A program made the position numbers and the translations under genes. Shown here piece after piece: positions 1 through 59,362 of a stretch of DNA of 59,362 nucleotides. The notes beneath the pieces are model-generated. The model worked only from the letters and a program-made list of their open reading frames with translations, was not told where the DNA came from and did no database searches. This DNA is from a virus. Lineage: Duplodnaviria; Caudoviricetes. The stretch spans positions 1 through 59,362 of IMG/VR virus record IMGVR_UViG_3300018481_000024. One strand, 5' to 3'. How positions within the stretch are numbered: position 1 is the first letter of the stretch; each line of letters starts with the position of its first letter.

Positions 1-585
1 AGCAAGTACGCGGCCCCCGGCAACTTCATGCTCGGCGAGATCGGTCGGCTCTACGACGTGGTCTTCATCGAGACGACCCAGATCGGTGCGGTCCGCTCGC
101 CGAGTCCGGGCATCTTGGAGTCCTACAGGGACAACTCGCCGCTCGACTGGCGTGGTGATCCCGATGGCACCGACCCGGTCCTCGGTGTCGGCGCTCCCGG
201 CCTCGGTGGTGTCGGTACTCCCGGCCTCGTCGGTGACCACAACACCCCCGGTGGTGGTGCGGACATCGAAGGTGCCGATCCCGGTACCGTTCCCTCGGCG
301 CAGAACCCCGGTGAGCTGCCCGTTCCCGGCTGGGACCAGAAGTGGCCCGCCAGCTACGACGGCTTCGATCCGGTCACGCCCGCCTCCGACCTCGGTCTGG
401 AAGCGATCCTGCTCGGTGACAACGCCTTCGGTCACGCCGTGTCGCTGCCCGTCGAGCTTCGTGACGGTGGTGTCCTCGACTTCGGTCGTGAGCACGCGCT
501 GGCGTGGTACTCGATCTGGGGCTTCGGCCTGATCACCGACAGCGCCGTCGTCAAGATCCGCACCGACATGGACGTGGCGATCTGA
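1..585 (+). CDS. Major capsid protein, C-terminal part (5'-truncated; N4-gp56-like HK97 fold)
   Basis: Frame open from base 1; motifs KYAAPGNFMLGEIGRLYDVVFIETTQ and GDNAFGHAVSLPVELRDGGVLDFGREHALAWYSIWG are typical of this capsid family; heads the structural operon. Confidence 0.85.
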   Translation, partial: SKYAAPGNFMLGEIGRLYDVVFIETTQIGAVRSPSPGILESYRDNSPLDWRGDPDGTDPVLGVGAPGLGGVGTPGLVGDHNTPGGGADIEGADPGTVPSAQNPGELPVPGWDQKWPASYDGFDPVTPASDLGLEAILLGDNAFGHAVSLPVELRDGGVLDFGREHALAWYSIWGFGLITDSAVVKIRTDMDVAI

Positions 586-595
586 TCGTCCCTTG

Positions 596-623
596 GTCGG
601 GGGGCGGGCAACCGCCCCCCGAC
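596..623 (+). terminator. 12-bp GC hairpin with GCAA tetraloop after the capsid gene (terminator/attenuator or RNA-stabilising stem)
   Basis: GTCGGGGGGCGG-GCAA-CCGCCCCCCGAC is a perfect stem; no strong U-tract. Confidence 0.7.
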
Positions 624-649
624 TCGTAGTTCTCGACTGGAGCATCAAT

Positions 650-976
650 ATGGCAGCAACCCAACGTGTCAAGGTTCAGGAAGAAGCCACCCCCGCCGAG
701 GTGGCCGATCGGATCGGCACCCTCAACAACGTCATGGGCGGTGGCGATCAGGTCATCGTGGACGGTGTGCAGGATCCTCGTGCCGAGGGGTCGGTCGCCA
801 AGACCGGTCCACAGCCCCCTCGCATGGTCGAGATCCGGGTGACCGAGGACATCGAAGAGATGTCCTACATCAGCGGTGGCGTCCGGGGTCGATTCACCTT
901 CAAGCAGGGAAACCGTTACAGGGTGCCGCTGGAAGTGGCGCTGGAGCTAGAGACACTGGGCAAGGTCTGGCACTGA
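650..976 (+). CDS. Hypothetical virion/head-associated protein
   Basis: GGAG RBS before ATG 650; C-terminal F..G..YRVP..VA..L...GKVW; position directly after the capsid gene. Confidence 0.65.
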   Translation: MAATQRVKVQEEATPAEVADRIGTLNNVMGGGDQVIVDGVQDPRAEGSVAKTGPQPPRMVEIRVTEDIEEMSYISGGVRGRFTFKQGNRYRVPLEVALELETLGKVWH

Positions 977-1001
977 CCCTGCCCTCCGAGAGAGGGTCAA
1001 C

Positions 1002-1580
1002 ATGAGTCTTGTCAGCGTCCATATGCCAAGTTCGATGCTCGGTCAGGGCGGCGGAGGCGGCGGAGGTGGTGGAGTCAACGACCCGCACATCAACACGCTC
1101 TCTCCGAACACTCTGCCGGTGTCAGCGTCAGCCTCGACCATCACGGTCACCGGAACGCTGTTCGAAGCAGGTTCGGTGGTCGAGATCGCCCAGCAGGATC
1201 GTCCGACGACCTTCGTGTCGGCGACCTCGTTGACGGTCAGCTTCACCCCGGCCACCGCTGGGACGGTGAACTTCACCGTCCGCAACCCGAACGACGAGGA
1301 GTCCAACTCCGTCCCGTTCGTCATCACCGCCGCCGCAGGGGACCCGGAACCTGAGGCCGACACGACCTCAGGAAATGGCACCCCTCCAACCGAGGTGGTC
1401 CCCGGTGATCCGGGCGAGTTCCTCCCGAAGGGCTGCGCCGTCCCCGAGAACATCAGCGCACTGCGCGAGATCGAGCTGGAGATGGAGTCGCTCAAGAAGT
1501 GGAAGAAGGGTGAGCACGTCGCCATCGGAACGGGCAACGTCCACTGGGACGGCGAGGACTGGGCCAAGGGAATTGCCTGA
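1002..1580 (+). CDS. IPT/TIG (Ig-like) domain decoration protein
   Basis: PHINTLSPNTLPV..TITVTGTLFEAGSVV..TTFVSATSLTV..VRNP..SNSVPF matches the IPT/TIG pattern; C-terminal W..G.HV..HWDGEDW module. Confidence 0.75.
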   Translation: MSLVSVHMPSSMLGQGGGGGGGGGVNDPHINTLSPNTLPVSASASTITVTGTLFEAGSVVEIAQQDRPTTFVSATSLTVSFTPATAGTVNFTVRNPNDEESNSVPFVITAAAGDPEPEADTTSGNGTPPTEVVPGDPGEFLPKGCAVPENISALREIELEMESLKKWKKGEHVAIGTGNVHWDGEDWAKGIA

Positions 1581-1975
1581 TGTCCGAACCCGAGGAACGG
1601 TTGGCTGGCATCAAGGAGTTCGTGACGGGCGTCGAGAACTGGGCGGCTGACGACGGCCCGTTCGCCGACAACACCAACGGGGCCATCACGCCCCAGACGT
1701 TCCGTGACTTCGCCGCCGCCGTCGAGGATGCACTGACCCGTGTCCGCCTGTCATTGGGGATGCTCCTCGCCGAGATCTCCGAAGGTTCTGCGCCCACGCC
1801 ATTTCATCTCGATCCTGACAAGCCCGAGACGGGCTGGGTGGTACCGTCGAAGACGGTTCTGGATGCCTTGGAGTACGAAGGTGATCCATGGAGCACTGGT
1901 CAGTACATCCAACTGAAGAACGGTCGGTCCTACTTCTGGGATGGGTCGGCATGGGCTTCGGGTCAGAATGACTGA
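1580..1975 (+). CDS. Small virion decoration/fibre protein
   Basis: TGATG coupling; N-terminal ADNTNGAITPQTFRD; C-terminal WSTGQYIQL..YFWDGSAW module. Confidence 0.65.
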   Translation: MSEPEERLAGIKEFVTGVENWAADDGPFADNTNGAITPQTFRDFAAAVEDALTRVRLSLGMLLAEISEGSAPTPFHLDPDKPETGWVVPSKTVLDALEYEGDPWSTGQYIQLKNGRSYFWDGSAWASGQND

Positions 1976-1985
1976 GGAGTAATCC

Positions 1986-3548
1986 GTGGCTCGTCCCGGC
2001 TTCATCATCCCCAATGCTGCGGACGCCACGAAGTCCTCGTTCATCGCAGAGCCAGATGCGGGCGACTTCGACATCCTCGGCCACCAGACCTACGGGGTCT
2101 GGCTCGGGTGTGACTACGTCCTGAACGGCAACCAGTTCTCGATCGTCAGTTCCGTCAACGTCTTCGCGATTCAGGGCAAGGTCTACGTCACCAAGATCGA
2201 CGGGACCGCCATCAAGATCCCGCCGTCCTCCTCCAACTACCCCCGCTTCGACCTCGTCGGGTACCGGTTGGCGAGCGGCATCCCCCAGCTCCACATCGTG
2301 CAGGGGCTGAGCAACAACTTGCGTCCGGTCTTCCCCGAGATCCCCGAAGACATGCTGGTCCTCGCCTCGGCGTACATCCCGGCGGGGTTGACCAACTGGG
2401 CCACGGTCACCGACGTTGAGGAGTACGTCACCGACAAGCGGGTCTTCCTGCTCTCCGGTGCCAAGGGTGTCGCCACTCCGTCGGAGCCGTTCGTTCAGGT
2501 CACCGACCCGACGACCGGTCAGACCAACTTCACCATCCGTGGTGGCGGTCAGATGCTCTTCTCCAACGGGGCATCGATCACGCCCGAGGGGAATCGTCGG
2601 CTGACGATCATCGAGACGCTCTACGCCGAGAACCTCGCCGGTCGGAATCTGAACATCACCCTTGAGGGCAACTTCGGCGGCAACATCTACGCCGCCAACC
2701 TCAAGTGGGGACACGGTCCTCCGAACACCAGCACGGGTGGCTCCACGGGAGCGATCTATCAGGATCAGGATGGCGGGCACATCTATGTGAAGAACAGCAT
2801 CGGCGAGTGGGAGTTGCTCGTCCCCGATGGCTACCCGACCGGGACGATCATGTCCTCGGTCCTCGGCGCTGCTCATCCGTGGCTCGACGGTGCGTGGCTC
2901 CTCTGCGACGGTCGTACCGTGTCGCAGGAGGAGGCCGGTCAGCTCTGGACCCTCATGCCGTCGTGGCAGCAGGACGGGCGGCTCGTCCTTCCCGACCTCA
3001 GGGAGCGGGTCCTGATGGGGGCGAAGACCCCCGGACTCATCGGTGAGATGGGTGGGTCGAACTCCTACACACTCGACCAGAGCCATCTTCCGAGTCACGA
3101 CCACACGGTCACGATCGGCTCCGCTGGTGGACACCGTCATGATGTCGCCACCAATACCGCCGGGTGGCACGGTCACGGTGTGAACGATCCGGGCCACGTC
3201 CACTACCCCAACTGGTACCCCCACCCCTTCACGCAGTTCCTTTCGAACCAGTGGGGCGGGCCGTTCGGAGTGTTCGGTCGCCAGCAGGCGTGGGATATCG
3301 CCCGTCACTTCTGGCCGGATCCGAACACGGAACCCGACAAGGGTGTGGCGGTTGGGTCCAACCCCGGAACCTTGAACGGGACGACGGGAATCACTCTCGC
3401 TGGCGCTGGTGAGCACGCCCACACCGCTTCCACCAGTGATGCTGCTCACCACACCCACACCGTGTCGGTGTCCAAGACCGGATCGTCGCAGTCCGTGGTG
3501 AGTAACCAGCAGGCATATATGACTATCAACTACTTCATCAAGAACTGA
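1986..3548 (+). CDS. Tail-collar-domain fibre protein with HxH metal-binding tip
   Basis: GAGGAG RBS and GTG start; collar motif GYPTGTIM..WLLCDG..LPDLRERVLMG; repeated HxH (SHDH, HRH, HGH, HVH, HAH, HTH); ends INYFIK. Confidence 0.8.
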   Translation: MARPGFIIPNAADATKSSFIAEPDAGDFDILGHQTYGVWLGCDYVLNGNQFSIVSSVNVFAIQGKVYVTKIDGTAIKIPPSSSNYPRFDLVGYRLASGIPQLHIVQGLSNNLRPVFPEIPEDMLVLASAYIPAGLTNWATVTDVEEYVTDKRVFLLSGAKGVATPSEPFVQVTDPTTGQTNFTIRGGGQMLFSNGASITPEGNRRLTIIETLYAENLAGRNLNITLEGNFGGNIYAANLKWGHGPPNTSTGGSTGAIYQDQDGGHIYVKNSIGEWELLVPDGYPTGTIMSSVLGAAHPWLDGAWLLCDGRTVSQEEAGQLWTLMPSWQQDGRLVLPDLRERVLMGAKTPGLIGEMGGSNSYTLDQSHLPSHDHTVTIGSAGGHRHDVATNTAGWHGHGVNDPGHVHYPNWYPHPFTQFLSNQWGGPFGVFGRQQAWDIARHFWPDPNTEPDKGVAVGSNPGTLNGTTGITLAGAGEHAHTASTSDAAHHTHTVSVSKTGSSQSVVSNQQAYMTINYFIKN

Positions 3549-3555
3549 GTGTTCG

Positions 3556-4224
3556 ATGGATGAACCAGTACAGGGATCGTTCCTCCACACCTTCGCCGGT
3601 CTGACGAACGGCAACCCCTTCGACTTCTCGCAGGAGTTGGTCAAGGTCGCCTTCTACTCCGGGTCGCCGTCGTACCGGAACTACGTCAACTCCCAGCCCC
3701 ACAACATCTACGCCACCAGCACCGACCGGTACGGCGAGGGCATCTGGGATTCGGTCAATGACCCTGCGCCCTACATCAGCCCCATGGTCGAGGTCGTCTC
3801 CAGCACCCCGTCGGGTGCCCCGTCCATCCCCATCGGCGGCATCTTCCCGAGCGGTGGCGGTGCTCCCCCGACTCCGAACATCGGACCGGGTTCCCGTCCG
3901 TCGAAGATCATCGAGGCCCAGACCGACGATCCGTACGACGGTAGTTCGGTATATCTGATCCCAGATGTGTGGGTCGACAATGTCACCCTCGTCCGTGCCC
4001 GCCTTGACGACAAAGGCAACACGGTGGCAGCCGAGATCACGGGTGCCCTCATCTACCTCGACAGCGACAAGCGGCCCCTCTGCTTCGTGGACTTCGGCGG
4101 GCCGTCCCCCGCCGTCAACGGGATCCTGAACATCCGCTGGCCCCGGTACGGACGACCGAGCGATCAGACCCCCGATGACATCGGTGTCCTCATGTCCGCC
4201 ACCTTCGCCACGACGCTGGTCTGA
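3556..4224 (+). CDS. Minor structural protein
   Basis: VKVAFY..GALIY..PLCFVDFGG..NGILNIRW resembles actinophage minor tail proteins; within the structural operon. Confidence 0.55.
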   Translation: MDEPVQGSFLHTFAGLTNGNPFDFSQELVKVAFYSGSPSYRNYVNSQPHNIYATSTDRYGEGIWDSVNDPAPYISPMVEVVSSTPSGAPSIPIGGIFPSGGGAPPTPNIGPGSRPSKIIEAQTDDPYDGSSVYLIPDVWVDNVTLVRARLDDKGNTVAAEITGALIYLDSDKRPLCFVDFGGPSPAVNGILNIRWPRYGRPSDQTPDDIGVLMSATFATTLV

Positions 4225-4239
4225 CATAGGGGGAGGCGA

Positions 4240-7200
4240 ATGTCCAAGAGCGATCATCTTGAAGATGAAGTCCTCCTATGGGTCACCGGGCAGGACAGCA
4301 CTCTCGGCCCCGGTGTCGACGGTCCGTACCTCGCCCTCTACACCGACATCCCTTCTGATGTCGGTGGCGGGACCGAGGTGGTGGGCAACGGCTACGCCCG
4401 CGTAAACACCGACGGCAAGTGGACCGAGCCGTTCGACGGGGCGGCGAGGAACCAGACAGAGGTCATATTTCCTGAGGCCACCGGAGCTTCAGGATTCGGG
4501 ACCCTCGTCGCCATCGGTCTGCTCGACGCCCCGGTGGGAGGCAACCTCCTCTACTGGACGACCATCCCCGCCACCTTCATCGATGACCAGCAGACGCCGA
4601 AGTTCCCGCCGGGAGCGCTCGTCATCATCGAGGATGCCGCCGAGATCCCGAGCGGCGATGAGGTGATCGTCTCCCCCACCGATCCGGGGATGGGGTACGA
4701 CCTCTGGTACAACCCGAACGAGCCGATCACGCTCCGGGTCAACAACGGCGGCGTGTGGGCAGAGATCCCGACCGTCGGTCCACAGGGTCCGACCGGCGCA
4801 ACCGGAGCTGACTCCACAGTCCCCGGTCCTGTCGGACCTCAGGGTGTGCAGGGCATCCAAGGCGTGAAGGGAGATACCGGAGACGTTGGACCTCAAGGTC
4901 CCATCGGCGCTACCGGTGCCACCGGAGCTGACTCGACCGTGCCGGGACCGCAGGGTCCTCAGGGTGACATCGGCCCGCAGGGTGCCACCGGAGCGACCGG
5001 TGCTGATTCGACCGTGCCCGGTCCCACCGGTCCTGAAGGTCCGCAGGGCGTCAAGGGCGACACCGGAGCAACGGGTGCTGATTCCACCGTGCCCGGTCCG
5101 ACGGGACCGACTGGCGCAACTGGTGCGACGGGTCCTGAAGGCCCGCAGGGCATCCAAGGCCCGATCGGAGCAACCGGAGCTGACTCAACCGTTCCCGGCC
5201 CCACCGGTCCCACCGGTCCCGAAGGTCCCGAAGGTCCCGAGGGGCCGGAAGGTCCGCAGGGCATTCAGGGTGAGATCGGCCCAGCCGGTCCTGCTGGTTC
5301 AGGTACTGGTGACGTACTCGGTCCTGCGGCATCTGTTGCCAATCAGTTGGCTGTGTATGCCGACACGACCGGCAAGACCATCACGAACTCTCCTGCCACT
5401 GCTGACCCTGTAACTGGCAACCTTCGTGCCCCGCGGTTGCTGCTCAACGACCCCACCAACACCAACACGCTCACGCTCACCACCGACGTTGATTATTCGG
5501 CTGATGCCACCCTGACCCTCCGCACCGCCACCACAGGCGGTCCGGTGTCGTTGCAGATCCTCGGCGATTCTCGGATCAATCAGGACATGCGGACCGCCGC
5601 TCAGCCGACGTTTACGAACGTCTCGGCGACTACCGCCGCTCCGACCGATCCGGCTCATCTGACCCGCAAGGACTACGTCGACACGGCTGTAGCGGGGGCT
5701 GGCGGAGAGTCGTACTGGACCGACGATGGTGCAGGTGGCATCGAGTACGTCGATGCCGATGGTCCTGCTGCCGTCGGTGTGGAGGGTGTCGGGACGGGTG
5801 CCCTCACCTTCTCGGTTGACGGTGCGGTGATGGGCGTCCTCAGTGCCGACACCGGAAAGTTTGCGTTCTGGAACAACGCCGGACATTTGGGCATGTCGAT
5901 CAACAAGGACACCGGACAGGTCCGCATCGGTACCAACGGATGTGCAACGGCGATGAAAGGCACCGTCTCCCTCTCGCTCGATCCGGTGGCTCCGCTGGAA
6001 GCGGCCACCAAGCAGTACGTCGACAACACGATCGCCAGCACCGTACCCACTCTGCCGCCCGAGTCCGATGCGAATCGGAACACGGTCTACGGCCTCCCCA
6101 CGCCGGATCCGGTTCCTGCCGGGGCTACCGACAACACTGTGTTTGGTTACGACCTTCTGAATCGCCTAACGACAGGTTACAAAAATGTCGCCGTGGGATC
6201 GTGGTCCCTCAGGTATGTGACCTCAGGATCTAAGAACATCGTCTCCGGTTGTGCTGCTGCATATAACACCACGACAGGAAGTGACAATGTAGTCATCGGA
6301 GATTCGTCCCTATATACCAATACGGTGGGGACTGGTAATATCGCTGTTGGGACCAATTCCCTATATACCAGTACCGGCGGCAACAATGTTGCTGTCGGCA
6401 AGGATGCTCTGAGGACGTTGGCGACTGGTGCCAACAACACCGCGGTTGGCTTCAATGCCCTGTTTACGGCTGACCTCGCCGCCGGTAGCAACACTGCGGT
6501 TGGTGCCAACTCCGGTCTGTATGGATCGTCCACCAATGCCAGCTTCACAGTTGCCGTTGGTAACAACGCCAAGGCTGCTCATGCTTCGACTGCGATCGGG
6601 ACCGGGGCTGAGGCTCGCGCCAACGGTTCGCTCGCGCTCGGTGATTCCGCCGTTGCCGTCAACAGCAACCAGTATGTGATCGGTTCAGCCCTCAAGAATG
6701 TTGAGATACCCGGCACCCTCACCGTGATCGGGAGCTACACCGGCTACGCCCATACCGTCCTCTCCACCGTGAACGTGGTTGACGGCTTCAACTGCGGCGC
6801 TACCGTTTCCACCTTCTTCGGCAAGGTGAAGTCACCACCAGCACCGACCGATGCGGATGACTTGACGAACAAGGCGTACGTCGACACCACGGTCGCCGCT
6901 GGCGCGCCAGAGTCCGACGCTCTGTGGAACACCGCCTTCGGCACCAGATCCATTCCGACTGGCATCGCTGGTCAGCGGAACACGGCGGTAGGTGACTCGG
7001 CACTCACAGTCGTAGCTGGTGGGCTGGGAAATACAGCGGTAGGTCAGTTGGCTGGGACTGCGATTACAACTGGTAACAACAATGTAGCTATTGGTTATCA
7101 GGCTCTGCGTACCTCAGACGCTGGAAGTAACAATGTTGCGGTTGGTACTTCTGCTTTGAAGGATTCAACTTCAGGACCGGGCGGCAATGTTGCCGTAGGT

Positions 7201-8514
7201 ATGGGATCCCTGATGGCCCTGACCACTGGATACGCGAATGCCAGTGTGGGTACGAGTGCTGGTAGCGCTATCAGTACTGCGAATAACAACACCCTCGTCG
7301 GTAACGCAGCAGGACAACTTATTACGAGTGGAACGGGCAACACCATTATCGGTGGTTCTGCCAACCTGTACGGCAGCTCCGGCCTCTCAGCCAGAGCGAC
7401 TGTTGTTGGATATGAGGCAAAAGCTGCTCAGCAGGGAACTGCAATCGGGTGGAAGGCCGAGGCTCGGGGTTCTAATTCTACGGCGATTGGTGAGATGGCG
7501 ATTGCCATGAACGCCGGTGAGATCGTGCTCGGTTACGGTTCTAACAACACCTCCATTCCCGGCAACTTCGCCGTATTCGGAACGGCGAGGGCAGCAGCAG
7601 TACCGACTGTCCCTGACGACCTGACTAACAAGCTGTACGTCGACACGGCTGTGGCCGGTGCTGGTGGTGGCGGCGGGCTGACGGTGGATATGCAGGTGTT
7701 CACCGCATCTGGCAACAACACATGGACGAAGCCGCCGGGTGCGGTTCGCACTCTGGTGGAGCTTCAGGGCGGTGGCGGTGGTGGCGGTGGTGGTCGTAAG
7801 GGCGCTGCTGGTACTGCCCGCTGCGGCGGTGGTGGTGGAGGTGCCGGTGCTTACGCCGAGACGATCCTCGATGCGGCGCTCCTGCCAGCGACCATGTCAG
7901 TCTCGGTTGGTTATGGCGGCAACGGCGGAGCTGGTGCCACCGCCAATGACACCAATGGAACTGCTGGTTCGCCCGGTGCTCAGTCAAATCTGTGGTCGGC
8001 CTTCTATTACCTAATCGCCGGAGGCGGTTATGGAGGCGGTGGTGGAGGTCTAGGCGTAGGCGGTACAGGAGCACAGGGCGGCAGTGGCATGTTCAATGGC
8101 GGTTCTGGACATGCATCGAGTGCCGCTGGATCCCTCATCGGTGGAGCGTCCTCACCTAACGGTGCTCGGGCAGGTGGCGGAGGTTCCGGCAGTGGCGTTA
8201 CCACGGCGAATGTCGCGGCGAATGGTGGATCTTGCGGTTACACGCCTCGTTCGTCATCACCGTCTGGTGGGACTGCAAATACCGGTAACCCCGGAGTAAC
8301 CGATGTCGGGCCACCGGGAGTGTTGATTGGGTTCGGTGGCGGTGGTGGCGGTGGCGGATCCACCGTTGGCGACGCTGGTAATGGTGGCGGCGGTGTTCGG
8401 GGTTCTGCTGGTGGTGGCGGCGGTGGAGCGACCAACGATGTGGGCAACGGTGGTTCAGGCGGTAGAGGTGGAGATGGCATTGTTGTCATGACCACATGGT
8501 GTTTGCCAACTTGA
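4240..8514 (+). CDS. Long mosaic tail fibre/adhesin: anchor domain, collagen stalk, two YadA-head-like repeat blocks, Gly-rich C-terminal domain
   Basis: GGAGG RBS; Gly-X-Y run; many N(T/V)A(V/I)G repeats; four K.YVD neck motifs; C-terminal [30 protein letters not shown]. Confidence 0.85.
4777..5298 (+). repeat. Collagen-like Gly-X-Y repeat with five GADSTVP interruptions
   Basis: Seen directly in the translation; degenerate tandem nucleotide repeats. Confidence 0.9.
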
Positions 8515-8524
8515 TGGAGGAATC

Positions 8525-8806
8525 ATGAGTTACCTGACCCAGAATGAAATCGCCAACGATCCGCACATGAACGCTCGGGTGGCTCAGGCTGCCGCCGAGG
8601 AAGACGCGGGCGGCACCGACCCCGACCGGTGGACCTACGAGAACCGGCGTGACTGGGCCTCGGCTCCCGGCTGGGACGACGCGTGGGAGTCGGCCAAGGT
8701 GACGCACGAAGCCGACCCGAACTACCAGCCCGGTCTGGACGAAGCCGTCATCACCGACGGGATGATCCTGTCGCAGGTGCAGGCGATGGCCGCTCCGGGG
8801 GCGTGA
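8525..8806 (+). CDS. Small fibre-associated protein (possible fibre chaperone)
   Basis: GGAGG RBS; MSY.TQ..IA.D....RV.QAAA..W..APGWDDAW..ITDGMILSQVQ, a pattern commonly found after actinophage fibre genes. Confidence 0.65.
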   Translation: MSYLTQNEIANDPHMNARVAQAAAEEDAGGTDPDRWTYENRRDWASAPGWDDAWESAKVTHEADPNYQPGLDEAVITDGMILSQVQAMAAPGA

Positions 8807-9199
8807 ATGTCCAAGTCTGATTATCTGGAGAATGAAGAACTGAAGTGGGCGACAGGTCAGACTGGCGCGTTCGGTGACGGGGCCAACGGCCCCTACCTCG
8901 CTCTCTACACAGCGCCCCCGACCGACATCGGAGGCGGCACCGAGGTGACCGGCGGCGGGTATGCCCGTGTGGATACCTCCGGTAAGTGGGCAGTCCCCGT
9001 CAATGGATCCACGACCAACAGCGTGGAGATCCTCTACTCCAAGGCCATATCCGATTGGGGAGCGATCATCGCCATCGGTCTGTTCGATGATCTCGCAGCG
9101 GGGAATCTCCTGTATTGGGGAGAGATTCCCGGCATGACGATCGGCATCAACGAGACGGCTCGGTTCATTGCGGGAGCGCTCCAACTGAACGAGGATTGA
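8807..9199 (+). CDS. Minor tail protein, paralogue of the N-terminal domain of the 4240 fibre
   Basis: MSKSDYLE..YLALYTAPPTD.GGGTEV.GGGYARV..IAIGLFD...GNLLYW aligns end to end with aa 1-132 of the 4240 ORF. Confidence 0.8.
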   Translation: MSKSDYLENEELKWATGQTGAFGDGANGPYLALYTAPPTDIGGGTEVTGGGYARVDTSGKWAVPVNGSTTNSVEILYSKAISDWGAIIAIGLFDDLAAGNLLYWGEIPGMTIGINETARFIAGALQLNED

Positions 9200-9201
9200 C
9201 C

Positions 9202-9705
9202 ATGGCCGAAGTCAATCTCTCCGGGGTATTTGCCAACGTCAGTTCGTTCACGGCGATATTGACGGTTACGGATTCTCCGAAGGTTGACCTATCGGCGAGC
9301 TTGAGTGGGTCGGGCAGCCTGACATCCACCGGGTTGGACATGATCCCGGCGGGATATGTCGAACTGACAGGGACGCTCAGCGGTACCAGCTACCTGTACG
9401 GACGGCTGTCGTCGGAAGTGGAGATCCACGACGCCTTCATCGACCTGACGCACCGGGCACCTCTGTCGTACCTACGGCTCCCGTCGGTCATCAACCCCAC
9501 CGTGATCGTCAGCCGGTCGCCGATGTGCTGGCTCGGCCCCCCGCTGGTCGAGTACCACGACGACCGTTCATCGTCGGTGGTCACCTTCCCGTCGGTCGGT
9601 ACCAACTGGACGGTTGTCAGCGGCGGTACTGTATTGGCAGTCAATGGTGTTCAAGTTCGGCAATCTGCTGAAGATGAGATCTTCGATGGGGTGTATGAGC
9701 CATGA
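9202..9705 (+). CDS. Hypothetical structural protein
   Basis: GAGGA RBS before ATG 9202; beta-strand repeats (V.LSG.L.G.S.L); coupled to the next gene. Confidence 0.55.
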   Translation: MAEVNLSGVFANVSSFTAILTVTDSPKVDLSASLSGSGSLTSTGLDMIPAGYVELTGTLSGTSYLYGRLSSEVEIHDAFIDLTHRAPLSYLRLPSVINPTVIVSRSPMCWLGPPLVEYHDDRSSSVVTFPSVGTNWTVVSGGTVLAVNGVQVRQSAEDEIFDGVYEP

Positions 9706-10616
9706 CCGACGCTTTCATCGATCTCTCCACCAAGACCCCTCAGGACACGCCGTTCACCGTCCACGGGCGCTCGATCACCGACCCTTGCAAGTGCGAGCCG
9801 TATAACGGCGGGCTGCCGATATACGACTTCAATGGGAACGTCCCCGGCACCAAGCCCGACGATGGGAAGGACGAGTTCCCGATCGTCAAGGACATCTCCT
9901 TCGTCCGGGGTGACCAGTGGGAAGGCGAGTACCTGTTCGTCGGGAAGGTCTGGACCCCGTCCCGCCCCATCGATGAGGACGGCCTCCTGCTCTACGCCGA
10001 GGGTGAGATCTACCCAGAGCTTCAGGGCGACATCTCGCCCATCGTCCTTCCGTCGCCGTGGGAGCGGACTCACTGGTTCTCCCAGATCCGGGCGACCTAC
10101 GGAGCGGCCATCCGGTACTACAACGGCTGGATCCCGTGGTACGGATCCAACCCCGGCAACTGGTGGTTCCGTCACTCCAAGGTCGCCGAACTCGTCTGCA
10201 TCGCCGAGTACTCCGACATCCACGGCGGCACGATCGTGAAGCTCATCTGCCCGTCCAACTCCACCTACCGGATCTACCCGTCGCAGACTGCCTACCGGTG
10301 GAGCTGCATCCGGTCACAGCCGTCGGTGGTCGATGCGACCTCACTCCCAGAGCCTCCCGACGACGAGCCGATCCAGACGACGGGCTGGGCCAACATCCAC
10401 ACCATGCTGGCGGGCAAGGTCGTGGTGGATCCGTCGTGGACCGCTGTGCCGATTGATTTTCCTGATCAGAACCTCCACTTGGGAAATGAGCCGCACCTCA
10501 ACGAGAACATCTGGATCCGGCCCCCGACCCCCAACCCGAACTGGCTGCCGCCTGCCACGCCTGAGTTCGCTCCGCAGAAGCCCGTCGAAGCCAAGCCTCC
10601 CGAGGTCACTCCATGA
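9702..10616 (+). CDS. Hypothetical structural protein (BppU-like N-terminal fold possible)
   Basis: ATGA overlap; DISFVRGDQW..SQIR..T.LAGKVVVDP pattern. Confidence 0.55.
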   Translation: MTDAFIDLSTKTPQDTPFTVHGRSITDPCKCEPYNGGLPIYDFNGNVPGTKPDDGKDEFPIVKDISFVRGDQWEGEYLFVGKVWTPSRPIDEDGLLLYAEGEIYPELQGDISPIVLPSPWERTHWFSQIRATYGAAIRYYNGWIPWYGSNPGNWWFRHSKVAELVCIAEYSDIHGGTIVKLICPSNSTYRIYPSQTAYRWSCIRSQPSVVDATSLPEPPDDEPIQTTGWANIHTMLAGKVVVDPSWTAVPIDFPDQNLHLGNEPHLNENIWIRPPTPNPNWLPPATPEFAPQKPVEAKPPEVTP

Positions 10617-11422
10617 GCGACACCACGGTTGCCGACAACACGGAGGTCGCGGCGGAGGCCCGGTCGATCCTTCGGGACTTCCCGAAGTTCTTCGAAGAGA
10701 CGTACGCCCCGCTCCAAGCGGCCACCATCAAGCTGGCGGCACCGCTCATCTCCACGCTGGAGGTCCGCAGCATCGGTGACCGGAGCGTCGTCGGTGACTT
10801 CTCCCTCGACCAGCGCAACGGAGTCCTGAAGCTCCACAACCCCGACGCCTACCTGAGCGGGATCCACACCATCGGCTACCACTACACATGGTTCACCGAT
10901 GGTGACCTTGAGTACTTCGCCGATGTCTCCTTGGCCGAGATCGGCCACGGTCGGGCTGATGGCATCACTTACGACGGCTACGGCTCAGCGGAGCAGCATC
11001 TCGTTGCTATCGGCGCAGTGACGTGGGCGCTCTGGTCGTTGGTGACCGAGTTCGCCACCGACATCGATGTGTCCACTCCCGAGGGGATGTCGATCCCGGC
11101 GCACCAGCGGTTCCAGCAGGTGCTCCAGATGTTCCAGTTCTGGAAGGCGCAGTACGACCACATGGCGGCTGCCCTGAATATGGGCCTGTTCGCCATCGAA
11201 GGATTCGAATTCCGGCGGGTGTCGTACCTGACCAACCGTCTGGTCCCGCTGTTCCGCAACCACGAAGTTGATGACCCCTACCCGCCGGTCCGGGTGTTCC
11301 CGCCCATCGACCAGTTGGCGAAGTCACCGGCTGAGGGCGGATCGATCGCCGGGTCCGGGTACGCCGACAACTACGGCATCGCCAACGGAGGCTGGGAATC
11401 AGTCGGCAGTAGTGGTGCCTGA
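10613..11422 (+). CDS. Head-tail adaptor/neck protein
   Basis: ALWSL.TEFATDIDVSTPEGMSIPAHQRFQQ..RRVS..TNRLVP.F...EVDD; position ahead of the tail genes. Confidence 0.65.
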   Translation: MSDTTVADNTEVAAEARSILRDFPKFFEETYAPLQAATIKLAAPLISTLEVRSIGDRSVVGDFSLDQRNGVLKLHNPDAYLSGIHTIGYHYTWFTDGDLEYFADVSLAEIGHGRADGITYDGYGSAEQHLVAIGAVTWALWSLVTEFATDIDVSTPEGMSIPAHQRFQQVLQMFQFWKAQYDHMAAALNMGLFAIEGFEFRRVSYLTNRLVPLFRNHEVDDPYPPVRVFPPIDQLAKSPAEGGSIAGSGYADNYGIANGGWESVGSSGA

Positions 11423-12036
11423 TGACTGTCGACACACGCCGCGAGACGGAGTACATCTCACGCCGTTTTCTGGAGTATCAGCACGTCATCGGTGAGCACG
11501 TCGTGTGGTTCAAGTTCGACACCACCAACTCCCGGTGGGACGACGTGTATGACGAGGGCGGGCACACCTACGAGTGCGGCATCCATCTGCCCGTCCTCTG
11601 GGTGGATCAGGTGGAGGATCCGGCGCAGTACTCCGGGGAGGGACGGCGACCCACCCAGAGGATGAGGTTCGCCTGCTCGGCCTCGGACATGCGTGCCCGA
11701 GGGATCGACACCACCGAGGCCCATGGCCGGACGGTCGGGATCATGGACAACCGTGTTCCGGCTCCGTTCCCCGGTCAGGTCGGACGGCCTTCAGCGACGT
11801 GGTACAAGGACCGGCTCAACGACGTGACGTTCTACGACGGTCGCTTCTTCGCCGTGTCGAACTTCCAGATCCGTGGTCGTACTCCGGGCAACGACGTGAT
11901 CATCGGCGTCTCGACGCTGGAGATGCAGGAGGACGAGTACGCGCTCGACGCCTTCCCGTGGAACACCCAGTGGTCCGAGCCGTTCCCGTGCAACAACACC
12001 CGCTCGTGCTGCTGCTCCAAGTGTGGAGGTTCCTGA
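11422..12036 (+). CDS. Head closure/stopper protein
   Basis: GEHVVWFKFD..DDVYDEG..ND...YDGRFF.V....IRG; Cys-rich tail (SCCCSKCGGS). Confidence 0.6.
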   Translation: MTVDTRRETEYISRRFLEYQHVIGEHVVWFKFDTTNSRWDDVYDEGGHTYECGIHLPVLWVDQVEDPAQYSGEGRRPTQRMRFACSASDMRARGIDTTEAHGRTVGIMDNRVPAPFPGQVGRPSATWYKDRLNDVTFYDGRFFAVSNFQIRGRTPGNDVIIGVSTLEMQEDEYALDAFPWNTQWSEPFPCNNTRSCCCSKCGGS

Positions 12037-12894
12037 ATGCCGAATCCGACTCTGCCCGACACGATCGGCCTTCCGAATCCGCTGTGGGCCAACGACCTCA
12101 ACAACTGGCGGGCGGAGGATGCCTCTTGGCTCCTTGCCCGATCGAACCTCCGGTTCGGCACAGCGGCTGACTGGTTTTCTTCAGCGACCTTTGGTCGGGG
12201 AGCCGTTGCCTTTCTCGACGGTACGGAAGAACTCGCTGTCGCTTCGGGACCGGGTAGCGCCTCGTACATCCTCCATGGCAAGAACCTGAAGCGCTCGGAT
12301 GACGGGTTGCTCCACCGGTCGTCGGGTTCGTCGGTCATCCTCTCGGCCACTGATGTGACGATCAACCCGGAACTCAAGATCGTCAGCTCCGGTGGGACGG
12401 CGAGGTACACCGGGTCGAGCGTGTCCCTGAACTCTGATGCGCTGGTCATCACGGCTGGTGCGACAGCCGTCACCATGGTGTCGACCAAGCCCGTGACCAT
12501 CACGGCATCGAACGTCCACATCACGAACACCCTCACCGTCGGTGGAGCGCTCAACGTCACCGGGACGATCACAGCCGCTCAGCCCATCACTGCTCCCGAG
12601 TTCATCGGCAAGGTCACCAGCAGCACCATCGAGACGCCGACGGCGAAGTTCGGCAACTTCGACTTCAACGCCAGCACCTTCAAGAACTACGTCGGCCCTG
12701 TGACACTGGACTTCGCCGGTCAGAGCACCGAGGTGAGGGCCAACAAGCTCACCCTGAAGGTTCCGCCCGGTGGAGCCGTGATCGATGACGGCAGCACCAC
12801 TCAGGCTCAGGTGGCATCGGTGGTCGTGAAGACGGTGCCCCCGGTCAACGGGACCGACAACTACCCACTGGGAACGATCTGGGTCGTTGTCTGA
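12037..12894 (+). CDS. Beta-rich fibre/neck-appendage protein
   Basis: GGAGG RBS; gp5-like beta repeats (VTITASNVHITNTLTVGGALNVTGTIT); ends P...YPLGTIWVVV. Confidence 0.6.
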   Translation: MPNPTLPDTIGLPNPLWANDLNNWRAEDASWLLARSNLRFGTAADWFSSATFGRGAVAFLDGTEELAVASGPGSASYILHGKNLKRSDDGLLHRSSGSSVILSATDVTINPELKIVSSGGTARYTGSSVSLNSDALVITAGATAVTMVSTKPVTITASNVHITNTLTVGGALNVTGTITAAQPITAPEFIGKVTSSTIETPTAKFGNFDFNASTFKNYVGPVTLDFAGQSTEVRANKLTLKVPPGGAVIDDGSTTQAQVASVVVKTVPPVNGTDNYPLGTIWVVV

Positions 12895-13160
12895 TGCCAG
12901 CGTGGATCGTCCCGCCGTACAACACATGGTCGGATGTCGATGACTTCGTCACCCCCGACAACACGACGTGGGGACAGGTCAAGGGACTCGGCCTGACGTG
13001 GCGGGATGTACCGGTCCGTGTACCTCCGAGTGGAATCTTCGAAGAGAACTGGCGGTCCATCAAGGGTTTATATGTGAATAACCCCCTTGATGAGTGGCGT
13101 CCTCCAGCAGGAGGAATCTGGTTGAAGGAAGCCGGTGGCTGGACTCCAGTGCTATTCTGA
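12894..13160 (+). CDS. Small Trp-rich structural protein
   Basis: TGATG coupling; TW repeats and WR.IKGLYV..W...GIWLKEAGGW. Confidence 0.55.
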   Translation: MPAWIVPPYNTWSDVDDFVTPDNTTWGQVKGLGLTWRDVPVRVPPSGIFEENWRSIKGLYVNNPLDEWRPPAGGIWLKEAGGWTPVLF

Positions 13161-13216
13161 TTTCTGATTCCCGACAGGCGTCAGGAATCCTCAACTGCTT
13201 ATCTGCTGGAGCCGGA

Positions 13217-13669
13217 ATGGCCGTGGACTTGATTCCAGAGTCCTATATGCGTGAACTCACGCACACGGTGCATGACCTCAGTGACTCCGCAGAAGAGCAG
13301 TCCGACGAGTCGAAGGAATACCTCTACAACGATGTGATGCGCCGGATCGGGGCGTCCGAGAGGTGGGTCGGCCTCGCCGACTACGTTGATTCGTGGACCG
13401 AGGGAGATCGGTTCTGGGTCGGTATCCGGGGGAAGATGTACGTCTCCGAGGCGTTCGCCGCCGAATACGGGACGGATGAATATCCACCAGACCCGGTGTT
13501 CCGGGTGCTGGACGATCTTCCGTACAAGCCACTCCCCGGTTATCGGTCGACGGCAACTCAGGATGAGGTCGTCGCTGGGTCGATCGAGACGTACTCGCAG
13601 AACGACATCTACGAGAACATGCAGGATTCGACCTACGGGCATGTGGAGGATCCTTATGGGCCTGCCTGA
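13217..13669 (+). CDS. Neck/tail-completion protein (HK97 gp10-like)
   Basis: GGAG RBS; AEYGTDEYPP.PVFR motif. Confidence 0.55.
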   Translation: MAVDLIPESYMRELTHTVHDLSDSAEEQSDESKEYLYNDVMRRIGASERWVGLADYVDSWTEGDRFWVGIRGKMYVSEAFAAEYGTDEYPPDPVFRVLDDLPYKPLPGYRSTATQDEVVAGSIETYSQNDIYENMQDSTYGHVEDPYGPA

Positions 13670-14483
13670 TCCCAAGTCGACGGTGATCTCCAATCCCGAC
13701 CCGGTCGACCACTCAGGATTCATCTTGGCCGAGGAGGAGGGACTCAAGAGGTACCTCGCGGGGTTGAAGGTCCCGACCACCACCCGAGGCGGCACCGTGA
13801 TCGAAGAGGTGCCGGTGTATTACCGGTTCGCCTCCTCGGAGCGACGGATCGAGTACCCGTACATCACGATCGATCTGCTGAACGTCTTCCCCGACTTCCA
13901 GAGGCTCTACTCGGTCATCAACGAGTGGGGGATGCCCTCGCGGTACGAGTGGGGCCATCAGCAGTACGCCGGGGACGGCTACTACTACCCGGATCAGTTC
14001 AAGGTGGACGATCCCGCCGACGAGGGGATGGTGGCCTCCACCGGGAACTTCATGGCCTACAAGCTCCGATTCCAGATCACCGTCTGGAGCCGGAACATCA
14101 CCCACGACCGGATCCTGATGTCCCACGTCTTCTCGGACCTCTTCCGGGTGGGTGGCTTCTTCGTGCCGACCGAGCCGGACGGGGTCTGGCATCGGTGCTT
14201 CCTTGAGGAGTGGGTCCAAGGGGACACGATCGAATCGATCGAAGCCACCAAGCGCATCCTCCGCAAGATCTACACCATCTCCATGGATACGGAGATGCCC
14301 GCTACGCGGGTGCAGCAGATCTCCAAGGTCCGCAAGATCCATGTGGACCTGTACGAGAAGTACCTGATGGACGAAGGTCAGGTTCTCGGTCCGCACGCCG
14401 ACGACAGTCCTCTTCACGATGACATGACGGTGGCTCACTGGACCCACACCGGACAGCCAGATGGCACGGTAGATACAACGTAA
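13656..14483 (+). CDS. Tail terminator/sheath stabiliser
   Basis: GGAGGA RBS; FILAEEEGLK..L.GLKV..VPVYYRF..YPYITIDL..FQITVWSR..HDR; immediately upstream of the sheath gene. Confidence 0.65.
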   Translation: MGLPDPKSTVISNPDPVDHSGFILAEEEGLKRYLAGLKVPTTTRGGTVIEEVPVYYRFASSERRIEYPYITIDLLNVFPDFQRLYSVINEWGMPSRYEWGHQQYAGDGYYYPDQFKVDDPADEGMVASTGNFMAYKLRFQITVWSRNITHDRILMSHVFSDLFRVGGFFVPTEPDGVWHRCFLEEWVQGDTIESIEATKRILRKIYTISMDTEMPATRVQQISKVRKIHVDLYEKYLMDEGQVLGPHADDSPLHDDMTVAHWTHTGQPDGTVDTT

Positions 14484-14526
14484 TACTTATCGGCTCTCGG
14501 AAACTCAACCTCTACAGGAGTCGTAT

Positions 14527-16803
14527 ATGTCCTTCTACTCATACAAGCGACCGGGTGTCTACATCGATGAGGCACCCTTCCAAGGGTTCACCGATGTCGG
14601 CATGTCCACCTCGGTGGCCCTGTTCGTCGGCATGGCGGTGCAGGGTCCGACCGAAGACCCCGCGCTCGTGACCTCGTGGCAGGAGTACGTCGCCCTCTTC
14701 GGCGGCTTCACCCAGCCCAAGTCGACGGCGGCGCAGCCCAACGCCGACTTCACCTACCTGCCCTACGCCGTCTACTCGTTCTTCCAGAACGGTGGCCGCA
14801 ACGCCTACGTCCGACGGGCGGTGTCGCCGTCCGGTGGGTTCACCCACGCCACGGTCGACCTCTACGGAACCCTCATCGAGGTGGAGGATGGGGGCGAAGA
14901 GCTGCCCGACTTCACGGCGGCTGAGCCGGGTGACCACTTCACCGACGCCATGTTCCTGACGGTGCCGAACCAGACGGCACTCCTGACGATGCTGAACGGC
15001 GACACCATCGCCTACGCCCCGGCCCCGTTGTACAGCGACGAGTGGTTCAACGGTCGGACCGTCAAGGTCGACATCCAGCCAGTCTCTCCTCCTGCTGTCA
15101 CCACGACCGAGGTCCACTGGAACGGCACGGCGTGGGCGGCGGATGCCCCGACGCTTGTCGATCACACCAACATCGAGCCGAACGATGTCATCGATCTGGC
15201 CGACTTCACCAGCGTCATTGGCACCCCGCCTGCCGACCTGTCTGACTTCGTCGCTCTCTCCACCTACCTGTTGGCGGAGGGCTTCGACCCATCGACCCTG
15301 CATCAGGCGGCGTGGACGCCGACGACCTTCTGGACCATCACCGACGAGGGAGGCACCCCGGCCTCAATCGCCCTCATCTGGGACGGCGTGACGTGGCAGG
15401 AGACGCTCGACCCCGGTACGACGGGCTTCAGCCCCGGTGTGCAGACCACGAATGGGGTCCGCCCCCGAGCGACGGCGACGGCTGAGTCGTCCCTGATCTC
15501 CTTCAGCGTCCGGTCGAAGTCGGCGGGCACATGGGCCAACAGCAACGTGGCCGTGGTCATCATGCCGCAGACGTACCTGCCCGATCCCACGAACCCGTCG
15601 GACTTCGCCGCTCAGGTGTACACGCTCGGCGTGCTCGTCAACAACGGGACGGCCACCACTCCGGTCTGGTCACAGGTCGAGACGTTCCAGAACCTCTGCA
15701 ACCAGCAGATCCCCGGCACCCAGCGTCCCGACGTGGTGGTCAACTCGTCCTCGTCGGGATCGCAGTTCATCACGGTCCTCGACGTGAACATCGATTCGAT
15801 GCCGTACTTCCCGATCGCTGCCAACGGTCAGCCCGATCCGGTCGTCCTGACCGGCGGCACCGACGGGCCTCCGCCGCTGTCCGCCGATCTCGTGGGCATC
15901 ACCAGTGACTCGGTCGGCAAGATCGACAACCCACTGATGGTCAACATCGCCGGGTACGACACCGACGCGTTGTCCGGTGGCAGGGAGTACGTCGCTGCGT
16001 TCTGGTCGCCGTCCACGTCCCAGCGGACCGATGTCATCTCGATCAACGACTACGCCCGCAAGCGGAACCTCGATGAGACTTCAGCGGACTACGCCTCCCT
16101 CCTCAGGGGGACGAACAACGCTGGCGGTCTGCTGACTGATGACACCGGCAACAGCCGGGTCGCCGCCTACACCCCGTGGATCACCATCCCCGATCCGGCG
16201 GTCAACGGTGGAACGATCACCATTCCGCCCGCCGGGTTGGTGTCGGGCCTCATCTCCCGCAACGACTCCACCCGTGGCGTGTACCAGACGCCTGCCGGTG
16301 TCACGGCGGTTCTGTCGAACGCCCTCAACGTGGACTGCCGGTTCACCGACAACGAACTCGGCGACCTCAACGTGTCGAACATCAACGCCATCCGTCCGGT
16401 GGCCGGTTCCGGCATCTGCATCATGGGTGGCCGTACCCGGAAGACCTACGGGGTCGACAAGTACCTCGCTCCCCGGCGGACCCTCATCTTCATCGAGGAG
16501 TCGCTGCGCCGGTCGACGGAGTTCGCCGTCTTCGAGAACAACGACGCCGTCCTGTGGGCGCGGCTCCGCAACGTGGCCGAGCGGATCCTCCGTCCCATCT
16601 GGAGCGACGGTGGCCTCAAGGGCGCTTCCGCCACCGAGGCGTTCCGCATCATCTGCGACGCATCCAACAACACGCCAGACGTGATCGCCGCAGGCGAAGT
16701 GCGAATGGACGTTGGGGTGGCCCTCCAGTACCCCGCAGAGTTCGTGATCATCCGACTGTCCCAGTACGACGGTGGAGCCTCTTCCGTCACGGCGACGACC
16801 TGA
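14527..16803 (+). CDS. Contractile tail sheath protein
   Basis: YKRPGVYIDE..GP..P.LVTSW.EY..LFGG..YAVYSFFQNGG..YVRR; C-terminal TPAG..LN..NINAIR..RRTLIFIEESL..FAVFENND..LW..PAEFVIIR. Confidence 0.95.
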   Translation: MSFYSYKRPGVYIDEAPFQGFTDVGMSTSVALFVGMAVQGPTEDPALVTSWQEYVALFGGFTQPKSTAAQPNADFTYLPYAVYSFFQNGGRNAYVRRAVSPSGGFTHATVDLYGTLIEVEDGGEELPDFTAAEPGDHFTDAMFLTVPNQTALLTMLNGDTIAYAPAPLYSDEWFNGRTVKVDIQPVSPPAVTTTEVHWNGTAWAADAPTLVDHTNIEPNDVIDLADFTSVIGTPPADLSDFVALSTYLLAEGFDPSTLHQAAWTPTTFWTITDEGGTPASIALIWDGVTWQETLDPGTTGFSPGVQTTNGVRPRATATAESSLISFSVRSKSAGTWANSNVAVVIMPQTYLPDPTNPSDFAAQVYTLGVLVNNGTATTPVWSQVETFQNLCNQQIPGTQRPDVVVNSSSSGSQFITVLDVNIDSMPYFPIAANGQPDPVVLTGGTDGPPPLSADLVGITSDSVGKIDNPLMVNIAGYDTDALSGGREYVAAFWSPSTSQRTDVISINDYARKRNLDETSADYASLLRGTNNAGGLLTDDTGNSRVAAYTPWITIPDPAVNGGTITIPPAGLVSGLISRNDSTRGVYQTPAGVTAVLSNALNVDCRFTDNELGDLNVSNINAIRPVAGSGICIMGGRTRKTYGVDKYLAPRRTLIFIEESLRRSTEFAVFENNDAVLWARLRNVAERILRPIWSDGGLKGASATEAFRIICDASNNTPDVIAAGEVRMDVGVALQYPAEFVIIRLSQYDGGASSVTATT

Positions 16804-16819
16804 GTAAGGAGACAAGAGA

Positions 16820-17443
16820 GTGGCAAATCCGACCATCGCAGAGCGGACTCGGGCCAAGGCCGATCCGGTTCGCAACTTCAAGTTCCAAGTCCAGTTCTTC
16901 CCCGCCGGGAACAACGGGGCCGATCAGGCGCTCGCCTACATCGGCTTCACCTCGGTGGAGGGACTGGGCATGACCACCGAGGTCATGACGTACCGGGAGG
17001 GCGGATGGAATACCAATCCGCACAAGCTCCCCGGCATGTCGGACTTCCCGCCGCTCACCTGCTCGTCCGGTCTGTTCTTCGACCGACCGGGCATCTGGCT
17101 GGCGGCGAAGAAGCTGTTCTCCGCCCAGTGGGGTGACGGCACCATCGGACTGGGTGAGGACTTCCGGTTCGACATGGCGATCCGGGTGCTCGACCACCCG
17201 GTCACCGCCGGGGTGGCCTCGGGTTCCCGTGGCACCCCCGAGGGAGCCGTGCTGGGCTACAAGCTCTACAACGGCTGGATCGCCAACGTGAACTTCTCGG
17301 GCCTCGACGCCTCGACCAGCGGGATCATCGTCCACCAGATGACGATCCACCACGAGGGCATGGCCGTCTTCTACGGACACGACGAGGTCATCCGCGAGAT
17401 CGGCAGCGCTGCCGTCGGTACCCTCGGCAACCGTCCCTACTGA
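16820..17443 (+). CDS. Tail tube protein (T4 gp19-like)
   Basis: DPVRNFKFQV..GFTSVEGL...TEV..YREGG....HKLPG...F...NGW....FSGLDA..I.HEG. Confidence 0.92.
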   Translation: MANPTIAERTRAKADPVRNFKFQVQFFPAGNNGADQALAYIGFTSVEGLGMTTEVMTYREGGWNTNPHKLPGMSDFPPLTCSSGLFFDRPGIWLAAKKLFSAQWGDGTIGLGEDFRFDMAIRVLDHPVTAGVASGSRGTPEGAVLGYKLYNGWIANVNFSGLDASTSGIIVHQMTIHHEGMAVFYGHDEVIREIGSAAVGTLGNRPY

Positions 17444-17457
17444 CCTGAAGGCAATCC

Positions 17458-18282
17458 ATGGCTGATACCACCGAGCTACTTGACGTTCCCGACGACATCC
17501 CCGATGAGATGCGTCAACAGATACTGGGAGGCTCCCCGACCACCAGCTTCCCGGTCATGCGTGACCCCGAGGCCGGGACCACGGTCCTGCCCCGAGGGAT
17601 CAGGGATGACGCGGGAGCCTTCCACACCGATGTGGTGTTCCGAGAACTCAACGGACGCGATGAGGAGTACCTCTCCAAGTTCACCGACGAGTCGCAGTTG
17701 TTCGATGCCGTCATCGAACGAGGGGTTGACCGGGTCGGCTCGCTCTCCATCTCCGAGATGGGGCAGTCGGAAGCGAGCGCCCGTCTCAACTCCCTGCTGG
17801 TCGGGGAGCGGAACATCCTGTTCCTCGGAGTCCTGCGGTCCTCCTTCGGCAACGAGCGGAAGATCGACTGGCTCTGTATCGGCTGTGGTGCCGAGAACGA
17901 GACGACCGTCATGCTCGATGACGATCTGAAGGTGAACATTCCTGAGGGTCTGGGTGACTCACATTTTTACGTCGACTCCAAGGACCGGAAGATCCAGTGG
18001 CGTGGCCTGACCGGCTCGGACGCCACGTTGGTGAAGCCGACGATGAACGCCGGGATGCAGTCATCGACCATCCTCGCTCAGGTCATCACTGCGGTGGACG
18101 ACGAGATGGTGCTCAGCCCGGAGCGGTTCGTGGCCGACATGTTGATGCGGGACAGACGGAAGCTCATGGAGTTGGTGTCGGAGAACCAGCCGATCATCGA
18201 CACCGATGTCAGCGTCTCCTGTCCCTCTTGTGGAAGGGAGCAGACCAAGCCCCTCTCATGGGGTGAGCTGTTTCTCGTATAA
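17458..18282 (+). CDS. Tail assembly chaperone/baseplate hub assembly protein (T4 gp26-like, two CxxC)
   Basis: RELNGRDEEYL..LLVGER..L..LR..FG; CIGCG and CPSCG; lies between tube and tape measure. Confidence 0.8.
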   Translation: MADTTELLDVPDDIPDEMRQQILGGSPTTSFPVMRDPEAGTTVLPRGIRDDAGAFHTDVVFRELNGRDEEYLSKFTDESQLFDAVIERGVDRVGSLSISEMGQSEASARLNSLLVGERNILFLGVLRSSFGNERKIDWLCIGCGAENETTVMLDDDLKVNIPEGLGDSHFYVDSKDRKIQWRGLTGSDATLVKPTMNAGMQSSTILAQVITAVDDEMVLSPERFVADMLMRDRRKLMELVSENQPIIDTDVSVSCPSCGREQTKPLSWGELFLV

Positions 18283-18424
18283 GGAACGACCTCTGTTCTT
18301 CGATTATGAGGTCATCTCACGAGATCACGGCGGCTGGTCCTTGGGGGACATAAAGGACATGAGTTCTCGTGAACGTGATTATTGGGTGGCCGTGATGGAA
18401 TGGAGGAGGTCGGATGCCGGATAG
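18272..18424 (+). CDS. Probable frameshift-accessed C-terminal extension of the tail chaperone (gpGT/gpE'-like)
   Basis: +1 frame reads FSYKERPLFFDYEVISRDHGGWSLGDIKDMSSRERDYWV, typical of the short downstream chaperone ORF; no good start codon of its own. Confidence 0.6.
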   Translation, partial: FSYKERPLFFDYEVISRDHGGWSLGDIKDMSSRERDYWVAVMEWRRSDAG

Positions 18425-21227
18425 TGATGCAATCGGCCAGTTGGGCGGTCTGGAGAAGATCGTCAAGAGCCTCCTTCCGGCTGTCAAGGAACTCACCTCT
18501 GGGTTCAAGGACGCCAGCAAGAGCGCTGCTGGCCTCGGGTCCTCCGTCTCCGCTGCCGGGAAGTCCATGCATGGCATCGGCGGTGGCAACGGCCTGATCC
18601 CGATGAACCAGTCCGTCGACATGATGAACAACGCCATGGGCGGCGGCGGCAGGGTGATGGGCGGTGGTACCGGTCAGGTCAACTACGGAGCGAACCAAGG
18701 CTATGTACCAGCGGGGAACGCGGGTGGTGGTGGAGTAGCAGGAGGCGGTGGGACCGGTGCCTTCGGCATCGGTGAGCAGGGTGGCTTCACGGGGGCGACA
18801 GGCAGCGGCCTCCTGTCCAACCTGATGAACCTGATGATGATCGGCCCGCAGTACATGTTCAACCGGGTCGAGGGGAACCGGGCACTGGCCGCAGGTATCT
18901 CGCAGGATGTCCGGTCGATGTCGCTGTACGCCGGTCGGCCCTCCAACGACATCCTTGAGGCTCTCGGCAACAAGATGCCGCTGATGGGTAACGCCAACCA
19001 GATGGCGGCGGCGGGGAACATGGCCGGGGCGTACGGCTACGGCAACCTCATGCGACCCGAGTTCGGCAGCGGTCGCTTCATGCAGGGTGCCCGTGAGATG
19101 CAGTTGCTCACGCCGGGTGTCGCTGGCGAGCAGATCGTCAAGGAGCGGGGCGAGTTCCTCGGCAACACCGGGGGGCACCAGAAGGCACTGATGCTGACCG
19201 GCGGGGCCATGAGCGGGTTCACCGCTGGTGGTCAGCCGAAGACCTTGGTGGAGTGGGCCGAGAGCGTCCTGAAGTGGTTCGAAGGTCTGCGCCCCGGCAA
19301 GGACAAGGGCAAGCCGTTCTCACAGGACGAGATCAACACCCAGATGTTCCCCGGCTCCAACATGCGGGCGTGGTTCCAGTCGATGGACACCCCGCCCTAC
19401 ATGATCGATGCCTTCTGGAAGTACGCCATCAACATGCGTTCGGGGACCAAGTCCACGTTCGAAGAGACGTTCAACGAAGGGAAGATGGGGAACGATCTCG
19501 CTCTCCGTCGACTCCAGACGGCCACGTCCGGTGCTGAGCGTGAGATGAAGTTCATGTCAGCGGGCGGTCCCGGCAGTTCGTGGTACGAGCAGTACATCAA
19601 GCGGGAGCAGGCCGACACCGGGTTCAACCGGATCATGAAGACCCTCATCGACAACCTGATGGGGGCGACCTCGGGTTCGTTCATGAGCGACATGATCGCC
19701 GGGACGCCCACCCCGATCGCCAACATGATGTCGCAGATGATGTTCTCCACGATCCCGCACATGATCTCGGAGAGCGTGTCGAGCATCCCGATCATCGGTG
19801 GGATGCTCGGCGATCCCGATGTCGGGGATCCCGGTGACTACGGCGACTACGGATCCACCAGCACGACGGGTCTGGACCAGTCCTTCGGGAAGCGGCTCAA
19901 GGGGATGATGAAGGCCAATCCCCGGCTCAAGATCAACAGTGGTTTCCGTGAGGGGACGACCCAGACACGGTTGGCGAAGAAGGGTGTCGGGCGGGTCACG
20001 CCCCACCTCGACAAGTCGATGCACACGAAGGGTCTGGCTGCTGACCTCGGACCTCGGTCCGAGTACGGCTGGATCGCCCAGAACGCCAGCCGGTTCGGAC
20101 TCGACCAAGCCTCCCGACACGGTGAGCCGTGGCACGTCGGACCACCCGGCACCATCGGTGATCCCGGTAAGGGCTGCTGCGTGGGCTGTGGCGGTGCCGG
20201 GGTGTCGATCGGCGATCCTGCCTTGGGCATGTTGTCGAGCGGGTTCGGTGACATCGGAGACACCAGCGGCAAGATGGGCGCAGGCATGGAGAACACTCCG
20301 TGTGGTCAGGCCGTCATGCAGATCTGGCCGAAGGAGCTGTGGCCGTGGGCCTTCGCTGTCATCCAGCGTGAGTCGGGCGGCGATCCGAACGCCAAGAACA
20401 AGAACTCCAGTGCGACCGGCTGCTTCCAGATGATGATGTCGATCCACGCCCATCGGTTCAACGGGAAGCCGGGTACTGATCCGCTCGCCAACGCAGCGGC
20501 GGCACTGGAGCTGTTCAAGGAGCAGGGGGCCAAGCCATGGGCGGCGTCGAACTCCAACTCGTCGGCGATGATGGCTCTGCTGCCGCCCAACGCTCAGGAC
20601 ATCGCCAAGAAGGGTGGAGGTGGCGGGGGTGGCCTCAGCGGTGTGATCGACGCCGGGAAGTCGGTCCTCGGGGGCATCGGGTCAGCTATCGGCGGGGCGG
20701 TGTCCGGTGCCACCGGCTTCTTGAAGTCCATCGCTGGCGGACCGTTCGACGTGTTCAAGGATCTGGCTCTGGGCTTCGCCAGCGGCGACTTCACCTCGAT
20801 GTTCGACTTCGATGTCATGGGCAAGATCGTGAAGATGATGAACTCCATGACAGCCGGGATGGGGTTCTCTCCCGGCGGTGGGGCCATGTCGACCAGCACC
20901 GGGTTTGCCAACATGCTGGCCGACAAGATCGGCGGGGCGTCTGGGATGTCGGGCATCTTCGGAGGCGGCGGTGGATTCTGGGGAGGGGATCCGGTCGGTG
21001 ATCCTGCGATGTCGATGGGCGGGGCACCGTCCATGGCTCAGGTGTCGGGCTATGCCAATGGTGGAGGTGGTGGCGGGGCCAATGTCTCGCTCCAAGGCGG
21101 CAGCGTCGTCATGCACAACAATTTCAACATCTCCGGTGCCTCGGCACAGGACGCCAACCGCACTGCTCAGGTGGTCGCCAGCCACCTCAATTCGATGATG
21201 AACGACCGGAACAGGAGAGCTTCCTGA
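18414..21227 (+). CDS. Tape measure protein with M15 peptidase and SLT lytic transglycosylase domains
   Basis: GGAGG RBS; Gly/Ala/Met-rich helical body; SGFR..SMH.KGLAAD..EPWH (M15); IQRESGG.PNA.N..SSATGCFQ (SLT). Confidence 0.88.
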   Translation: MPDSDAIGQLGGLEKIVKSLLPAVKELTSGFKDASKSAAGLGSSVSAAGKSMHGIGGGNGLIPMNQSVDMMNNAMGGGGRVMGGGTGQVNYGANQGYVPAGNAGGGGVAGGGGTGAFGIGEQGGFTGATGSGLLSNLMNLMMIGPQYMFNRVEGNRALAAGISQDVRSMSLYAGRPSNDILEALGNKMPLMGNANQMAAAGNMAGAYGYGNLMRPEFGSGRFMQGAREMQLLTPGVAGEQIVKERGEFLGNTGGHQKALMLTGGAMSGFTAGGQPKTLVEWAESVLKWFEGLRPGKDKGKPFSQDEINTQMFPGSNMRAWFQSMDTPPYMIDAFWKYAINMRSGTKSTFEETFNEGKMGNDLALRRLQTATSGAEREMKFMSAGGPGSSWYEQYIKREQADTGFNRIMKTLIDNLMGATSGSFMSDMIAGTPTPIANMMSQMMFSTIPHMISESVSSIPIIGGMLGDPDVGDPGDYGDYGSTSTTGLDQSFGKRLKGMMKANPRLKINSGFREGTTQTRLAKKGVGRVTPHLDKSMHTKGLAADLGPRSEYGWIAQNASRFGLDQASRHGEPWHVGPPGTIGDPGKGCCVGCGGAGVSIGDPALGMLSSGFGDIGDTSGKMGAGMENTPCGQAVMQIWPKELWPWAFAVIQRESGGDPNAKNKNSSATGCFQMMMSIHAHRFNGKPGTDPLANAAAALELFKEQGAKPWAASNSNSSAMMALLPPNAQDIAKKGGGGGGGLSGVIDAGKSVLGGIGSAIGGAVSGATGFLKSIAGGPFDVFKDLALGFASGDFTSMFDFDVMGKIVKMMNSMTAGMGFSPGGGAMSTSTGFANMLADKIGGASGMSGIFGGGGGFWGGDPVGDPAMSMGGAPSMAQVSGYANGGGGGGANVSLQGGSVVMHNNFNISGASAQDANRTAQVVASHLNSMMNDRNRRAS

Positions 21228-22738
21228 TGTCGGATCACGGCGACGGCAGCGGTGCTGGTTACAACCTCGGACAGGCTCTCGGAGAGTCTGTCAGCGGCGA
21301 CGGCCCTGCTACAGGGGGAGGAGGAGTCAGCTCCGCTGGTGAGGACCGGGAGCAGGCGTTCGAACAGTTCTACAGCGACCCGGATCACGGGCCGACGAAC
21401 AAGCCGTTCGCGTTCGACAACGCCCTCCCTCAGCCTGACGCCATCGGACAGATCGCCCGTGGCTACATCCGGCGGGCCAACTACAACGAGGACGCCTCCT
21501 CAAGGTTCACCCTCAAGTTCATGTTCAATCCCGAAACCATCAAGCGGGATTATCTGAGTTATCTGGATCAGGCGGCGCTGGACCCGTTCAACACGATCTA
21601 CAACTCGGGCAACCTCATCGCCCCACCGTCGTTCATCAACTTCTCGTTCAGTCTGGTGTTCGACCGGCAGATCCAAGAGCACGACATCAGGCCCGAGACG
21701 CGCATCCCTGACGGGGTGCTGCACGATTACCAGTACTTCGACATCGTCGTGAGGAACGTCCCACCGTTCACCGACGACGCGCCGTTCAGGGACAACGGCG
21801 TGATGATGGTCAACCCGCAGGAGATCGTCGTCTTCTTCTCTCGGGAGCTTGTGGTCCGGGGCCGTCCCACCAACGCAGCGGTGAACTTCATCAAGTTCTC
21901 CCACAACATGATCCCCACCCGGATGGAGATCGAGCTGACGATGATCATCAGCTACTTCGGCCACGAGGCTGGCCTTGGTAGCGGGCAGATGGAACCGGCC
22001 CAGCCGGACAACATCTATCCAGCCCTCGTTCCGTACGACACCTACTTCGAACTGCCCACCGAAGAGACGATCAGGAACGCCGCCAGCGCCGCGAAGGAGG
22101 CGTTCAAGAAGGTCAAGGATCTCTTCACCTCGGTCACCAAGTCGTTCCTGTCGGCGATGGGTACCGGGTTGTCGGCGATCATCAGCCTGTTCAAGGGGTC
22201 AGCCGGTGCGGGTAACGGGGCAGCATCAGCCGGTGATCCCGCCGCCTTCTCTGGTACTGGTGCCACATCACCACCGGGGGGAGGGGCGGGGGTCGGCAAC
22301 GAAACGGCGATCGCCAACTCCTACGGCGGCAGCTCATCACCGAATCAGATTCCGAAGACGAGCTTCAACATGGGCGGTAAGTCCGTCACCATCGCCACGG
22401 CCACTGTTCCAGCGTGGGCGGCGATGGACGCCATTATCAGGAAGCACGGGTATCAGGTCCGAGAGGCGGGTGGGTTCTGCTGGCGGACGAAGCGTGGGAG
22501 CAGTGGGCGCTCGGTTCACTCCTACGGTCTGGCCGTGGATATCAACCCCGGTCAGAATCCCATGTCTAAAGCGTTCAAGACGGATATGCCAGCCGCCATG
22601 ACCAACGAGATCTGCGCCCTCAAGACCGGTAATGGGGTGACTGTTTTTTCTTGGGGCGGCAATTGGAACTCTACAAAGGACACGATGCATTTTCAGATAC
22701 GCTGCATGTCCGGTGATATAGCGACAGGTATCAAGTAA
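21227..22738 (+). CDS. Tail tube initiator/CIS tube-like protein with C-terminal M15 (D,D/L,D-peptidase) domain
   Basis: LKFMFNPETI..FSLVFDR..F.HNMIPTR..I.L; C-terminal SVHSYGLAVDINP..WGGNW...DTMHFQ. Confidence 0.8.
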   Translation: MSDHGDGSGAGYNLGQALGESVSGDGPATGGGGVSSAGEDREQAFEQFYSDPDHGPTNKPFAFDNALPQPDAIGQIARGYIRRANYNEDASSRFTLKFMFNPETIKRDYLSYLDQAALDPFNTIYNSGNLIAPPSFINFSFSLVFDRQIQEHDIRPETRIPDGVLHDYQYFDIVVRNVPPFTDDAPFRDNGVMMVNPQEIVVFFSRELVVRGRPTNAAVNFIKFSHNMIPTRMEIELTMIISYFGHEAGLGSGQMEPAQPDNIYPALVPYDTYFELPTEETIRNAASAAKEAFKKVKDLFTSVTKSFLSAMGTGLSAIISLFKGSAGAGNGAASAGDPAAFSGTGATSPPGGGAGVGNETAIANSYGGSSSPNQIPKTSFNMGGKSVTIATATVPAWAAMDAIIRKHGYQVREAGGFCWRTKRGSSGRSVHSYGLAVDINPGQNPMSKAFKTDMPAAMTNEICALKTGNGVTVFSWGGNWNSTKDTMHFQIRCMSGDIATGIK

Positions 22739-23403
22739 TGAGCACCGTCGATAATCCGGCATGGTGGTGGGGCGACGATGCCCTGTGGCAGTCGCTCGGG
22801 TACGAGAGCGCCGAGGAAGGCCAAGCCGCTCTCGGTATCACCGAGCCGATCATGGACCCGGAGGATGTCAAGGACGACCCGCTCGCCGGTCAGGATGACG
22901 AGTTCGAAGAAGCCTTCACCGAGATGCACGTCAACGACATCTCCTATCTGTGCGCCGTGTATCGGTTCAACAACTCGGAGCACCGGCTCAAGCGGCGGGG
23001 ATTCAACAGCCTGCGGAACTTCTTCGACAGCCAGTTGAAGTGGACTGAGTTCACGCCGGTCGTGGACTTCAGATACGCGGAAGTTGATTATGTGTATCAG
23101 GTGCTGCCCGGTGATCTCCTGATCCGGTACGAGCCGTTCATGCCGAACATCGTCGGGATGGTGGAGAGCATCCCCGAAATCACCATCACCGAGGAGACGG
23201 AGTACAAGGAGGCCCGGATCGAAGTCCTCTTCCCACAGTTCCCCGTCGTCGGAGAGGTGGTCATCCCGACCGCCGTCACCATGAACCTTGAGCAGTTGAA
23301 GTCGAGCAAGTTCAGCTACGTCATCCGCTCGACCATGTCCTCGGCGGGCAACCTGTTCCGGCTCGGATATGAGACTGGAGTGAGAGGGATGTTGCCGTCA
23401 TGA
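22738..23403 (+). CDS. Hypothetical baseplate-region protein, possibly an inactivated NlpC/P60 fold
   Basis: TAATG coupling; NDISYLCAVYR..LPGDLLI..NIVGMV echoes DCSGL..VY..PGDL.F..HVGI. Confidence 0.5.
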   Translation: MSTVDNPAWWWGDDALWQSLGYESAEEGQAALGITEPIMDPEDVKDDPLAGQDDEFEEAFTEMHVNDISYLCAVYRFNNSEHRLKRRGFNSLRNFFDSQLKWTEFTPVVDFRYAEVDYVYQVLPGDLLIRYEPFMPNIVGMVESIPEITITEETEYKEARIEVLFPQFPVVGEVVIPTAVTMNLEQLKSSKFSYVIRSTMSSAGNLFRLGYETGVRGMLPS

Positions 23404-23732
23404 CCAGTCCTGACTCCCGGTACTACGGCTTGGACACCACGCCGTTCGATCGGTACGACTACGACGCCCAGAATCATCCGTCGAAGACCGAGAACAACGA
23501 CGAGCTGAAGATCGACTCCATCACCTCCGTCTACCGGATTGTGAAGACGAAGAACTTCCCGTCCTCGGTGCGCCGCCAGCGACGGGCGAACGTCACCGAC
23601 ACGATGAGCCTGTTCGCCCACACCTACCTCAAGGACGCCAAGAAGTTCTGGGTGATGGCCGAACTGAACCCCCACATCCGCCACCCGTTCGACATCACCG
23701 TCAACGACGTGATCAACCTCCCTCCGGGCTGA
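23400..23732 (+). CDS. LysM-like baseplate wedge/tail protein X (gp53-like)
   Basis: SRY..DTMSLFAHTYLKD...FWVMAELNP.I..PFDI....I.LP. Confidence 0.8.
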   Translation: MTSPDSRYYGLDTTPFDRYDYDAQNHPSKTENNDELKIDSITSVYRIVKTKNFPSSVRRQRRANVTDTMSLFAHTYLKDAKKFWVMAELNPHIRHPFDITVNDVINLPPG

Positions 23733-23733
23733 C

Positions 23734-24855
23734 ATGGCGATCACAGTCGTATCTCCCAACGATGTCCTGAGGAACCAGTTCAGGACCATCCCGGCCTACA
23801 TGAACATCGCCGGGATGGAGACGGACATCTACATCAAGGAGATCGAGGTCAATCAGGAACTGGGGATGCACGACAGCATCTGGATCAACGCCGAGTTCGG
23901 CATCACCGATCCGATGCAGTTGGCCGACAAGCCGTTCCAGCTCCGGTACGGACAGGGTGCCAACTCAAATGTGTTCTACGGGTACTTCGAAGCCATTCTG
24001 AAGAACCAGTCGCTCCACTCCACGATCGACATCACCGCGCAGGGACTGGGCTGGACCGCCATCATGCGGCGGGGAGCCAGACGGATCCTTGAAGGGACCA
24101 CCCTCACCGATGTCGTCCGGCCCCTCGTCACGCCTCACGGGTTCCGGTTCAAGGTTGATGAGCCGACGTTCTCCTCGTACCGGGAAGCTCAGGTGGATGA
24201 GTCGGACTGGGGCTTCCTCGTTCGGATCGCTGGCAGCCTCAACCGCTTCGTCAGCTCGGTGAACGGGACGGTCTGGGTCCTCGACCCGATCGCCGAACTG
24301 AAGAAGGGAAAGGCGCTCCTCACGTTCGACCGGAACAGTCAGGACCCTGACGCCGTCGACTACCTGTTGGACTATGCACCGAACTCCGTGTCCGGTGACA
24401 TGTCGACGTATCGAGACACCGTCGGTTACTCATACTTGAATTCGGCGGGGAAGGTCGTTACAAGAACGCCAAAAGACACGGAAGATACGACCAACTTCTA
24501 TACCGGATATATCCCGAACGCTGACTGGGCACGACGGGTCAGCGACCTTGTCGACCTCACGTCGTTCCACACGGCGACGGCTCGGATCAACGGCAACGCC
24601 CTATTGGCTCCCGGTCTGGTGTGCGCCTTCATGACGACCCGCCCGGAACAGCGGCCTATGGACAAGTTCGACGGGCTGTGGATGATCCAGTCGGTCCAGC
24701 ACAAGATCGGGATGAACTTCTTCCAGACCAACCTCACGATGATCAGGGACGAGATTCGGCTGCCGATTGTCGGCGCTCCATATGTGTGGCCCATCACCAC
24801 CCGTCCCGGCAAGCTCGTACCATTCATCATCGTGAACGATCGCTGGAGGATGTAG
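23734..24855 (+). CDS. Baseplate hub protein (T4 gp27/gpD-like)
   Basis: FYGY..Q.DESDWGFL.RIA..GN..LAPG..DGLWMI.SV.H. Confidence 0.82.
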   Translation: MAITVVSPNDVLRNQFRTIPAYMNIAGMETDIYIKEIEVNQELGMHDSIWINAEFGITDPMQLADKPFQLRYGQGANSNVFYGYFEAILKNQSLHSTIDITAQGLGWTAIMRRGARRILEGTTLTDVVRPLVTPHGFRFKVDEPTFSSYREAQVDESDWGFLVRIAGSLNRFVSSVNGTVWVLDPIAELKKGKALLTFDRNSQDPDAVDYLLDYAPNSVSGDMSTYRDTVGYSYLNSAGKVVTRTPKDTEDTTNFYTGYIPNADWARRVSDLVDLTSFHTATARINGNALLAPGLVCAFMTTRPEQRPMDKFDGLWMIQSVQHKIGMNFFQTNLTMIRDEIRLPIVGAPYVWPITTRPGKLVPFIIVNDRWRM

Positions 24856-25230
24856 ATGGAAGCGCTGGAGTTTCCCTTCGTCATCCGAGGCGGGAAGTGG
24901 CAGACCACCCGAGACATCAACCGGATCGTCCGGGGACAGGTCATCGATGTCGCCATGACCAACTTCCGTGAGCGGGCCATGCGACCCATCTACGGATCCG
25001 ATGCCCAGAGCTTCGTCTTCCGGCCTCAGGACGCGCTGGTGAAGGAGGATGCTGTCCGCATCATGAAGCAGCGGTTGGTGGCGCTGTGTCCTCGGGCGGT
25101 CATCGATCGGGTCAACATGGAACGGTCCCCGACGGATCCGGCGGCGGTCATCTTCACGGTCACGTTCCGTGCGTCCCTCCATGAGGATCCGGTCGTGCTG
25201 ACGTACGAACTCACGAGGGATGACAAATGA
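24856..25230 (+). CDS. Baseplate wedge/sheath initiator (gp25/gpW-like)
   Basis: ALEFPF..T...ERAMRP.YGS....VF. Confidence 0.88.
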   Translation: MEALEFPFVIRGGKWQTTRDINRIVRGQVIDVAMTNFRERAMRPIYGSDAQSFVFRPQDALVKEDAVRIMKQRLVALCPRAVIDRVNMERSPTDPAAVIFTVTFRASLHEDPVVLTYELTRDDK

Positions 25231-26801
25231 GTAGCTACTACGACGAGAACACCAATGACGTGATTCTCGACTACACCGCCCGAGACTTCGAAGCCATCAG
25301 GGAGATGATCGTCGGGGTCGCCCGCGGCGTGTATCCCGAGTGGCAGACGGTGGGTGAGGCCAACGACTTCGGCACTGTGCTGTTGGAGATGTATGCGTAC
25401 GTCGCAGATGTCACCAACTTCTACATCGACCGGGTGGCGGCGGAAGCGTTCATCCAGACGGCCACCCTGAGGGAGTCGGTCAACAACATCGCCGAGATGA
25501 TGGGCTACCGGCCCATCGGTCAGCGGGCGGCGCTGTGCGAGGTGAAGTTCACGATCGATCCCGCCCACCCTGCCGACATCACGATCCCGGCCAAGACCCG
25601 ACTCCTGACCGACATCCCGAACCAGCAGCAGCCGTTCGTCTTCGAAACGGACCATCCGATCACCCTGTACATGGGTGGGGAGGCCCAGTACACGACGGCC
25701 ACCGAGGGGCTGACGACCGACTGGACGACGATCCATGTGTCGGTCGGGAACCCGGCACTGTCGGTACGAATTCCTGAGGCCAACGTGATTCAGGATTCAG
25801 TAGCTGTGCGAACCCGTGAGGGGACCTTCGTCCACAACAACTCCCTGACCGACACCCCCAACTACATCTTCTGGACCGAGATCGATGCGGTGTCGACGGC
25901 TCGTCCCAACCAGTCGGCCTACGCCACCCGAGTGGATGACGCCGGATACACCTACCTGATCTTTGGTGACGGGTCAGCCGGACGGATCCCTCCGGTCGGT
26001 GCCGAGATCGACGTGACCTACCGCTCCGGTCGGGGAGCGGCAGCCAACTCCGTGGCGATCGGTGACATCAGCATCATCGACTCGATGGTCGTCAACCCTG
26101 CCTTCTGCTCGGTGACCAACCCCACCATCCCAGTGGGCGGGGCAAATCCTGAGTCTCTGGAATCCATGCGAAAGTCGATTCCGAAGGCGAGGCGGATCCG
26201 TGACCGGGCCGTATCTCTGAAAGATTATGCCGATCTGGCGATTCAGGTTCCCGGTGTGGAGAAGGCTGTCTCGTTCGGACAGATCTACTCCGCCGTGTCG
26301 ATCAAGATCGCTCCGGTCGGGGACCGGGACACCTTGGAGAGCAAGCCCCTCATGGATGCTCTGGCTGGTCGGGTTTCCGACTACATGTCCGACAAGGTGA
26401 TGATCGGGTCGGTCGTCTACGTCGACCCCGCCGAGATCAGCGACTTCTACCTGAGCATGGAAGTCCATGTGAAGCCGGGGTACGGCCAGCAGGTGACGTT
26501 GCAGGAGGTGCGTGGTGTCCTCTACGAGCTGGCGAGCTACGTCGAGATGGACATCGATGAGGAGCTGTTCATCGGTGAGGTGTACCGGGCAGCCATGAAG
26601 ATCGACGGCGTCGACTGGGTCAACATCCTCCACTTCAGCCTCTCCGAGCCGGTCACCGAGGGGGCCACCAGCGGAGTGGTCGAGAACCTCAAGCCGCTGT
26701 TCGGTTCCATCCTCCAGTTCGCCCCGATCCCGACCGATGTCACCGACATCAACGGCGGTGGCCTGAAGCTCTTCGGATACGGGGGCGTCGTCGCCTCATG
26801 A
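25227..26801 (+). CDS. Baseplate J/gp6-like wedge protein
   Basis: DYTARDFEAIR..PEW....DFG.VLLE..AYVAD...FYIDR...EAF..TA..FGDG..GRIPP..GGA.PES..RAVS..DY. Confidence 0.92.
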   Translation: MSSYYDENTNDVILDYTARDFEAIREMIVGVARGVYPEWQTVGEANDFGTVLLEMYAYVADVTNFYIDRVAAEAFIQTATLRESVNNIAEMMGYRPIGQRAALCEVKFTIDPAHPADITIPAKTRLLTDIPNQQQPFVFETDHPITLYMGGEAQYTTATEGLTTDWTTIHVSVGNPALSVRIPEANVIQDSVAVRTREGTFVHNNSLTDTPNYIFWTEIDAVSTARPNQSAYATRVDDAGYTYLIFGDGSAGRIPPVGAEIDVTYRSGRGAAANSVAIGDISIIDSMVVNPAFCSVTNPTIPVGGANPESLESMRKSIPKARRIRDRAVSLKDYADLAIQVPGVEKAVSFGQIYSAVSIKIAPVGDRDTLESKPLMDALAGRVSDYMSDKVMIGSVVYVDPAEISDFYLSMEVHVKPGYGQQVTLQEVRGVLYELASYVEMDIDEELFIGEVYRAAMKIDGVDWVNILHFSLSEPVTEGATSGVVENLKPLFGSILQFAPIPTDVTDINGGGLKLFGYGGVVAS

Positions 26802-28753
26802 CCGAGGACATCCTTCCCCGCAGTAACGACCCGGAGTACGCCGCCTTCAAGCTCCGGCGTGTCGATGGCTCCGGCGATGTCGCTCGCGGTCGTAGTGCTG
26901 AAGAAATCCTGCAAGACCTTCGACCGGGTATGGCGGCGGCTGCGGCGATCAGGTTCGCCAGTGAGGTTCCAGAAGGTCTGGACATCGTCGGGGTCATGTC
27001 GACCCGTCCCATCTCCTACGACACGATGGAGATCCTCTGGGGCATCCCGGCGACCATGAAGGACGTGTGGAACGAGATGACCATCGTCCGTTCGGCGTTC
27101 GGGTACCCCATGACCCCAGCCGACGGCGTCATGGTGATGCACCGGTACAACCGAGCAGCGCTCGACACTCTCGTCCCGCCGGACTCCGACTTCAGCCCCG
27201 AGACGGTGCTCACGTCCGAGACTGCGGGGATCACCTACGACAAGATCCTCCAGTCGGGGCGGTTCTACTACTACACGTTCTTCTTCAAGGTCGGGACGAC
27301 GTGGGCGGTGGCGAAGCGCCACAGCAACCTGATCCCGTTCGACTACCGCCACCGTGACTCCATGGAGATGGAGACGGCCCCCTTCTACTTCCGTCACCAG
27401 AGCGAGGCCAACCTCGACTTCCTGAAGCGGTGGTACTGGCTGATCGGGTTCGAAGCCGACTACACCCGCACCCTCGCCTACGGAGTGGAGCAGCTCTACA
27501 ACGCTGACATCGCTCCCCTGTCGCTCCTCAAGGAGTTGGGCAAGCAGAACTTCGGATTCAACTTCTCACATTGGCGACGGACCGTCGGGGAGATCCGGTA
27601 CCGGGCGCTGCTGGCGAAGGTGCGCCGCATCCTCGACGCCCGCGGCACCTTCGTCGGTCTTCAGGACATGTGTGAGGCAGCGTCGGGCTACGAGTGCTTC
27701 GTCCTGCCCGGTGTCAACATCATGACCCTCGCCGATGACTCGGAGTTCCACGGCGGGATCGGCAACTGGGCACCGTCCCCCTTTGTCATCTCCCGACAGG
27801 CTCGACACCTGCTCGGCCTGTCACCGTTGGAGGGTGGCCTCGGGAAGGTCACCATTCCCGACGAGGTCCCCAACACCCGACATCTCGTGATGCAGAACTA
27901 CACCCTCGACCCCAACGACACTCCGCCCGAGACGCCGTGTCGGGGAGAGATGAAGGTGGTGGCCGACGCCGAGAACCAGATGCTCTTCACCTGCGGAGCG
28001 GGGCAGGCGAGGTACATGCTCGGCGACCGGGAGATCGAGTCGCAGATGGACCCGGCCATGCGGGGTGTGCCGGTCTACGAGGGGACCGGCTACTACTTCT
28101 CGTTCTACATGCGACGTGATCTCGCGGTGGTGGACCCGGCTGACACCGTCCTCTTCGGGTTCGCCTACTTCACGTCCGAACAGATGGACGCTGGGTACAG
28201 CGACGCCTTCGGCTCCCAGCCTGATCAGGTGGACGCCACCTCCAACCCTCCCCGCGACTTCGATGAGGTCGACTCCACCTATGCCACATGGGATGCCCTC
28301 TACGCCGACGATGTGACATGGGACGAGGTGGCTGGGCATTTCACGACCGGTGGAAGGGGCGACCTCGACTGGATGTCTGGGTACGAGTCGTTTATCAACA
28401 TGCGTCTCGCCGGGATGGAGATCGTGGAGGAACTCCGTCCCGCACCGATCGACGCCCAGTGGTCCCAGTATGACTCCGAGTTCTTCGTCCCGGTCGGGAA
28501 GGAGATCCGGTTCGCCGTCCCGTTCGTGTGGGTTCATGACTCGTCGTCCTACGGGGTGCCGACCAGCGCTCGGTACTTCACCGGCTTCATGGTGAACTCT
28601 GCTCAGGTCGGTGACGACATCTCGACCTATCGCCCGCAGGGCCACCTCAGGCTGAAGGCACAACTGGAGGGGGACCACGTCCTGACCGACGGGTCCGAGG
28701 TTCCCGGTATGACCGTCAGGTACGTCGGCACCGACTACGGACAGGGCAACTGA
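26798..28753 (+). CDS. Baseplate wedge protein (gp7/P2 gpI-like)
   Basis: IVRS.FGYP..P.DG..FYYY.FF; FL....GFE.D..RT; RGT..GL.......SGY. Confidence 0.7.
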   Translation: MTEDILPRSNDPEYAAFKLRRVDGSGDVARGRSAEEILQDLRPGMAAAAAIRFASEVPEGLDIVGVMSTRPISYDTMEILWGIPATMKDVWNEMTIVRSAFGYPMTPADGVMVMHRYNRAALDTLVPPDSDFSPETVLTSETAGITYDKILQSGRFYYYTFFFKVGTTWAVAKRHSNLIPFDYRHRDSMEMETAPFYFRHQSEANLDFLKRWYWLIGFEADYTRTLAYGVEQLYNADIAPLSLLKELGKQNFGFNFSHWRRTVGEIRYRALLAKVRRILDARGTFVGLQDMCEAASGYECFVLPGVNIMTLADDSEFHGGIGNWAPSPFVISRQARHLLGLSPLEGGLGKVTIPDEVPNTRHLVMQNYTLDPNDTPPETPCRGEMKVVADAENQMLFTCGAGQARYMLGDREIESQMDPAMRGVPVYEGTGYYFSFYMRRDLAVVDPADTVLFGFAYFTSEQMDAGYSDAFGSQPDQVDATSNPPRDFDEVDSTYATWDALYADDVTWDEVAGHFTTGGRGDLDWMSGYESFINMRLAGMEIVEELRPAPIDAQWSQYDSEFFVPVGKEIRFAVPFVWVHDSSSYGVPTSARYFTGFMVNSAQVGDDISTYRPQGHLRLKAQLEGDHVLTDGSEVPGMTVRYVGTDYGQGN

Positions 28754-30228
28754 TGGAGATGATCTTCTCCGACTGGGCGACGACCGTGGGTCTGCGGGAG
28801 ATGTCCACTCACCAGACGGTTGACCTGAGGATGACCCTCTTGGTCAGGTGTCCGTACTTCTTCTCGTCCGACTCCCCCGACCCAGCGGGCGGTAACAACT
28901 ACGACCACATCCTCCGCTGCGAGACTCTCGGTGAGATCCTCGCCAATCCCATGTGGCAGAAGGTGTCCCCCGAACAGGACTTCAAGAACCCTGAGGCTGC
29001 TGTCGCCCCGGTCAGCTTCCGGGGCCAAGGGTCACAGGTCCAAGCTCTCGGCTCATGGGACTACACCTCCGATGAGGACGCCCTGATCTTCGGGTGGGTC
29101 CTGACGGAGGCGACCGATGGTGATCCGTTGGACGAGAACGTCGTCTGCTCCGCCCGGTACAACCGGCTCGTCTTCATCACTAGCAAGGAAGGCCCGCCGG
29201 TCCGTTCGACCACGTTCACCTATGAGACGGAGGGGACGGAGCGAAGTCATCTGTTCGCCTTCGACCTGACCGATGTCGATGAGAAGAACCGGGTCAGGGC
29301 ATGGATCGGAAGCCCGGTTCTGAAGATGCCGCCCATGAAGTGGGAGAGCGCACGCTCCGTCCATGTCTGGATGGATCCGACGAGGACCAACTACATCTCC
29401 AACCCCTCGTTCCAGATCAGCGCAGGCGGTCTGACTGGGTGGCGGTCGAACGCCAAGAACGGAATCGAGTCCATCGTCGGTGGCCGGTTCCGCGGCCTTA
29501 CGTCAGACCTCAAGTGCGGGAAGGTCGGTCTGTACGCCGGGGATCCTGATCTGGTGGTGGAGAGCAACCCGTTCCCGACCCAGAACCGGGAGGGCTGGAC
29601 CTCACAGATCTCCATCTGGATCGAACATCCGAACGTGGAGGTGAGGGCCGGGATCCTCCTCATGCCCAACGACGGGAACGTCGATCCGGGTCACTTGCTG
29701 TACCTGAATTCCGGGTGGCGACGGCTCACGGCTCAGACGTGGTTCGACATCAGGAACGCCCTGCCTCAGGTCGACGGGTTCAAGGAAGGTGTCCTCCGGT
29801 TGGAAGCCCGCCTCATCGAAGGGTCGGACTCAGCCGAGGTCCGTCTTGATGACGCCATCGTGGAGCCGAACATATCCAACAAGGGATTCTTCGACGGCGC
29901 ATATGGAATGGGATTCTCCACCGACTTCAGGTGGGTCAACGGGAGCGATGATGCCAATGCGTCATTCTCCACCTTCTATAACAACAGAGATGCGGTGCAG
30001 CAGTTTCTGTTCGGTACATGGATCCAGATCCGAGACTCCGTCTCCATGGAGGAGACGACGGCGTGGAGCAAGGGCGTAGCCGAAGAGTGGGTACCTGAGG
30101 GTGTTAGGGTCATTGACCACTGGGATGATGTCTCGCTCAAGCGGACGCACTCATGGATGCAGGACGTTCCACTACCGGCGTACGATTATCCAGACAAGTC
30201 TGTTGTATTTGATTTGGAGAACTCATGA
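28753..30228 (+). CDS. Baseplate/minor tail protein with carbohydrate-binding-like domain
   Basis: SAR.V.V...P.R.NYISNPSF....GW; FFDG...DF.W....NAS.S.FY.NR. Confidence 0.65.
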   Translation: MEMIFSDWATTVGLREMSTHQTVDLRMTLLVRCPYFFSSDSPDPAGGNNYDHILRCETLGEILANPMWQKVSPEQDFKNPEAAVAPVSFRGQGSQVQALGSWDYTSDEDALIFGWVLTEATDGDPLDENVVCSARYNRLVFITSKEGPPVRSTTFTYETEGTERSHLFAFDLTDVDEKNRVRAWIGSPVLKMPPMKWESARSVHVWMDPTRTNYISNPSFQISAGGLTGWRSNAKNGIESIVGGRFRGLTSDLKCGKVGLYAGDPDLVVESNPFPTQNREGWTSQISIWIEHPNVEVRAGILLMPNDGNVDPGHLLYLNSGWRRLTAQTWFDIRNALPQVDGFKEGVLRLEARLIEGSDSAEVRLDDAIVEPNISNKGFFDGAYGMGFSTDFRWVNGSDDANASFSTFYNNRDAVQQFLFGTWIQIRDSVSMEETTAWSKGVAEEWVPEGVRVIDHWDDVSLKRTHSWMQDVPLPAYDYPDKSVVFDLENS

Positions 30229-32342
30229 CGCTGGAAGCGCCAGATCTCAAGTGGACTGAACTCCTTCAGGAGATGTCCGACAACAACATCGGGAAGATCA
30301 CCGAAGAGGTGATGAGGTCGGCCCTCCGCTTCTCCCAGTTGTCGTTCCTGCTGCTCGGCGGGTCGAGCCTCAACCTCTCGTCCAGTTGGATCCAGACGAT
30401 CACCCCGGCGAACAGGGGTGGAATCCCGAGTGAGGTACTTCATCAGGAATATGTACTCAACGACATACCCCTGACCGGGTCATCGAACTCCTACGTCTTC
30501 TCCCAGAACTACCTGAGCTTCGGTTCCATCGACGGGGTCCACAAGGGCGTCAAGTACACCACCACCGGAGCTATCGAGGCTCCGACGGCCCAGCGGGTCT
30601 TCCGGGCGGCGTGGAACTTCCAGTACCGGGACACCGCACTCCAGACATATGCCTTGGTGTTGTATGTCATTCCCGCCGAGGTGGACGACGGAGCAGGTGG
30701 CACCCGAGCCGGAGTCTTCCCCGATGACCTCCGCATGGTCGGATCGTTCCCGCTCACCGATGTCTCCCAAGCCATCACCTACGAGACGCCCGAGTCGGAA
30801 CCGAAGGTAGATTCCTACGTCTACCACAGCGTCGGTGACATGCTCCTCGCCTTGGCTCCGGGCGACTTCGTCCTCCCGGCGCTGGCCCACTACGGGCCGT
30901 CGCAGTCGGCGTCGGCGCTGAACCACGACATGTCGATCCAGTTCTCGATGACCTCACTGGGATCGATCGAGGACGTGACGTTCACCGAGGGGTACTGGAC
31001 GGCCTCGGCGTACAACTCGGCCCTCCAAGACGTGGCGCTGGCCGACGGCATCTCGGGCATCGTCCCGGCCATCAGTCCTCCGCTGGCCGGTGGTGTCATC
31101 GGCGGTGACTCGACGCTGCCGCCCATCACGTCCACCGGGAACATGAAGTTCCTGACGGCCCAGACGGGTTCGCCGGGGACCTATCACTGGCGTGATGTCA
31201 TCCACGAGGACGCCAACAACCCTCCGACGGGGACCATCACCGTCGACTGGGCCAACGAGGCCACCATCCCGGCCCAGTGGTGGGCCAACACGACGAACGC
31301 GTCGATCTACTACTTCAAGTGGGGATCCTCCACGACCGGGACGTGGACGCTGCTCGGTGCGATGGTCCCTCCCCGAGGTGCTCATCTTGACGGCGATGTC
31401 CTGACCCTCGGTCCGTCCGGGGTCCTGTGGCAGACCCCCAGCGGGGCGATCACCTTCATCGCCACCGGCTCTCTGCCTCCGTCAGGCCCGCCGGGAGCGG
31501 TGAACATCGATCCGCTCACGGGCGAAGTTCGTCAGTGGTCCGGTACGGCGTGGAACCAGACGATGTTCGTCAGCACCGATGTGCTGCCAGCGTCTCGGGC
31601 CGACGGACAGGTTCTCCAGTGGGAAACCAGTCCGACCCCTCACTGGCAGATGGTCGGCCTCGCCGGGTTCCTGCCCACCGCTGCCAACGGCGACACCCTC
31701 GTCACGGAGGCGGGTAGCTGGATCGCGAAGACGTACAAGCTCACTTCCCTGTACGACGTGGGAACGGTGGCTCCACTCAACGATCAGGTCCCGACATGGG
31801 ACACGACGGAGTCCAAGTTCGTCATGAAGAACCGGCTGCCGTCCGGTACCGGTGTCCCGGTCTACAAGTTCCGAACGATGGAAGCGGCGGCGGTCGTCGG
31901 GACCACGGTGGTACCCGATCCGATACTGATGGCGACGGTGTCGGGCGGTGACAAGTGGTACGAGTACGAGGCCATCATCAGCTTCGCCGCTGATGCTGCC
32001 GCCGACATCCAGTTGGGTACCCAGTTCACGATCTCGGTGGGGACGGGAGCCGTGTCGAACAACTGGTCGATCCTCGGTGTCGTTCCCAATGGAACGTCCC
32101 AGATGTGGAGTGGGCACATTGACACCAACGGAGCGGTCGGCTCTGTGTTCTTCGACGGCCTCGGTGTCACCCCGGCTGACCGGCGCTCGGTGACGATGAG
32201 GGGCGTCGTCTATGTGGACGCAACCGTCACCGAGGCTGAACTCGCCATCGTGTCGTCAGAAGCCACCGCAGGAGGTGGCTGCTACATCTACGAGTCGTCG
32301 TTCCTCAAGGTGACCCCCATGAACAACGGGTCTGTGACGTAG
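30225..32342 (+). CDS. Tail fibre/receptor-binding protein
   Basis: N-terminal DNNIGKIT...R anchor; repeated DG.VL.W/LTSL.DV..P..DQV..WD fibre motifs; beta-sandwich C-terminus (YE.SFLKV). Confidence 0.7.
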   Translation: MTLEAPDLKWTELLQEMSDNNIGKITEEVMRSALRFSQLSFLLLGGSSLNLSSSWIQTITPANRGGIPSEVLHQEYVLNDIPLTGSSNSYVFSQNYLSFGSIDGVHKGVKYTTTGAIEAPTAQRVFRAAWNFQYRDTALQTYALVLYVIPAEVDDGAGGTRAGVFPDDLRMVGSFPLTDVSQAITYETPESEPKVDSYVYHSVGDMLLALAPGDFVLPALAHYGPSQSASALNHDMSIQFSMTSLGSIEDVTFTEGYWTASAYNSALQDVALADGISGIVPAISPPLAGGVIGGDSTLPPITSTGNMKFLTAQTGSPGTYHWRDVIHEDANNPPTGTITVDWANEATIPAQWWANTTNASIYYFKWGSSTTGTWTLLGAMVPPRGAHLDGDVLTLGPSGVLWQTPSGAITFIATGSLPPSGPPGAVNIDPLTGEVRQWSGTAWNQTMFVSTDVLPASRADGQVLQWETSPTPHWQMVGLAGFLPTAANGDTLVTEAGSWIAKTYKLTSLYDVGTVAPLNDQVPTWDTTESKFVMKNRLPSGTGVPVYKFRTMEAAAVVGTTVVPDPILMATVSGGDKWYEYEAIISFAADAAADIQLGTQFTISVGTGAVSNNWSILGVVPNGTSQMWSGHIDTNGAVGSVFFDGLGVTPADRRSVTMRGVVYVDATVTEAELAIVSSEATAGGGCYIYESSFLKVTPMNNGSVT

Positions 32343-32348
32343 CCCGAG

Positions 32349-32726
32349 ATGGGCTGGGATGAGGTAGATCTCATCGGACCGTATCCACATAGGATGAGAT
32401 TCAGTAAAGAGGATAAAGGTGGGTTCTCATTCTTCACATCCCGTTGTGGATGTGGCTGGAAATACGCAGCACTGAATCAACGAGAGGTTCTTGGTAAGGT
32501 GGCAGAGCACCAAGAATCGGTGGAAAATGAGGTGGCCTCCATGAGTGACGACGACGAGGATCGCAACCTTCGGGAGCGGCTCGGCGACGCTATTGACGAC
32601 CTCGGAGACAGGATCCGGGGACGTGATGACGACGTGGACCCCGAGGTCGAGCTGCGTCGGCTCGGTGACGACGACCAAGACGCCACGCCGAGTGACGACG
32701 AGCTGGTGACGGAGGACGAGCGATGA
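32349..32726 (+). CDS. Hypothetical protein (H..CxCGW..H possible Zn site plus acidic tail); alternative start ATG 32541
   Basis: ORF track; AT-richer 5' half; GAGGTGG precedes ATG 32541; overlaps the endolysin start. Confidence 0.45.
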   Translation: MGWDEVDLIGPYPHRMRFSKEDKGGFSFFTSRCGCGWKYAALNQREVLGKVAEHQESVENEVASMSDDDEDRNLRERLGDAIDDLGDRIRGRDDDVDPEVELRRLGDDDQDATPSDDELVTEDER

Positions 32727-33445
32727 GCTGGTATGTCGGTAGTTCCCTCGATCAGCTTCTGAACGAGATCAACGCCTCGGCCCCGAACCGGAACAAGGCG
32801 AGCGATGGAAGCATCGGGGACGCCAGTCACAGCGCGTCCACCAGCGACCATAATCCGTGTGATTGCCACAACGCTGTGTGTGCTCGGGACTACACGCATG
32901 ATCCCGGCGGTGGCTTCGACAGCTACGCCTTCGCCCACTGGCTGGCGGACCGGACCAAGGGTCCCGAGGCTCGGGTCAAGTACATCATCAGCAACGGGCA
33001 GATCGCGAGCGGGCAGGGTCAGTCATATCCGGCTGGACAATGGCGTCCATATACCGGATCCAACAAACATGACCATCATGTACACGTTTCTGTCCGCCAC
33101 GGTTCGGAGTACTTCGACAACGCTGGCGGATGGAGCTGGTCGGGCGGAGCGCCCGGTCCCGACAACCCACCCCCGGAGATTGGACTTGATCAGATGTTCG
33201 CACTCATCAGATTCGACAACAAGGTATATCGCTGGAACGGCATCAACCGCGTCCACGTCCCCAACGAGCAGATGCTCGGCGGCGACCAGATCATGCTCGG
33301 TGTGATGGGCATGGACCAGACGATCTGGGATGTCGACCCGTGGTGGGGTTCGACCTACCCCGAGGCGACCGACAGCCAGACGTACTGGAACACCTCGGTC
33401 ATCGCGCAGCACACGCCGGGTCTGCCTCCCGACCACATCGCCTGA
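32723..33445 (+). CDS. Endolysin (M15-like Zn peptidase of actinophage type)
   Basis: SL.QL..EIN...PNR.KASDG.IGD..H....SDHNP..ARD..KYII.N..I..WR.YTGSN.H.HHVHVS. Confidence 0.82.
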   Translation: MSWYVGSSLDQLLNEINASAPNRNKASDGSIGDASHSASTSDHNPCDCHNAVCARDYTHDPGGGFDSYAFAHWLADRTKGPEARVKYIISNGQIASGQGQSYPAGQWRPYTGSNKHDHHVHVSVRHGSEYFDNAGGWSWSGGAPGPDNPPPEIGLDQMFALIRFDNKVYRWNGINRVHVPNEQMLGGDQIMLGVMGMDQTIWDVDPWWGSTYPEATDSQTYWNTSVIAQHTPGLPPDHIA

Positions 33446-33448
33446 TCG

Positions 33449-34027
33449 ATGCCATCTTCCTACAGGGGCATCACCGTCCCTGATGACACCGACTGGGCTG
33501 ACATCGAGACTGCGTTCCGCAGCTTCCTCGACAAGTTGTCCCCGGTCGGAGAGGTCAGGATGTTCGCCGGGGCTGCTGCCCCGGCTGGGTTCCTCCTGTG
33601 CGACGGAGCGGCCATCCCTGCCGGGACGGACTACAACGCTCTCAGAACCCTGATTGGTGCGAACACTCCAGATTTCAGGGGTCGTTCGCCCTTCGGTCCC
33701 GGTGCCAGTGGTGTCGCTCTGAACGCTGCCGGTGGAGCGCAGACCGTCGCTCTCTCCGAGGCGCAGATCGGAAGCCACGCTCACGCCGGGGGTACCGCTG
33801 CGGCGGGGAACCACTGGCACTACATCCAGTCCATCGCCGGGGTCGGTACCGGCAACAACTCATGGGGCATGGGTACGTTCACCATCTCCGGGCAGCGTGA
33901 CTACAACACCGACTGGGCTGCTCAAGGGGACCACGCTCACAACTTCTCCACCGATTACCGAGGCGGCAACCAAGCTCATGAGAACATGCCGCCGTGGCGG
34001 GGCATCAACTTCATCATCAAGTGGTAG
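33449..34027 (+). CDS. Tail-collar-domain short fibre
   Basis: PVGEVRMFAG..AP.GFLLCDG..PDFRGR.P.G..H.H..AHENMPPW..INFIIK. Confidence 0.82.
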   Translation: MPSSYRGITVPDDTDWADIETAFRSFLDKLSPVGEVRMFAGAAAPAGFLLCDGAAIPAGTDYNALRTLIGANTPDFRGRSPFGPGASGVALNAAGGAQTVALSEAQIGSHAHAGGTAAAGNHWHYIQSIAGVGTGNNSWGMGTFTISGQRDYNTDWAAQGDHAHNFSTDYRGGNQAHENMPPWRGINFIIKW

Positions 34028-34033
34028 GGGATA

Positions 34034-34738
34034 ATGGCTCAATACGGGACACATAATCTGGAGATACCGGACGGGAGTGACCGGGCCAGCGCGACGGTGG
34101 CCTTCTCCGAGTTCACCAACACCCTCGACCCGGTGCTGGACGCCATCTCCACTCAGGCCGACAACGCTGCCAGTTCGGTCGGCGAAGTCTCCGACCAGTA
34201 CGGATCTCTGAGCGCCACCGTCGCTCAGCAAGCCACCAGCATCAGCAACCTCAACACCAAGACCACCAACCTCGCCAAGGCCGGGACCGTGCTGGTGGTT
34301 CGGCTGACCGCTGACTTCCACGTCGGCACTGACGCTGCTCACATCACCCTTCCGTTCGACACGGTCGATTACCGACATCCCTCGGGTACGTTCGCCAACG
34401 GGGTCTGGACCGCTCCTGCTGCTGGCCGGGTCAGGGTGACGGCAGGAGCGATGCCCTGCTACGGATCTGCTTGGGGAGCGGCGGACCTACAGGGGTTTCC
34501 GTCAATCCTCTCCATCGTCAAGTCGGGGACGCTCTACCGGATCGGCCAAGTCGGGGCGCATCACAACTTCTTCATTCTCAACGGGTCAACGACCTTCACG
34601 GTTGCTGCTGGGAACCAGATCACCGCCGCTATCTACATGAATGCCATAAACATCTACAAGACGGTCAGGGCCAGTCCCACCGACGACAATGGCAACTTCA
34701 TGATGATCGAGTATCTCCGAGATGCGGAGATCTCATAA
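34034..34738 (+). CDS. Fibre protein: anchor, coiled coil, C1q/TNF-like head
   Basis: LPFDTV.Y..G.F..GVWTAP.AG...V.A C1q-like motif after a heptad region. Confidence 0.7.
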   Translation: MAQYGTHNLEIPDGSDRASATVAFSEFTNTLDPVLDAISTQADNAASSVGEVSDQYGSLSATVAQQATSISNLNTKTTNLAKAGTVLVVRLTADFHVGTDAAHITLPFDTVDYRHPSGTFANGVWTAPAAGRVRVTAGAMPCYGSAWGAADLQGFPSILSIVKSGTLYRIGQVGAHHNFFILNGSTTFTVAAGNQITAAIYMNAINIYKTVRASPTDDNGNFMMIEYLRDAEIS

Positions 34739-34749
34739 AGGGGTAAATC

Positions 34750-34944
34750 ATGCTTTCAGTCATCGTTTCCAATGGGGATACCGCCGAGGTGTTCTTCCTC
34801 ATCGCCCTGATCCTCTTCGTGATCGCTGCGGTGGCTGGGTTCATCCGTCCCGGCACTCCCAACGGTCCGTACGCCTACCCATGGAACTCGGTGCTGGTGG
34901 CGGCGGGGTTGGCCTTCACCGCAGCCGGTTTCCTCTGGCTCTAA
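34750..34944 (+). CDS. Small two-TM membrane protein (holin candidate)
   Basis: Two hydrophobic segments in 64 aa; lysis region. Confidence 0.55.
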   Translation: MLSVIVSNGDTAEVFFLIALILFVIAAVAGFIRPGTPNGPYAYPWNSVLVAAGLAFTAAGFLWL

Positions 34945-34957
34945 GGAGCAGGACGGT

Positions 34958-35209
34958 GTGGACCTCCAGACGTTCGCCCTCGGCCTCGGCACGGTTCTAA
35001 CTGGGGCTGGTGGGGTGACGCTGGCGGTTCATGAATTTCGCAAGCGTGACAGGCGGGCGTTGAACGACGAAGCTGGAGCTATGTCGGACGACCTGACACG
35101 GGTCCGCCACGATCTGGTGGTGTGCCGCCGCTACTCCTTCGACCTCGCCGAGCGGTTGGCCGACCATGGACTTGAGGTGCCCGATCCTCCTGAGACGAAG
35201 CTGCCATGA
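34958..35209 (+). CDS. Membrane protein with coiled coil (lysis accessory)
   Basis: AAGGAG RBS and GTG start; N-terminal TM followed by an amphipathic helix. Confidence 0.6.
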
Positions 35210-35865
35210 AGCGGAGCAGCGTATGGGCGCTGGTCGGGGTGATGCTGTTCATGACGGCGGTGCTGTTCTCGGCGACGGTCACCTCGGCGATCCCCGAGCC
35301 GATCGCTGGGGTGTCAGGACCAGCGGGACCGCCCGGACCAGCGGGACCGCCGGGTGAACGCGGTGAGAATGGCGTCACCGTCATGGGACCACCGGGTGTG
35401 CAGGGCGAACCCGGTAGGGCAGGTGCTGCTGGTGCGACCGGCAGAGCCGGTGACTCGATCATCGGTCCGCCGGGTGAGTCGATCATCGGACTGCCCGGTG
35501 CCAATGGCTCCGACGGTGCGGCTGGTGCCAACGGCGCTGACAGCACGGTGCCCGGACCGGCTGGCTCACCGGGAGCTACAGGTGCTCCGGGTTCGACAGG
35601 AGCGCCGGGACCACAGGGCGCTGACTCCACGGTGCCGGGACCGCAAGGCGAGCCGGGAGCGACAGGAGCGCCGGGTCCCCAAGGTGCCACGGGTGAGCCG
35701 GGTCCCCGAGGATTGCCCGGACCTCAGGGCGTACAGGGGCCGAAGGGTGATCCGGGTGAACCCGCTCCCCTCATCGAGTGCCCGCCGGGGTACTCCAATC
35801 AGGAGGTCACGGTCGATGTGAAGGGACGTGGGGAGGTCACGATCTATGGATGCATCAAAAACTAG
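35206..35865 (+). CDS. Membrane-anchored/secreted collagen-like protein with C-terminal Cys pair
   Basis: Signal/TM segment, Gly-X-Y run, ECPPGY...IYGC. Confidence 0.75.
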
Positions 35866-35889
35866 TGACGACACGCTAGTATCTGGCTC

Positions 35890-36138
35890 ATGCTGATTCT
35901 CCTACTGATCGTCGCAGTTTCTGTCCTCGGGATCGCCACCGTCCTCATCAAGCGGGCGGAGCGGACGATCCACGACCGGTTCGAATGGAAGACGACGGCC
36001 CTCGATCCTCCGGTCAAGCAGGCCGAGGCCCACCTCGTCACGAACTTGAAGGTCATCCACTACCTGTACGACTGGGAGCGGGAAGGCTGGTACGTCTCCT
36101 CAGAGAAACGGACAGGACGCCTTGATGAACTCGCGTAG
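35890..36138 (+). CDS. Small membrane protein, possibly leaderless
   Basis: N-terminal TM; TAGTAT 7 nt before the ATG; overlaps the convergent primase 3' end. Confidence 0.45.
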   Translation: MLILLLIVAVSVLGIATVLIKRAERTIHDRFEWKTTALDPPVKQAEAHLVTNLKVIHYLYDWEREGWYVSSEKRTGRLDELA

Positions 36139-37002
36139 TTCGGTGTCGCTGGGGAACTCACCCGGATCCTTGTAGGGGTACCCTTCATAATCGGCACGGA
36201 ACACGGCCTTCCCCATTCTCGTCAGTCGTTGAACGAGAAACTGATTGCCCTTGTAGCCCGCCGGGTCGTTGTCGAGGCAGGCGATGATGCCGAAGTACTC
36301 GGCGAGCAGATCGATCTGGGCGATGGAGACGTAGCTCCCCATGATGGCGACGGCCTGAACCCCGCACTGGTGGAGCCGGACCACGTCGAGCGGTGACTCC
36401 ACGACGGCGGTGAACTTCGACGGTGAGTTGCGGTGGTGGCCGAACAGGAGCTTCGCCTTGTCGATCCCCTTGGGCAGCGTGTAGACGGCCCCGGACTGCT
36501 TCACCTGCGACCCGACCAGTTCGCCGTCGGGATCGTGCAGCGGGATGACCCAGCACTTGGTCTGGGTGCTCCACCGGATCTCGTAGCGGTCGAGAGTGTC
36601 CGGTACCAGCTTCCTCCGGTCCGCCAGCCGTTTCGGGACCTCGATGATCGTCGGGTCCAGCTCCTCCTCTGCCGGAGGACGAGCGGGGTGGTGCGCCATG
36701 CTCCGGCGACGGTCCGCCACCACCGCGGTGTTCCGGTAGTTGGAGAGCGACACCACCAGCATCTGGCCCCGGAGATCCTCGGGCGGCTCCTGTCCGAGGT
36801 CACGGAACAGGCCGATGATCGTGCCCTTGTACCCGCAGGAGAAGCAGTAGTGGACGAACGGCGGCTCGGTGTTCATCGACCACGACGGCTTGTGGTCGAC
36901 CGAGCCGGTGCGTTCCTCGTGGAGCGGGCAGTGCCCGATCACCTCGTCGCCCTTCTCGTGGAGTCCTTCGACCCCGAGTTCGGTGAGGAGGTCGAGGATC
37001 AC
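36100..37002 (-). CDS. dnaG: DNA primase (CHC2 zinc finger plus TOPRIM)
   Basis: CPLH..D.KPSWS..CFSCG; VVESPLD; LDNDPAG; KDPGE. Confidence 0.92.
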   Translation of the reverse strand: MILDLLTELGVEGLHEKGDEVIGHCPLHEERTGSVDHKPSWSMNTEPPFVHYCFSCGYKGTIIGLFRDLGQEPPEDLRGQMLVVSLSNYRNTAVVADRRRSMAHHPARPPAEEELDPTIIEVPKRLADRRKLVPDTLDRYEIRWSTQTKCWVIPLHDPDGELVGSQVKQSGAVYTLPKGIDKAKLLFGHHRNSPSKFTAVVESPLDVVRLHQCGVQAVAIMGSYVSIAQIDLLAEYFGIIACLDNDPAGYKGNQFLVQRLTRMGKAVFRADYEGYPYKDPGEFPSDTELREFIKASCPFL

Positions 37003-38264
37003 AGGGCGCTCGCCGGGTGTCCGGTTGACGATCCGCCGTTCCCGCTGGGGTCGAGGACGGCCAGCAGACCAGCATCGCCACGGTCGACCTCGGAGATGTC
37101 GCCGTTCACCCAGTCGACCTTGACGTAGGCGAGGGTCGGGACGCCGGATCTCATGGCGAGGATCTCGATCTCGACATAGTCCCCGCCGAGGCGACGGAGT
37201 CCCAGCAGCACGTCACTGTCCTGAGCGTAGGAGGACGAGTAGCCGCCCGAGTACATGTTGAGCTTCCCCCGCACCGTCTTGCTCATCAGGCTCTGGGTCG
37301 AGGCGACGACCGGGATCTCCCGCTCCATGGCGAGTTCCTTGAGGCCACGGGTGATGTTGGTGATGGCCCGAGGGGAGCCGGACGGCTCTCCCTGCTCGTC
37401 GGTCATCATGTAGATGCCGTCCACGATGATCAGGTCCGGTTCGAACGTGGTGTGCAGTCCCCGGAGCTTGGTGATGGTGTCGATCTCCCGGCGGGTGTCG
37501 ATGATGCGGGCACCCTCCAAGGTTCGGAGACGACGGATCTCCGCTCCGACCCGGTCCCGTTCCTTCTTGGTCAGCGACCCCTCCCTGAGGGCGGTCAGGT
37601 CGACTTCGAAGGCGAGCGAGACGTACATCCGCAGCAGCTCGTCGGTGGTCATTTCGAACGAGCAGAACAGGATGTTCCGACCGGCGATCTTGGCGGCGTA
37701 CATCATCTTGACCAGCGCCGTGGTCTTGCCCTGCTTGGCGAGGGCGGTGAGGGTGATCAACTGACCGGGCTGCCAGCCGCTGGTGGCCTTGTCGAGGGAG
37801 GGCAGGCCGAAGGGTATTCCCTGAGTCCGCTGCCGCCTCAGGATTTCAGCACTGTTGGCAACGGCGTGGGGGTGGATGTCGGTGCTCTCGGCGACGGAGC
37901 CGAAGCGGTACTTCTGCTGGACCTCCGTCGCGATGATGCCGTTGACGTGGGCGTTGAACTCGCCGTCGTTGATGGCGACGGTGATCCGTTCGATCAACTC
38001 GTCCTGCGCCCTCGTCTCAACGAGGTGGCCGAGGTACACCGACAGCGGCTGGGTCGCCTCGACCGGCTGCCAGTTCGGGTACACCGTGTGGATGATGGTC
38101 AGGTCCGTGAGTGGTCCGTACTCGATCATTTTCCTGAATATGTTCAGGTGTATGGATTTACGGAAGACATCCTCGTGGATGCTGGCGTCGAGCAGATCCA
38201 GCACTCGGCTCTGGGTGATGGCTGCGCTCAGGACGAGCGCCTCGTAGTCGGTGGTCTGGTCCAT
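36999..38264 (-). CDS. dnaB: Replicative DnaB-like helicase
   Basis: G.QPGQLI.L.ALAKQGKT; SFEM; LIIVDGIYMM; LK.LA.E..IPVV..Q; QDSDV; start set at ATG 38264, not the ORF-track start. Confidence 0.92.
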   Translation of the reverse strand: MDQTTDYEALVLSAAITQSRVLDLLDASIHEDVFRKSIHLNIFRKMIEYGPLTDLTIIHTVYPNWQPVEATQPLSVYLGHLVETRAQDELIERITVAINDGEFNAHVNGIIATEVQQKYRFGSVAESTDIHPHAVANSAEILRRQRTQGIPFGLPSLDKATSGWQPGQLITLTALAKQGKTTALVKMMYAAKIAGRNILFCSFEMTTDELLRMYVSLAFEVDLTALREGSLTKKERDRVGAEIRRLRTLEGARIIDTRREIDTITKLRGLHTTFEPDLIIVDGIYMMTDEQGEPSGSPRAITNITRGLKELAMEREIPVVASTQSLMSKTVRGKLNMYSGGYSSSYAQDSDVLLGLRRLGGDYVEIEILAMRSGVPTLAYVKVDWVNGDISEVDRGDAGLLAVLDPSGNGGSSTGHPASAL

Positions 38265-38269
38265 CTCTC

Positions 38270-38689
38270 TCAATCCGGTAGGTAGCCCATGGCCGGGACG
38301 AGGATGCCCCGCTGCCCGTAGTGGTTGATCCGGTCGGGGTCGCTGTCGTACACCCCGAGCACCCGGAAGGTCTTCAGCACCAGCGTGGAGCAGAAGACGT
38401 TGTAGTCGTAGGGGATCACGCCCCCGACCGCGACATCGGCGTTGTTCAGGAAGTCGCTGGCGTCGTCGGCCACCTCCTCGCCGAGGAACGTGACCACCTC
38501 CACGTCGATCCCCTGAGTGGTCCAGCGGTACGCCTGCTTGAGGCCCAGCATGTTCCACGCCCACGTCGTGGCGGGCGTCCACTGGTTGGACAGGATCAGG
38601 CGCTTCCGCAGGACCGGTTGGGTGAGCACGCCCTCCAGCACCACGATGATCTGGTCCGTCTCCCTGACGCCGAGGTCGTTGCCCTCCAT
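38270..38689 (-). CDS. Hypothetical protein (HAD-like Rossmannoid fold possible)
   Basis: GAGGA RBS and TGATG coupling; MEGNDL..IIVVLEGVL. Confidence 0.6.
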   Translation of the reverse strand: MEGNDLGVRETDQIIVVLEGVLTQPVLRKRLILSNQWTPATTWAWNMLGLKQAYRWTTQGIDVEVVTFLGEEVADDASDFLNNADVAVGGVIPYDYNVFCSTLVLKTFRVLGVYDSDPDRINHYGQRGILVPAMGYLPD

Positions 38690-38838
38690 CAGTCGTCCTC
38701 CCCGTAGACGATCTGCTCCCAGCACGGGCGGCAGGCGTCCTCACCGCTGAACGGTTCGCGGAACACCCGCACCCGTTCACCGCAGAAGTGACAGGTGCCG
38801 ATCTCGGCGAGCACCCATCGGTCGACATGCTCAGACAT
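38689..38838 (-). CDS. 49-aa zinc-finger protein (not in the ORF track)
   Basis: MSEHVDRWVLAEIGTCHFCGERVRVFREPFSGEDACRPCWEQIVYGEDD; TGATG-coupled at both ends. Confidence 0.7.
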   Translation of the reverse strand: MSEHVDRWVLAEIGTCHFCGERVRVFREPFSGEDACRPCWEQIVYGEDD

Positions 38839-39407
38839 CACCCCACCCCGTACGGGTAGACGATGCCGTCGTGGCCGTTGGTCATGTGCAGGTAAGCGGT
38901 GTTCACCCGGTAGGCCATCCGCTGGAGGTTGGCCGACGAGGTCACGATGTACAGCTTGCGCTCACCGTCGGGGTTGTCGGCTTGGAAGTCCGTGATGAAC
39001 CCGCCGATGGTGGACCACTCCCAGCCGGTGGCGTCGGTCATGTCCAGCTCGCTGATCAGGACCGACATCGTCTTCGACAGGGACCGGATCCGGGCAGCCA
39101 CGACATCGTCGGACATGGCGAGGCGGAAGAGCCGCAGCAGGTTCGCTCCGGTGAAGTGCCAGAAGTTGTCACCGGAGTCACGCAGCACCCGGTAGGTGAG
39201 GGCGTAGGCGTCGTCCATCGACTTGCCGTTGTAGTAGATGAACGTCCGCAGCGGTATCCCGTGCGCCCGCTCCATGAACTCCTCGGCCTTCGACTGCTCC
39301 TTCAGGGCCATGCGTCCTCCGGTGACGTAGCGGTTCTTCATCGGCGAGTTGAAGTCATCGATGATCGACCACCAGATGTCATCATCCACCGGGTCGTCAT
39401 TCATCAT
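38838..39407 (-). CDS. Degenerate DnaC/IstB-like helicase loader
   Basis: Upstream of dnaB; F.T.ANLL..FR.A, VLISELD, W....I..F, IVTSSANL follow DnaC order, but Walker A is missing. Confidence 0.55.
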   Translation of the reverse strand: MMNDDPVDDDIWWSIIDDFNSPMKNRYVTGGRMALKEQSKAEEFMERAHGIPLRTFIYYNGKSMDDAYALTYRVLRDSGDNFWHFTGANLLRLFRLAMSDDVVAARIRSLSKTMSVLISELDMTDATGWEWSTIGGFITDFQADNPDGERKLYIVTSSANLQRMAYRVNTAYLHMTNGHDGIVYPYGVG

Positions 39408-39855
39408 CGCGGTTCTCCCAGATGTCGATGAACCGCTGCTGCTCTTTCCGCCACCAGATCTCCTGCCGGATGGCTCGGCTCCCTTGGATGCTCATCCAGT
39501 TGGACAGGTTGGAGTGGGGAGCGAACGCGTAGGACCGCTCGGGCTGCTCGTAGAGGTACACCTCGTTGAAGAACTTGCTGACCGCCCACCGAGTCAGGTC
39601 GTGTCCCCACCTGTCCACCCACGAGGTGTAGTGGTCCCGCACGGTCTTCTGGTGGACCTTCCCTTCGTAGGTGTCAGGGAGCCGTGGGAGGTACTCGGGG
39701 TCGCACCGCTGGACGGCTTTCAGGAACTCCTTCACGCCATGATCCATCGTCCACTCCAGAGCATGTGCGTGGCCGGACGGATGAGCAGTAGCCATCGTCC
39801 GTTTCTCCCGAGCACCGAGCAGAGGTGGCTCCTCTTCCTGCTGTCGTCGTTTCAT
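39397..39855 (-). CDS. Hypothetical replication-module protein (possible initiator C-terminal partner)
   Basis: GGAG RBS; overlaps the DnaC-like gene. Confidence 0.55.
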   Translation of the reverse strand: MKRRQQEEEPPLLGAREKRTMATAHPSGHAHALEWTMDHGVKEFLKAVQRCDPEYLPRLPDTYEGKVHQKTVRDHYTSWVDRWGHDLTRWAVSKFFNEVYLYEQPERSYAFAPHSNLSNWMSIQGSRAIRQEIWWRKEQQRFIDIWENRDDE

Positions 39856-39914
39856 CCTGTCTCCGGTCTGGTTTCCATAAGCGGCCGAGCGCCAGCGAGG
39901 TCGCCCTCTTCAAG

Positions 39915-39967
39915 AGGTGTTTTTATTTATCTCTGTTTTCTTCTCTGTTCCCTCTCTGGTGCTGTCT
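39915..39967. other. Strand-asymmetric AT-rich tract with three CAGAGA units (candidate replication origin)
   Basis: Minus strand reads ACCAGAGAGGGAACAGAGAAGAAAACAGAGATAAATAAAAAC, between the wHTH gene and the DnaC/DnaB operon. Confidence 0.4.
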
Positions 39968-39989
39968 GTTGGCGTACATTGAACGGCGT

Positions 39990-40712
39990 TCACATTTCGA
40001 ACCAGAGGCCGTCAATCGGCAGTCCCCAAGCGGGATCTGGCCTCCAGACCGGTGGCTCAGGCGAAGTGAGGAATGTGTAGGTTTCCACATTCCTATTGTG
40101 TAGATCTACACAATCCTCACCGTCAGAATCGACCCCTTCGTATAGCAGTGAGGATTTGACGGAGCCGTCGTAGAGGAAGTCCTCCAGCGTCAGTGAGGGG
40201 ACGTTCGGGCAGGGCCGACCCTTCACCTTGGACACCTTGAGGTGACCGGTCAGGGTGATGTCCTGCACCGTGAACTCGTAGCGTTCACCCCGGCAGAACC
40301 TGATGAGGTCAGGCGCTGCTTCCAGCACGGGATACCGGACCGGGATGCCGTGCCACTGACCACCGCGACCCTCCTGTTCCACCTTCCCGGCGTTGACGAA
40401 GCCCTTCCGCCTCAGGCCGCTGATGGCCCGCCGGAGTTCAGACTCGTTGGCGACGAGGAACCTGTTGCCGGTGAAGTGGCTCGCCCCCATGAGGACGTAC
40501 TTCCACGGCCACGTCGGTGTGGTCGAGGCGATCAGCTTCACCAGCACCGCCGCCTCGTTCTTGAGCAGCCCCATGGACTGCCAGTGGTCGGTGATGAAGG
40601 CGGCGACGTTGTCCCGGTCCCGGTAGTAGCTGCGCCTCCGGTCCGGCCAGAACGTGTTCAGCACACGGCGGTGGACAACCCAGTCAGTTGCGCTACGGTG
40701 CGAGTTGGTCAA
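39990..40712 (-). CDS. Winged-HTH protein, candidate replication initiator
   Basis: GGGAG RBS before TTG 40712; L..NEAAVL..L ... ESELRRAISGLRRKGFV wHTH pattern; heads the replication operon. Confidence 0.55.
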   Translation of the reverse strand: MTNSHRSATDWVVHRRVLNTFWPDRRRSYYRDRDNVAAFITDHWQSMGLLKNEAAVLVKLIASTTPTWPWKYVLMGASHFTGNRFLVANESELRRAISGLRRKGFVNAGKVEQEGRGGQWHGIPVRYPVLEAAPDLIRFCRGERYEFTVQDITLTGHLKVSKVKGRPCPNVPSLTLEDFLYDGSVKSSLLYEGVDSDGEDCVDLHNRNVETYTFLTSPEPPVWRPDPAWGLPIDGLWFEM

Positions 40713-40868
40713 CAACCTTCTCCCTTCGAACAGGTGAGGGTCGACCGTAACAGGACCGTCGCTTCGTGCGGCGGTCCTGTTGCGTTGTGGGGCTGCTTTT
40801 TTCCTGAGTCCCTGAAGTCTCAGGTTTCCAATGGTGTATCTGTCACAAGATGGTATATAGTCTTGTAC

Positions 40869-41993
40869 ATGGAGCCGACAGCGAAGAACGTACCGAAGAT
40901 CAGGACCCATCTCCTGAGGAAGCTGACGCTGGCCCAGCGCAACTGGAGCCAGTTCCCCGTCACTCGTTTCGAGAACTACACCCCCAAGGCCCGCGTTGAG
41001 GTCATGCAGAACGAGATCGACGGCCTCACCGATGCCACCAACCTCTGGGTGTCACCGGAGTGGGTCGCCCACCTCGACACCATCGCCGCTCAGGTCTTCG
41101 AAGCCGACGCCGACATCGTGTTGGAGGAGATCGGCCTGTTCGCCGACAGCGGGTTCGTGGTGTTCCCCGATCCGATCTACATCCCGGCGGTCGACAGCAA
41201 GGCCGAGTTCCCGGTCAGCGCCATGATGTGGACGATTGACGAGGTCCAGTCCCAGCACGGCCTCCGCCGTGCCATGACCACCACCTCCTACATCTGGCGG
41301 GAGCACTACGCCCTCAGCGGCGAGATCGGGCTGCGGGTGGTGAGTCCCGAGAACAAGGAGGGGGAGCCGTACCTCATCACCGCACCCGGCGACACGCTGC
41401 TGACGAGGGACAACCTCCACCTCAACCGCCTGACCGACGAGGAGCAGGCGGTCATCAACGAGCGGGGCATCAACGATGTCGAGGTCCAGAAGGTGTGGGA
41501 CTCCGTCCTCGACAGGGCGTTCGGCGACGAGCAGTGGATGGGGATCGGGCGCAACGACTGGTTCTTCGACACCGCCGCCGACGACATGGGCGAGTCCATG
41601 ACCATCGTCCACGCCGAGTACCCCGAGTTGGCGGCACGCCACATCGCCATCGACCGCACCCTGTTCTGGACCCTCAACAAGCTGCTGACCGCCGAGCGCC
41701 ACACCGAGCGTCAGGTCCGCCAGCCCTCCACCAACAAGTCGAAGAAGCGGCGGAAGGCCACCGTCGGCAACGACGAGGTCCACATCATCCACCTCCGTAA
41801 GAACGCCCCGACCAAGCCGACCCTCAACCCCGGCAGCGGGCGCAAGCTCACCCACGAGTCCGAGACGCAGGGCCACTGGAAGATGCAGCCCTACGGACCG
41901 GGCCGGTCCCTCCGCAAGCGGATCTGGGTCGGCAAGTTCAAGCGGGGAGTGGGCCTCCCCCCGAAGGAACAGGTCTACTCACTCGACCGATAG
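40869..41993 (+). CDS. Hypothetical early protein with GHW..QPYGP...RK.IW C-terminal motif
   Basis: ATG 40869 lies 7 nt after TATAGT; basic C-terminal motif common in phage proteins; the ORF-track upstream extension is an antisense shadow. Confidence 0.75.
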   Translation: MEPTAKNVPKIRTHLLRKLTLAQRNWSQFPVTRFENYTPKARVEVMQNEIDGLTDATNLWVSPEWVAHLDTIAAQVFEADADIVLEEIGLFADSGFVVFPDPIYIPAVDSKAEFPVSAMMWTIDEVQSQHGLRRAMTTTSYIWREHYALSGEIGLRVVSPENKEGEPYLITAPGDTLLTRDNLHLNRLTDEEQAVINERGINDVEVQKVWDSVLDRAFGDEQWMGIGRNDWFFDTAADDMGESMTIVHAEYPELAARHIAIDRTLFWTLNKLLTAERHTERQVRQPSTNKSKKRRKATVGNDEVHIIHLRKNAPTKPTLNPGSGRKLTHESETQGHWKMQPYGPGRSLRKRIWVGKFKRGVGLPPKEQVYSLDR

Positions 41994-42018
41994 TCCATCA
42001 CCAACAAGGAGCAGTGCC

Positions 42019-42279
42019 ATGAGCCAGATGACAGTGGAGAAGATGAAGCAGCAGTTCGCCGATCCCGACGATTTCGAGAACGACCCCATGATCGCCTTGG
42101 TGGCGATGAAGGATCTCTCGGGCGTGACCGGCGGAATGATGTTCGGCGCAGCCGAGAAGCATGTGCGGGACAAGTACGACGGCAAGACCGAGATCCTCGG
42201 TTCCTGCCTGTCGGGGGAGCGCGATCGTGGACGCCCCGTGATCGCCGTCGCCCACCGGCCCCACGGAGAGGAGGCGTAA
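42019..42279 (+). CDS. Hypothetical protein
   Basis: AAGGAG RBS; phage-like codon usage. Confidence 0.65.
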   Translation: MSQMTVEKMKQQFADPDDFENDPMIALVAMKDLSGVTGGMMFGAAEKHVRDKYDGKTEILGSCLSGERDRGRPVIAVAHRPHGEEA

Positions 42280-42325
42280 ATACCTGAGGGACCCGGAATC
42301 TCAGGAATATCCCTGCTGGGGATCT

Positions 42326-42354
42326 TTGCGACTGACAACCGGATGGGTTACCGT
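42326..42354 (+). promoter_or_regulatory. Sigma70/HrdB-type promoter
   Basis: TTGCGA-17 nt-TACCGT. Confidence 0.55.
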
Positions 42355-42376
42355 TCGATGACAGGACAAAGTCAAG

Positions 42377-42406
42377 AAGCCCGCCGAGCGCGAACTCGGC
42401 GGGCTT
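42377..42406. terminator. 12-bp hairpin terminator/attenuator
   Basis: AAGCCCGCCGAG-CGCGAA-CTCGGCGGGCTT followed by TCCC. Confidence 0.7.
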
Positions 42407-42434
42407 TCCCATATCCCCGACAGGAGCGTTACCA

Positions 42435-42863
42435 ATGACCCGTCGAGTCAGACATCTTCTACTACTGACCCTTGCGTGCGCCAGTGTCCTTCTGGCCTCC
42501 GCCTGTACGGAGGAACAGAAGTCGCTGTGGCTGAGCCTGCCGCACGACCAGCAGGTGGCGGTGGCGAACTACATCAACCAGCAGAGCAGCGGCGACTGCT
42601 TCTCAGCCCTCGGTCACTTCTCCGGTGACCACGGCAAGGCCCGTCAGGTCATCATGCGCGAGTCGGGTAACAACCCGAGCGCCGCCAATCCGGGTTCATC
42701 GGCCCGAGGGTGCTTCCAGACGATGATGTCGATCCACGGCCCGAAGTACTACCAAGTGGGCTGCACGCCGAACGACTGGGACAACGCCGTGTGCAACACC
42801 AAGGTGGCCGACATTTTGTACCGATCATCGGGTTGGTCCCCGTGGGCAGCCAGCGGCGGTTGA
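42435..42863 (+). CDS. Secreted/lipoprotein lytic transglycosylase (SLT, Rpf-like size)
   Basis: AGGAG RBS; signal peptide ending LLASA-C; VIMRESG.NP.A.N..SSARGCFQ..N...A..LY...GWSPW. Confidence 0.85.
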   Translation: MTRRVRHLLLLTLACASVLLASACTEEQKSLWLSLPHDQQVAVANYINQQSSGDCFSALGHFSGDHGKARQVIMRESGNNPSAANPGSSARGCFQTMMSIHGPKYYQVGCTPNDWDNAVCNTKVADILYRSSGWSPWAASGG

Positions 42864-42878
42864 TAGCCTGAGAGGTTC

Positions 42879-43277
42879 ATGGATGAGGCGGACAGCACAT
42901 CGCTTCCCACCTTGAGTGGGGCTGTTCGTATCATTCAGGTGTCCGAGGGTGAGCCGGGTCCCGCCCCCCGCTCCCCTCGGACGCCTTTCTCGGAGATGCC
43001 GTTGAAGGTCGCCATCGGCGACTTCCTCCGCACCGCCGTCGTCGGTCGGTACCCGGTGTCCGCCGACGAGGAGTGGACGCTGATCCGCCTGACCCAGCAG
43101 CAGATACACCATGTCGCTGACTCCTACGACCGGCTGCTCGCGGAGAAGGACGCCTTCCAGCGGAAGTCGGAGAAGGTGACCGAAGTCCTCACCCTCCTCC
43201 GTCGGTCGAACACCCGGAAGAACCGGGAGTGGAACGATGCGATTGACACCGTGGCGAAATCACTGGATGAAATCTGA
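42879..43277 (+). CDS. Hypothetical protein
   Basis: GAGG RBS; coiled-coil C-terminus. Confidence 0.5.
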   Translation: MDEADSTSLPTLSGAVRIIQVSEGEPGPAPRSPRTPFSEMPLKVAIGDFLRTAVVGRYPVSADEEWTLIRLTQQQIHHVADSYDRLLAEKDAFQRKSEKVTEVLTLLRRSNTRKNREWNDAIDTVAKSLDEI

Positions 43278-43304
43278 CGGCTCAGGACACTCAGGATCGC
43301 CGCT

Positions 43305-43332
43305 TTGACCTCCTGATCACCTGTTGTATGGT
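43305..43332 (+). promoter_or_regulatory. Sigma70-type promoter for the candidate ncRNA
   Basis: TTGACC-16 nt-TATGGT. Confidence 0.55.
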
Positions 43333-43337
43333 GATTA

Positions 43338-43493
43338 CAGGCGAAGGGTGTGGTAGCCCCTCGTCGCTGCGCTCCGGCCCAACCGGTTGCAGTTTCTCCT
43401 TGGAGGAGTTGAGCCAGCCCCTACGGGGAACCGGCTCCTTCTAGGTAGATGGGAACGACGGCCTGCCCTTCGGGGCGGGCCGTCGTTGTGTTT
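43338..43493 (+). ncRNA. Candidate structured small RNA of about 155 nt
   Basis: Intergenic; four consecutive stem-loops plus a 15-bp cUUCGg terminator stem (43454-43487) followed by GTGTTT. Confidence 0.6.
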
Positions 43494-43546
43494 ACCGACA
43501 CATTGTGTTCTTCCTTTGTACCGGCGGGTACATATACTGCTAACCA

Positions 43547-43759
43547 ATGGCAGCACTGGAGGCAGCAATGGTCACGGCGGAGTGGCTAGGCGGTCCGCTC
43601 GACGGCATGGAGATGACGGTCGTAGGCGACACCGTTCGGTACCCCATCCAGATCGATACTGATGAACTCGGCACCAAGTGGGTCGAGGTCATCGTCGTCC
43701 CCGTCGAGCAGAGGGCCGACGGGAAGTTCGTCCTGCGCTGGCCGCAACTGACTAGTTGA
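43547..43759 (+). CDS. Small hypothetical protein
   Basis: GGPLDG motif; TATACT 8 nt before the ATG. Confidence 0.6.
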   Translation: MAALEAAMVTAEWLGGPLDGMEMTVVGDTVRYPIQIDTDELGTKWVEVIVVPVEQRADGKFVLRWPQLTS

Positions 43760-44022
43760 TGGCGTACGTCCTGCTGGGCTTCGCGGTGTTCGCCGTGATG
43801 ACCTACGGCATCGAAGCACTGGACGACCACACAGGATTCGAACTGCCCAGATGGGTTTATGTTCTGATCCGTTGGATTCTCGGGATGAGTCTGGCTATAA
43901 TCTGGGGCGGCTGGAGTAATTGGTACTTCGGCCCCGCAGTGGTCGGCGTTTCACGGATCACACTCAAACTGGACACCTATCTCACGGTGCTGATCGAATC
44001 CATTTCTCGCCAGCGCCGGTAA
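43759..44022 (+). CDS. Small membrane protein
   Basis: TGATG coupling; two or three hydrophobic segments. Confidence 0.6.
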   Translation: MAYVLLGFAVFAVMTYGIEALDDHTGFELPRWVYVLIRWILGMSLAIIWGGWSNWYFGPAVVGVSRITLKLDTYLTVLIESISRQRR

Positions 44023-44043
44023 CAACATCGGAGCACTACCACA

Positions 44044-45174
44044 ATGGACATGACACCACGGCCCTACGAGTTCATCATCGTCAGCGACGGTGACCCAGAC
44101 CACCTTCCACCGAAGGTCTTTGCCGAGGCACTCGCCGAGTTCGCGGAGATCACCAAGGGAGCCACCCTCATCGATGATGACGGCAACTCCGTCCCGACGA
44201 TGGACGTGAGCTTCCTCCCCTTCGCCACCGACGTTCTCCCCAAGCGGATCCTGACCGACATCGCTGCCATCTGCGGCAACGACCACGTCAGGGCGTACTC
44301 GTACTCCTACGGGGACACGCTGCCGTCGAAGGATGTGCGGGCCACCATGCCGCACCAGTTCGAATGGCCGGACGAGTACGGCGATGACATCGAAGTGGAT
44401 GGCCGGGAACAGGTCATCCTTCTGGCGGCTGGACATGACCTCGACCACGAAGCGCGCACCTTCATCGAGGAGGCGCTACAGCGGGGCCATCAGATCCTTG
44501 TCATCGATGAGGGTCTGTGGCAGTTGGACGCCATCACAGAACTGGAGCAACCCATGTCCGAGATCGACACCATGCAGGCGGAACTCGACGCCCTGACCGC
44601 CAGCGAGGAGGCGACACCCGAACCTTCGAAGGTCAGGACGAAGGTGAAGACGCCTCAGCCGGTGCCCGACAACGTGGCCGTCACCATCCCCTCGGTCGTG
44701 CAGAGCATCGATGAGGTCGACCCGGTCGATCCCAACTTCGGTGTCACCGCCGAGGACGACGCACCGATGGTGCCCGAGCAGATCCCGGTCACCCCCGCTG
44801 GTGAGCACGACGGCCAGCAGGGCGAGCACACCGGCCCGCCGCTCAACCCCGAGTGGGAAGCCATGGGTCGGAACGAACTGCGCGACCTCGTCAAGGAGAA
44901 GGGGCTGCACCCCACCGACTTCCGGTCGAAGCAGAGCCTGCTGGACTGTCTCTACGGACGGCCCGCCACGGTGAAGCCCCAGCGGCGCAGTCCCCTCAAG
45001 AAGAAGCAGGACGAGGTCGAGGCCATGACGGCCATGGACGCCGAGATCCCCGCCATCATCAAGGCGCTCAAGGGCGTGCTGGAAGAGCAGCAGGGCACGC
45101 TCGACAACCAGCAGGTGGTGCTGGCGAAGCTGGAAGCCCTGCTCACCATCGGTGAACGAGTGGGTGAATCCTGA
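44044..45174 (+). CDS. Hypothetical protein with C-terminal HeH/Rho-N-like nucleic-acid-binding module and coiled coil
   Basis: GGAG RBS; WEAMGRNELRDLVKEKGL.....SKQSLLDCL. Confidence 0.6.
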   Translation: MDMTPRPYEFIIVSDGDPDHLPPKVFAEALAEFAEITKGATLIDDDGNSVPTMDVSFLPFATDVLPKRILTDIAAICGNDHVRAYSYSYGDTLPSKDVRATMPHQFEWPDEYGDDIEVDGREQVILLAAGHDLDHEARTFIEEALQRGHQILVIDEGLWQLDAITELEQPMSEIDTMQAELDALTASEEATPEPSKVRTKVKTPQPVPDNVAVTIPSVVQSIDEVDPVDPNFGVTAEDDAPMVPEQIPVTPAGEHDGQQGEHTGPPLNPEWEAMGRNELRDLVKEKGLHPTDFRSKQSLLDCLYGRPATVKPQRRSPLKKKQDEVEAMTAMDAEIPAIIKALKGVLEEQQGTLDNQQVVLAKLEALLTIGERVGES

Positions 45175-45198
45175 CGGTTCTCCATACTCAGGATCTAT

Positions 45199-45232
45199 GT
45201 AGGAGGGACCGGAGCAATCCGGTCCCTTCTGC
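45199..45232 (+). terminator. Hairpin terminator with GCAA loop
   Basis: GTAGGAGGGACCGGA-GCAA-TCCGGTCCCTTCTGC. Confidence 0.7.
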
Positions 45233-45264
45233 GTTGGAGATCCAACTGTGTAGTCTAGGGAGCC

Positions 45265-46824
45265 ATGCCTGAACTTCGCTCCTACCAGCTTGAGGCCGCG
45301 GGGCTTGCCCAGCAGCGGGGCAGCCTCCTCCTCGGACTCATCATGGGCAGCGGCAAGAGTGCCGTCGCCATCGAAGCGGTGAAGCGCCGACGTGCCCGCC
45401 GGAAGACCACCCGAGGGTCGATCGTCTGTCCGGTCAGCCTCAAGTACCAGTGGGCCGAGGAGATCAAGAAGTGGGATCCCGGTGCCTCCATCGTCGTGGT
45501 GGACGGCACCAAGGGACAGCGCACGGCCCAGTATCAGATCGAAGCCGACTACACGATCCTCGGGTACTCCAACATCCAGCACGACTGGGACGAGGTGCGG
45601 AAGTACCTCCCGACCGACTTCATGATTCTGGATGAGTGCAGCGCCATCAAGGGCTTGAAGACCCAGCGGTCGAAGCGTCTCAAGGCCATGGCCTCCAAGG
45701 TCAGCCTCCGCATGGCGCTGACCGGCACGCCCACCGAGAACCGGCCCGAGGAACTGTTCTCCATCATGGAGTGGGTGGACCCCACCGTGTTCGGGGACTT
45801 CCGCAAGTTCGACCGGGTGTTCATCGTGCGGGACAACTGGGGCAAGCCCGTTCGGTACCACAACCTGAACCGGCTCCATGAGCTACTCGGCGACGCCATG
45901 TACAGGAAGTCCCGAAAGGATTTGGAGGAGTTCCTGCCCGAGCGGGTGTTCACCCAGATCCCGCTCCACTACCCCTACCCCAAGACTCAGGCGATCATCG
46001 AGTACGTCGCCCACGACATCATCCGGGTGATGGACCAGCACGCCGAGCAGCCCGGTGGTCAGTTCGACATCTCCGAGCACTACGGGATGTCCACGAAGGA
46101 CGACAAGGGCAACCGGCTCAAGGGTGAGGTGATGCGTCGGGTCAACGCCATGCGCCTCCTGCTGGATCACCCCGACCTCCTCGCGTGGTCCGCCGACAAC
46201 TACGAGGACGAATCCACCAACGACGGGTCGGAGTACTGCTACAGCCTCCTGACCAACCCGGCCCTGTCCGAACCGGAGCCGAACTCGGCGAAGCTCGACC
46301 TGTTGCTGGAGCACCTGACCGAGGTCTTCGACGGTGACCCCGATGCCAAGGTGGTTGTGTTCGCATCGTTCAAGCCGATGGTCCGCATCATCGGGGCAGC
46401 GCTCAAGGCCCGAGGGTGGGGCTTCGTCTCCATGACCGGAGACACCGCAGCGGCCACCCGGCAGAAGAGGATCGTCGCCTTCAACAAGTCCTCCAAGGTC
46501 AGGGTGTTCCTCTCCACCGACGCTGGTGCCTACGGCGTGAACCTCGACAGCGGCACCCACCTCATCAACTACGACTTCCCGTGGTCGGCGGGTGTGTTCG
46601 CCCAGCGCCGTGCCCGGATCGACCGGACCTCCACAGCTCACCGCACCATATTCGTGAGCGATCTGTTCCATCAGGATTCAGTAGAGGCTTACCAACTCCT
46701 GATGCTGGAGCACAAGCAGGACGTGGCCGATGCGTGGATCGATGACGGTGAGGTGGAGACGCTCAACGTCGATCTGGATAATCTCAGGAAATATCTGGAG
46801 AAGGCGTATCTAGGGATTGCGTAG
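45265..46824 (+). CDS. SNF2-family (SF2) helicase
   Basis: LRSYQ; MGSGKS; ILDECS; LTGTP.EN...EL; STDAG..GVNL; QR.ARIDR. Confidence 0.93.
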   Translation: MPELRSYQLEAAGLAQQRGSLLLGLIMGSGKSAVAIEAVKRRRARRKTTRGSIVCPVSLKYQWAEEIKKWDPGASIVVVDGTKGQRTAQYQIEADYTILGYSNIQHDWDEVRKYLPTDFMILDECSAIKGLKTQRSKRLKAMASKVSLRMALTGTPTENRPEELFSIMEWVDPTVFGDFRKFDRVFIVRDNWGKPVRYHNLNRLHELLGDAMYRKSRKDLEEFLPERVFTQIPLHYPYPKTQAIIEYVAHDIIRVMDQHAEQPGGQFDISEHYGMSTKDDKGNRLKGEVMRRVNAMRLLLDHPDLLAWSADNYEDESTNDGSEYCYSLLTNPALSEPEPNSAKLDLLLEHLTEVFDGDPDAKVVVFASFKPMVRIIGAALKARGWGFVSMTGDTAAATRQKRIVAFNKSSKVRVFLSTDAGAYGVNLDSGTHLINYDFPWSAGVFAQRRARIDRTSTAHRTIFVSDLFHQDSVEAYQLLMLEHKQDVADAWIDDGEVETLNVDLDNLRKYLEKAYLGIA

Positions 46825-46845
46825 CTGATACCAAACGTGTACTCT
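46817..46845 (+). promoter_or_regulatory. Sigma70-type promoter
   Basis: TTGCGT-17 nt-TACTCT. Confidence 0.6.
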
Positions 46846-46887
46846 TTGGAGGCAACCCATCTACCGAACCTCAAGGAGCACACCGAA

Positions 46888-47292
46888 ATGAACGAGCACT
46901 CCGGCTACGGCCAGCCCACAGGAACCGGGACGATCCCGATGAACGGCCCGTCCTACGGGCACTACGACCAGCCCTCCAACTGCAACCGTGGCTACGACTA
47001 CGACCGGGACGACTGGAACCTCAGCCCGTGGAACAGCACCTCGGCGAAGAACTTCGGCGCTGCCTACAGCGATGACCCCCGCATCCGCCACGCTGGCGTG
47101 GGCGGCGGCAACCTCAGCGGTGGCACCTACTACTCCGACGGCACCTACTACGGCAGTCAGGGTGGCGGCGGACAGGTCATCAACCTCGGTGAGGTCATCG
47201 TCGGCCTCGTCGTCATCATCGGCCTCCTCGCAGCCTTCGGACTCTTCGTGGTCCGTGGGATCCTGCGTGCCATGAACGGAGTCCGGCGATGA
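46888..47292 (+). CDS. Gly/Tyr-rich protein with C-terminal TM helix
   Basis: AAGGAG RBS before ATG 46888; hydrophobic C-terminal segment. Confidence 0.65.
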   Translation: MNEHSGYGQPTGTGTIPMNGPSYGHYDQPSNCNRGYDYDRDDWNLSPWNSTSAKNFGAAYSDDPRIRHAGVGGGNLSGGTYYSDGTYYGSQGGGGQVINLGEVIVGLVVIIGLLAAFGLFVVRGILRAMNGVRR

Positions 47293-47429
47293 GCGCCCCG
47301 ATGGGCGGTGATGGCCGTGGCTATCACACCGACCCCGACAACCCCTACTGGATGACGAAGCTCACCCCACAGTTCGTCATCCAGCTCGTCCTGCTACCCG
47401 TCTTCGTCAACCTCTGGAGTCAGTCATGA
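47289..47429 (+). CDS. 46-aa membrane peptide (not in the ORF track)
   Basis: MSAPMGGDGRGYHTDPDNPYWMTKLTPQFVIQLVLLPVFVNLWSQS; ATGA overlaps at both ends. Confidence 0.55.
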   Translation: MSAPMGGDGRGYHTDPDNPYWMTKLTPQFVIQLVLLPVFVNLWSQS

Positions 47430-48049
47430 GCGTCACCCGTACCCCCGTCAATCCCGAACCCACCTTCGATCCCACCGACCCCGACTCGTTCCCCGAGACG
47501 GTCTTCTACCGGGATCTGGAGCACCACCTCAAGGCCCGTGCTCTCTACGAGGCGGCGAAGGATGCCGCCGACCGGTACAAGGACCGGACCAAGGCCAACG
47601 TCGAGGCCATCGGCGACAAGGACAACACCGGCAGCTACGTCGTCTCGTTCGAAGAGAGCGACGAGGGCTATCTGACGGTCGCTGGCGAACAGGTCAAGTT
47701 CGTCAAGTCGGAGAAGTACAAGAAGTCCAAGGGCGGCATCAACCCCGAGAAGGCGAAGGAACTCCTGTCGGAGTCGCAGTGGGAGCAGTCCACGACCCAC
47801 GTCATCAGCATCGAGGTTCCCGGCCACGCCCCGGTCAAGGAGATCGTCGCCGCCGTGAAGGAGACGTTGAAGGACGCCGACATCACCGATGGCTTCGTCA
47901 TCGACCCGAACCTCGTCATCGATGAGGACAAGGTCACCAACCTGAACTACTTCGACGGCCCGGATCAGATCACCGACAAGCTGTTGAAGGAGATCACCGA
48001 CGACGACGAGTACGCCACCCGGCTGATCGTCAACAAGAAGAAGAAGTGA
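47426..48049 (+). CDS. Hypothetical protein (coiled coil plus beta hairpins; Gam/Gp157-like possible)
   Basis: GGAG RBS; strong phage codon bias; basic C-terminus. Confidence 0.6.
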   Translation: MSVTRTPVNPEPTFDPTDPDSFPETVFYRDLEHHLKARALYEAAKDAADRYKDRTKANVEAIGDKDNTGSYVVSFEESDEGYLTVAGEQVKFVKSEKYKKSKGGINPEKAKELLSESQWEQSTTHVISIEVPGHAPVKEIVAAVKETLKDADITDGFVIDPNLVIDEDKVTNLNYFDGPDQITDKLLKEITDDDEYATRLIVNKKKK

Positions 48050-48528
48050 TGCCCGACCCGGTCGAGGATCTGTTCGGTGACTTGATGGATAACCCTGAGT
48101 CTGGAGAGGCTCAGGATTATCCCGGTCGTCGGAAGCCTGCGAACCGGCCCGACAAGAAGACGGCCACCGATACTGTCACACCCCCTTGGGATGATCGTCC
48201 CCTACACCTTGTCCACAAGGGTCAGGTGAGGGAGTGGTTCACGATCAGGCACCTCGCGAAGGCGCTGGGTCGCAAGGAGGTCACCATTCGTTCATGGGAG
48301 AAAAAGGGCAGGATGCCACAGACCCCGTTCCGAACCGCACCACCGAGGGGTTCCAACCTCGCGCAGGCGGCGGGGCGGCGGCTGTGGACCCGTGAGCAGA
48401 TCGAAGGCATCGTCCAGATCGCCGAAGAAGAGAAAGTCATCGTTGACATGAAGCAGTCACCGCCAACGGATCGGTTCGCCATCCGGGTGGCTCGGTTGTT
48501 CGCAGAGATCAAGGCCAAGGAGGTCTGA
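48046..48528 (+). CDS. MerR-like HTH DNA-binding protein
   Basis: FTIRHLAKALGRKEVTIRSWEKKG.MP..PFR....RRLWTREQI. Confidence 0.8.
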   Translation: MMPDPVEDLFGDLMDNPESGEAQDYPGRRKPANRPDKKTATDTVTPPWDDRPLHLVHKGQVREWFTIRHLAKALGRKEVTIRSWEKKGRMPQTPFRTAPPRGSNLAQAAGRRLWTREQIEGIVQIAEEEKVIVDMKQSPPTDRFAIRVARLFAEIKAKEV

Positions 48529-48531
48529 CCA

Positions 48532-49428
48532 GTGGTACGCAGAGCAGTGATTCCAGACGAGGATGAGTTCATCCCCGAGGACGACGACGAGGGCACGCCC
48601 GCAGAGGCTGCCGACGGCGGTGAGGACTACGAGGGTGAGCCGGAACCGGCACCCCGTCGTCAGCGACAGCGTGTCGCCGACGACGCCGAAGACCTCGACC
48701 CGCCCGCCACGAAGACGAGGCGTGCCCGTGTCACCGATGAGGACGGCGAGGAGGAGAAGCGTCTCCCCCGGAAGGCTGCGGCCTCGACCAACGGGACGAA
48801 GCGTCGGACCATCAAGCGTGGCTGGCAGGCCGGTCAGAAGACCATCGACAACAACCGTGGTCCGACCACCTACGCCAAGGCGTATCAGGACAACCCGACG
48901 ACTCAGGTTCTCAAGTTCCTTGAGGACGAGCCGTACGCCAGCTACGCCCGCCACTGGGTGGCTCGGGTCGACGCCGAGGGCAACAAGAAGAACCGCCCCT
49001 ACGTCTGCCTCGGCACCTTCGATGAGGCGTGCCCCCTCTGTGACGTGCTCGGTGACAAGCCGCAGTCGGTCAACTCGTTCAACATCGCGGTGCTGGACGA
49101 GGACGGCGAAGACGTGACCCACTACACATGGGATGTCGGTCCCCGGCTGTTCGACACGCTCAAGTCGTTCCGTGAGGACCCGAAGATCAAGACCCTCACC
49201 AAGGGCTTCTGGGGTTCCCGCCGGTCGGGCAAGGGCTTCCAGACCATGCACCACGTCACCCCCATCCGGTCCGCCGCCACCCTGCTGGAGGACTACGAGA
49301 TGGAGGCTCCTCCGACCTCGGTGTACGCCGAGATCGAACTGTACGAGGCCGACATCATCTCGGTCCCGACCTACGAGGAGTTGGAGGAGATCGCCGAGGA
49401 GTTGGCGAACTCCGACGATTACGAGTGA
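48532..49428 (+). CDS. Single-stranded DNA-binding protein (T4 gp32-like)
   Basis: KFLEDEPYASY.RHW..YVCL...CPLC..FNI..RSGKG..T.H; acidic termini; precedes the polymerase gene. Confidence 0.72.
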   Translation: MVRRAVIPDEDEFIPEDDDEGTPAEAADGGEDYEGEPEPAPRRQRQRVADDAEDLDPPATKTRRARVTDEDGEEEKRLPRKAAASTNGTKRRTIKRGWQAGQKTIDNNRGPTTYAKAYQDNPTTQVLKFLEDEPYASYARHWVARVDAEGNKKNRPYVCLGTFDEACPLCDVLGDKPQSVNSFNIAVLDEDGEDVTHYTWDVGPRLFDTLKSFREDPKIKTLTKGFWGSRRSGKGFQTMHHVTPIRSAATLLEDYEMEAPPTSVYAEIELYEADIISVPTYEELEEIAEELANSDDYE

Positions 49429-49429
49429 G

Positions 49430-51451
49430 GTGTATCTACACCCGCACCTGATGCGCTCAGAGGAGGCGCTGGACCCGATGGTCCAGCGCCTTCTTCGCGC
49501 TCCGTACGTCGTGCTCGACGTGGAAACCGACGGCCTCGACACCACCAACAACTCGGTGATCTGGGTCGGCCTCGCCGCTCCCGGCCAGCGCCACGTCATC
49601 CCGCTCGGTCACCCTCTCGGGTTCTGCACCGAGCCTGCCCACGTCATCGAGGAGGACGACCTCTCGACGGTGCGGCCCTTCAAGAACAACCCCACCCGGT
49701 TCACCAAGCCGAAGAAGAAGCGGGTGAAGATCCCGGCGAAGTTCTCCGAGCCGCCGGTAGATCAGTTGCGACCCGACATCGTGTTCGCCGCGTTGAAGCC
49801 CCTGCTGTTCGATCCCGAGCGGATCATCGTCGGCCACAACGTGAAGTTCGATCTCCTGTCGGTGGCGAAGTACTACGGCGGGCAGATCCCGACGGCCCAT
49901 CCCCACGACACGATGATCCTCGCCCACATCCTCAACGAGAATCAGGCTGCCTACGACCTCAAGACCCTGACCACCAACTGGCTGCTCGGTCCGAAGGCCA
50001 CGCCCGAGAGGAAGGCGGAGTTCTACCCGGCGCTCGCCAAGGGCGGGATCATGGACAAGCCCTTCGACGCCATCGCCGAGTACCTGTGCCGGGACATCAC
50101 CTACACGATGTGGTTGTACCGCCGGTACATGAAGCGGCTCACCCCGAAGTTCCGTGACGTGTTCGAACTGGAGTCGGACACCCAGCAGGTGATCATGGAG
50201 ATGGAGCAGGTGGGGGTCCGGGTGGACCTGAGTGTCATACGAAACCTGACTACCAAGGTGGCTCAGGAAAGAGACGCCCTGATCCAGTCCATCTACGACG
50301 AGGCCGGTCGGGAGTTCAACATCGCCAGCGTCCCCGAGAAGGTGGCGCTCCTGTTCGGCTCCAAGGACGAGGGCGGCATGGGACTGGAGCCGGTGAGCTT
50401 CACCAAGAAGAACCAGCCTCAGGTCAACAAGGCCGTGATGCAGGCGCTGGCCGACGACGGTGTCGACATCGCCGAGATGCTCATGGAGTACGGCGAGCTG
50501 GACAAGATCCTGAACTCGTTCCTCGTCCCGTACGAGGAGGAGTTCGTCAACCCCACCACCCACCGGGTCCACCCCTCCTTCTGGCAGCACCGGGCGAGAA
50601 CGGCACGGCTCACCTCGTCGGAGCCGAACATCCAGCAGATCCCGGTGCGGACCGAACTGGGCCGGATGTTCCGTCGGTCCTTCACCGCTCCACCCGGTGG
50701 CGTCCTCGTCACGGTCGACTACGACCAGATCGAACTGCGCTGCACCGCCCACCTCTCGCGGGACAAGGCGATGCGGACGATCTTCATCCTCGGCGAGGAC
50801 ATCCACGCCCGGTCAGCGGCCAACGCCTTCACCATCTCCATCGAGAAGGTCACGCCGGAGCAGCGTGCCAACGGGAAGACCTTCTCGTTCGCCGTGCTCT
50901 ACGGGGCGTCCCCGAAGAAGGTGGCGAAGACGATCGGTCGTCCGATCAAGACCACCGAGAAGTTGCTGGAGGAGTTCTACAAGGGCTTCCCGGCGCTGGA
51001 GAGGTGGAAGCGGGAGGTGCTGGCGTCAGCGGTCCGCAAGGGTGACCCCAACATCCGAGGGGCTGACCCCTACGTCGAGATCCCCCCGTATGGACGACGA
51101 CGCCGACTGCCCGATCTGTGGTCTGGGGACACCAGCGAGTTGTGGAGGGCACAACGACAGGCCGTCAACGCCGTCGTCCAAGGGTTCGCATCCTGCATCA
51201 TGAAAGAGGCGATGGTGTTGACGGCGGATGAACTCCGCCGATCGGGTCTGGCTGCCCGGATCGTCGTACAGGTCCACGACGAAGTGGTGGTCGAAGTGGA
51301 TAACGTGTGTGACGCTGAAGCGGTGCTGGCCCTCGTGGTGAAGTGCATGGAGTCGATCACCGATCAGCACGGGGATCCGATCCTCGGAGACGTGCCACTG
51401 ATTGCCAGCGGAGGCTTCGGGCCGACGTGGGTTGATGCGAAGGACCACTGA
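49430..51451 (+). CDS. polA: DNA polymerase family A with 3'-5' exonuclease
   Basis: ExoI DVETDG, ExoII GHNVKFD, ExoIII YLCRD; motif A DYDQIELR, motif B R..GKTFSFAVLYG, motif C VHDE; start set at GTG 49430. Confidence 0.95.
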   Translation: MYLHPHLMRSEEALDPMVQRLLRAPYVVLDVETDGLDTTNNSVIWVGLAAPGQRHVIPLGHPLGFCTEPAHVIEEDDLSTVRPFKNNPTRFTKPKKKRVKIPAKFSEPPVDQLRPDIVFAALKPLLFDPERIIVGHNVKFDLLSVAKYYGGQIPTAHPHDTMILAHILNENQAAYDLKTLTTNWLLGPKATPERKAEFYPALAKGGIMDKPFDAIAEYLCRDITYTMWLYRRYMKRLTPKFRDVFELESDTQQVIMEMEQVGVRVDLSVIRNLTTKVAQERDALIQSIYDEAGREFNIASVPEKVALLFGSKDEGGMGLEPVSFTKKNQPQVNKAVMQALADDGVDIAEMLMEYGELDKILNSFLVPYEEEFVNPTTHRVHPSFWQHRARTARLTSSEPNIQQIPVRTELGRMFRRSFTAPPGGVLVTVDYDQIELRCTAHLSRDKAMRTIFILGEDIHARSAANAFTISIEKVTPEQRANGKTFSFAVLYGASPKKVAKTIGRPIKTTEKLLEEFYKGFPALERWKREVLASAVRKGDPNIRGADPYVEIPPYGRRRRLPDLWSGDTSELWRAQRQAVNAVVQGFASCIMKEAMVLTADELRRSGLAARIVVQVHDEVVVEVDNVCDAEAVLALVVKCMESITDQHGDPILGDVPLIASGGFGPTWVDAKDH

Positions 51452-51841
51452 ATGGATACGGACAAGGGCTGGTGGGCTAAGAAGCTAGGGGGTGGCTCAC
51501 CAGATGCTCATGTAGAGCAGCCGCAGCAACATCCACAGCAGTATCCACAGCAATATCCCCAACAGCAGATTCCACAGAACGGCTCGCAGCCTCAAGGCCA
51601 GATCCCTCCTTCCCAGATTCAGGTTACGCCCGAGAATCTTTTCGAGGCGATGAACCACTGGCAGGGAGGTGAGGCGTCCCGTACGGAACGGTACGGATGC
51701 CCCCGGTGCGGCGGGAACCACTACTACTCCCGGTCGCAAGGAACATCGAGAGGGCCAGCGCCCGCTCCGATGTGCTTCGACTGCGGGTTCAATGGCATGT
51801 TCGATCAGGGGGATCCGACTGTGTGGGGAACGACTGTCTGA
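51452..51841 (+). CDS. Gln/Pro-rich protein with C-terminal zinc ribbon
   Basis: WWAKKLG; QQ(H/Y)P tandem repeats; CPRCGG..CFDCG. Confidence 0.7.
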   Translation: MDTDKGWWAKKLGGGSPDAHVEQPQQHPQQYPQQYPQQQIPQNGSQPQGQIPPSQIQVTPENLFEAMNHWQGGEASRTERYGCPRCGGNHYYSRSQGTSRGPAPAPMCFDCGFNGMFDQGDPTVWGTTV

Positions 51842-51860
51842 CGTTCTCTACGGAGTGAAC

Positions 51861-52112
51861 ATGAAATCCGATCCCTACATGTTTCTGATCGACCTGTTGT
51901 CGAAGATGTACAACCCATTGGTTATAGAGGTATACGAAGATCGGATCAGACAGGCCGCTCTTTTCCTGAATGACCAGTGGGACTCAGATATCTGGTTGGT
52001 CTTCGACCGGGACTTCCACTGGAAGTTCGGTCGCCCGAACGTCGCCGACTTCACCCACGGCCCCAACGTCGTGATCAAGGTGCAGCACTACATATCGGAG
52101 TATCTAGATTGA
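51861..52112 (+). CDS. Hypothetical protein (AT-richer insertion)
   Basis: GGAG RBS before ATG 51861; TTGA overlap with the recA start. Confidence 0.5.
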   Translation: MKSDPYMFLIDLLSKMYNPLVIEVYEDRIRQAALFLNDQWDSDIWLVFDRDFHWKFGRPNVADFTHGPNVVIKVQHYISEYLD

Positions 52113-53128
52113 CTGAACTCAACGACCTCATCCGCTCCTTCAACAAGAAGGAGAAGCGGGATGTCATCATCCGGGGAGCCGACCTCAAGGAGCGGGTGAT
52201 CCCCCGTGTCACCTCCGGGTCGCTCACCTTCGACGTGATCCTCGGTGGCGGCTGGCCCCTCAACGTGTGGAACGAGATCGTCGGCCAGCCCTCAGCCGGG
52301 AAGTCGGTGGTGGCGATGAAGAGCATCGCCGCCCAGCAGAAGGTGAACCCCAACCACGAGACGCTGTGGATCGCGGCGGAGGACTTCGTCCCCGACTGGG
52401 CGCAGACCTGTGGCGTGAACCTTGATCAGGTGGCGGTCGCCGAGCTGAACGAGGCGGAGAAGGCGTTCCAACTGGTGGTGGATGCATTGGAGACGCGGTC
52501 GGTCGACGCCGTCGTGATCGACTCCCTCCCTGCCCTCGTCCCCGTCGGTGAGAACGAGAAGGACGTGGGCGAGTGGATGCCCGGTCTTCAGGCTCGACTC
52601 AGCAACCAGTTCATGCGGAAGTCCGGCGGCACCCAGCGCCGATCGCTCGTCGCCCCGGACCGACCCTGCTTCTGCCTCGCCATCAACCAGTGGCGGTACA
52701 AGATCGGTGTCATGCACGGCGACCCCCGCACCACACCGGGCGGGGTCGGCAAGGACTTCGCCTACTTCGTGAGGGCCGAGGTGGCCCGTGACGAGTGGCT
52801 CACCGACACCAAGAAGCGGCGGGTCGGCCAGACGATCATGTGCCGGACCATCAAGAACAAGAGCGCCCCTCCCCAGCAGCGGTGCGCCTTCGACTTCTAC
52901 TTCGACGTGGGCGGTCCGGTCGACCCCGGTAGCTACGACACCATCGGTGAGCTGCTGAACACGGCGCTCGTCTTCGACGTGATCCAGCAGGGCGGCGGCT
53001 ACTACACCTTCAACGACGAGCGCATCGGTGATCGGGGACGGGACACGGTGCTGGAGTACCTCCGGTACGACCTCACCGTGCAGGAGCAGATCAGATCCGA
53101 AGTGATGAGGCTGGCTCTCCGGGCCTGA
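52109..53128 (+). CDS. recA: RecA-like recombinase
   Basis: SGSL..D..LGGG.P; EI.GQPSAGKS; VIDSL.AL; INQ.R.KIGVM.GDP.TTPGG; KNK.APP; TTG start after GGAG. Confidence 0.93.
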   Translation: MTELNDLIRSFNKKEKRDVIIRGADLKERVIPRVTSGSLTFDVILGGGWPLNVWNEIVGQPSAGKSVVAMKSIAAQQKVNPNHETLWIAAEDFVPDWAQTCGVNLDQVAVAELNEAEKAFQLVVDALETRSVDAVVIDSLPALVPVGENEKDVGEWMPGLQARLSNQFMRKSGGTQRRSLVAPDRPCFCLAINQWRYKIGVMHGDPRTTPGGVGKDFAYFVRAEVARDEWLTDTKKRRVGQTIMCRTIKNKSAPPQQRCAFDFYFDVGGPVDPGSYDTIGELLNTALVFDVIQQGGGYYTFNDERIGDRGRDTVLEYLRYDLTVQEQIRSEVMRLALRA

Positions 53129-53142
53129 TACACTGGTGACTC

Positions 53143-53484
53143 ATGCTGGATGAAATACCTGAAGGTCATCTCATCGGGAAGAGCATCTCCTCCTCGACCT
53201 ACAAGAACCTCGGGTGCCGCTGTGAAGGATGCCGCATCGAGGCCAAGTTGTACCAGCGGAAGATGAGGAAGCGGGGCGGGAGGATCAAGGCCCACGACAA
53301 GGCCCAGTCCGTCGCTACCTATCGGGCTGGTCAGTGGGTCCGAGAAGAGTTCCCTCGCGTGTGGTCACGCATCTACAAGGAGGCGCTGGCCGAGGCGCTG
53401 ATCTCCCACGACTTCACCCCGAAGGAGCAGAGTGTCACACCCTCAGAAGAGACTGTCGGACAAGCAGGAGCAGCGAACGGCTGA
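53143..53484 (+). CDS. Small Zn-binding protein
   Basis: STY.N.GCRCEGCR..A..YQR actinophage motif. Confidence 0.6.
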   Translation: MLDEIPEGHLIGKSISSSTYKNLGCRCEGCRIEAKLYQRKMRKRGGRIKAHDKAQSVATYRAGQWVREEFPRVWSRIYKEALAEALISHDFTPKEQSVTPSEETVGQAGAANG

Positions 53485-53743
53485 GCAGTTCGGCGGCACC
53501 GTCAACCCCGGCAGTGGATCGGGATGGCGTCGACCGCAGGACGTGAGGGTCGGGCGGGAACTCCTGATCGAGAACAAACGTACCGGCAAGAAGGGCATCA
53601 CCATCAAGGCTGACGACTGGAAGCAGCTTCGGCTCAACGCTCTCAGTACAGGCCGGATGCCCATGATGAGCATCGAACTAGGTGGGGTCGACTACGTCAT
53701 GGTGAGACAGGTCGACTGGGAGGAAAAGTGCGGAGAACTCTGA
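53432..53743 (+). CDS. Holliday junction resolvase-like PD-(D/E)XK nuclease
   Basis: QE...A...GG....GSG.....DV.....IENK.T. Confidence 0.75.
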   Translation: MSHPQKRLSDKQEQRTAEQFGGTVNPGSGSGWRRPQDVRVGRELLIENKRTGKKGITIKADDWKQLRLNALSTGRMPMMSIELGGVDYVMVRQVDWEEKCGEL

Positions 53744-54738
53744 GCGCCACAGCAGTAGAGAAACTGCGGGCGACACATAGCAGCAAACCCGATGGGCCGA
53801 TTCTTCTGCCCATCATCGAACGGCACGTCATGAAGGCCAGCGCCGGTCGGGACGAGGACCGGGATATCGCCCACCTCCACCCCTCCGAGATGGTGAAGGA
53901 CGACTGGTGCCCCCAGCGGAGCTACTTCCGCATCATGGATGCGGAGAAGGAAACGACGGACGCCAATCCGAGTTTCCGAATGCAGTCGGCGTTCGCCAGC
54001 GGCCATGACGCCCACAAGAAGTGGCAGCGGTGGCTCAGCGAGATGGGCATCCTCTGGGGCAAGTGGAAGTGCGGGTGCGACTCCACGGTCATGGGTGCCT
54101 TCACCCCGTTCGACCGGTGCCGGGTCTGCATGGAGAAGTGGCGCTACGTCGAGGTCCCCTTCGAAGACGAGGAGTACCTCATCTGGGGACACGCCGACGG
54201 CCTCGTCATCCTCAACGCCGGGGGCAGCTACCTCATCGAGATCAAGACCATCGGCATCGGCACGCTCCGGTTCGAAGCTCCCATCCTGTACGAGAAGCTC
54301 CAGAACGGTGTGCTCACCGTCGATCAGGTGTGGTCGGCCATCCGCAAGCCGTTCGCCTCCCACCGGATGCAGGCCCAGTTCTATCTGTGGCTGTTGCAGC
54401 GCCAATATCCTGAGTTCGCCAACGTCTCAGAAATGCTGTTCATCTACGAGTGGAAGCCCGACGGCGCGGTGAAGGAGTTCCGCATCGGAGCCACCGAGTC
54501 GGTCATCGCTCCCAAGCTGGAGCTGGCTCGCGAGGTAGCCAACCACGTCAACCACGGCATCCAGTACCGTGAGCGCCCCGACTGGGCAGCGCCCGACGGT
54601 CATGTCTGTTCGTCGTGTGAGTACCGGAGCATTTGCTGGGACATTGTGGAGGTAGACGATGGTGCAACGCCGACGGGTGTCTCGGTTCGACGTTCGACTG
54701 GGCGGGGTGGGAAGCGGACCCGCGTGGCAGCAGCCTGA
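53728..54738 (+). CDS. Cas4/RecB-like PD-(D/E)XK exonuclease with Fe-S/Zn cysteines
   Basis: HPSE..WCP; G...H; GHADG; IEIKT; Q...Y; C..C.Y...CW. Confidence 0.85.
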   Translation: MRRTLSATAVEKLRATHSSKPDGPILLPIIERHVMKASAGRDEDRDIAHLHPSEMVKDDWCPQRSYFRIMDAEKETTDANPSFRMQSAFASGHDAHKKWQRWLSEMGILWGKWKCGCDSTVMGAFTPFDRCRVCMEKWRYVEVPFEDEEYLIWGHADGLVILNAGGSYLIEIKTIGIGTLRFEAPILYEKLQNGVLTVDQVWSAIRKPFASHRMQAQFYLWLLQRQYPEFANVSEMLFIYEWKPDGAVKEFRIGATESVIAPKLELAREVANHVNHGIQYRERPDWAAPDGHVCSSCEYRSICWDIVEVDDGATPTGVSVRRSTGRGGKRTRVAAA

Positions 54739-55126
54739 CGACGAGATCCCACAGATACCGGACGACATCACCGGGATGTCCGACCGGGATCTGATGAACC
54801 TGTTCGCCGAGTTCACGGCATGGCAGAACTTCTTCTCCACCCAGTTGGCGAAGTGCGAGGCCGACGAGATCGAGCAGGCTGCCTTCCTCCGTCGGGCCGA
54901 GGCGAAGGCGCAGGCAGCGTCGGAGGCCAAGACCGTGGCGATGCGGAAGGCCGAGGCACAGGACGACCCGGCGGTCGCCAGATCCACCGACTCCTACGTC
55001 GAGATCAAGGCCAAGAAGAAGGCGCTCGCCATCTACATGGAGTCGCTGGAACGAGCGGCCAGCCTCCTCAGCCGGGAGCTGACCCGTAGGCTGGCCTATG
55101 TGAACCGACCTGACCGGGTTCCCTGA
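54659..55126 (+). CDS. Helical coiled-coil protein (UvsY-like recombination mediator possible)
   Basis: IPDDIT..SD..LM.LF..FT.W..F..SRELTRR; located in the recombination cluster. Confidence 0.55.
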   Translation: MVQRRRVSRFDVRLGGVGSGPAWQQPDDEIPQIPDDITGMSDRDLMNLFAEFTAWQNFFSTQLAKCEADEIEQAAFLRRAEAKAQAASEAKTVAMRKAEAQDDPAVARSTDSYVEIKAKKKALAIYMESLERAASLLSRELTRRLAYVNRPDRVP

Positions 55127-55566
55127 TGGCATCACGGGGGAAGGGTGCCCTCGACCGGGGGAAGACCGCCGAGCGGAAGGTCGTTGAGTTCCTGAAGACG
55201 GTGCGACTCAGGAATGTCCGACGCCTGAAGGCGGGCGAGTTCACGGACAAGGCCGACATCATGTTCGACGGTTCCGTCTGGCATATAGACGTGAAGAGCC
55301 GGAACACAATCGCCATTCAGGCATGGTGGCGGGAGATCAGGGTCGAGGCCGAGGCTCTCAAGCTGAAGCCCATGTTGATTATCCACTTCCCCGGTGAGGG
55401 GAGCGCAGCGCATTGGCTCTGTATCACAGAACTCCAAGATGCGAACATCGGATGGACCGGCCAGTTACACTCAGCGTTGGCCGAGCCACCGATCGGGAAC
55501 GTACATGACGGACACAGTGATAGAGCCTCGGGCGGAGGTCATCCTCAAGGTCAGCTCCAACTCTGA
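55126..55566 (+). CDS. Second Holliday junction resolvase-like nuclease
   Basis: RG..AER.VV..L.....R..AG...DK.DI......IDVK. Confidence 0.75.
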   Translation: MASRGKGALDRGKTAERKVVEFLKTVRLRNVRRLKAGEFTDKADIMFDGSVWHIDVKSRNTIAIQAWWREIRVEAEALKLKPMLIIHFPGEGSAAHWLCITELQDANIGWTGQLHSALAEPPIGNVHDGHSDRASGGGHPQGQLQL

Positions 55567-55801
55567 CCCCCACGCCGTCAGCGCAGCCATCTTCCGTTCC
55601 ATCTTCGACAGCCTCACCTTCCCGACGGTGCGCGCCATAGGCCACGGTGCCATCGGTCAGGCCACCAAGAGCATCGCCATCGCACGAGGCAACATCGCTG
55701 TGCGTGGCATCGACCTGTCGTGCAACATCGGGTTCGAAACCATCACTGGATCGTCCGGTGATCAGATCTCCTCGATGGTGTTTCGTCTATTCCCGAGATG
55801 A
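55505..55801 (+). CDS. spoVS: SpoVS-family protein (Alba-like fold)
   Basis: [44 protein letters not shown]...F parallels B. subtilis SpoVS ILKVSAKS.PNSVAGAL..IQAIGAGALNQAVKAVAIARG. Confidence 0.88.
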
Positions 55802-58398
55802 CCCAGACCACTTTCGGAGGCGTCTATGAGGCGCAAGTGGTTACCGATAATGGGGATAATCTGCGCCTTGTTGTTCCTCAGGTATTTGGCGACACGCAGA
55901 TCACCTGTACAAGATGGCTCGGATCTACTCGTCCCACCGCCAGTGAACGGGGATACGTTTCCTTCATCGGCGGCGACGCTGCTTGGCCGGTCTGGATGGT
56001 TGTCGCAGCCGGAAGCGGCATTATCTCCAATGGGTCGACGGGGGGCACGGACGAGGTATGGACCGGTCCCGATGAACCCGGAGCTGAACTAGAGCTTTGG
56101 ATTGACACCACCACCAATCCAGCCATTCTCAAGTCTCAGATAAACGGTGTATGGACGATTGTCCCGACCCGAGGTCCCCAAGGTCTGCGGGGACCCACCG
56201 GTCACACGGGTGCAGATGGTCCCCAAGGTCCACCCGGCCCGACGGGTGCTACTGGTCAGACCGGAGCGGCCTCCACCGTGCCCGGTCCTCCCGGCGCGAC
56301 TGGTCCTGCTGGTCCCAAGGGTGACACGGGGGCTGCCTCGACAGTTCCCGGTCCTCCCGGTGCGACCGGACCGACAGGTCCCAAGGGTGATACCGGTGCC
56401 GCCTCGACAGTCCCCGGTCCCCAAGGACCGAAGGGCGATACCGGAACCACCGGAGCAACAGGAGCTGCCGGTCCAGTAGGCCCGGAAGGCCCGGAAGGCC
56501 CGGAAGGACCCAAGGGCGACACCGGCACTGGCGTGACCATGAAGGGCACGGTCACGACCCCACCCACCGGGACGCTCATCCCGCCGGGTGTCACTGACGC
56601 CGGTACCCCAGCAGATATCGGCGACTCGGTCGTCATCCAAGGGTCGGCCATCCCCGAGGAGAACTCTCACCTCTGGACATATACCGATATGGCTGGTGTA
56701 TGGACCGACATGGGGAAGCTCCAAGGTCCCGAAGGTCCACCCGGTGAGGACGCTGTACTTCCGCCCGAGACTGATGCGTTGGGCAACACCAGCTACGGCA
56801 TCAGCACCCTTGAAGTCGTCACGACCGGCGGGAAGAACTCGGCGCTGGGCCAGTTGGCTCTCGCAGCGGTGACCACGTCGAACAACAACGTCGCCGTCGG
56901 TTATCAGGCGTTGACCGCGGTGACCACGGGCCTGAACAACACGGCGGTCGGTTACCAGACAGGTCGCAACCTGACGACCGGAGGGGCGAACACCGCTGTC
57001 GGTTACGGTGCGATGAGTGGCACCGCTGCGGGGAGCACGGCGATCACGGCTGTTGGTCAGAGTGCCCTCAACAGGGTGACGGGAGCGAGCAACACGGCTC
57101 TCGGTGCCAACACCTCGTACATGCTCACGTCGGCGACGGGGAGCACGGCGGTCGGTACGTCGGCGCTGTACGCGCCGAAGGGTGTAGCCGGTAACGCCAC
57201 CACCACTGCCATCAACCACACGGCCTTGGGGTTCCAGACGGGAGCGTATTCGTCGCTGACGGGTGGCAACATCCTCGCTGTCGGGGTGAACGCCATCGCC
57301 CACACCGATGGCACGGCGCTCGGTATGGGCACCGAGGCACGAGGTGTTGGGTCGACGGCGCTCGGCTTCGGAGCCATCGCCGAACTCGACTACCTCATCA
57401 GGCTCGGCGGAACGTCGATCACGAAGCTCGCGACGTACGCACCGACGATGGAGTTTCAGTACGGACCGGGAGCAGCGGCGTACACCAACTCGATAGTCAA
57501 CGTGCATTCGGGTACGTCGGCGAACCACGCGATGCTGTTCAAGCTGCGGTCGAACAGCATCGAGAAGACGCTGATGGAGTTGATCCACGACGGTCGGGTG
57601 AAGTTCCCGAACGGGCAGGCGTCCTTCGGCGTGACCCACACCCTCCCGCCGCCGGGGCAGCTACAGATCGGGCAGGCCACGCAGGGTGCTACGGCGCTGT
57701 CGATGGGAATGCCCGCCGACTACGGCTACCGGCTCGACATCAACACGACGTGGAGCGGCACGACCCCCGAAGCCAACTGGGCTGAGTTCAAGATCTGGTC
57801 GATGGCCCAGCCCGGTCTGTCGGTGATGAAGATCGTCGGCACTGGTTACCTTGAACTGGCGCGTGACCCGATCAGCCCGATGGGTGCTGCAACCAAGCAG
57901 TACGTCGACACGGCGGTCGCCGGGGCTACCGGTACCGAAGAGGTGGCGGTAGGACCGGACGATCCCGGCGGCACCTTCGACATCTGGTACGACACGGATG
58001 ATGTAGCTCCTCCGTTTCCCTCGATGTGGTCTGAACCCGGCACCCTGACGAGGCCGACAACGGGAGCCGCCATCGACACGACGTGGGGCCAAGCCGTCCA
58101 CGACAAGGTGTTCGCGAAACCCGTCATGGTTCACGCGGCCTACACGGCTGTCACCAACGGGGCAGGATCGTTCACGGTGCCCATAGCGTCGTTCGCTCCC
58201 GGCCTGTCAACGGTCACCGGGTGGGTCACCGATTGCTATGCGAACGACCCTAATAAATACCTGAGGGTCACCACGGCTCGTAAAACGACGGAGACATGGG
58301 AATGTGTCTTCGAGTGGTCGACCGGTGTCGGCGGTTGGAACTTGCTCACCGGTTGGGGCTGCACCCTGTATGTCATCGCGTGGGGGACACCGGCATGA
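55798..58398 (+). CDS. Gp5/gpV-type OB-fold spike domain fused to collagen, YadA-like head and fibre modules
   Basis: N-terminal [12 protein letters not shown]...[12 protein letters not shown]....[13 protein letters not shown]; Gly-X-Y run; NTA(V/L)G repeats; ATKQYVD. Confidence 0.75.
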
Positions 58399-58408
58399 GG
58401 AGCAACTG

Positions 58409-58981
58409 ATGGGCACCCTCAAGGTGAAGGTCAACGGTGAGTGGGTCGCCGTTGGTGGTAGTGCGCCGGGACCCCCCACCGGATCGATGTCGGCTTTCGC
58501 TGCTGCGGTAGCCCCACCGGGTTGGCTCATCTGTGACGGTGCTGCCGTGAGTCGCACCACCTTCCCCGAACTCTTCGCCGTCATCGGAGTGACGTGGGGT
58601 GCCGGTGATGGGTCCACGACCTTCACGCTGCCGAACCTCAAGGGACGGGTGCCGGTCGGCATGGACGACACCGTGACCGAGTTCAACACCTTCGCCAAGA
58701 TCGGTGGGTCGGTCGCTGTCGTGCTCAGCGTGAACGATCTCCCTGCCCACAACCACTACAACCCGGATCACAACCACGTCATGAAGACGAGGGATTATGA
58801 CTTCGGTTCCAACCCCGGTGCTGGTGGTGCATGGACGGCGTTGGGAGCGAATGCCACCTTTGAGCGGACCAGCGATCTCGCGTACAACAGTGGTGCGTCA
58901 TGGAGTGGTAACACCGGGGCCGACTGGGGTCACGCCAACGTCCAGCCCTATGCCACCATGCACTGGATCATCAAGATCTGA
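58409..58981 (+). CDS. Tail-collar-domain protein
   Basis: GAGGAG RBS; PTGSM.AFA...APPGWLICDGAAVSRTTFPELFAVIG...GAGDGSTTF.LPNL.GRVPVG..H.NVQPY....WIIK. Confidence 0.88.
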   Translation: MGTLKVKVNGEWVAVGGSAPGPPTGSMSAFAAAVAPPGWLICDGAAVSRTTFPELFAVIGVTWGAGDGSTTFTLPNLKGRVPVGMDDTVTEFNTFAKIGGSVAVVLSVNDLPAHNHYNPDHNHVMKTRDYDFGSNPGAGGAWTALGANATFERTSDLAYNSGASWSGNTGADWGHANVQPYATMHWIIKI

Positions 58982-58993
58982 CCGGAGGTCAAC

Positions 58994-59179
58994 ATGTGGA
59001 ACAAGTACGCATATCAGCCGCCGAAGATCGATCCGTACCAGACTGCCGAGGACATCCCCGAGGGTCAGGTCGGGGGTCCGGGCGTTCCCGGCGTCGCCGA
59101 GAGCAGTCCCGTGCCCGGTAGTGTCGGCGGCGCTCCAGAGGGCACCGTGCCGCCAGACCCATTGATGGAGGATGAATGA
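58994..59179 (+). CDS. Small Pro/Gly-rich hypothetical protein
   Basis: GGAGG RBS; 61 aa. Confidence 0.5.
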   Translation: MWNKYAYQPPKIDPYQTAEDIPEGQVGGPGVPGVAESSPVPGSVGGAPEGTVPPDPLMEDE

Positions 59180-59362
59180 GCACGAACAACGAAGAGATCC
59201 CGGCTCTCGCAGTCATCGAGGGATATAGGAAGCACCTCGCCGAGGCGACCGAGGAGAACCTGATCCTCCGGTGGCAGGTGCAGCAGAAGGACGAGCAGAT
59301 CGCGCAGCTCGTCGCCGCCTTGGAGCAGCAGGGCAGCACGAACGGCAGCGCCGCGAAGGCAG
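59176..59362 (+). CDS. Coiled-coil protein, 3'-truncated
   Basis: GGAGG RBS and ATGA overlap; MSTNNEEIPALAVIEGYRKHLAEATEENLILRWQVQQKDEQIAQL runs off the window. Confidence 0.6.
   Translation, partial: MSTNNEEIPALAVIEGYRKHLAEATEENLILRWQVQQKDEQIAQLVAALEQQGSTNGSAAKA

Follow-up and report, generated by a model that had tools for sequence, protein, structure and literature searches.

The closest published analogue of the sites described here is the 17-bp dyad repeat TGTTCGG-N3-CCGAACA of the Cluster O mycobacteriophages (PMC4351075). According to the sections of that report that deal with the repeat, tens of copies of one dyad motif are scattered across an actinophage genome; intergenic, near-5′-end and clearly intragenic sites are mixed (14 intergenic and 11 clearly intragenic among the 34 sites of Corndog); the intergenic copies are concentrated in one genome arm; and the motif is missing from host genomes and other phages (PMC4351075). 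All of these features recur in the phage analysed here. The same sections propose a dimeric protein, neither the binder nor the function of the repeat is established in them, and a transcriptional role is doubted on an intragenic-site argument similar to the one given below (PMC4351075). The two motifs differ in sequence (TGTTCGG arms versus CCTGAG half-sites) and in build: the Cluster O repeat has contiguous, invariant 7-bp arms, a 3-bp A/T spacer and G/C-rich flanks, whereas the present site spans 28–29 bp, with 9-bp half-sites, a G/C-rich and apparently unread spacer of 10–11 bp, A/T flanks that form part of the site, and half of its copies degenerate (PMC4351075).

The stoperators of Cluster A phages, bound by repressors of the L5 gp71 type, are likewise present in many copies genome-wide, away from the main promoter (PMC9283540, PMC6550527). 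They affect transcription elongation as well as initiation, and the Cluster A repressors halt elongation at many dispersed sites (PMC9283540). The original prediction invoked this analogy, which holds for the many dispersed sites but not for their anatomy, since a stoperator is an asymmetric site to which a monomer binds via two domains (PMC9283540), whereas the present site is symmetric and split. Furthermore, stoperators belong to temperate phages and serve immunity; here, neither an immunity repressor nor an integrase was seen in the window, and the nearest cultured relative, BRock, is described as virulent (PMC7453282), which makes a stoperator-like role in lysogenic immunity unlikely. In the lytic actinophage D29, the small MerR-family protein Gp36 binds a specific site, made of GC-rich direct repeats, and represses the phage genes downstream (PMC12266134). 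Our window also encodes a MerR-family protein, but its motif is a many-copy split palindrome, and the MerR-like protein is probably not the binder, unlike Gp36 at its site. The parS, matS, Noc-binding and SlmA-binding sites are palindromes for dimeric proteins, often intragenic and spread over tens to hundreds of kilobases; they are contiguous 12–16-bp sequences of bacterial chromosomes or plasmid prophages whose binder gene is known, whereas the window showed no binder gene of this type. Another actinophage, Streptomyces phage phiC31, has many repressor operators of the inverted-repeat type (conserved inverted repeats, CIR) across its genome; these are contiguous 17-bp repeats, mostly intergenic, of a temperate phage.

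The window, which is the whole 59,362-nucleotide stretch that was analysed, is a myovirus fragment with 62% GC from an uncultured soil phage, a distant relative of the virulent Streptomyces phage BRock. About 39% of the phage genome lies outside it, and 3.2% of its length is non-coding. The gapped palindrome is real. The pattern CCTGA-N12/13-TCAGG occurs ten times, at exactly the predicted positions (1350, 4471, 25773, 37820, 40803, 42283, 45170, 48094, 50245 and 55191). In 1000 synonymous-codon shuffles, which kept all protein sequences and per-gene codon usage and left intergenic DNA unchanged, it occurred 2.54 times on average and at most 5 times. With the spacer relaxed to N10–14, 11 pentamer dyads were observed, whereas 100 dinucleotide shuffles averaged 0.71 and gave 3 at most. 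An unbiased spaced-dyad scan ranked the CCTGA/TCAGG dyad first, and the spacer-length distribution between pentamers was far from flat (four copies at N12, six at N13 and 0–2 at every other length from N0 to N40). A match at 14363 was left out of the sites due to its wrong spacer (N10 between pentamers).

A scoring matrix trained on the ten perfect copies only recovered 19 sites in the window against 0.12 expected, with hexamer spacers of N11 in 15 and N10 in four; other spacers from 4 to 20 gave 0–2 each. All six of the predicted one-mismatch copies (13163, 13695, 30425, 43273, 46653 and 54409) scored at least 14 bits. The four copies proposed as weaker fared unevenly: those at 17941 and 55860 reached at least 14 bits, whereas those at 10461 and 58260 scored about 9 bits and were not clearly above the background, for which the null mean was 0.83 matches at ≥10 bits. 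The scan also returned a doubtful site at 38133 that was absent from the earlier list. The word "lattice" used for this arrangement is too strong, as the intervals vary irregularly between 669 and 9224 bases and the stretch from 36 to 56 kb holds 12 of the 19 sites.

The full consensus reads A-W-T-CCTGAG-N10/11-CTCAGG-A-W-T, 28–29 bases in total. The A/T flanks noticed earlier are an integral part of it: position −2 was A or T without exception, both in the perfect copies (20 of 20 half-sites) and in a set of 17 sites (34 of 34). The spacer is fixed at 10–11 in length, free in sequence, and G/C-rich. Since its 6-bp arms are able to pair, and three sites lie at gene 3′ ends upstream of terminator-like hairpins, the inverted repeat might act as an RNA or single-stranded DNA hairpin with a role in termination, processing or priming. 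However, among 23 departures from a consensus pair, 16 were one-sided breaks, five were one-sided wobbles and only one was compensated, and the conserved A/T flanks pair in just 26 of 57 cases; this indicates that the selected feature is the double-stranded sequence and not a hairpin. Moreover, a 6-bp stem with a loop of 10–11 nt is weak (mean fold energy −8.2 kcal/mol for the sites, only slightly lower than the −5.9 kcal/mol of random 29-mers), no U-tract follows the stem, and an Rfam search of the sites gave no family match. The hairpin reading is thus disfavoured, and we consider it extremely improbable.

The conserved half-sites, the one-sided uncompensated departures, the non-complementary A/T flanks and the fixed-length spacer of free sequence point instead to a dimeric protein that would recognize two half-sites of duplex DNA at many genome positions. 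This core of the original prediction is its best-supported part; the stoperator anatomy and the proposed binders found less support. One sequence-specific protein would bind, either as a single symmetric dimer or as two dimers, with each subunit reading the 9-bp half-site A-W-T-C-C-T-G-A-G and leaving the intervening 10–11 bp unread. The half-site centres are 19–20 bp apart, about two helical turns, which would place both on the same face of the helix. A total of 28–29 bp with conserved 9-bp ends also resembles the layout of the crossover site of small serine recombinases, and the phage has genes for RecA, for an SNF2 helicase and for two nucleases of the PD-(D/E)XK type. A site-specific nuclease, nickase or recombinase might accordingly act on the sites, for example to make T5-like programmed nicks or breaks that start recombination-dependent replication. 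This is very improbable in our opinion: a spacer of either 10 or 11 without conserved central bases is a poor fit for a centre of recombination or cleavage, the window yielded no recombinase gene, and cutting at a symmetric site would break both strands at about 19 positions.

Non-coding DNA, although it makes up only 3.2% of the window, holds five of the 19 sites, which occupy five of the 12 gaps that measure 30 nt or more, and four of these five begin 0–3 nt from the upstream stop codon. The degenerate site 13163–13185 (TCTGAT-N11-GTCAGG; 20.3 bits) is intergenic, its core starting 2 nt past the stop at 13158–13160 and upstream of the ATG at 13218. The perfect 12/12 site 40803–40824 (N10; 30.4 bits) lies in the divergent gap between the leftward replication operon (39990–40712 onward) and a rightward operon (ATG 40869); a TATAGT box follows about 30 nt downstream of the site, and after it a leaderless-looking ATG. 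The core of another perfect 12/12 intergenic site, 42283–42305 (N11; 28.0 bits), starts 3 nt past the stop of gene 42019–42279 and is 20 nt upstream of a TTGCGA-17-TACCGT box, with a hairpin (42377–42406) further downstream. At 43273–43295 (TCTGAC-N11-CTCAGG, degenerate; 15.0 bits) the TGA serves as the stop codon of gene 42879–43277, and a promoter-like TTGACC-16-TATGGT lies 9 nt downstream. The same arrangement of the stop codon, that of gene 44044–45174, is seen at 45170–45192 (CCTGAC-N11-CTCAGG; 26.6 bits), where a GC-rich hairpin (45203–45224) begins 10 nt downstream.

The promoter assignments near 40803, 42283 and 45170 were made by eye; a promoter consensus scan gave four promoter-like sites versus 3.0 expected and flagged only 43273 among the sites. 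Distances from the site centre to the guessed transcription start were about −55, −67, −55 and −82, and so are not uniform.

The remaining 14 sites are intragenic, six of them in the first 15% of the gene, and no promoter-like sequence was found beside any of the 14. Seven sites lie in structural genes. At the left end of the window, 1350–1372 (perfect core, N11; 27.9 bits) falls in a linker of the IPT/TIG-domain protein gene 1002–1580, in the frame CCT GAG, and 4471–4493 (N11, right hexamer TTCAGG; 32.6 bits) in the fibre-like gene 4240–8514, about 230 nt from its start. They are followed by the degenerate sites 13695–13717 (CCCGAC-N11-CTCAGG; 19.2 bits) in gene 13218–14483 and 17941–17963 (CCTGAG-N11-CTCACA; 18.0 bits) in the baseplate-hub-like gene 17458–18282. 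The top score, 34.2 bits, belongs to 25773–25794 (N10, right hexamer TTCAGG) in the baseplate-wedge (J-like) gene 25227–26801, and the degenerate 30425–30447 (CCCGAG-N11-ATCAGG; 18.6 bits) lies about 200 nt from the start of gene 30225–32342.

Two sites share the minus-strand DnaB-like helicase gene 36999–38264, namely the perfect 12/12 site 37820–37842 (N11; 32.3 bits) and the doubtful degenerate 38133–38155 (CCTGAA-N11-GTATGG; 15.0 bits). Further to the right are the degenerate 46653–46675 (CGTGAG-N11-ATCAGG; 15.7 bits) in the SNF2-helicase gene 45265–46824, 50245–50267 (CCTGAC-N11-CTCAGG; 24.1 bits) in the DNA polymerase I gene 49133–51451, 54409–54431 (CCTGAG-N11-CTCAGA; 23.8 bits) in the PD-(D/E)XK exonuclease gene 53728–54738, and 55191–55212 (CCTGAA-N10-CTCAGG; 28.8 bits), 65 nt from the start of gene 55126–55566, which has a weak PDDEXK_15 match. 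The degenerate 55860–55882 (TCTGCG-N11-CTCAGG; 15.6 bits) lies 62 nt from the start of the collagen-like fibre gene 55798–58398, and the perfect 12/12 site 48094–48115 (N10; 29.6 bits) is in the N-terminal extension of the MerR-like gene 48046/48049–48528.

Selection on the sites acts at the DNA level, over coding. The intragenic copies occupy all three reading frames, and the break in codon bias noted earlier was borne out: third positions within half-sites are A or T in 47 of 84 cases versus 20% genome-wide (binomial P = 8e-13). The sites in polA, SNF2, baseplate J, DnaB, exonuclease and hub protein genes align to the BRock homologues without indels (for 50245, to the BRock polymerase), and hence arose by substitution. 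At the protein level, the residues from both half-sites of 37820 are kept in a relative with 88% identity, whereas site 38133 is not conserved, four of its ten coded residues being different in the same relative. In a partial relative with 84% identity over the TIG domain, the linker that holds 1350 is different.

On the basis of these data, we propose that a dimeric regulator, probably encoded by the phage, would dock at the copies and that these would form a dispersed operator network setting the transcription programme of a virulent phage, a proposal to which we give an even chance. The non-coding sites would act at gene junctions of the early and replication region, right after a stop codon and 9–20 bp upstream of a promoter-like box, and the others would have been put into coding sequence by point substitutions. 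At the intragenic sites, the bound protein could act as a roadblock or a pause signal for RNA polymerase, or it could form loops with the junction sites. The location of 14 of the 19 sites within genes, away from promoter-like sequences, counts against a transcriptional regulator.

Such intragenic, non-promoter placement is typical of chromosome-organising sites, and the same protein–DNA sites may play an architectural role, as a private "address" by which phage DNA is organised, compacted, partitioned or recognised as own, for example for recruitment to a replication or packaging compartment or for sparing phage DNA from a nuclease. The codon cost paid to keep the sites spread along the genome is consistent with this role, as is the near-absence of the motif from candidate host genomes, by which phage DNA could be told from host DNA, and the Cluster O authors' doubt about transcription, cited above, points the same way. 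However, no ParB, SMC or Noc-like gene was found by Pfam or PHROGs among the 57 window proteins scanned, 39% of the genome being outside the window, and a pure address does not predict a preference for intergenic DNA and gene starts or the threefold higher density in the 20-kb early and replication region, which holds 12 of the 19 sites. We therefore regard an architectural role as unlikely, though with a real share of the probability.

The motif is restricted to one phage lineage. It was absent from BRock and from the other, distant relatives scanned in IMG/VR and metagenomes, and none of 401 Actinomycetes genomes was enriched: the exact 12-base dyad, with five copies in the 59 kb of the phage, occurred at most three times per genome and in 114 of the 401 at all, in comparison to up to seven copies of a reversed control pattern. 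Two Nonomuraea genomes had 0 and 3 copies. This restriction fits a private phage factor. A lineage-specific motif is also what a host-specific factor would predict, and host-factor sites do occur in phages (those for NtcA in cyanophages, for example, and those for CtrA); therefore, a host transcription factor or nucleoid-associated protein, recruited or titrated by the phage, was considered as the reader of the sites, the more so as no phage protein of the window stood out as a convincing binder. We judge a host factor, named as a candidate in the original prediction, improbable in view of the genome counts, which are weak evidence since the true host may lie outside the sample, and because host-factor sites normally lie at promoters and not inside coding sequence.

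The regulator that we favour is most likely phage-encoded, and its gene may be the orphan 39990–40712 or may lie in the missing part of the genome (about 39%); the MerR-like 48046 is a less likely choice. The orphan, P0032 (39990–40712, minus strand), is a lineage-restricted protein encoded by the first gene of the leftward replication operon, adjoining site 40803. The winged HTH once assigned to it was not confirmed: it has no Pfam or PHROG hits, no match in the phage database and a single full-length homologue (44%) among 1.84 billion representatives, and its AF2 model (mean pLDDT 36) is unusable. Language-model leads to HTH_36 and Phage_rep_O (0.93–0.94, with fewer than 170 shared features) and to DnaD_N-like clusters raise another option, in which the sites bind a phage replication initiator, possibly this same protein, at one primary and several secondary origins or for initiator titration. 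Lambda O binds dyad-symmetric iterons, and DnaA boxes scattered on the bacterial chromosome offer a parallel for titration. The orphan heads the helicase-primase operon, site 40803 lies beside an A/T-rich stretch of about 45 bp, and sites are concentrated near replication genes. An initiator is nevertheless quite improbable, because origins normally have several adjacent initiator sites and no site cluster occurs anywhere in the window, seven sites are in structural genes, the Atlas hits of P0032 fall below the tool's level for more than a lead, and its fold model is of no use.

The dimeric regulator could also be the other candidate in the window, P0031 (48046–48528, plus strand; 160 aa), its only recognisable HTH protein. 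Its predicted membership of the MerR family was confirmed by PHROG hits (20793, 66 and 597) and by 73 homologues, many with PF00376 or PF13411; the GiJojo homologue is annotated as MerR-like. However, homologues from phages without the motif have almost the same recognition region, which argues against P0031 as the binder and weakens that proposal. As predicted, site 48094 falls inside its own gene. The left half-site lies within an 8-codon segment found only in the closest relatives, and relatives with 51–56% identity are without this segment. Relatives with 88%, 84% and 69% identity keep the residues of both half-sites (NPE or NPD ... QDY) at the same distance of four residues, and the spacer residues (SGEA, SDEV, SEAS and LPEG) are different in each.

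According to our analysis, the gapped palindrome that the original prediction placed along the whole genome is real. When all 5-mer dyads with spacers of 0–30 were scanned without bias, CTGAG-N11-CTCAG was the top dyad of the window (5 copies versus 0.06 expected) and CCTGA-N13-TCAGG the second (6 versus 0.30). The pattern CCTGA-N10..14-TCAGG matched 11 times; 100 dinucleotide shuffles averaged 0.71 matches and never exceeded 3. The excess persisted when synonymous codons were permuted within each gene, a procedure that kept the proteins and the per-gene codon usage and left the intergenic DNA unchanged (10 observed versus a mean of 2.54 and a maximum of 5 in 1000 runs). A weight matrix trained only on the ten perfect copies (20 half-sites) retrieved 19 sites at or above 14 bits, 9 of which were outside the training set, whereas 200 codon-block shuffles gave a mean of 0.12 and a maximum of 3. 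The feature is thus real and clearly under selection.

The spacer had been predicted to be fixed at 10–11 nt, and its distribution is peaked rather than flat. Counted between hexamers, 15 matrix sites have a spacer of 11 bases and 4 have one of 10, with 0–2 sites at each spacer of 4–9 and 12–20; counted between pentamers over spacers of 0–40, four copies fall at N12, six at N13 and 0–2 at each other length. The term “lattice” did not survive, because the spacing between sites is irregular and they form a scatter instead. The remaining enriched dyads of the window scan (GGTCC/GGACC, ACCGG/CCGGT) were dropped as mostly by-products of collagen-like Gly-Pro repeats, and none was left besides these and the site motif. 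Collagen-like Gly-X-Y repeats in two fibre genes (window 4790–5210 and 56170–56430) are the source of most of the spurious dyads.

Aligned from the outside inward, 34 half-sites give the consensus r-A-W-T-C-C-T-G-A-G-k-c. The site spans 28–29 bp, with the centers of the 9-bp half-sites 19–20 bp apart, or about two helical turns, and its spacers are G/C-rich and mutually unrelated in sequence. The A/T flanks of the original prediction were borne out at position -2, which is A/T in 34/34 half-sites, including 20/20 in the perfect copies, which were picked without reference to the flanks. The three flank positions are complementary in just 26 of 57 cases, though both sides are nearly always A/T, as would be expected of narrow-minor-groove shape readout.

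The arms of the sites bear on whether the palindrome acts as a hairpin. The consensus pair is present at 91 arm positions across the 19 sites, and 23 positions depart from it: 16 by one-sided breaks, 5 by one-sided G-T wobbles, 1 with compensation and 1 broken on both sides. The mean fold energy per site is -8.2 kcal/mol, compared with -5.9 (SD = 3.1) for random 29-mers. An intrinsic terminator or structured RNA was rejected, since only one of the 23 departures is compensated, the loop would be 10–11 nt long, no T-run follows and no Rfam match was obtained. We predict with considerable confidence that the sites are bound by protein as duplex DNA.

Several known DNA elements were also considered. 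The LuxR-type box (CCTG-N10-CAGG) and the HspR HAIR element (CTTGAGT-N7-ACTCAAG) were rejected because CCTG and CAGG lie 14–15 bases apart here and the hexamers 10–11, with no other spacer peak. The flanks are not read as the tail of a -10 box, for want of a T/A preference at positions -6 and -5, and an ECF-type GGAAT -35 reading was dropped by eye, as no downstream GTT occurs at a constant distance. The sites in the unrelated baseplate J and SNF2 genes (25789–25807 and 46670–46688) share 13 bases that extend out of the right half-site and past the consensus (CAGGATTCAGTAG), and this extension may be due to chance or represent an extended site variant.

Selection at the DNA level is evident within the genes. 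The intragenic sites use both non-stop reading frames, and the third frame, with TGA within CCTGA, is used twice, as the true stop codon of the upstream gene. In the 14 fully intragenic sites, 47/84 third codon positions within half-sites are A/T versus 20% genome-wide (binomial P = 8e-13), which confirms the predicted break in codon bias. Six sites were compared with their homologues in BRock, a distantly related Streptomyces phage (polA, SNF2, baseplate J, DnaB, exonuclease and hub genes); all six coding stretches align without insertion, and therefore these sites arose by substitution. A mobile palindromic element (MITE, REP or RPE-like) was rejected on the same 6/6 comparison without indels and on the unrelated spacers.

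The sole site involving an insertion is that of the MerR-like gene (48046–48528, plus strand; product P0031). Its left half-site and spacer lie within an 8-codon segment (window 48085–48108, codons D-N-P-E-S-G-E-A) that is present in P0031 and its relatives of 88%, 84% and 69% identity and absent from four relatives of 51–56%. Site 48094 thus looks to have been gained via a small in-frame insertion in the disordered N-terminus. At the protein level, the three closer relatives keep the half-site residues (N-P-E or N-P-D, and Q-D-Y) and the four-residue distance between them, while the spacer residues all differ (SGEA, SDEV, SEAS and LPEG); N-P-D would match the CCTGAC variant that is also present at 45170 and 50245. 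In the helicase gene, the residues of both half-sites of site 37820 are kept in an 88% relative, which differs by one residue in the spacer and one in the flank (again at the protein level). Two results point against conservation. At the doubtful site 38133, 4/10 residues are changed in the same relative, and the linker with site 1350 differs in a 57% relative and in a partial relative 84% identical over the TIG domain; the homology search gave no close full-length relative of this protein, its matches covering mostly the TIG domain alone.

The window comprises an entire IMG/VR virus record, which is linear and 59,362 bp long, with 62% GC and a CheckV completeness of 61%; by our own gene list, about 97% of it is coding and 3.2% non-coding. 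The phage is a myovirus, with a tail sheath gene (14527–16803), a J-like baseplate-wedge gene (25227–26801) and tail tube and baseplate hub genes; tail-fibre genes, some with collagen-like repeats, are also present. A leftward operon carries the DnaG-like primase (36100–37002) and the DnaB-like helicase (36999–38264), and a rightward block encodes an SNF2 helicase, DNA polymerase I, RecA, two PD-(D/E)XK-type nucleases and a SpoVS homologue. No tRNA genes or Rfam families were found in the window, and the scan of 57 window proteins, from a record 61% complete, turned up neither an integrase nor a repressor family.

No nucleotide-level relative was found among 50,697 phage records. By protein, the closest cultured phages are the Streptomyces myoviruses BRock, GiJojo, LuckySocke, Alone3 and pSt2308, with ~29–30% identity for the polymerase, 32–35% for the MerR-like protein and a shared gene order beside polA; the host is therefore probably an actinomycete. 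BRock is presented as virulent and without lysogeny genes in passages of its published description (PMC7453282). Five runs of soil or sediment, each from a different study, include parts of the window, and no RNA run is listed among them. The segment 40001–59362 occurs in four sequencing runs (X1–X4), soil and freshwater-sediment metagenomes of several studies, as strains 2–10% diverged, and one metagenome run contains pieces identical to the window. The lineage is widespread, though uncultured. Contigs from X1 and X3, 2–10% diverged, span the seven sites 43273, 45170, 48094, 50245, 54409, 55191 and 55860; among the 40 of 946 differences listed none lies in a site, a sample from which no conservation can be inferred. 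BRock gp36 (16036–17538 of its locus L154) is a queuine tRNA-ribosyltransferase homologue, and no such gene is present in the window, which lacks 39% of the genome. Enzymes of this type are linked to 7-deazaguanine DNA modification in phages.

The relatives and genomes searched indicate that the motif is private to this phage and, judging by the protein alignments, its near kin. Among the matches listed in the IMG/VR motif scan, there were only single chance-like ones. The helicase query retrieved no relative in IMG/VR, and a scan of it with the MerR-family alignment retrieved one, of 49% identity, whose locus, of 64% GC, contains no copy even with two mismatches allowed. The sheath had 15 IMG/VR relatives (26–48% identity), five of which, searched as whole records, gave 0 motif matches (sheath 41–47% identity, GC 41–48%). 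An unbiased dyad scan of three whole sheath-relative records and two further loci (L131 and L138) revealed no lattice, and the motif is absent from five metagenome loci found by the SNF2 protein (at most 36% identity). In BRock there is a single pentamer match, off consensus, and matrix sites are not significantly enriched (7, 3, 1 and 0 sites at 10, 12, 14 and 16 bits versus 2.3, 1.1, 0.4 and 0.2 expected). A sample of 401 genomes from the class to which Nonomuraea belongs has no more than 3 exact copies of the 12-base dyad per genome, with any copy in 114 of them, while a reversed control pattern reaches up to 7; this tally includes the unpublished G032, G038, G044 and G051, with one match each, and the conclusion is independent of these. 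Copy numbers are 0 and 3 in two Nonomuraea genomes that contain distant homologues of the helicase. Literature searches on the hexamers and on repeats of BRock-type phages, covering open-access full text exclusive of supplements, found no description of the motif, and the two hexamers matched primers only.

Non-coding DNA, 3.2% of the window, contains 5 of the 19 sites, which occupy 5 of its 12 gaps of 30 nt or more; the other 14 sites are intragenic. Four junction sites start 0–3 nt from the upstream stop codon, 13163 and 42283 just past it and 43273 and 45170 containing it; the fifth, 40803, is in the divergent region between two replication-related operons. Sites 42283, 43273 and 45170 are each upstream of a G/C-rich hairpin. 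A promoter consensus scan, whose 4 promoter-like sites are barely over the 3.0 expected, flagged TTGACC-16-TATGGT 9 nt downstream of 43273. By eye, TTGCGA-17-TACCGT was seen 20 nt past 42283, and a TATAGT box ~30 nt past 40803, followed by a leaderless-looking ATG at 40869. No promoter-like element was found beside the intragenic sites; 6 of the 14 are within the first 15% of their gene, and 12 of all 19 sites fall between 36 and 56 kb.

The divergent region also contains a 10-bp inverted repeat followed by a T-run (window 40748–40781; AACAGGACCG ... CGGTCCTGTT). Past site 40803, an A/T-rich stretch of ~45 bp (window 40825–40871), with a TATATAGT box directly before ATG 40869, could be a leaderless start or an origin region. 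For the gene 3′ of site 13163 (window 13161–13217), ATG 13218, with GGAG 5 nt upstream, is a likelier start than the longer-ORF start at 13386.

Phage genomes usually avoid palindromes. The present one is ~30-fold enriched and kept in genes against codon preference, which argues for a strong and specific function. We give even chances to a phage-encoded dimer that acts on transcription through a dispersed operator network. The main rival to this transcriptional reading is an architectural or self-marking role, to be weighed with the 14 intragenic sites and the promoter-like elements lacking beside them. A MerR-type operator is a dyad within an over-long (19–20 bp) -35/-10 spacer, and it was rejected here, as no site lies between promoter-like hexamers: four junction sites are upstream of -35-like boxes, and the others are intragenic.

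P0031, named as a candidate binder in the original prediction, is a true MerR-family HTH protein. Its PHROG matches include “excisionase and transcriptional regulator,” and many of its 73 homologues carry precomputed PF00376 or PF13411; several are on contigs of 107–136 kb, which match BRock-like genomes in size. The published account of D29 Gp36 indicates that a MerR-like protein can serve a lytic actinophage as a site-specific repressor (PMC12266134). However, the HTH region of P0031 (FTI.HLA.AL.R..VTIRSWEKKG) is nearly unchanged between relatives with and without the site-bearing segment, and BRock and another compared locus (L161) encode homologues yet lack the motif. Because so conserved a reading head fits a lineage-private motif poorly, we rank P0031 lower than was originally done.

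The second protein put forward, P0032 (39990–40712, minus strand), is a candidate by position and phyletic pattern only: its gene is the first in the helicase–primase operon and adjoins site 40803, and the protein is restricted to this lineage, with one full-length homologue (44%) among 1.84 billion representatives in an exhaustive HMMER search. Its designation as a wHTH protein fared less well. P0032 has no Pfam or PHROG match and none in the phage database; its language-model leads (HTH_36, Phage_rep_O and CodY-HTH clusters; 0.93–0.94, with 145–156 shared features) are below the reliable level, and the single-sequence AF2 model is unusable (pLDDT 36). The SpoVS protein, also named among those to test, does not track the motif, because BRock has one too (gp51, “sporulation protein”). 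These candidates were drawn from the window, with ~39% of the genome unseen. Given a short, sharply delimited site and few candidate proteins, the binder should be identifiable with synthetic DNA and cell-free proteins, despite the phage being uncultured.

Dispersed dyad repeats in actinophages are known already; what is new is the sequence and the split architecture of the present motif. Among published cases, the 17-bp dyad of Cluster O mycobacteriophages comes nearest; Corndog has 34 copies of it, 14 intergenic, ~10 near gene 5′ ends and 11 clearly intragenic (PMC4351075). Its authors report that the dyad is absent from host genomes, propose a dimeric binding protein, doubt a transcriptional role and leave the function unknown as of 2015 (PMC4351075); our literature searches found no later explanation. 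Both systems have many dispersed copies, intergenic and intragenic, and raise the same question, and the sampled genomes likewise hold at most 3 copies of the present motif. The Cluster O dyad (TGTTCGG-N3-CCGAACA) differs in sequence from the present top dyads, and the present site is built differently, with separated half-sites, A/T flanks and a long spacer that is not read and can have either of two lengths. Such a second, anatomically different dispersed dyad in actinophages, with half-sites two turns apart, A/T flanks and a spacer of 10 or 11 bp, together with the clean DNA-level selection, suggests that the phenomenon may extend beyond one phage cluster.

The likeness to stoperators that had been claimed holds for the logic of many dispersed sites. 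It does not extend to their structure: Cluster A stoperators are described as lacking symmetry, being recognized by a monomer and belonging to lysogenic immunity (PMC9283540), whereas the present site is a symmetric split dyad and not an asymmetric 13–14 bp sequence. The split dyad with its unread 10–11-bp spacer also differs from parS, a contiguous ~16-bp palindrome that goes with a ParB gene. The scanned window proteins included no member of a ParB family, part of the genome being missing.

A more specific form of the architectural or self-marking role seems to us unlikely, though worth stating: the 28–29-bp site would be a private “address,” written into genes by point substitution at a codon cost, read by an orphan protein such as P0032, and organizing or marking the whole chromosome instead of serving as an ordinary promoter operator. 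Such an address might act in self-recognition, in recruitment to a replication or packaging compartment, or in genome looping. If this were true, the function of the Cluster O repeats would become testable by analogy.

Two minor observations concern BRock. The SpoVS-family protein of the window (55394–55801; Pfam E = 5e-16), encoded between a nuclease gene and a fibre gene, has its counterpart in BRock gp51. In addition, each terminal repeat of BRock (96–199 of L154 and 12398–12501 of L156, the loci carrying its DNA) has two copies of the 28-bp CTATTC-N16-GAATAG, which occurs nowhere else in its genome; this is a different split dyad, restricted to the genome ends.

What the first reader, a model, noticed from the sequence alone, without database searches (positions are those of the whole stretch)
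43338..43493. Self-contained multi-hairpin small RNA with possible kissing loops
Seen: a promoter (TTGACC..TATGGT) preceded by the palindromic site, then P1 GGCGAAGGG-TGTGGTAG-CCCCTCGTC, P2 CTGC..CCGG-CCCAA-CCGG..GCAG, P3 CTCC-TTGGA-GGAG, P4 GAGCC..CCCC-TAC-GGGG..GGCTC, and a 15-bp UUCG terminator. There is no credible ORF. Loop complementarities exist: P1 GUAG with P4 CUAC, and P2 CCAA with P3 UUGG. I cannot assign it to tRNA, tmRNA or a known riboswitch. Inference: a phage-encoded structured ncRNA such as a protein sponge, anti-defence RNA or ribozyme.
Basis: partly seen in the sequence, partly recalled or inferred. Interest (0 to 1): 0.75.

Follow-up and report, generated by a model that had tools for sequence, protein, structure and literature searches.

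The report
Promoter-to-terminator non-coding phage leader RNA
A roughly 150-base non-coding stretch in an uncultivated soil phage has a good bacterial-type promoter, three or four hairpins and a strong terminator; it is most likely a short leader RNA gating the genes behind it, but no relative could be compared, so its fold and role are unproven.

Summary
The stretch lies in a 290-nt non-coding gap (43278-43567) of a 59-kb, 62% GC IMG/VR myovirus fragment. It sits between two + strand ORFan genes, upstream of a replication gene block.

Confirmed:
- The only intergenic TTGACN-N16-18-TANNNT promoter match in the window, wrapped in inverted repeats.
- Hairpins P1 and P2.
- A 15-bp UUCG terminator hairpin that is better on the + strand.
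- No coding signal.

Not confirmed:
- P3 and the outer stem of P4. A long helix replaces them (pair probability 0.90-0.96 against 0-0.04).
- The kissing loops.
- Structure beyond chance. Without the terminator, z is only -2.1.

No Rfam, tRNA or tmRNA match was found, and no homologue. I searched 50,697 phage records, IMG/VR, JGI metagenomes, GTDB genomes, 86 related loci and 10 whole related records. Covariation therefore could not be tested. One soil run holds a ~94% relative with two 1-nt insertions in P1.

Best reading (0.45): a promoter-proximal terminated leader, like lambda 6S or StxS, that gates the downstream operon. Rivals are a stand-alone sRNA, a put-like element, or incidental hairpins. 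Interest is modest.

The parts
42879..43277 (+). Upstream gene, 132 aa, ORFan. Its TGA stop lies inside the palindromic motif.
   Evidence: GC1/2/3 of 0.63/0.45/0.81. No PHROG or Pfam hit. No relative in phages, IMG/VR or JGI metagenomes. The Atlas gives no informative neighbour.
43273..43295 (.). Palindromic site TCTGA-N13-TCAGG, a 1-mismatch copy of the window-wide motif CCTGA-N13-TCAGG. It contains the direct repeat CTCAGGA-CA-CTCAGGA.
43291..43316 (.). Inverted repeat TCAGGA-N14-TCCTGA bracketing the -35 hexamer. Candidate operator.
   Evidence: Read from the sequence. 43291 is listed among TCAGG-N16-CCTGA exact pairs.
43305..43332 (+). Sigma-70/SigA-type promoter TTGACC-16 nt-TATGGT. Predicted start near 43338-43341.
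   Evidence: It is the only intergenic TTGACN-N16-18-TANNNT in the window.
43316..43335 (.). Inverted repeat ATCACC-N8-GGTGAT overlapping the -10 hexamer. Candidate operator.
   Evidence: Read from the sequence. It pairs as a hairpin in the fold of the whole gap.
43340..43365 (+). P1 hairpin, starting about 2 nt from the predicted 5' end (-12.2 kcal/mol).
   Evidence: A ~94% relative in soil run X5 has single G insertions after 43342 and 43345.
43366..43393 (+). P2 hairpin abutting P1, with loop CCCAA (-13.2 kcal/mol).
43395..43449 (+). It buries the Shine-Dalgarno-like GGAGGAG against CUCCUUC. The apical CCCC-UAC-GGGG is kept.
   Evidence: pair probabilities 0.90-0.96.
43454..43493 (+). Intrinsic-terminator-like hairpin: 15 bp, UUCG loop, one U.G pair, and an interrupted U tail (UU)GUGUUU.
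   Evidence: Not listed by the consensus terminator scan.
43494..43567 (+). Spacer to the next gene: two small hairpins, a possible -10 TATACT at 43533-43538, and RBS GGAGG at 43558-43562.
   Evidence: The promoter scan lists no promoter here.
43568..43759 (+). First downstream gene, 63 aa from the ATG at 43568 (the ORF list starts it at 43547). It is followed by 43756-44022, 44044-45174, the SNF2 helicase at 45265-46824, DNA polymerase and a UvsX-like recombinase.

Best explanation
This is a promoter-proximal terminated leader. A host-type (SigA/sigma-70-like) promoter at 43305-43332 is wrapped in inverted repeats that look like operators. It starts transcription near 43339. The first ~150 nt fold into a 5'-terminal hairpin (P1), a second hairpin (P2) and a long irregular hairpin, then reach a strong but U-poor intrinsic terminator at 43454-43493.

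Most transcripts would stop there and give a ~150-nt RNA. Those that read through, by leak or with a phage factor, would carry the structured leader into the co-directional gene block that starts at 43568 (small ORFans, SNF2 helicase, DNA polymerase, recombinase).

The unit would therefore work as a transcriptional gate, like lambda PR'-6S RNA-tR' or the Stx-phage StxS unit. The short RNA would be its by-product, and might or might not have a job of its own.

Shown: the sequence elements, their strand, and the non-coding nature of the stretch. Inferred: the transcription start, termination, read-through and the gating role.
For: Promoter:
- Found by the scan.
- TTGACN-N16-18-TANNNT occurs 2 times in 59,362 bp on both strands. 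Only this copy is intergenic.
- No comparable + strand intergenic match in 45,000-59,362.

Terminator: 15 bp with a UUCG loop, -33.0 kcal/mol on + against -27.5 on -, followed by a U-rich tail.

Non-coding:
- Frame plot and GC2 values, and no Pfam hit for 0 of 4 ORFs.
- The ~94% relative in run X5 carries two 1-nt insertions after 43342 and 43345. They would shift the 38-codon ORF. The same contig shows only substitutions in the upstream gene.

Context:
- All flanking genes are on the + strand with short gaps, and the downstream genes are replication genes.
- In related record L009, the homologues of the downstream genes 43756-44022 (40% identity) and 44044-45174 (24%) lie behind a TTGACA-17 nt-TAGGTT promoter and a WhiB gene. 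So a promoter in front of this module is conserved.
- Structured leaders behind such promoters recur in the helicase-related phages. 7 of 16 promoter-like sites in L009-L051 have z <= -3 for the first 100 nt, against 5% of 60 random segments.
- L028 and L040 share a leader with a 5' hairpin (2 compensatory pairs), a UUCG terminator-like hairpin about 65 nt from the start, then ~170 conserved nt before the gene.

Precedent (passages read):
- PMC7547250: lambda 6S RNA and StxS are short RNAs made because a constantly active late promoter is terminated immediately downstream.
- PMC5712189: the early promoter Pleft of L5, D29 and StarStuff gives an abundant non-coding RNA.
Against: - No expression data of any kind.
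- No homologue that can be aligned, so no covariation and no test of conservation.
- The hairpins without the terminator are only weakly better than shuffles: z -2.13, with 7 of 200 shuffles as good. In the 100-nt measure used for the relatives, the window's leader scores only -1.48.
- The terminator fails the tool's U-tail rule.
- No convincing antiterminator alternative. With the 3' arm blocked, the 5' arm pairs with the P1 5' arm for only -57.5 against -53.7 kcal/mol.
- No antiterminator protein was recognised among the neighbours. The 132-aa upstream protein has no family.
- A TATACT at 43533-43538 could be a separate promoter for the downstream genes. That would make the RNA a free-standing unit.
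- The leaders in the relatives are not homologous to this one.
Confidence: 0.45

Rival explanations
1. A free-standing, trans-acting small RNA gene. The ~150-nt RNA from the promoter to the terminator is the functional product. It would base-pair with host or phage mRNAs or bind a protein. The downstream genes would have their own promoter.
For: - Complete promoter plus terminator on one strand.
- A possible -10 TATACT at 43533-43538 behind the terminator.
- Phage short RNAs of this layout can act in trans: StxS (PMC7547250, passages read) and the ncRNAs of cluster A mycobacteriophages (PMC5712189, passages read).
- CU-rich stretches (CUCCUU, CUCCUUC) could pair with Shine-Dalgarno sequences.
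Against: - No complementarity to the rest of the window beyond chance. The best is 12 nt exact or 15 of 16, E 0.4.
- The CU-rich stretches are buried in a helix with probability 0.90-0.96.
- No conservation outside a ~94% relative, and no second promoter found by the scan.
- Host targets could not be searched because the host is unknown.
Confidence: 0.22
2. A cis-acting RNA that modifies RNA polymerase, like put of HK022. P1 and P2 are two abutting stem-loops with internal loops at the very 5' end of the transcript. They would bind the elongating polymerase and let it pass the terminator at 43454 and the later hairpins (for example 45206-45227).
For: - Two adjacent bulged stem-loops (54 nt) start about 2 nt from the predicted start, just behind an early-type promoter and ahead of terminator-like hairpins in a long operon.
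- put RNAs are ~70 nt, made of two stem-loops, just downstream of PL, and need no protein (PMC9378689, passages read).
Against: - No second copy in the window or in 10 related records. HK022 has putL and putR.
- No Rfam hit, and no conservation to test.
- Two hairpins in 62% GC RNA are near chance (z -2.13).
- put is known from lambdoid coliphages acting on E. coli polymerase, and nothing links it to this lineage.
Confidence: 0.06
3. No dedicated RNA. The hairpin at 43454-43493 is simply the terminator of the upstream operon (40242-43277). The promoter match is weak or cryptic, or just sits early. The hairpins between them are what 62% GC sequence gives by chance.
For: - P1-P4 have z of only -2.13, and the minus strand folds nearly as well (-1.52).
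- Other gaps in this region also carry a palindromic motif followed by a strong hairpin: 42280-42434 (z -5.3) and 45175-45264 (z -6.9).
- The region is absent from all related phages.
Against: - A terminator for the upstream operon would be expected before, not 120 nt after, the only consensus promoter in the window.
- The gap is 135-200 nt longer than the two neighbouring gaps with the same motif-plus-hairpin layout.
- The promoter is wrapped in two inverted repeats, as regulated promoters are.
Confidence: 0.2
4. A DNA-level element (replication origin or a cluster of protein-binding sites) or a small protein-coding gene, rather than an RNA.
For: - Several inverted and direct repeats lie among replication genes.
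- A 38-codon ORF at 43328-43444 sits in the frame with the highest GC3 (0.74).
Against: - No AT-rich stretch or iterons here. The 386-nt divergent gap 39856-40241 is the more origin-like one.
- The ORF has GC2 of 0.64 and no ribosome-binding site. Its ATG lies inside the -10 hexamer. The two 1-nt insertions in the X5 relative fall within it.
- No Pfam hit.
Confidence: 0.04

Closest known systems
Lambda PR'-6S RNA-tR' unit and its Stx-phage form StxS (PMC7547250, passages read)
   Same: A host-type promoter is followed within 150-260 nt by a strong terminator, ahead of a long co-directional gene block. The result is a short, structured, non-coding by-product RNA that also forms the 5' end of the read-through transcript.
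   Different: - No Q-like antiterminator gene was recognised upstream. The 132-aa neighbour has no family.
- No qut or pause element was tested.
- The genes behind are replication genes, not late genes.
- The host is probably an actinobacterium, not E. coli.
- No sequence likeness.
HK022 put RNA (PMC9378689, passages read)
   Same: Two adjacent stem-loops with bulges at the 5' end of an early transcript, upstream of terminators.
   Different: - P1+P2 is 54 nt, not ~70.
- No second copy.
- No sequence or Rfam match.
- No evidence of polymerase binding.
Abundant non-coding RNA downstream of the early lytic promoter Pleft in cluster A mycobacteriophages L5, D29 and StarStuff, and their 63-64 intergenic RNA (PMC5712189, passages read)
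   Same: An actinophage early-type promoter followed directly by a stretch without a credible ORF. The function of those RNAs is also unknown.
   Different: - Those regions are ~500 bp and are shown to be expressed. Here the unit is 150 nt with no expression data.
- No DNA similarity to any of 50,697 phage records.
Leaders of related IMG/VR phages found here (L028:1193-1500 and L040:1276-1560; L010, L015, L016, L022)
   Same: A consensus TTGACN-N16-18-TANNNT promoter is followed by strongly folding RNA before the first gene of the block that leads to the SNF2 helicase. L028 and L040 even have a UUCG terminator-like hairpin inside the leader.
   Different: - Not homologous in sequence or by covariance model.
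- In L010, L015 and L022 the hairpin runs straight into the ribosome-binding site with no terminator and spacer.
- The downstream genes differ.

Membership tests
Any Rfam 15 family (riboswitches, ribozymes, CRISPR repeats, tmRNA, 6S, known phage RNAs) | Score at or above the family's gathering threshold | tested here: not met
   0 of 4227 families over the whole window. At E <= 10 on 43200-43650 there are 4 weak hits. The best is 21.4 bits against 55 (rnk leader), aligned on the terminator hairpin.
tRNA / tmRNA | Cloverleaf or tmRNA architecture found by ARAGORN | tested here: not met
   0 genes in the window.
Lambda 6S / StxS-type antitermination-regulated short RNA | Host-type promoter followed closely by an intrinsic terminator, ahead of a long co-directional operon | tested here: met
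   Promoter 43305-43332, terminator hairpin 43454-43493, + strand gene block from 43568.
Lambda 6S / StxS-type antitermination-regulated short RNA | Q-family antiterminator gene directly upstream of the promoter | tested here: not met
   The upstream 132-aa and 142-aa proteins have no Pfam hit. PHROGs gives none for the first and only weak transglycosylase hits for the second. The Atlas gives no informative neighbour.
Lambda 6S / StxS-type antitermination-regulated short RNA | The short RNA is made, and read-through is switched on by a factor | not testable with these tools
   No RNA run holds the stretch.
HK022 put RNA | About 70 nt, two stem-loops with bulges, close behind an early promoter | tested here: inconclusive
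   P1+P2 are two abutting bulged hairpins of 54 nt, starting about 2 nt from the predicted start. Hairpins of this kind are near chance here (z -2.13).
HK022 put RNA | Two similar copies in the genome (putL, putR) and sequence likeness among put RNAs | tested here: not met
   The covariance model finds only itself in the window (141.7 bits, next best 17.9) and nothing in 10 related records. The window is only ~61% of a genome. put sequences themselves were not on hand.
HK022 put RNA | Binds the RNA polymerase beta' zinc-binding domain and suppresses termination | not testable with these tools
   Needs in vitro transcription.
Conserved structured ncRNA (general criterion) | Homologues with compensatory base changes | not testable with these tools
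   No homologue could be fetched. The only relative (~94%, run X5) is seen as a difference list that stops at 43411.
Trans-acting antisense sRNA | Extended complementarity to a target mRNA | tested here: inconclusive
   Nothing above chance within the window (best E 0.4). Host targets could not be searched because the host is unknown.

The most novel reading that the evidence does not exclude
P1-P2 at the 5' end of the transcript is a protein-independent, polymerase-modifying antiterminator RNA (put-like), in a lineage of probable actinobacterial myoviruses where no such element is known. Alternatively, the terminated 150-nt RNA has gained a trans role, such as a decoy against a host defence or a regulator of host mRNAs, as StxS did.
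Probability: 0.08. Interest if true: 0.7.

Novelty: new member of a known kind. Interest (0 to 1): 0.3.

Why it matters
If the gate reading is right, this is the control point for the replication module of an uncultivated, probably actinobacterial, myovirus. It would also be another case of a phage promoter-proximal terminator producing a short RNA, which is raw material for new regulatory RNAs as argued for StxS and lambda 6S (PMC7547250).

Related phages also place strongly folding leaders behind their consensus promoters. That hints at a shared regulatory habit in this poorly known group. As it stands, the finding is a plausible but unverified single-sequence prediction. Its main practical value is as a small, well-delimited template for an in vitro transcription test.

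Tried and rejected
Searches that found no homologue:
- blastn of 43200-43620 against 50,697 phage records: no match.
- tblastn of the two neighbouring proteins against the same records: no match.
- The search for related loci with the 132-aa, 376-aa and helicase proteins in IMG/VR: none.
- The 132-aa protein in JGI metagenomes: none.
- The 376-aa protein in the 5.8-billion protein set: only itself.
- Exact 19-mer and 20-mer of P2 and of P3/P4 in IMG/VR: none.
- An 18-base P2 pattern in GTDB genomes: 92 stretches from unrelated taxa. 80 came back as loci, and none scored with the model (best 20.1 bits, E 0.19).
- The contig of the 79%-identical helicase P0003 was not retrieved by the metagenome scan.

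Related phages:
- 80 IMG/VR loci were fetched by a helicase alignment, with 36-51% identity.
- No blastn or nhmmer similarity to the gap.
- The upstream genes are not conserved there.
- The single-sequence covariance model R1 was built from the same stretch given twice. It finds only itself among the window and 86 loci, 956,939 bases.
- 0 of 10 whole related records match.

Sequencing runs:
- No RNA holder is listed.
- Of the 15 runs listed (12 holders), 4 were laid. X1 and X2 hold short exact pieces.
- X5 holds a ~94% relative whose contig ends at 43411. 12 of its differences were not shown, so conservation of the RNA against the gene could not be compared.

Rejected readings:
- Riboswitch or attenuator with a real antiterminator.
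- An antisense target inside the phage.
- A small protein.
- A CRISPR-repeat mimic, retron or ribozyme (no Rfam hit).
- A replication origin (no AT-rich run or iterons).
- The window-wide palindrome is not shared by the relatives: 2 N13 copies in 840 kb, which is background.

Other:
- The search of earlier findings and 'relatives' for a virus record were not available.
- Supplementary files of the papers were not seen. The put alignment and the StxS conservation tables there might have allowed a direct comparison.

Full report
WHERE IT LIES

The window is a single IMG/VR virus record of 59,362 bp, about 62% GC, estimated 61% complete. PHROG and Pfam hits show a myovirus: tail sheath, baseplate wedge, tail fibres. 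They also show a replication module:
- primase and DnaB on the minus strand at 36.1-38.8 kb;
- on the + strand, an SNF2 helicase at 45265-46824, DNA polymerase at 49133-51451, a UvsX-like recombinase and a Cas4-like exonuclease.

The finding sits in a 290-nt gap (43278-43567). The gene before it is 42879-43277 (132 aa). The gene after it most plausibly starts at the ATG at 43568, behind GGAGG. A codon-position GC plot shows strong third-position bias in both neighbours and none in the gap.

THE OBSERVATION

Promoter. The scan reports TTGACC-16 nt-TATGGT at 43305-43332. A stricter pattern, TTGACN-N16-18-TANNNT, occurs only twice in the whole window on both strands. This is the only intergenic copy.

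The promoter is embedded in symmetry:
- a 1-mismatch copy of a palindrome, TCTGA-N13-TCAGG, at 43273-43295;
- TCAGGA-N14-TCCTGA around the -35 hexamer;
- ATCACC-N8-GGTGAT over the -10 hexamer.

Terminator. It is a 15-bp stem with a UUCG loop and one U.G pair. It folds at -33.0 kcal/mol on the + strand against -27.5 on the minus strand. The tail is (UU)GUGUUU, so the tool's U-tail rule does not list it.

THE FOLD

RNAfold puts P1 (43340-43365) and P2 (43366-43393) in the MFE and centroid structures.
- P3 pairs have probability 0.0 and the P4 outer stem 0.04.
- A helix GGAGGAGUUG:CGGCUCCUUC has 0.90-0.96. It gives one long irregular hairpin at 43395-43449 that keeps the apical CCCC-UAC-GGGG.

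The z-score is -4.89 with the terminator. For P1-P4 alone it is only -2.13, with 7 of 200 shuffles as good. The minus strand is not far behind at -1.52. Other gaps with a terminator-like hairpin score as well or better: 42280-42434 at -5.3 and 45175-45264 at -6.9, in a cruder mononucleotide shuffle.

Kissing loops. In the MFE structure only GUAG/CUAC remains. It needs both closing pairs to open, and one partner is a 3-nt loop. 137 of 1000 shuffles have at least one such match. The two-pair pattern is rare (1 of 1000) only if the unsupported four-hairpin drawing is accepted, and the shuffles average 2.6 hairpins rather than four.

NOT CODING, NOT A KNOWN RNA

- The four ORFs that overlap the stretch have GC2 of 0.60-0.65, against 0.39-0.45 in real neighbours. 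None has a Pfam hit.
- ARAGORN finds nothing.
- Rfam finds nothing at gathering thresholds in the whole window.
- At E <= 10 there are four weak hits on or next to the terminator hairpin. The best is 21.4 bits against a threshold of 55.

HOMOLOGUES

None could be obtained.
- DNA and protein searches of cultured-phage records, IMG/VR and JGI metagenomes with the gap and its neighbours gave nothing.
- The 376-aa downstream protein is alone in a 5.8-billion protein set.
- The SNF2 helicase does have relatives. One is 79% identical, on a contig I could not retrieve. Many are 45-52% identical on ~100-kb contigs.
- I fetched 80 IMG/VR loci around them. The genes upstream of the helicase are not shared. 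There is no sequence similarity to the gap.
- A single-sequence covariance model of P1-P4 finds only itself: 141.7 bits, next best 17.9 bits at E 0.79, in 956,939 bases.
- The whole records of the ten nearest relatives are also blank.
- An 18-base P2 pattern hits 92 unrelated places in GTDB genomes. None of the 80 returned loci scores with the model.

THE ONE NEAR RELATIVE

12 metagenome runs hold small parts of a 2-kb stretch around the finding, and none is an RNA run. I laid four of them.
- Two hold short exact pieces of this phage.
- Soil run X5 holds a ~94% relative. One contig covers 42878-43411 and ends there.
- In the upstream gene that contig differs only by substitutions (19 listed).
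- In the 5' arm of P1 it has two single-G insertions, after 43342 and 43345. These would shift the 38-codon ORF, which supports a non-coding reading.
- By inspection they turn the A.C mismatch of P1 into a small bulge and lengthen GGG/CCC, so P1 could survive. I did not fold the variant, because 12 of its differences were not shown.

CONTEXT THAT BEARS ON FUNCTION

(a) Three successive gaps begin with the motif CCTGA-N13-TCAGG and then carry a GC-rich hairpin: 42280-42434, 43278-43567 and 45175-45264. Only the middle one has the consensus promoter and the extra ~115 nt of hairpins.

(b) In L009, the only relative that keeps homologues of 43756-44022 and 44044-45174, that module lies behind a TTGACA-17 nt-TAGGTT promoter. 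The promoter runs straight into a WhiB gene (Pfam 1.1e-16). So a promoter ahead of this module is conserved, and the lineage probably infects actinobacteria. That WhiB is restricted to actinobacteria and their phages is from general knowledge.

(c) In the relatives, consensus promoters are often followed by strongly folding RNA.
- 7 of 16 sites in L009-L051 have z <= -3 over the first 100 nt, against 5% of 60 random segments. L015 and L016 are near-duplicates. The window's own value in this measure is only -1.48.
- L028 and L040 share a leader with a 5' hairpin that keeps pairing through two double changes. It also has a UUCG terminator-like hairpin about 65 nt from the start, then ~170 conserved nt before the first gene.
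- These leaders are analogous to the window's, not homologous.

MECHANISM

I commit to a promoter-proximal terminated leader (0.45). The promoter is probably controlled through the inverted repeats and the upstream palindrome. It starts transcription near 43339. P1 forms at the very 5' end. It is established knowledge that a 5'-terminal hairpin protects RNA from 5'-end-dependent decay. P2 and the long hairpin follow. Most polymerases stop at the U-poor terminator, and the rest carry the leader into the replication genes.

This is the logic of lambda PR'-6S RNA-tR' and of StxS. There a constantly active promoter is terminated immediately downstream, and the by-product RNA may acquire its own role (PMC7547250, passages read). 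It also recalls the abundant non-coding RNA behind Pleft in cluster A mycobacteriophages (PMC5712189, passages read).

Only the sequence elements, their strand and the lack of coding are shown. The start, the stop, the read-through and the regulation are inferred.

Against this reading:
- no antiterminator structure of weight;
- no recognisable antiterminator protein;
- no expression data;
- a possible separate -10 at 43533-43538.

RIVALS

- A free-standing trans-acting sRNA (0.22). No target was found inside the phage.
- A put-like polymerase-modifying RNA (0.06). The architecture is reminiscent of put (PMC9378689, passages read), but there is no second copy and no conservation.
- Incidental hairpins plus the upstream operon's terminator (0.20).
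- A DNA element or small gene (0.04).

NOVELTY AND SCORE

The layout is a known kind. The sequence belongs to no known family and has no retrievable relatives. Interest is 0.3. It would rise if in vitro transcription showed factor-independent antitermination, or if new relatives showed covariation.

Noticed in passing
window 1350, 4471, 37820, 42283, 45170, 50245 (N13); 25773, 40803, 48094, 55191 (N12); 43273 (1 mismatch): A palindromic motif CCTGA-N12/13-TCAGG with A/T-rich flanks (about WWWCCTGA...TCAGGAWW) is enriched. There are 16 matches at <=1 mismatch against 3.4 expected (0 of 100 shuffles). There are 6 exact at N13 and 4 at N12, against 0-2 at other spacings. Copies lie both in genes and at the start of three successive gaps. 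It is not enriched in 840 kb of related loci. It could be the site of a phage-specific DNA-binding protein.
   Followed up: partly
window 42280-42434 and 45175-45264: Both gaps start with the palindrome at or just after the upstream stop codon and carry a GC-rich hairpin (42377-42406 and 45206-45227) 28-37 nt before the next RBS. The U tails are weak, so downstream genes must be read through these hairpins. Gap 42280-42434 may hold a weak TTGCGA-17 nt-TACCGT promoter (my reading, not listed by the scan).
   Followed up: partly
L028:1193-1500 and L040:1276-1560: Two related phage contigs share a conserved ~300-nt leader. It has a consensus promoter and a 5' hairpin with two compensatory pair changes. 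A UUCG terminator-like hairpin sits about 65 nt from the start, followed by a conserved 170 nt before a GTG gene of ~300 aa with a weak HTH hit. This is a candidate structured leader family of its own. Only these 2 of the 86 loci searched hold it.
   Followed up: partly
L010:2477-2620, L015/L016:2704-2830, L022:598-730: Consensus promoters are followed by 75-100-nt very stable hairpins (z -2.8 to -4.2) that run directly into the RBS of ~185-aa genes. L038:1837 has a similar layout, but its first 100 nt score only z -1.15.
   Followed up: partly
L009:854-1260 (minus strand): A WhiB-family gene (Pfam 1.1e-16) starts 7 nt after a TTGACA-17 nt-TAGGTT promoter, so it is probably leaderless. It is followed by homologues of window genes 43756-44022 and 44044-45174, in inverted orientation relative to the helicase.
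   Followed up: partly
window 4240-8514, 35206-35865, 55798-58398: Repeat families with a 9-nt-multiple period, rich in GGN codons, are shared among three large + strand genes. They look like collagen-like Gly-X-Y tracts of tail-fibre proteins.
   Followed up: no
window 39856-40241: A 386-nt gap between the minus-strand replication genes and the + strand genes. It has a T-rich run (39920-39960) and an inverted repeat around 40080-40115. It is a better origin or divergent-promoter candidate than the finding.
   Followed up: no
window 42878 and 44120-44283 (run X5 contigs): The ~94% relative diverges completely upstream of 42878 and replaces 162 nt at 44120-44283 with 165 other letters. This suggests mosaic exchange at gene boundaries.
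   Followed up: no
window 39990-40910 (-) and 40242-41993 (+): Two long ORFs on opposite strands overlap by ~670 nt, and both have coding-like GC3. Only the + one has a PHROG hit. The true gene starts here are unclear.
   Followed up: no
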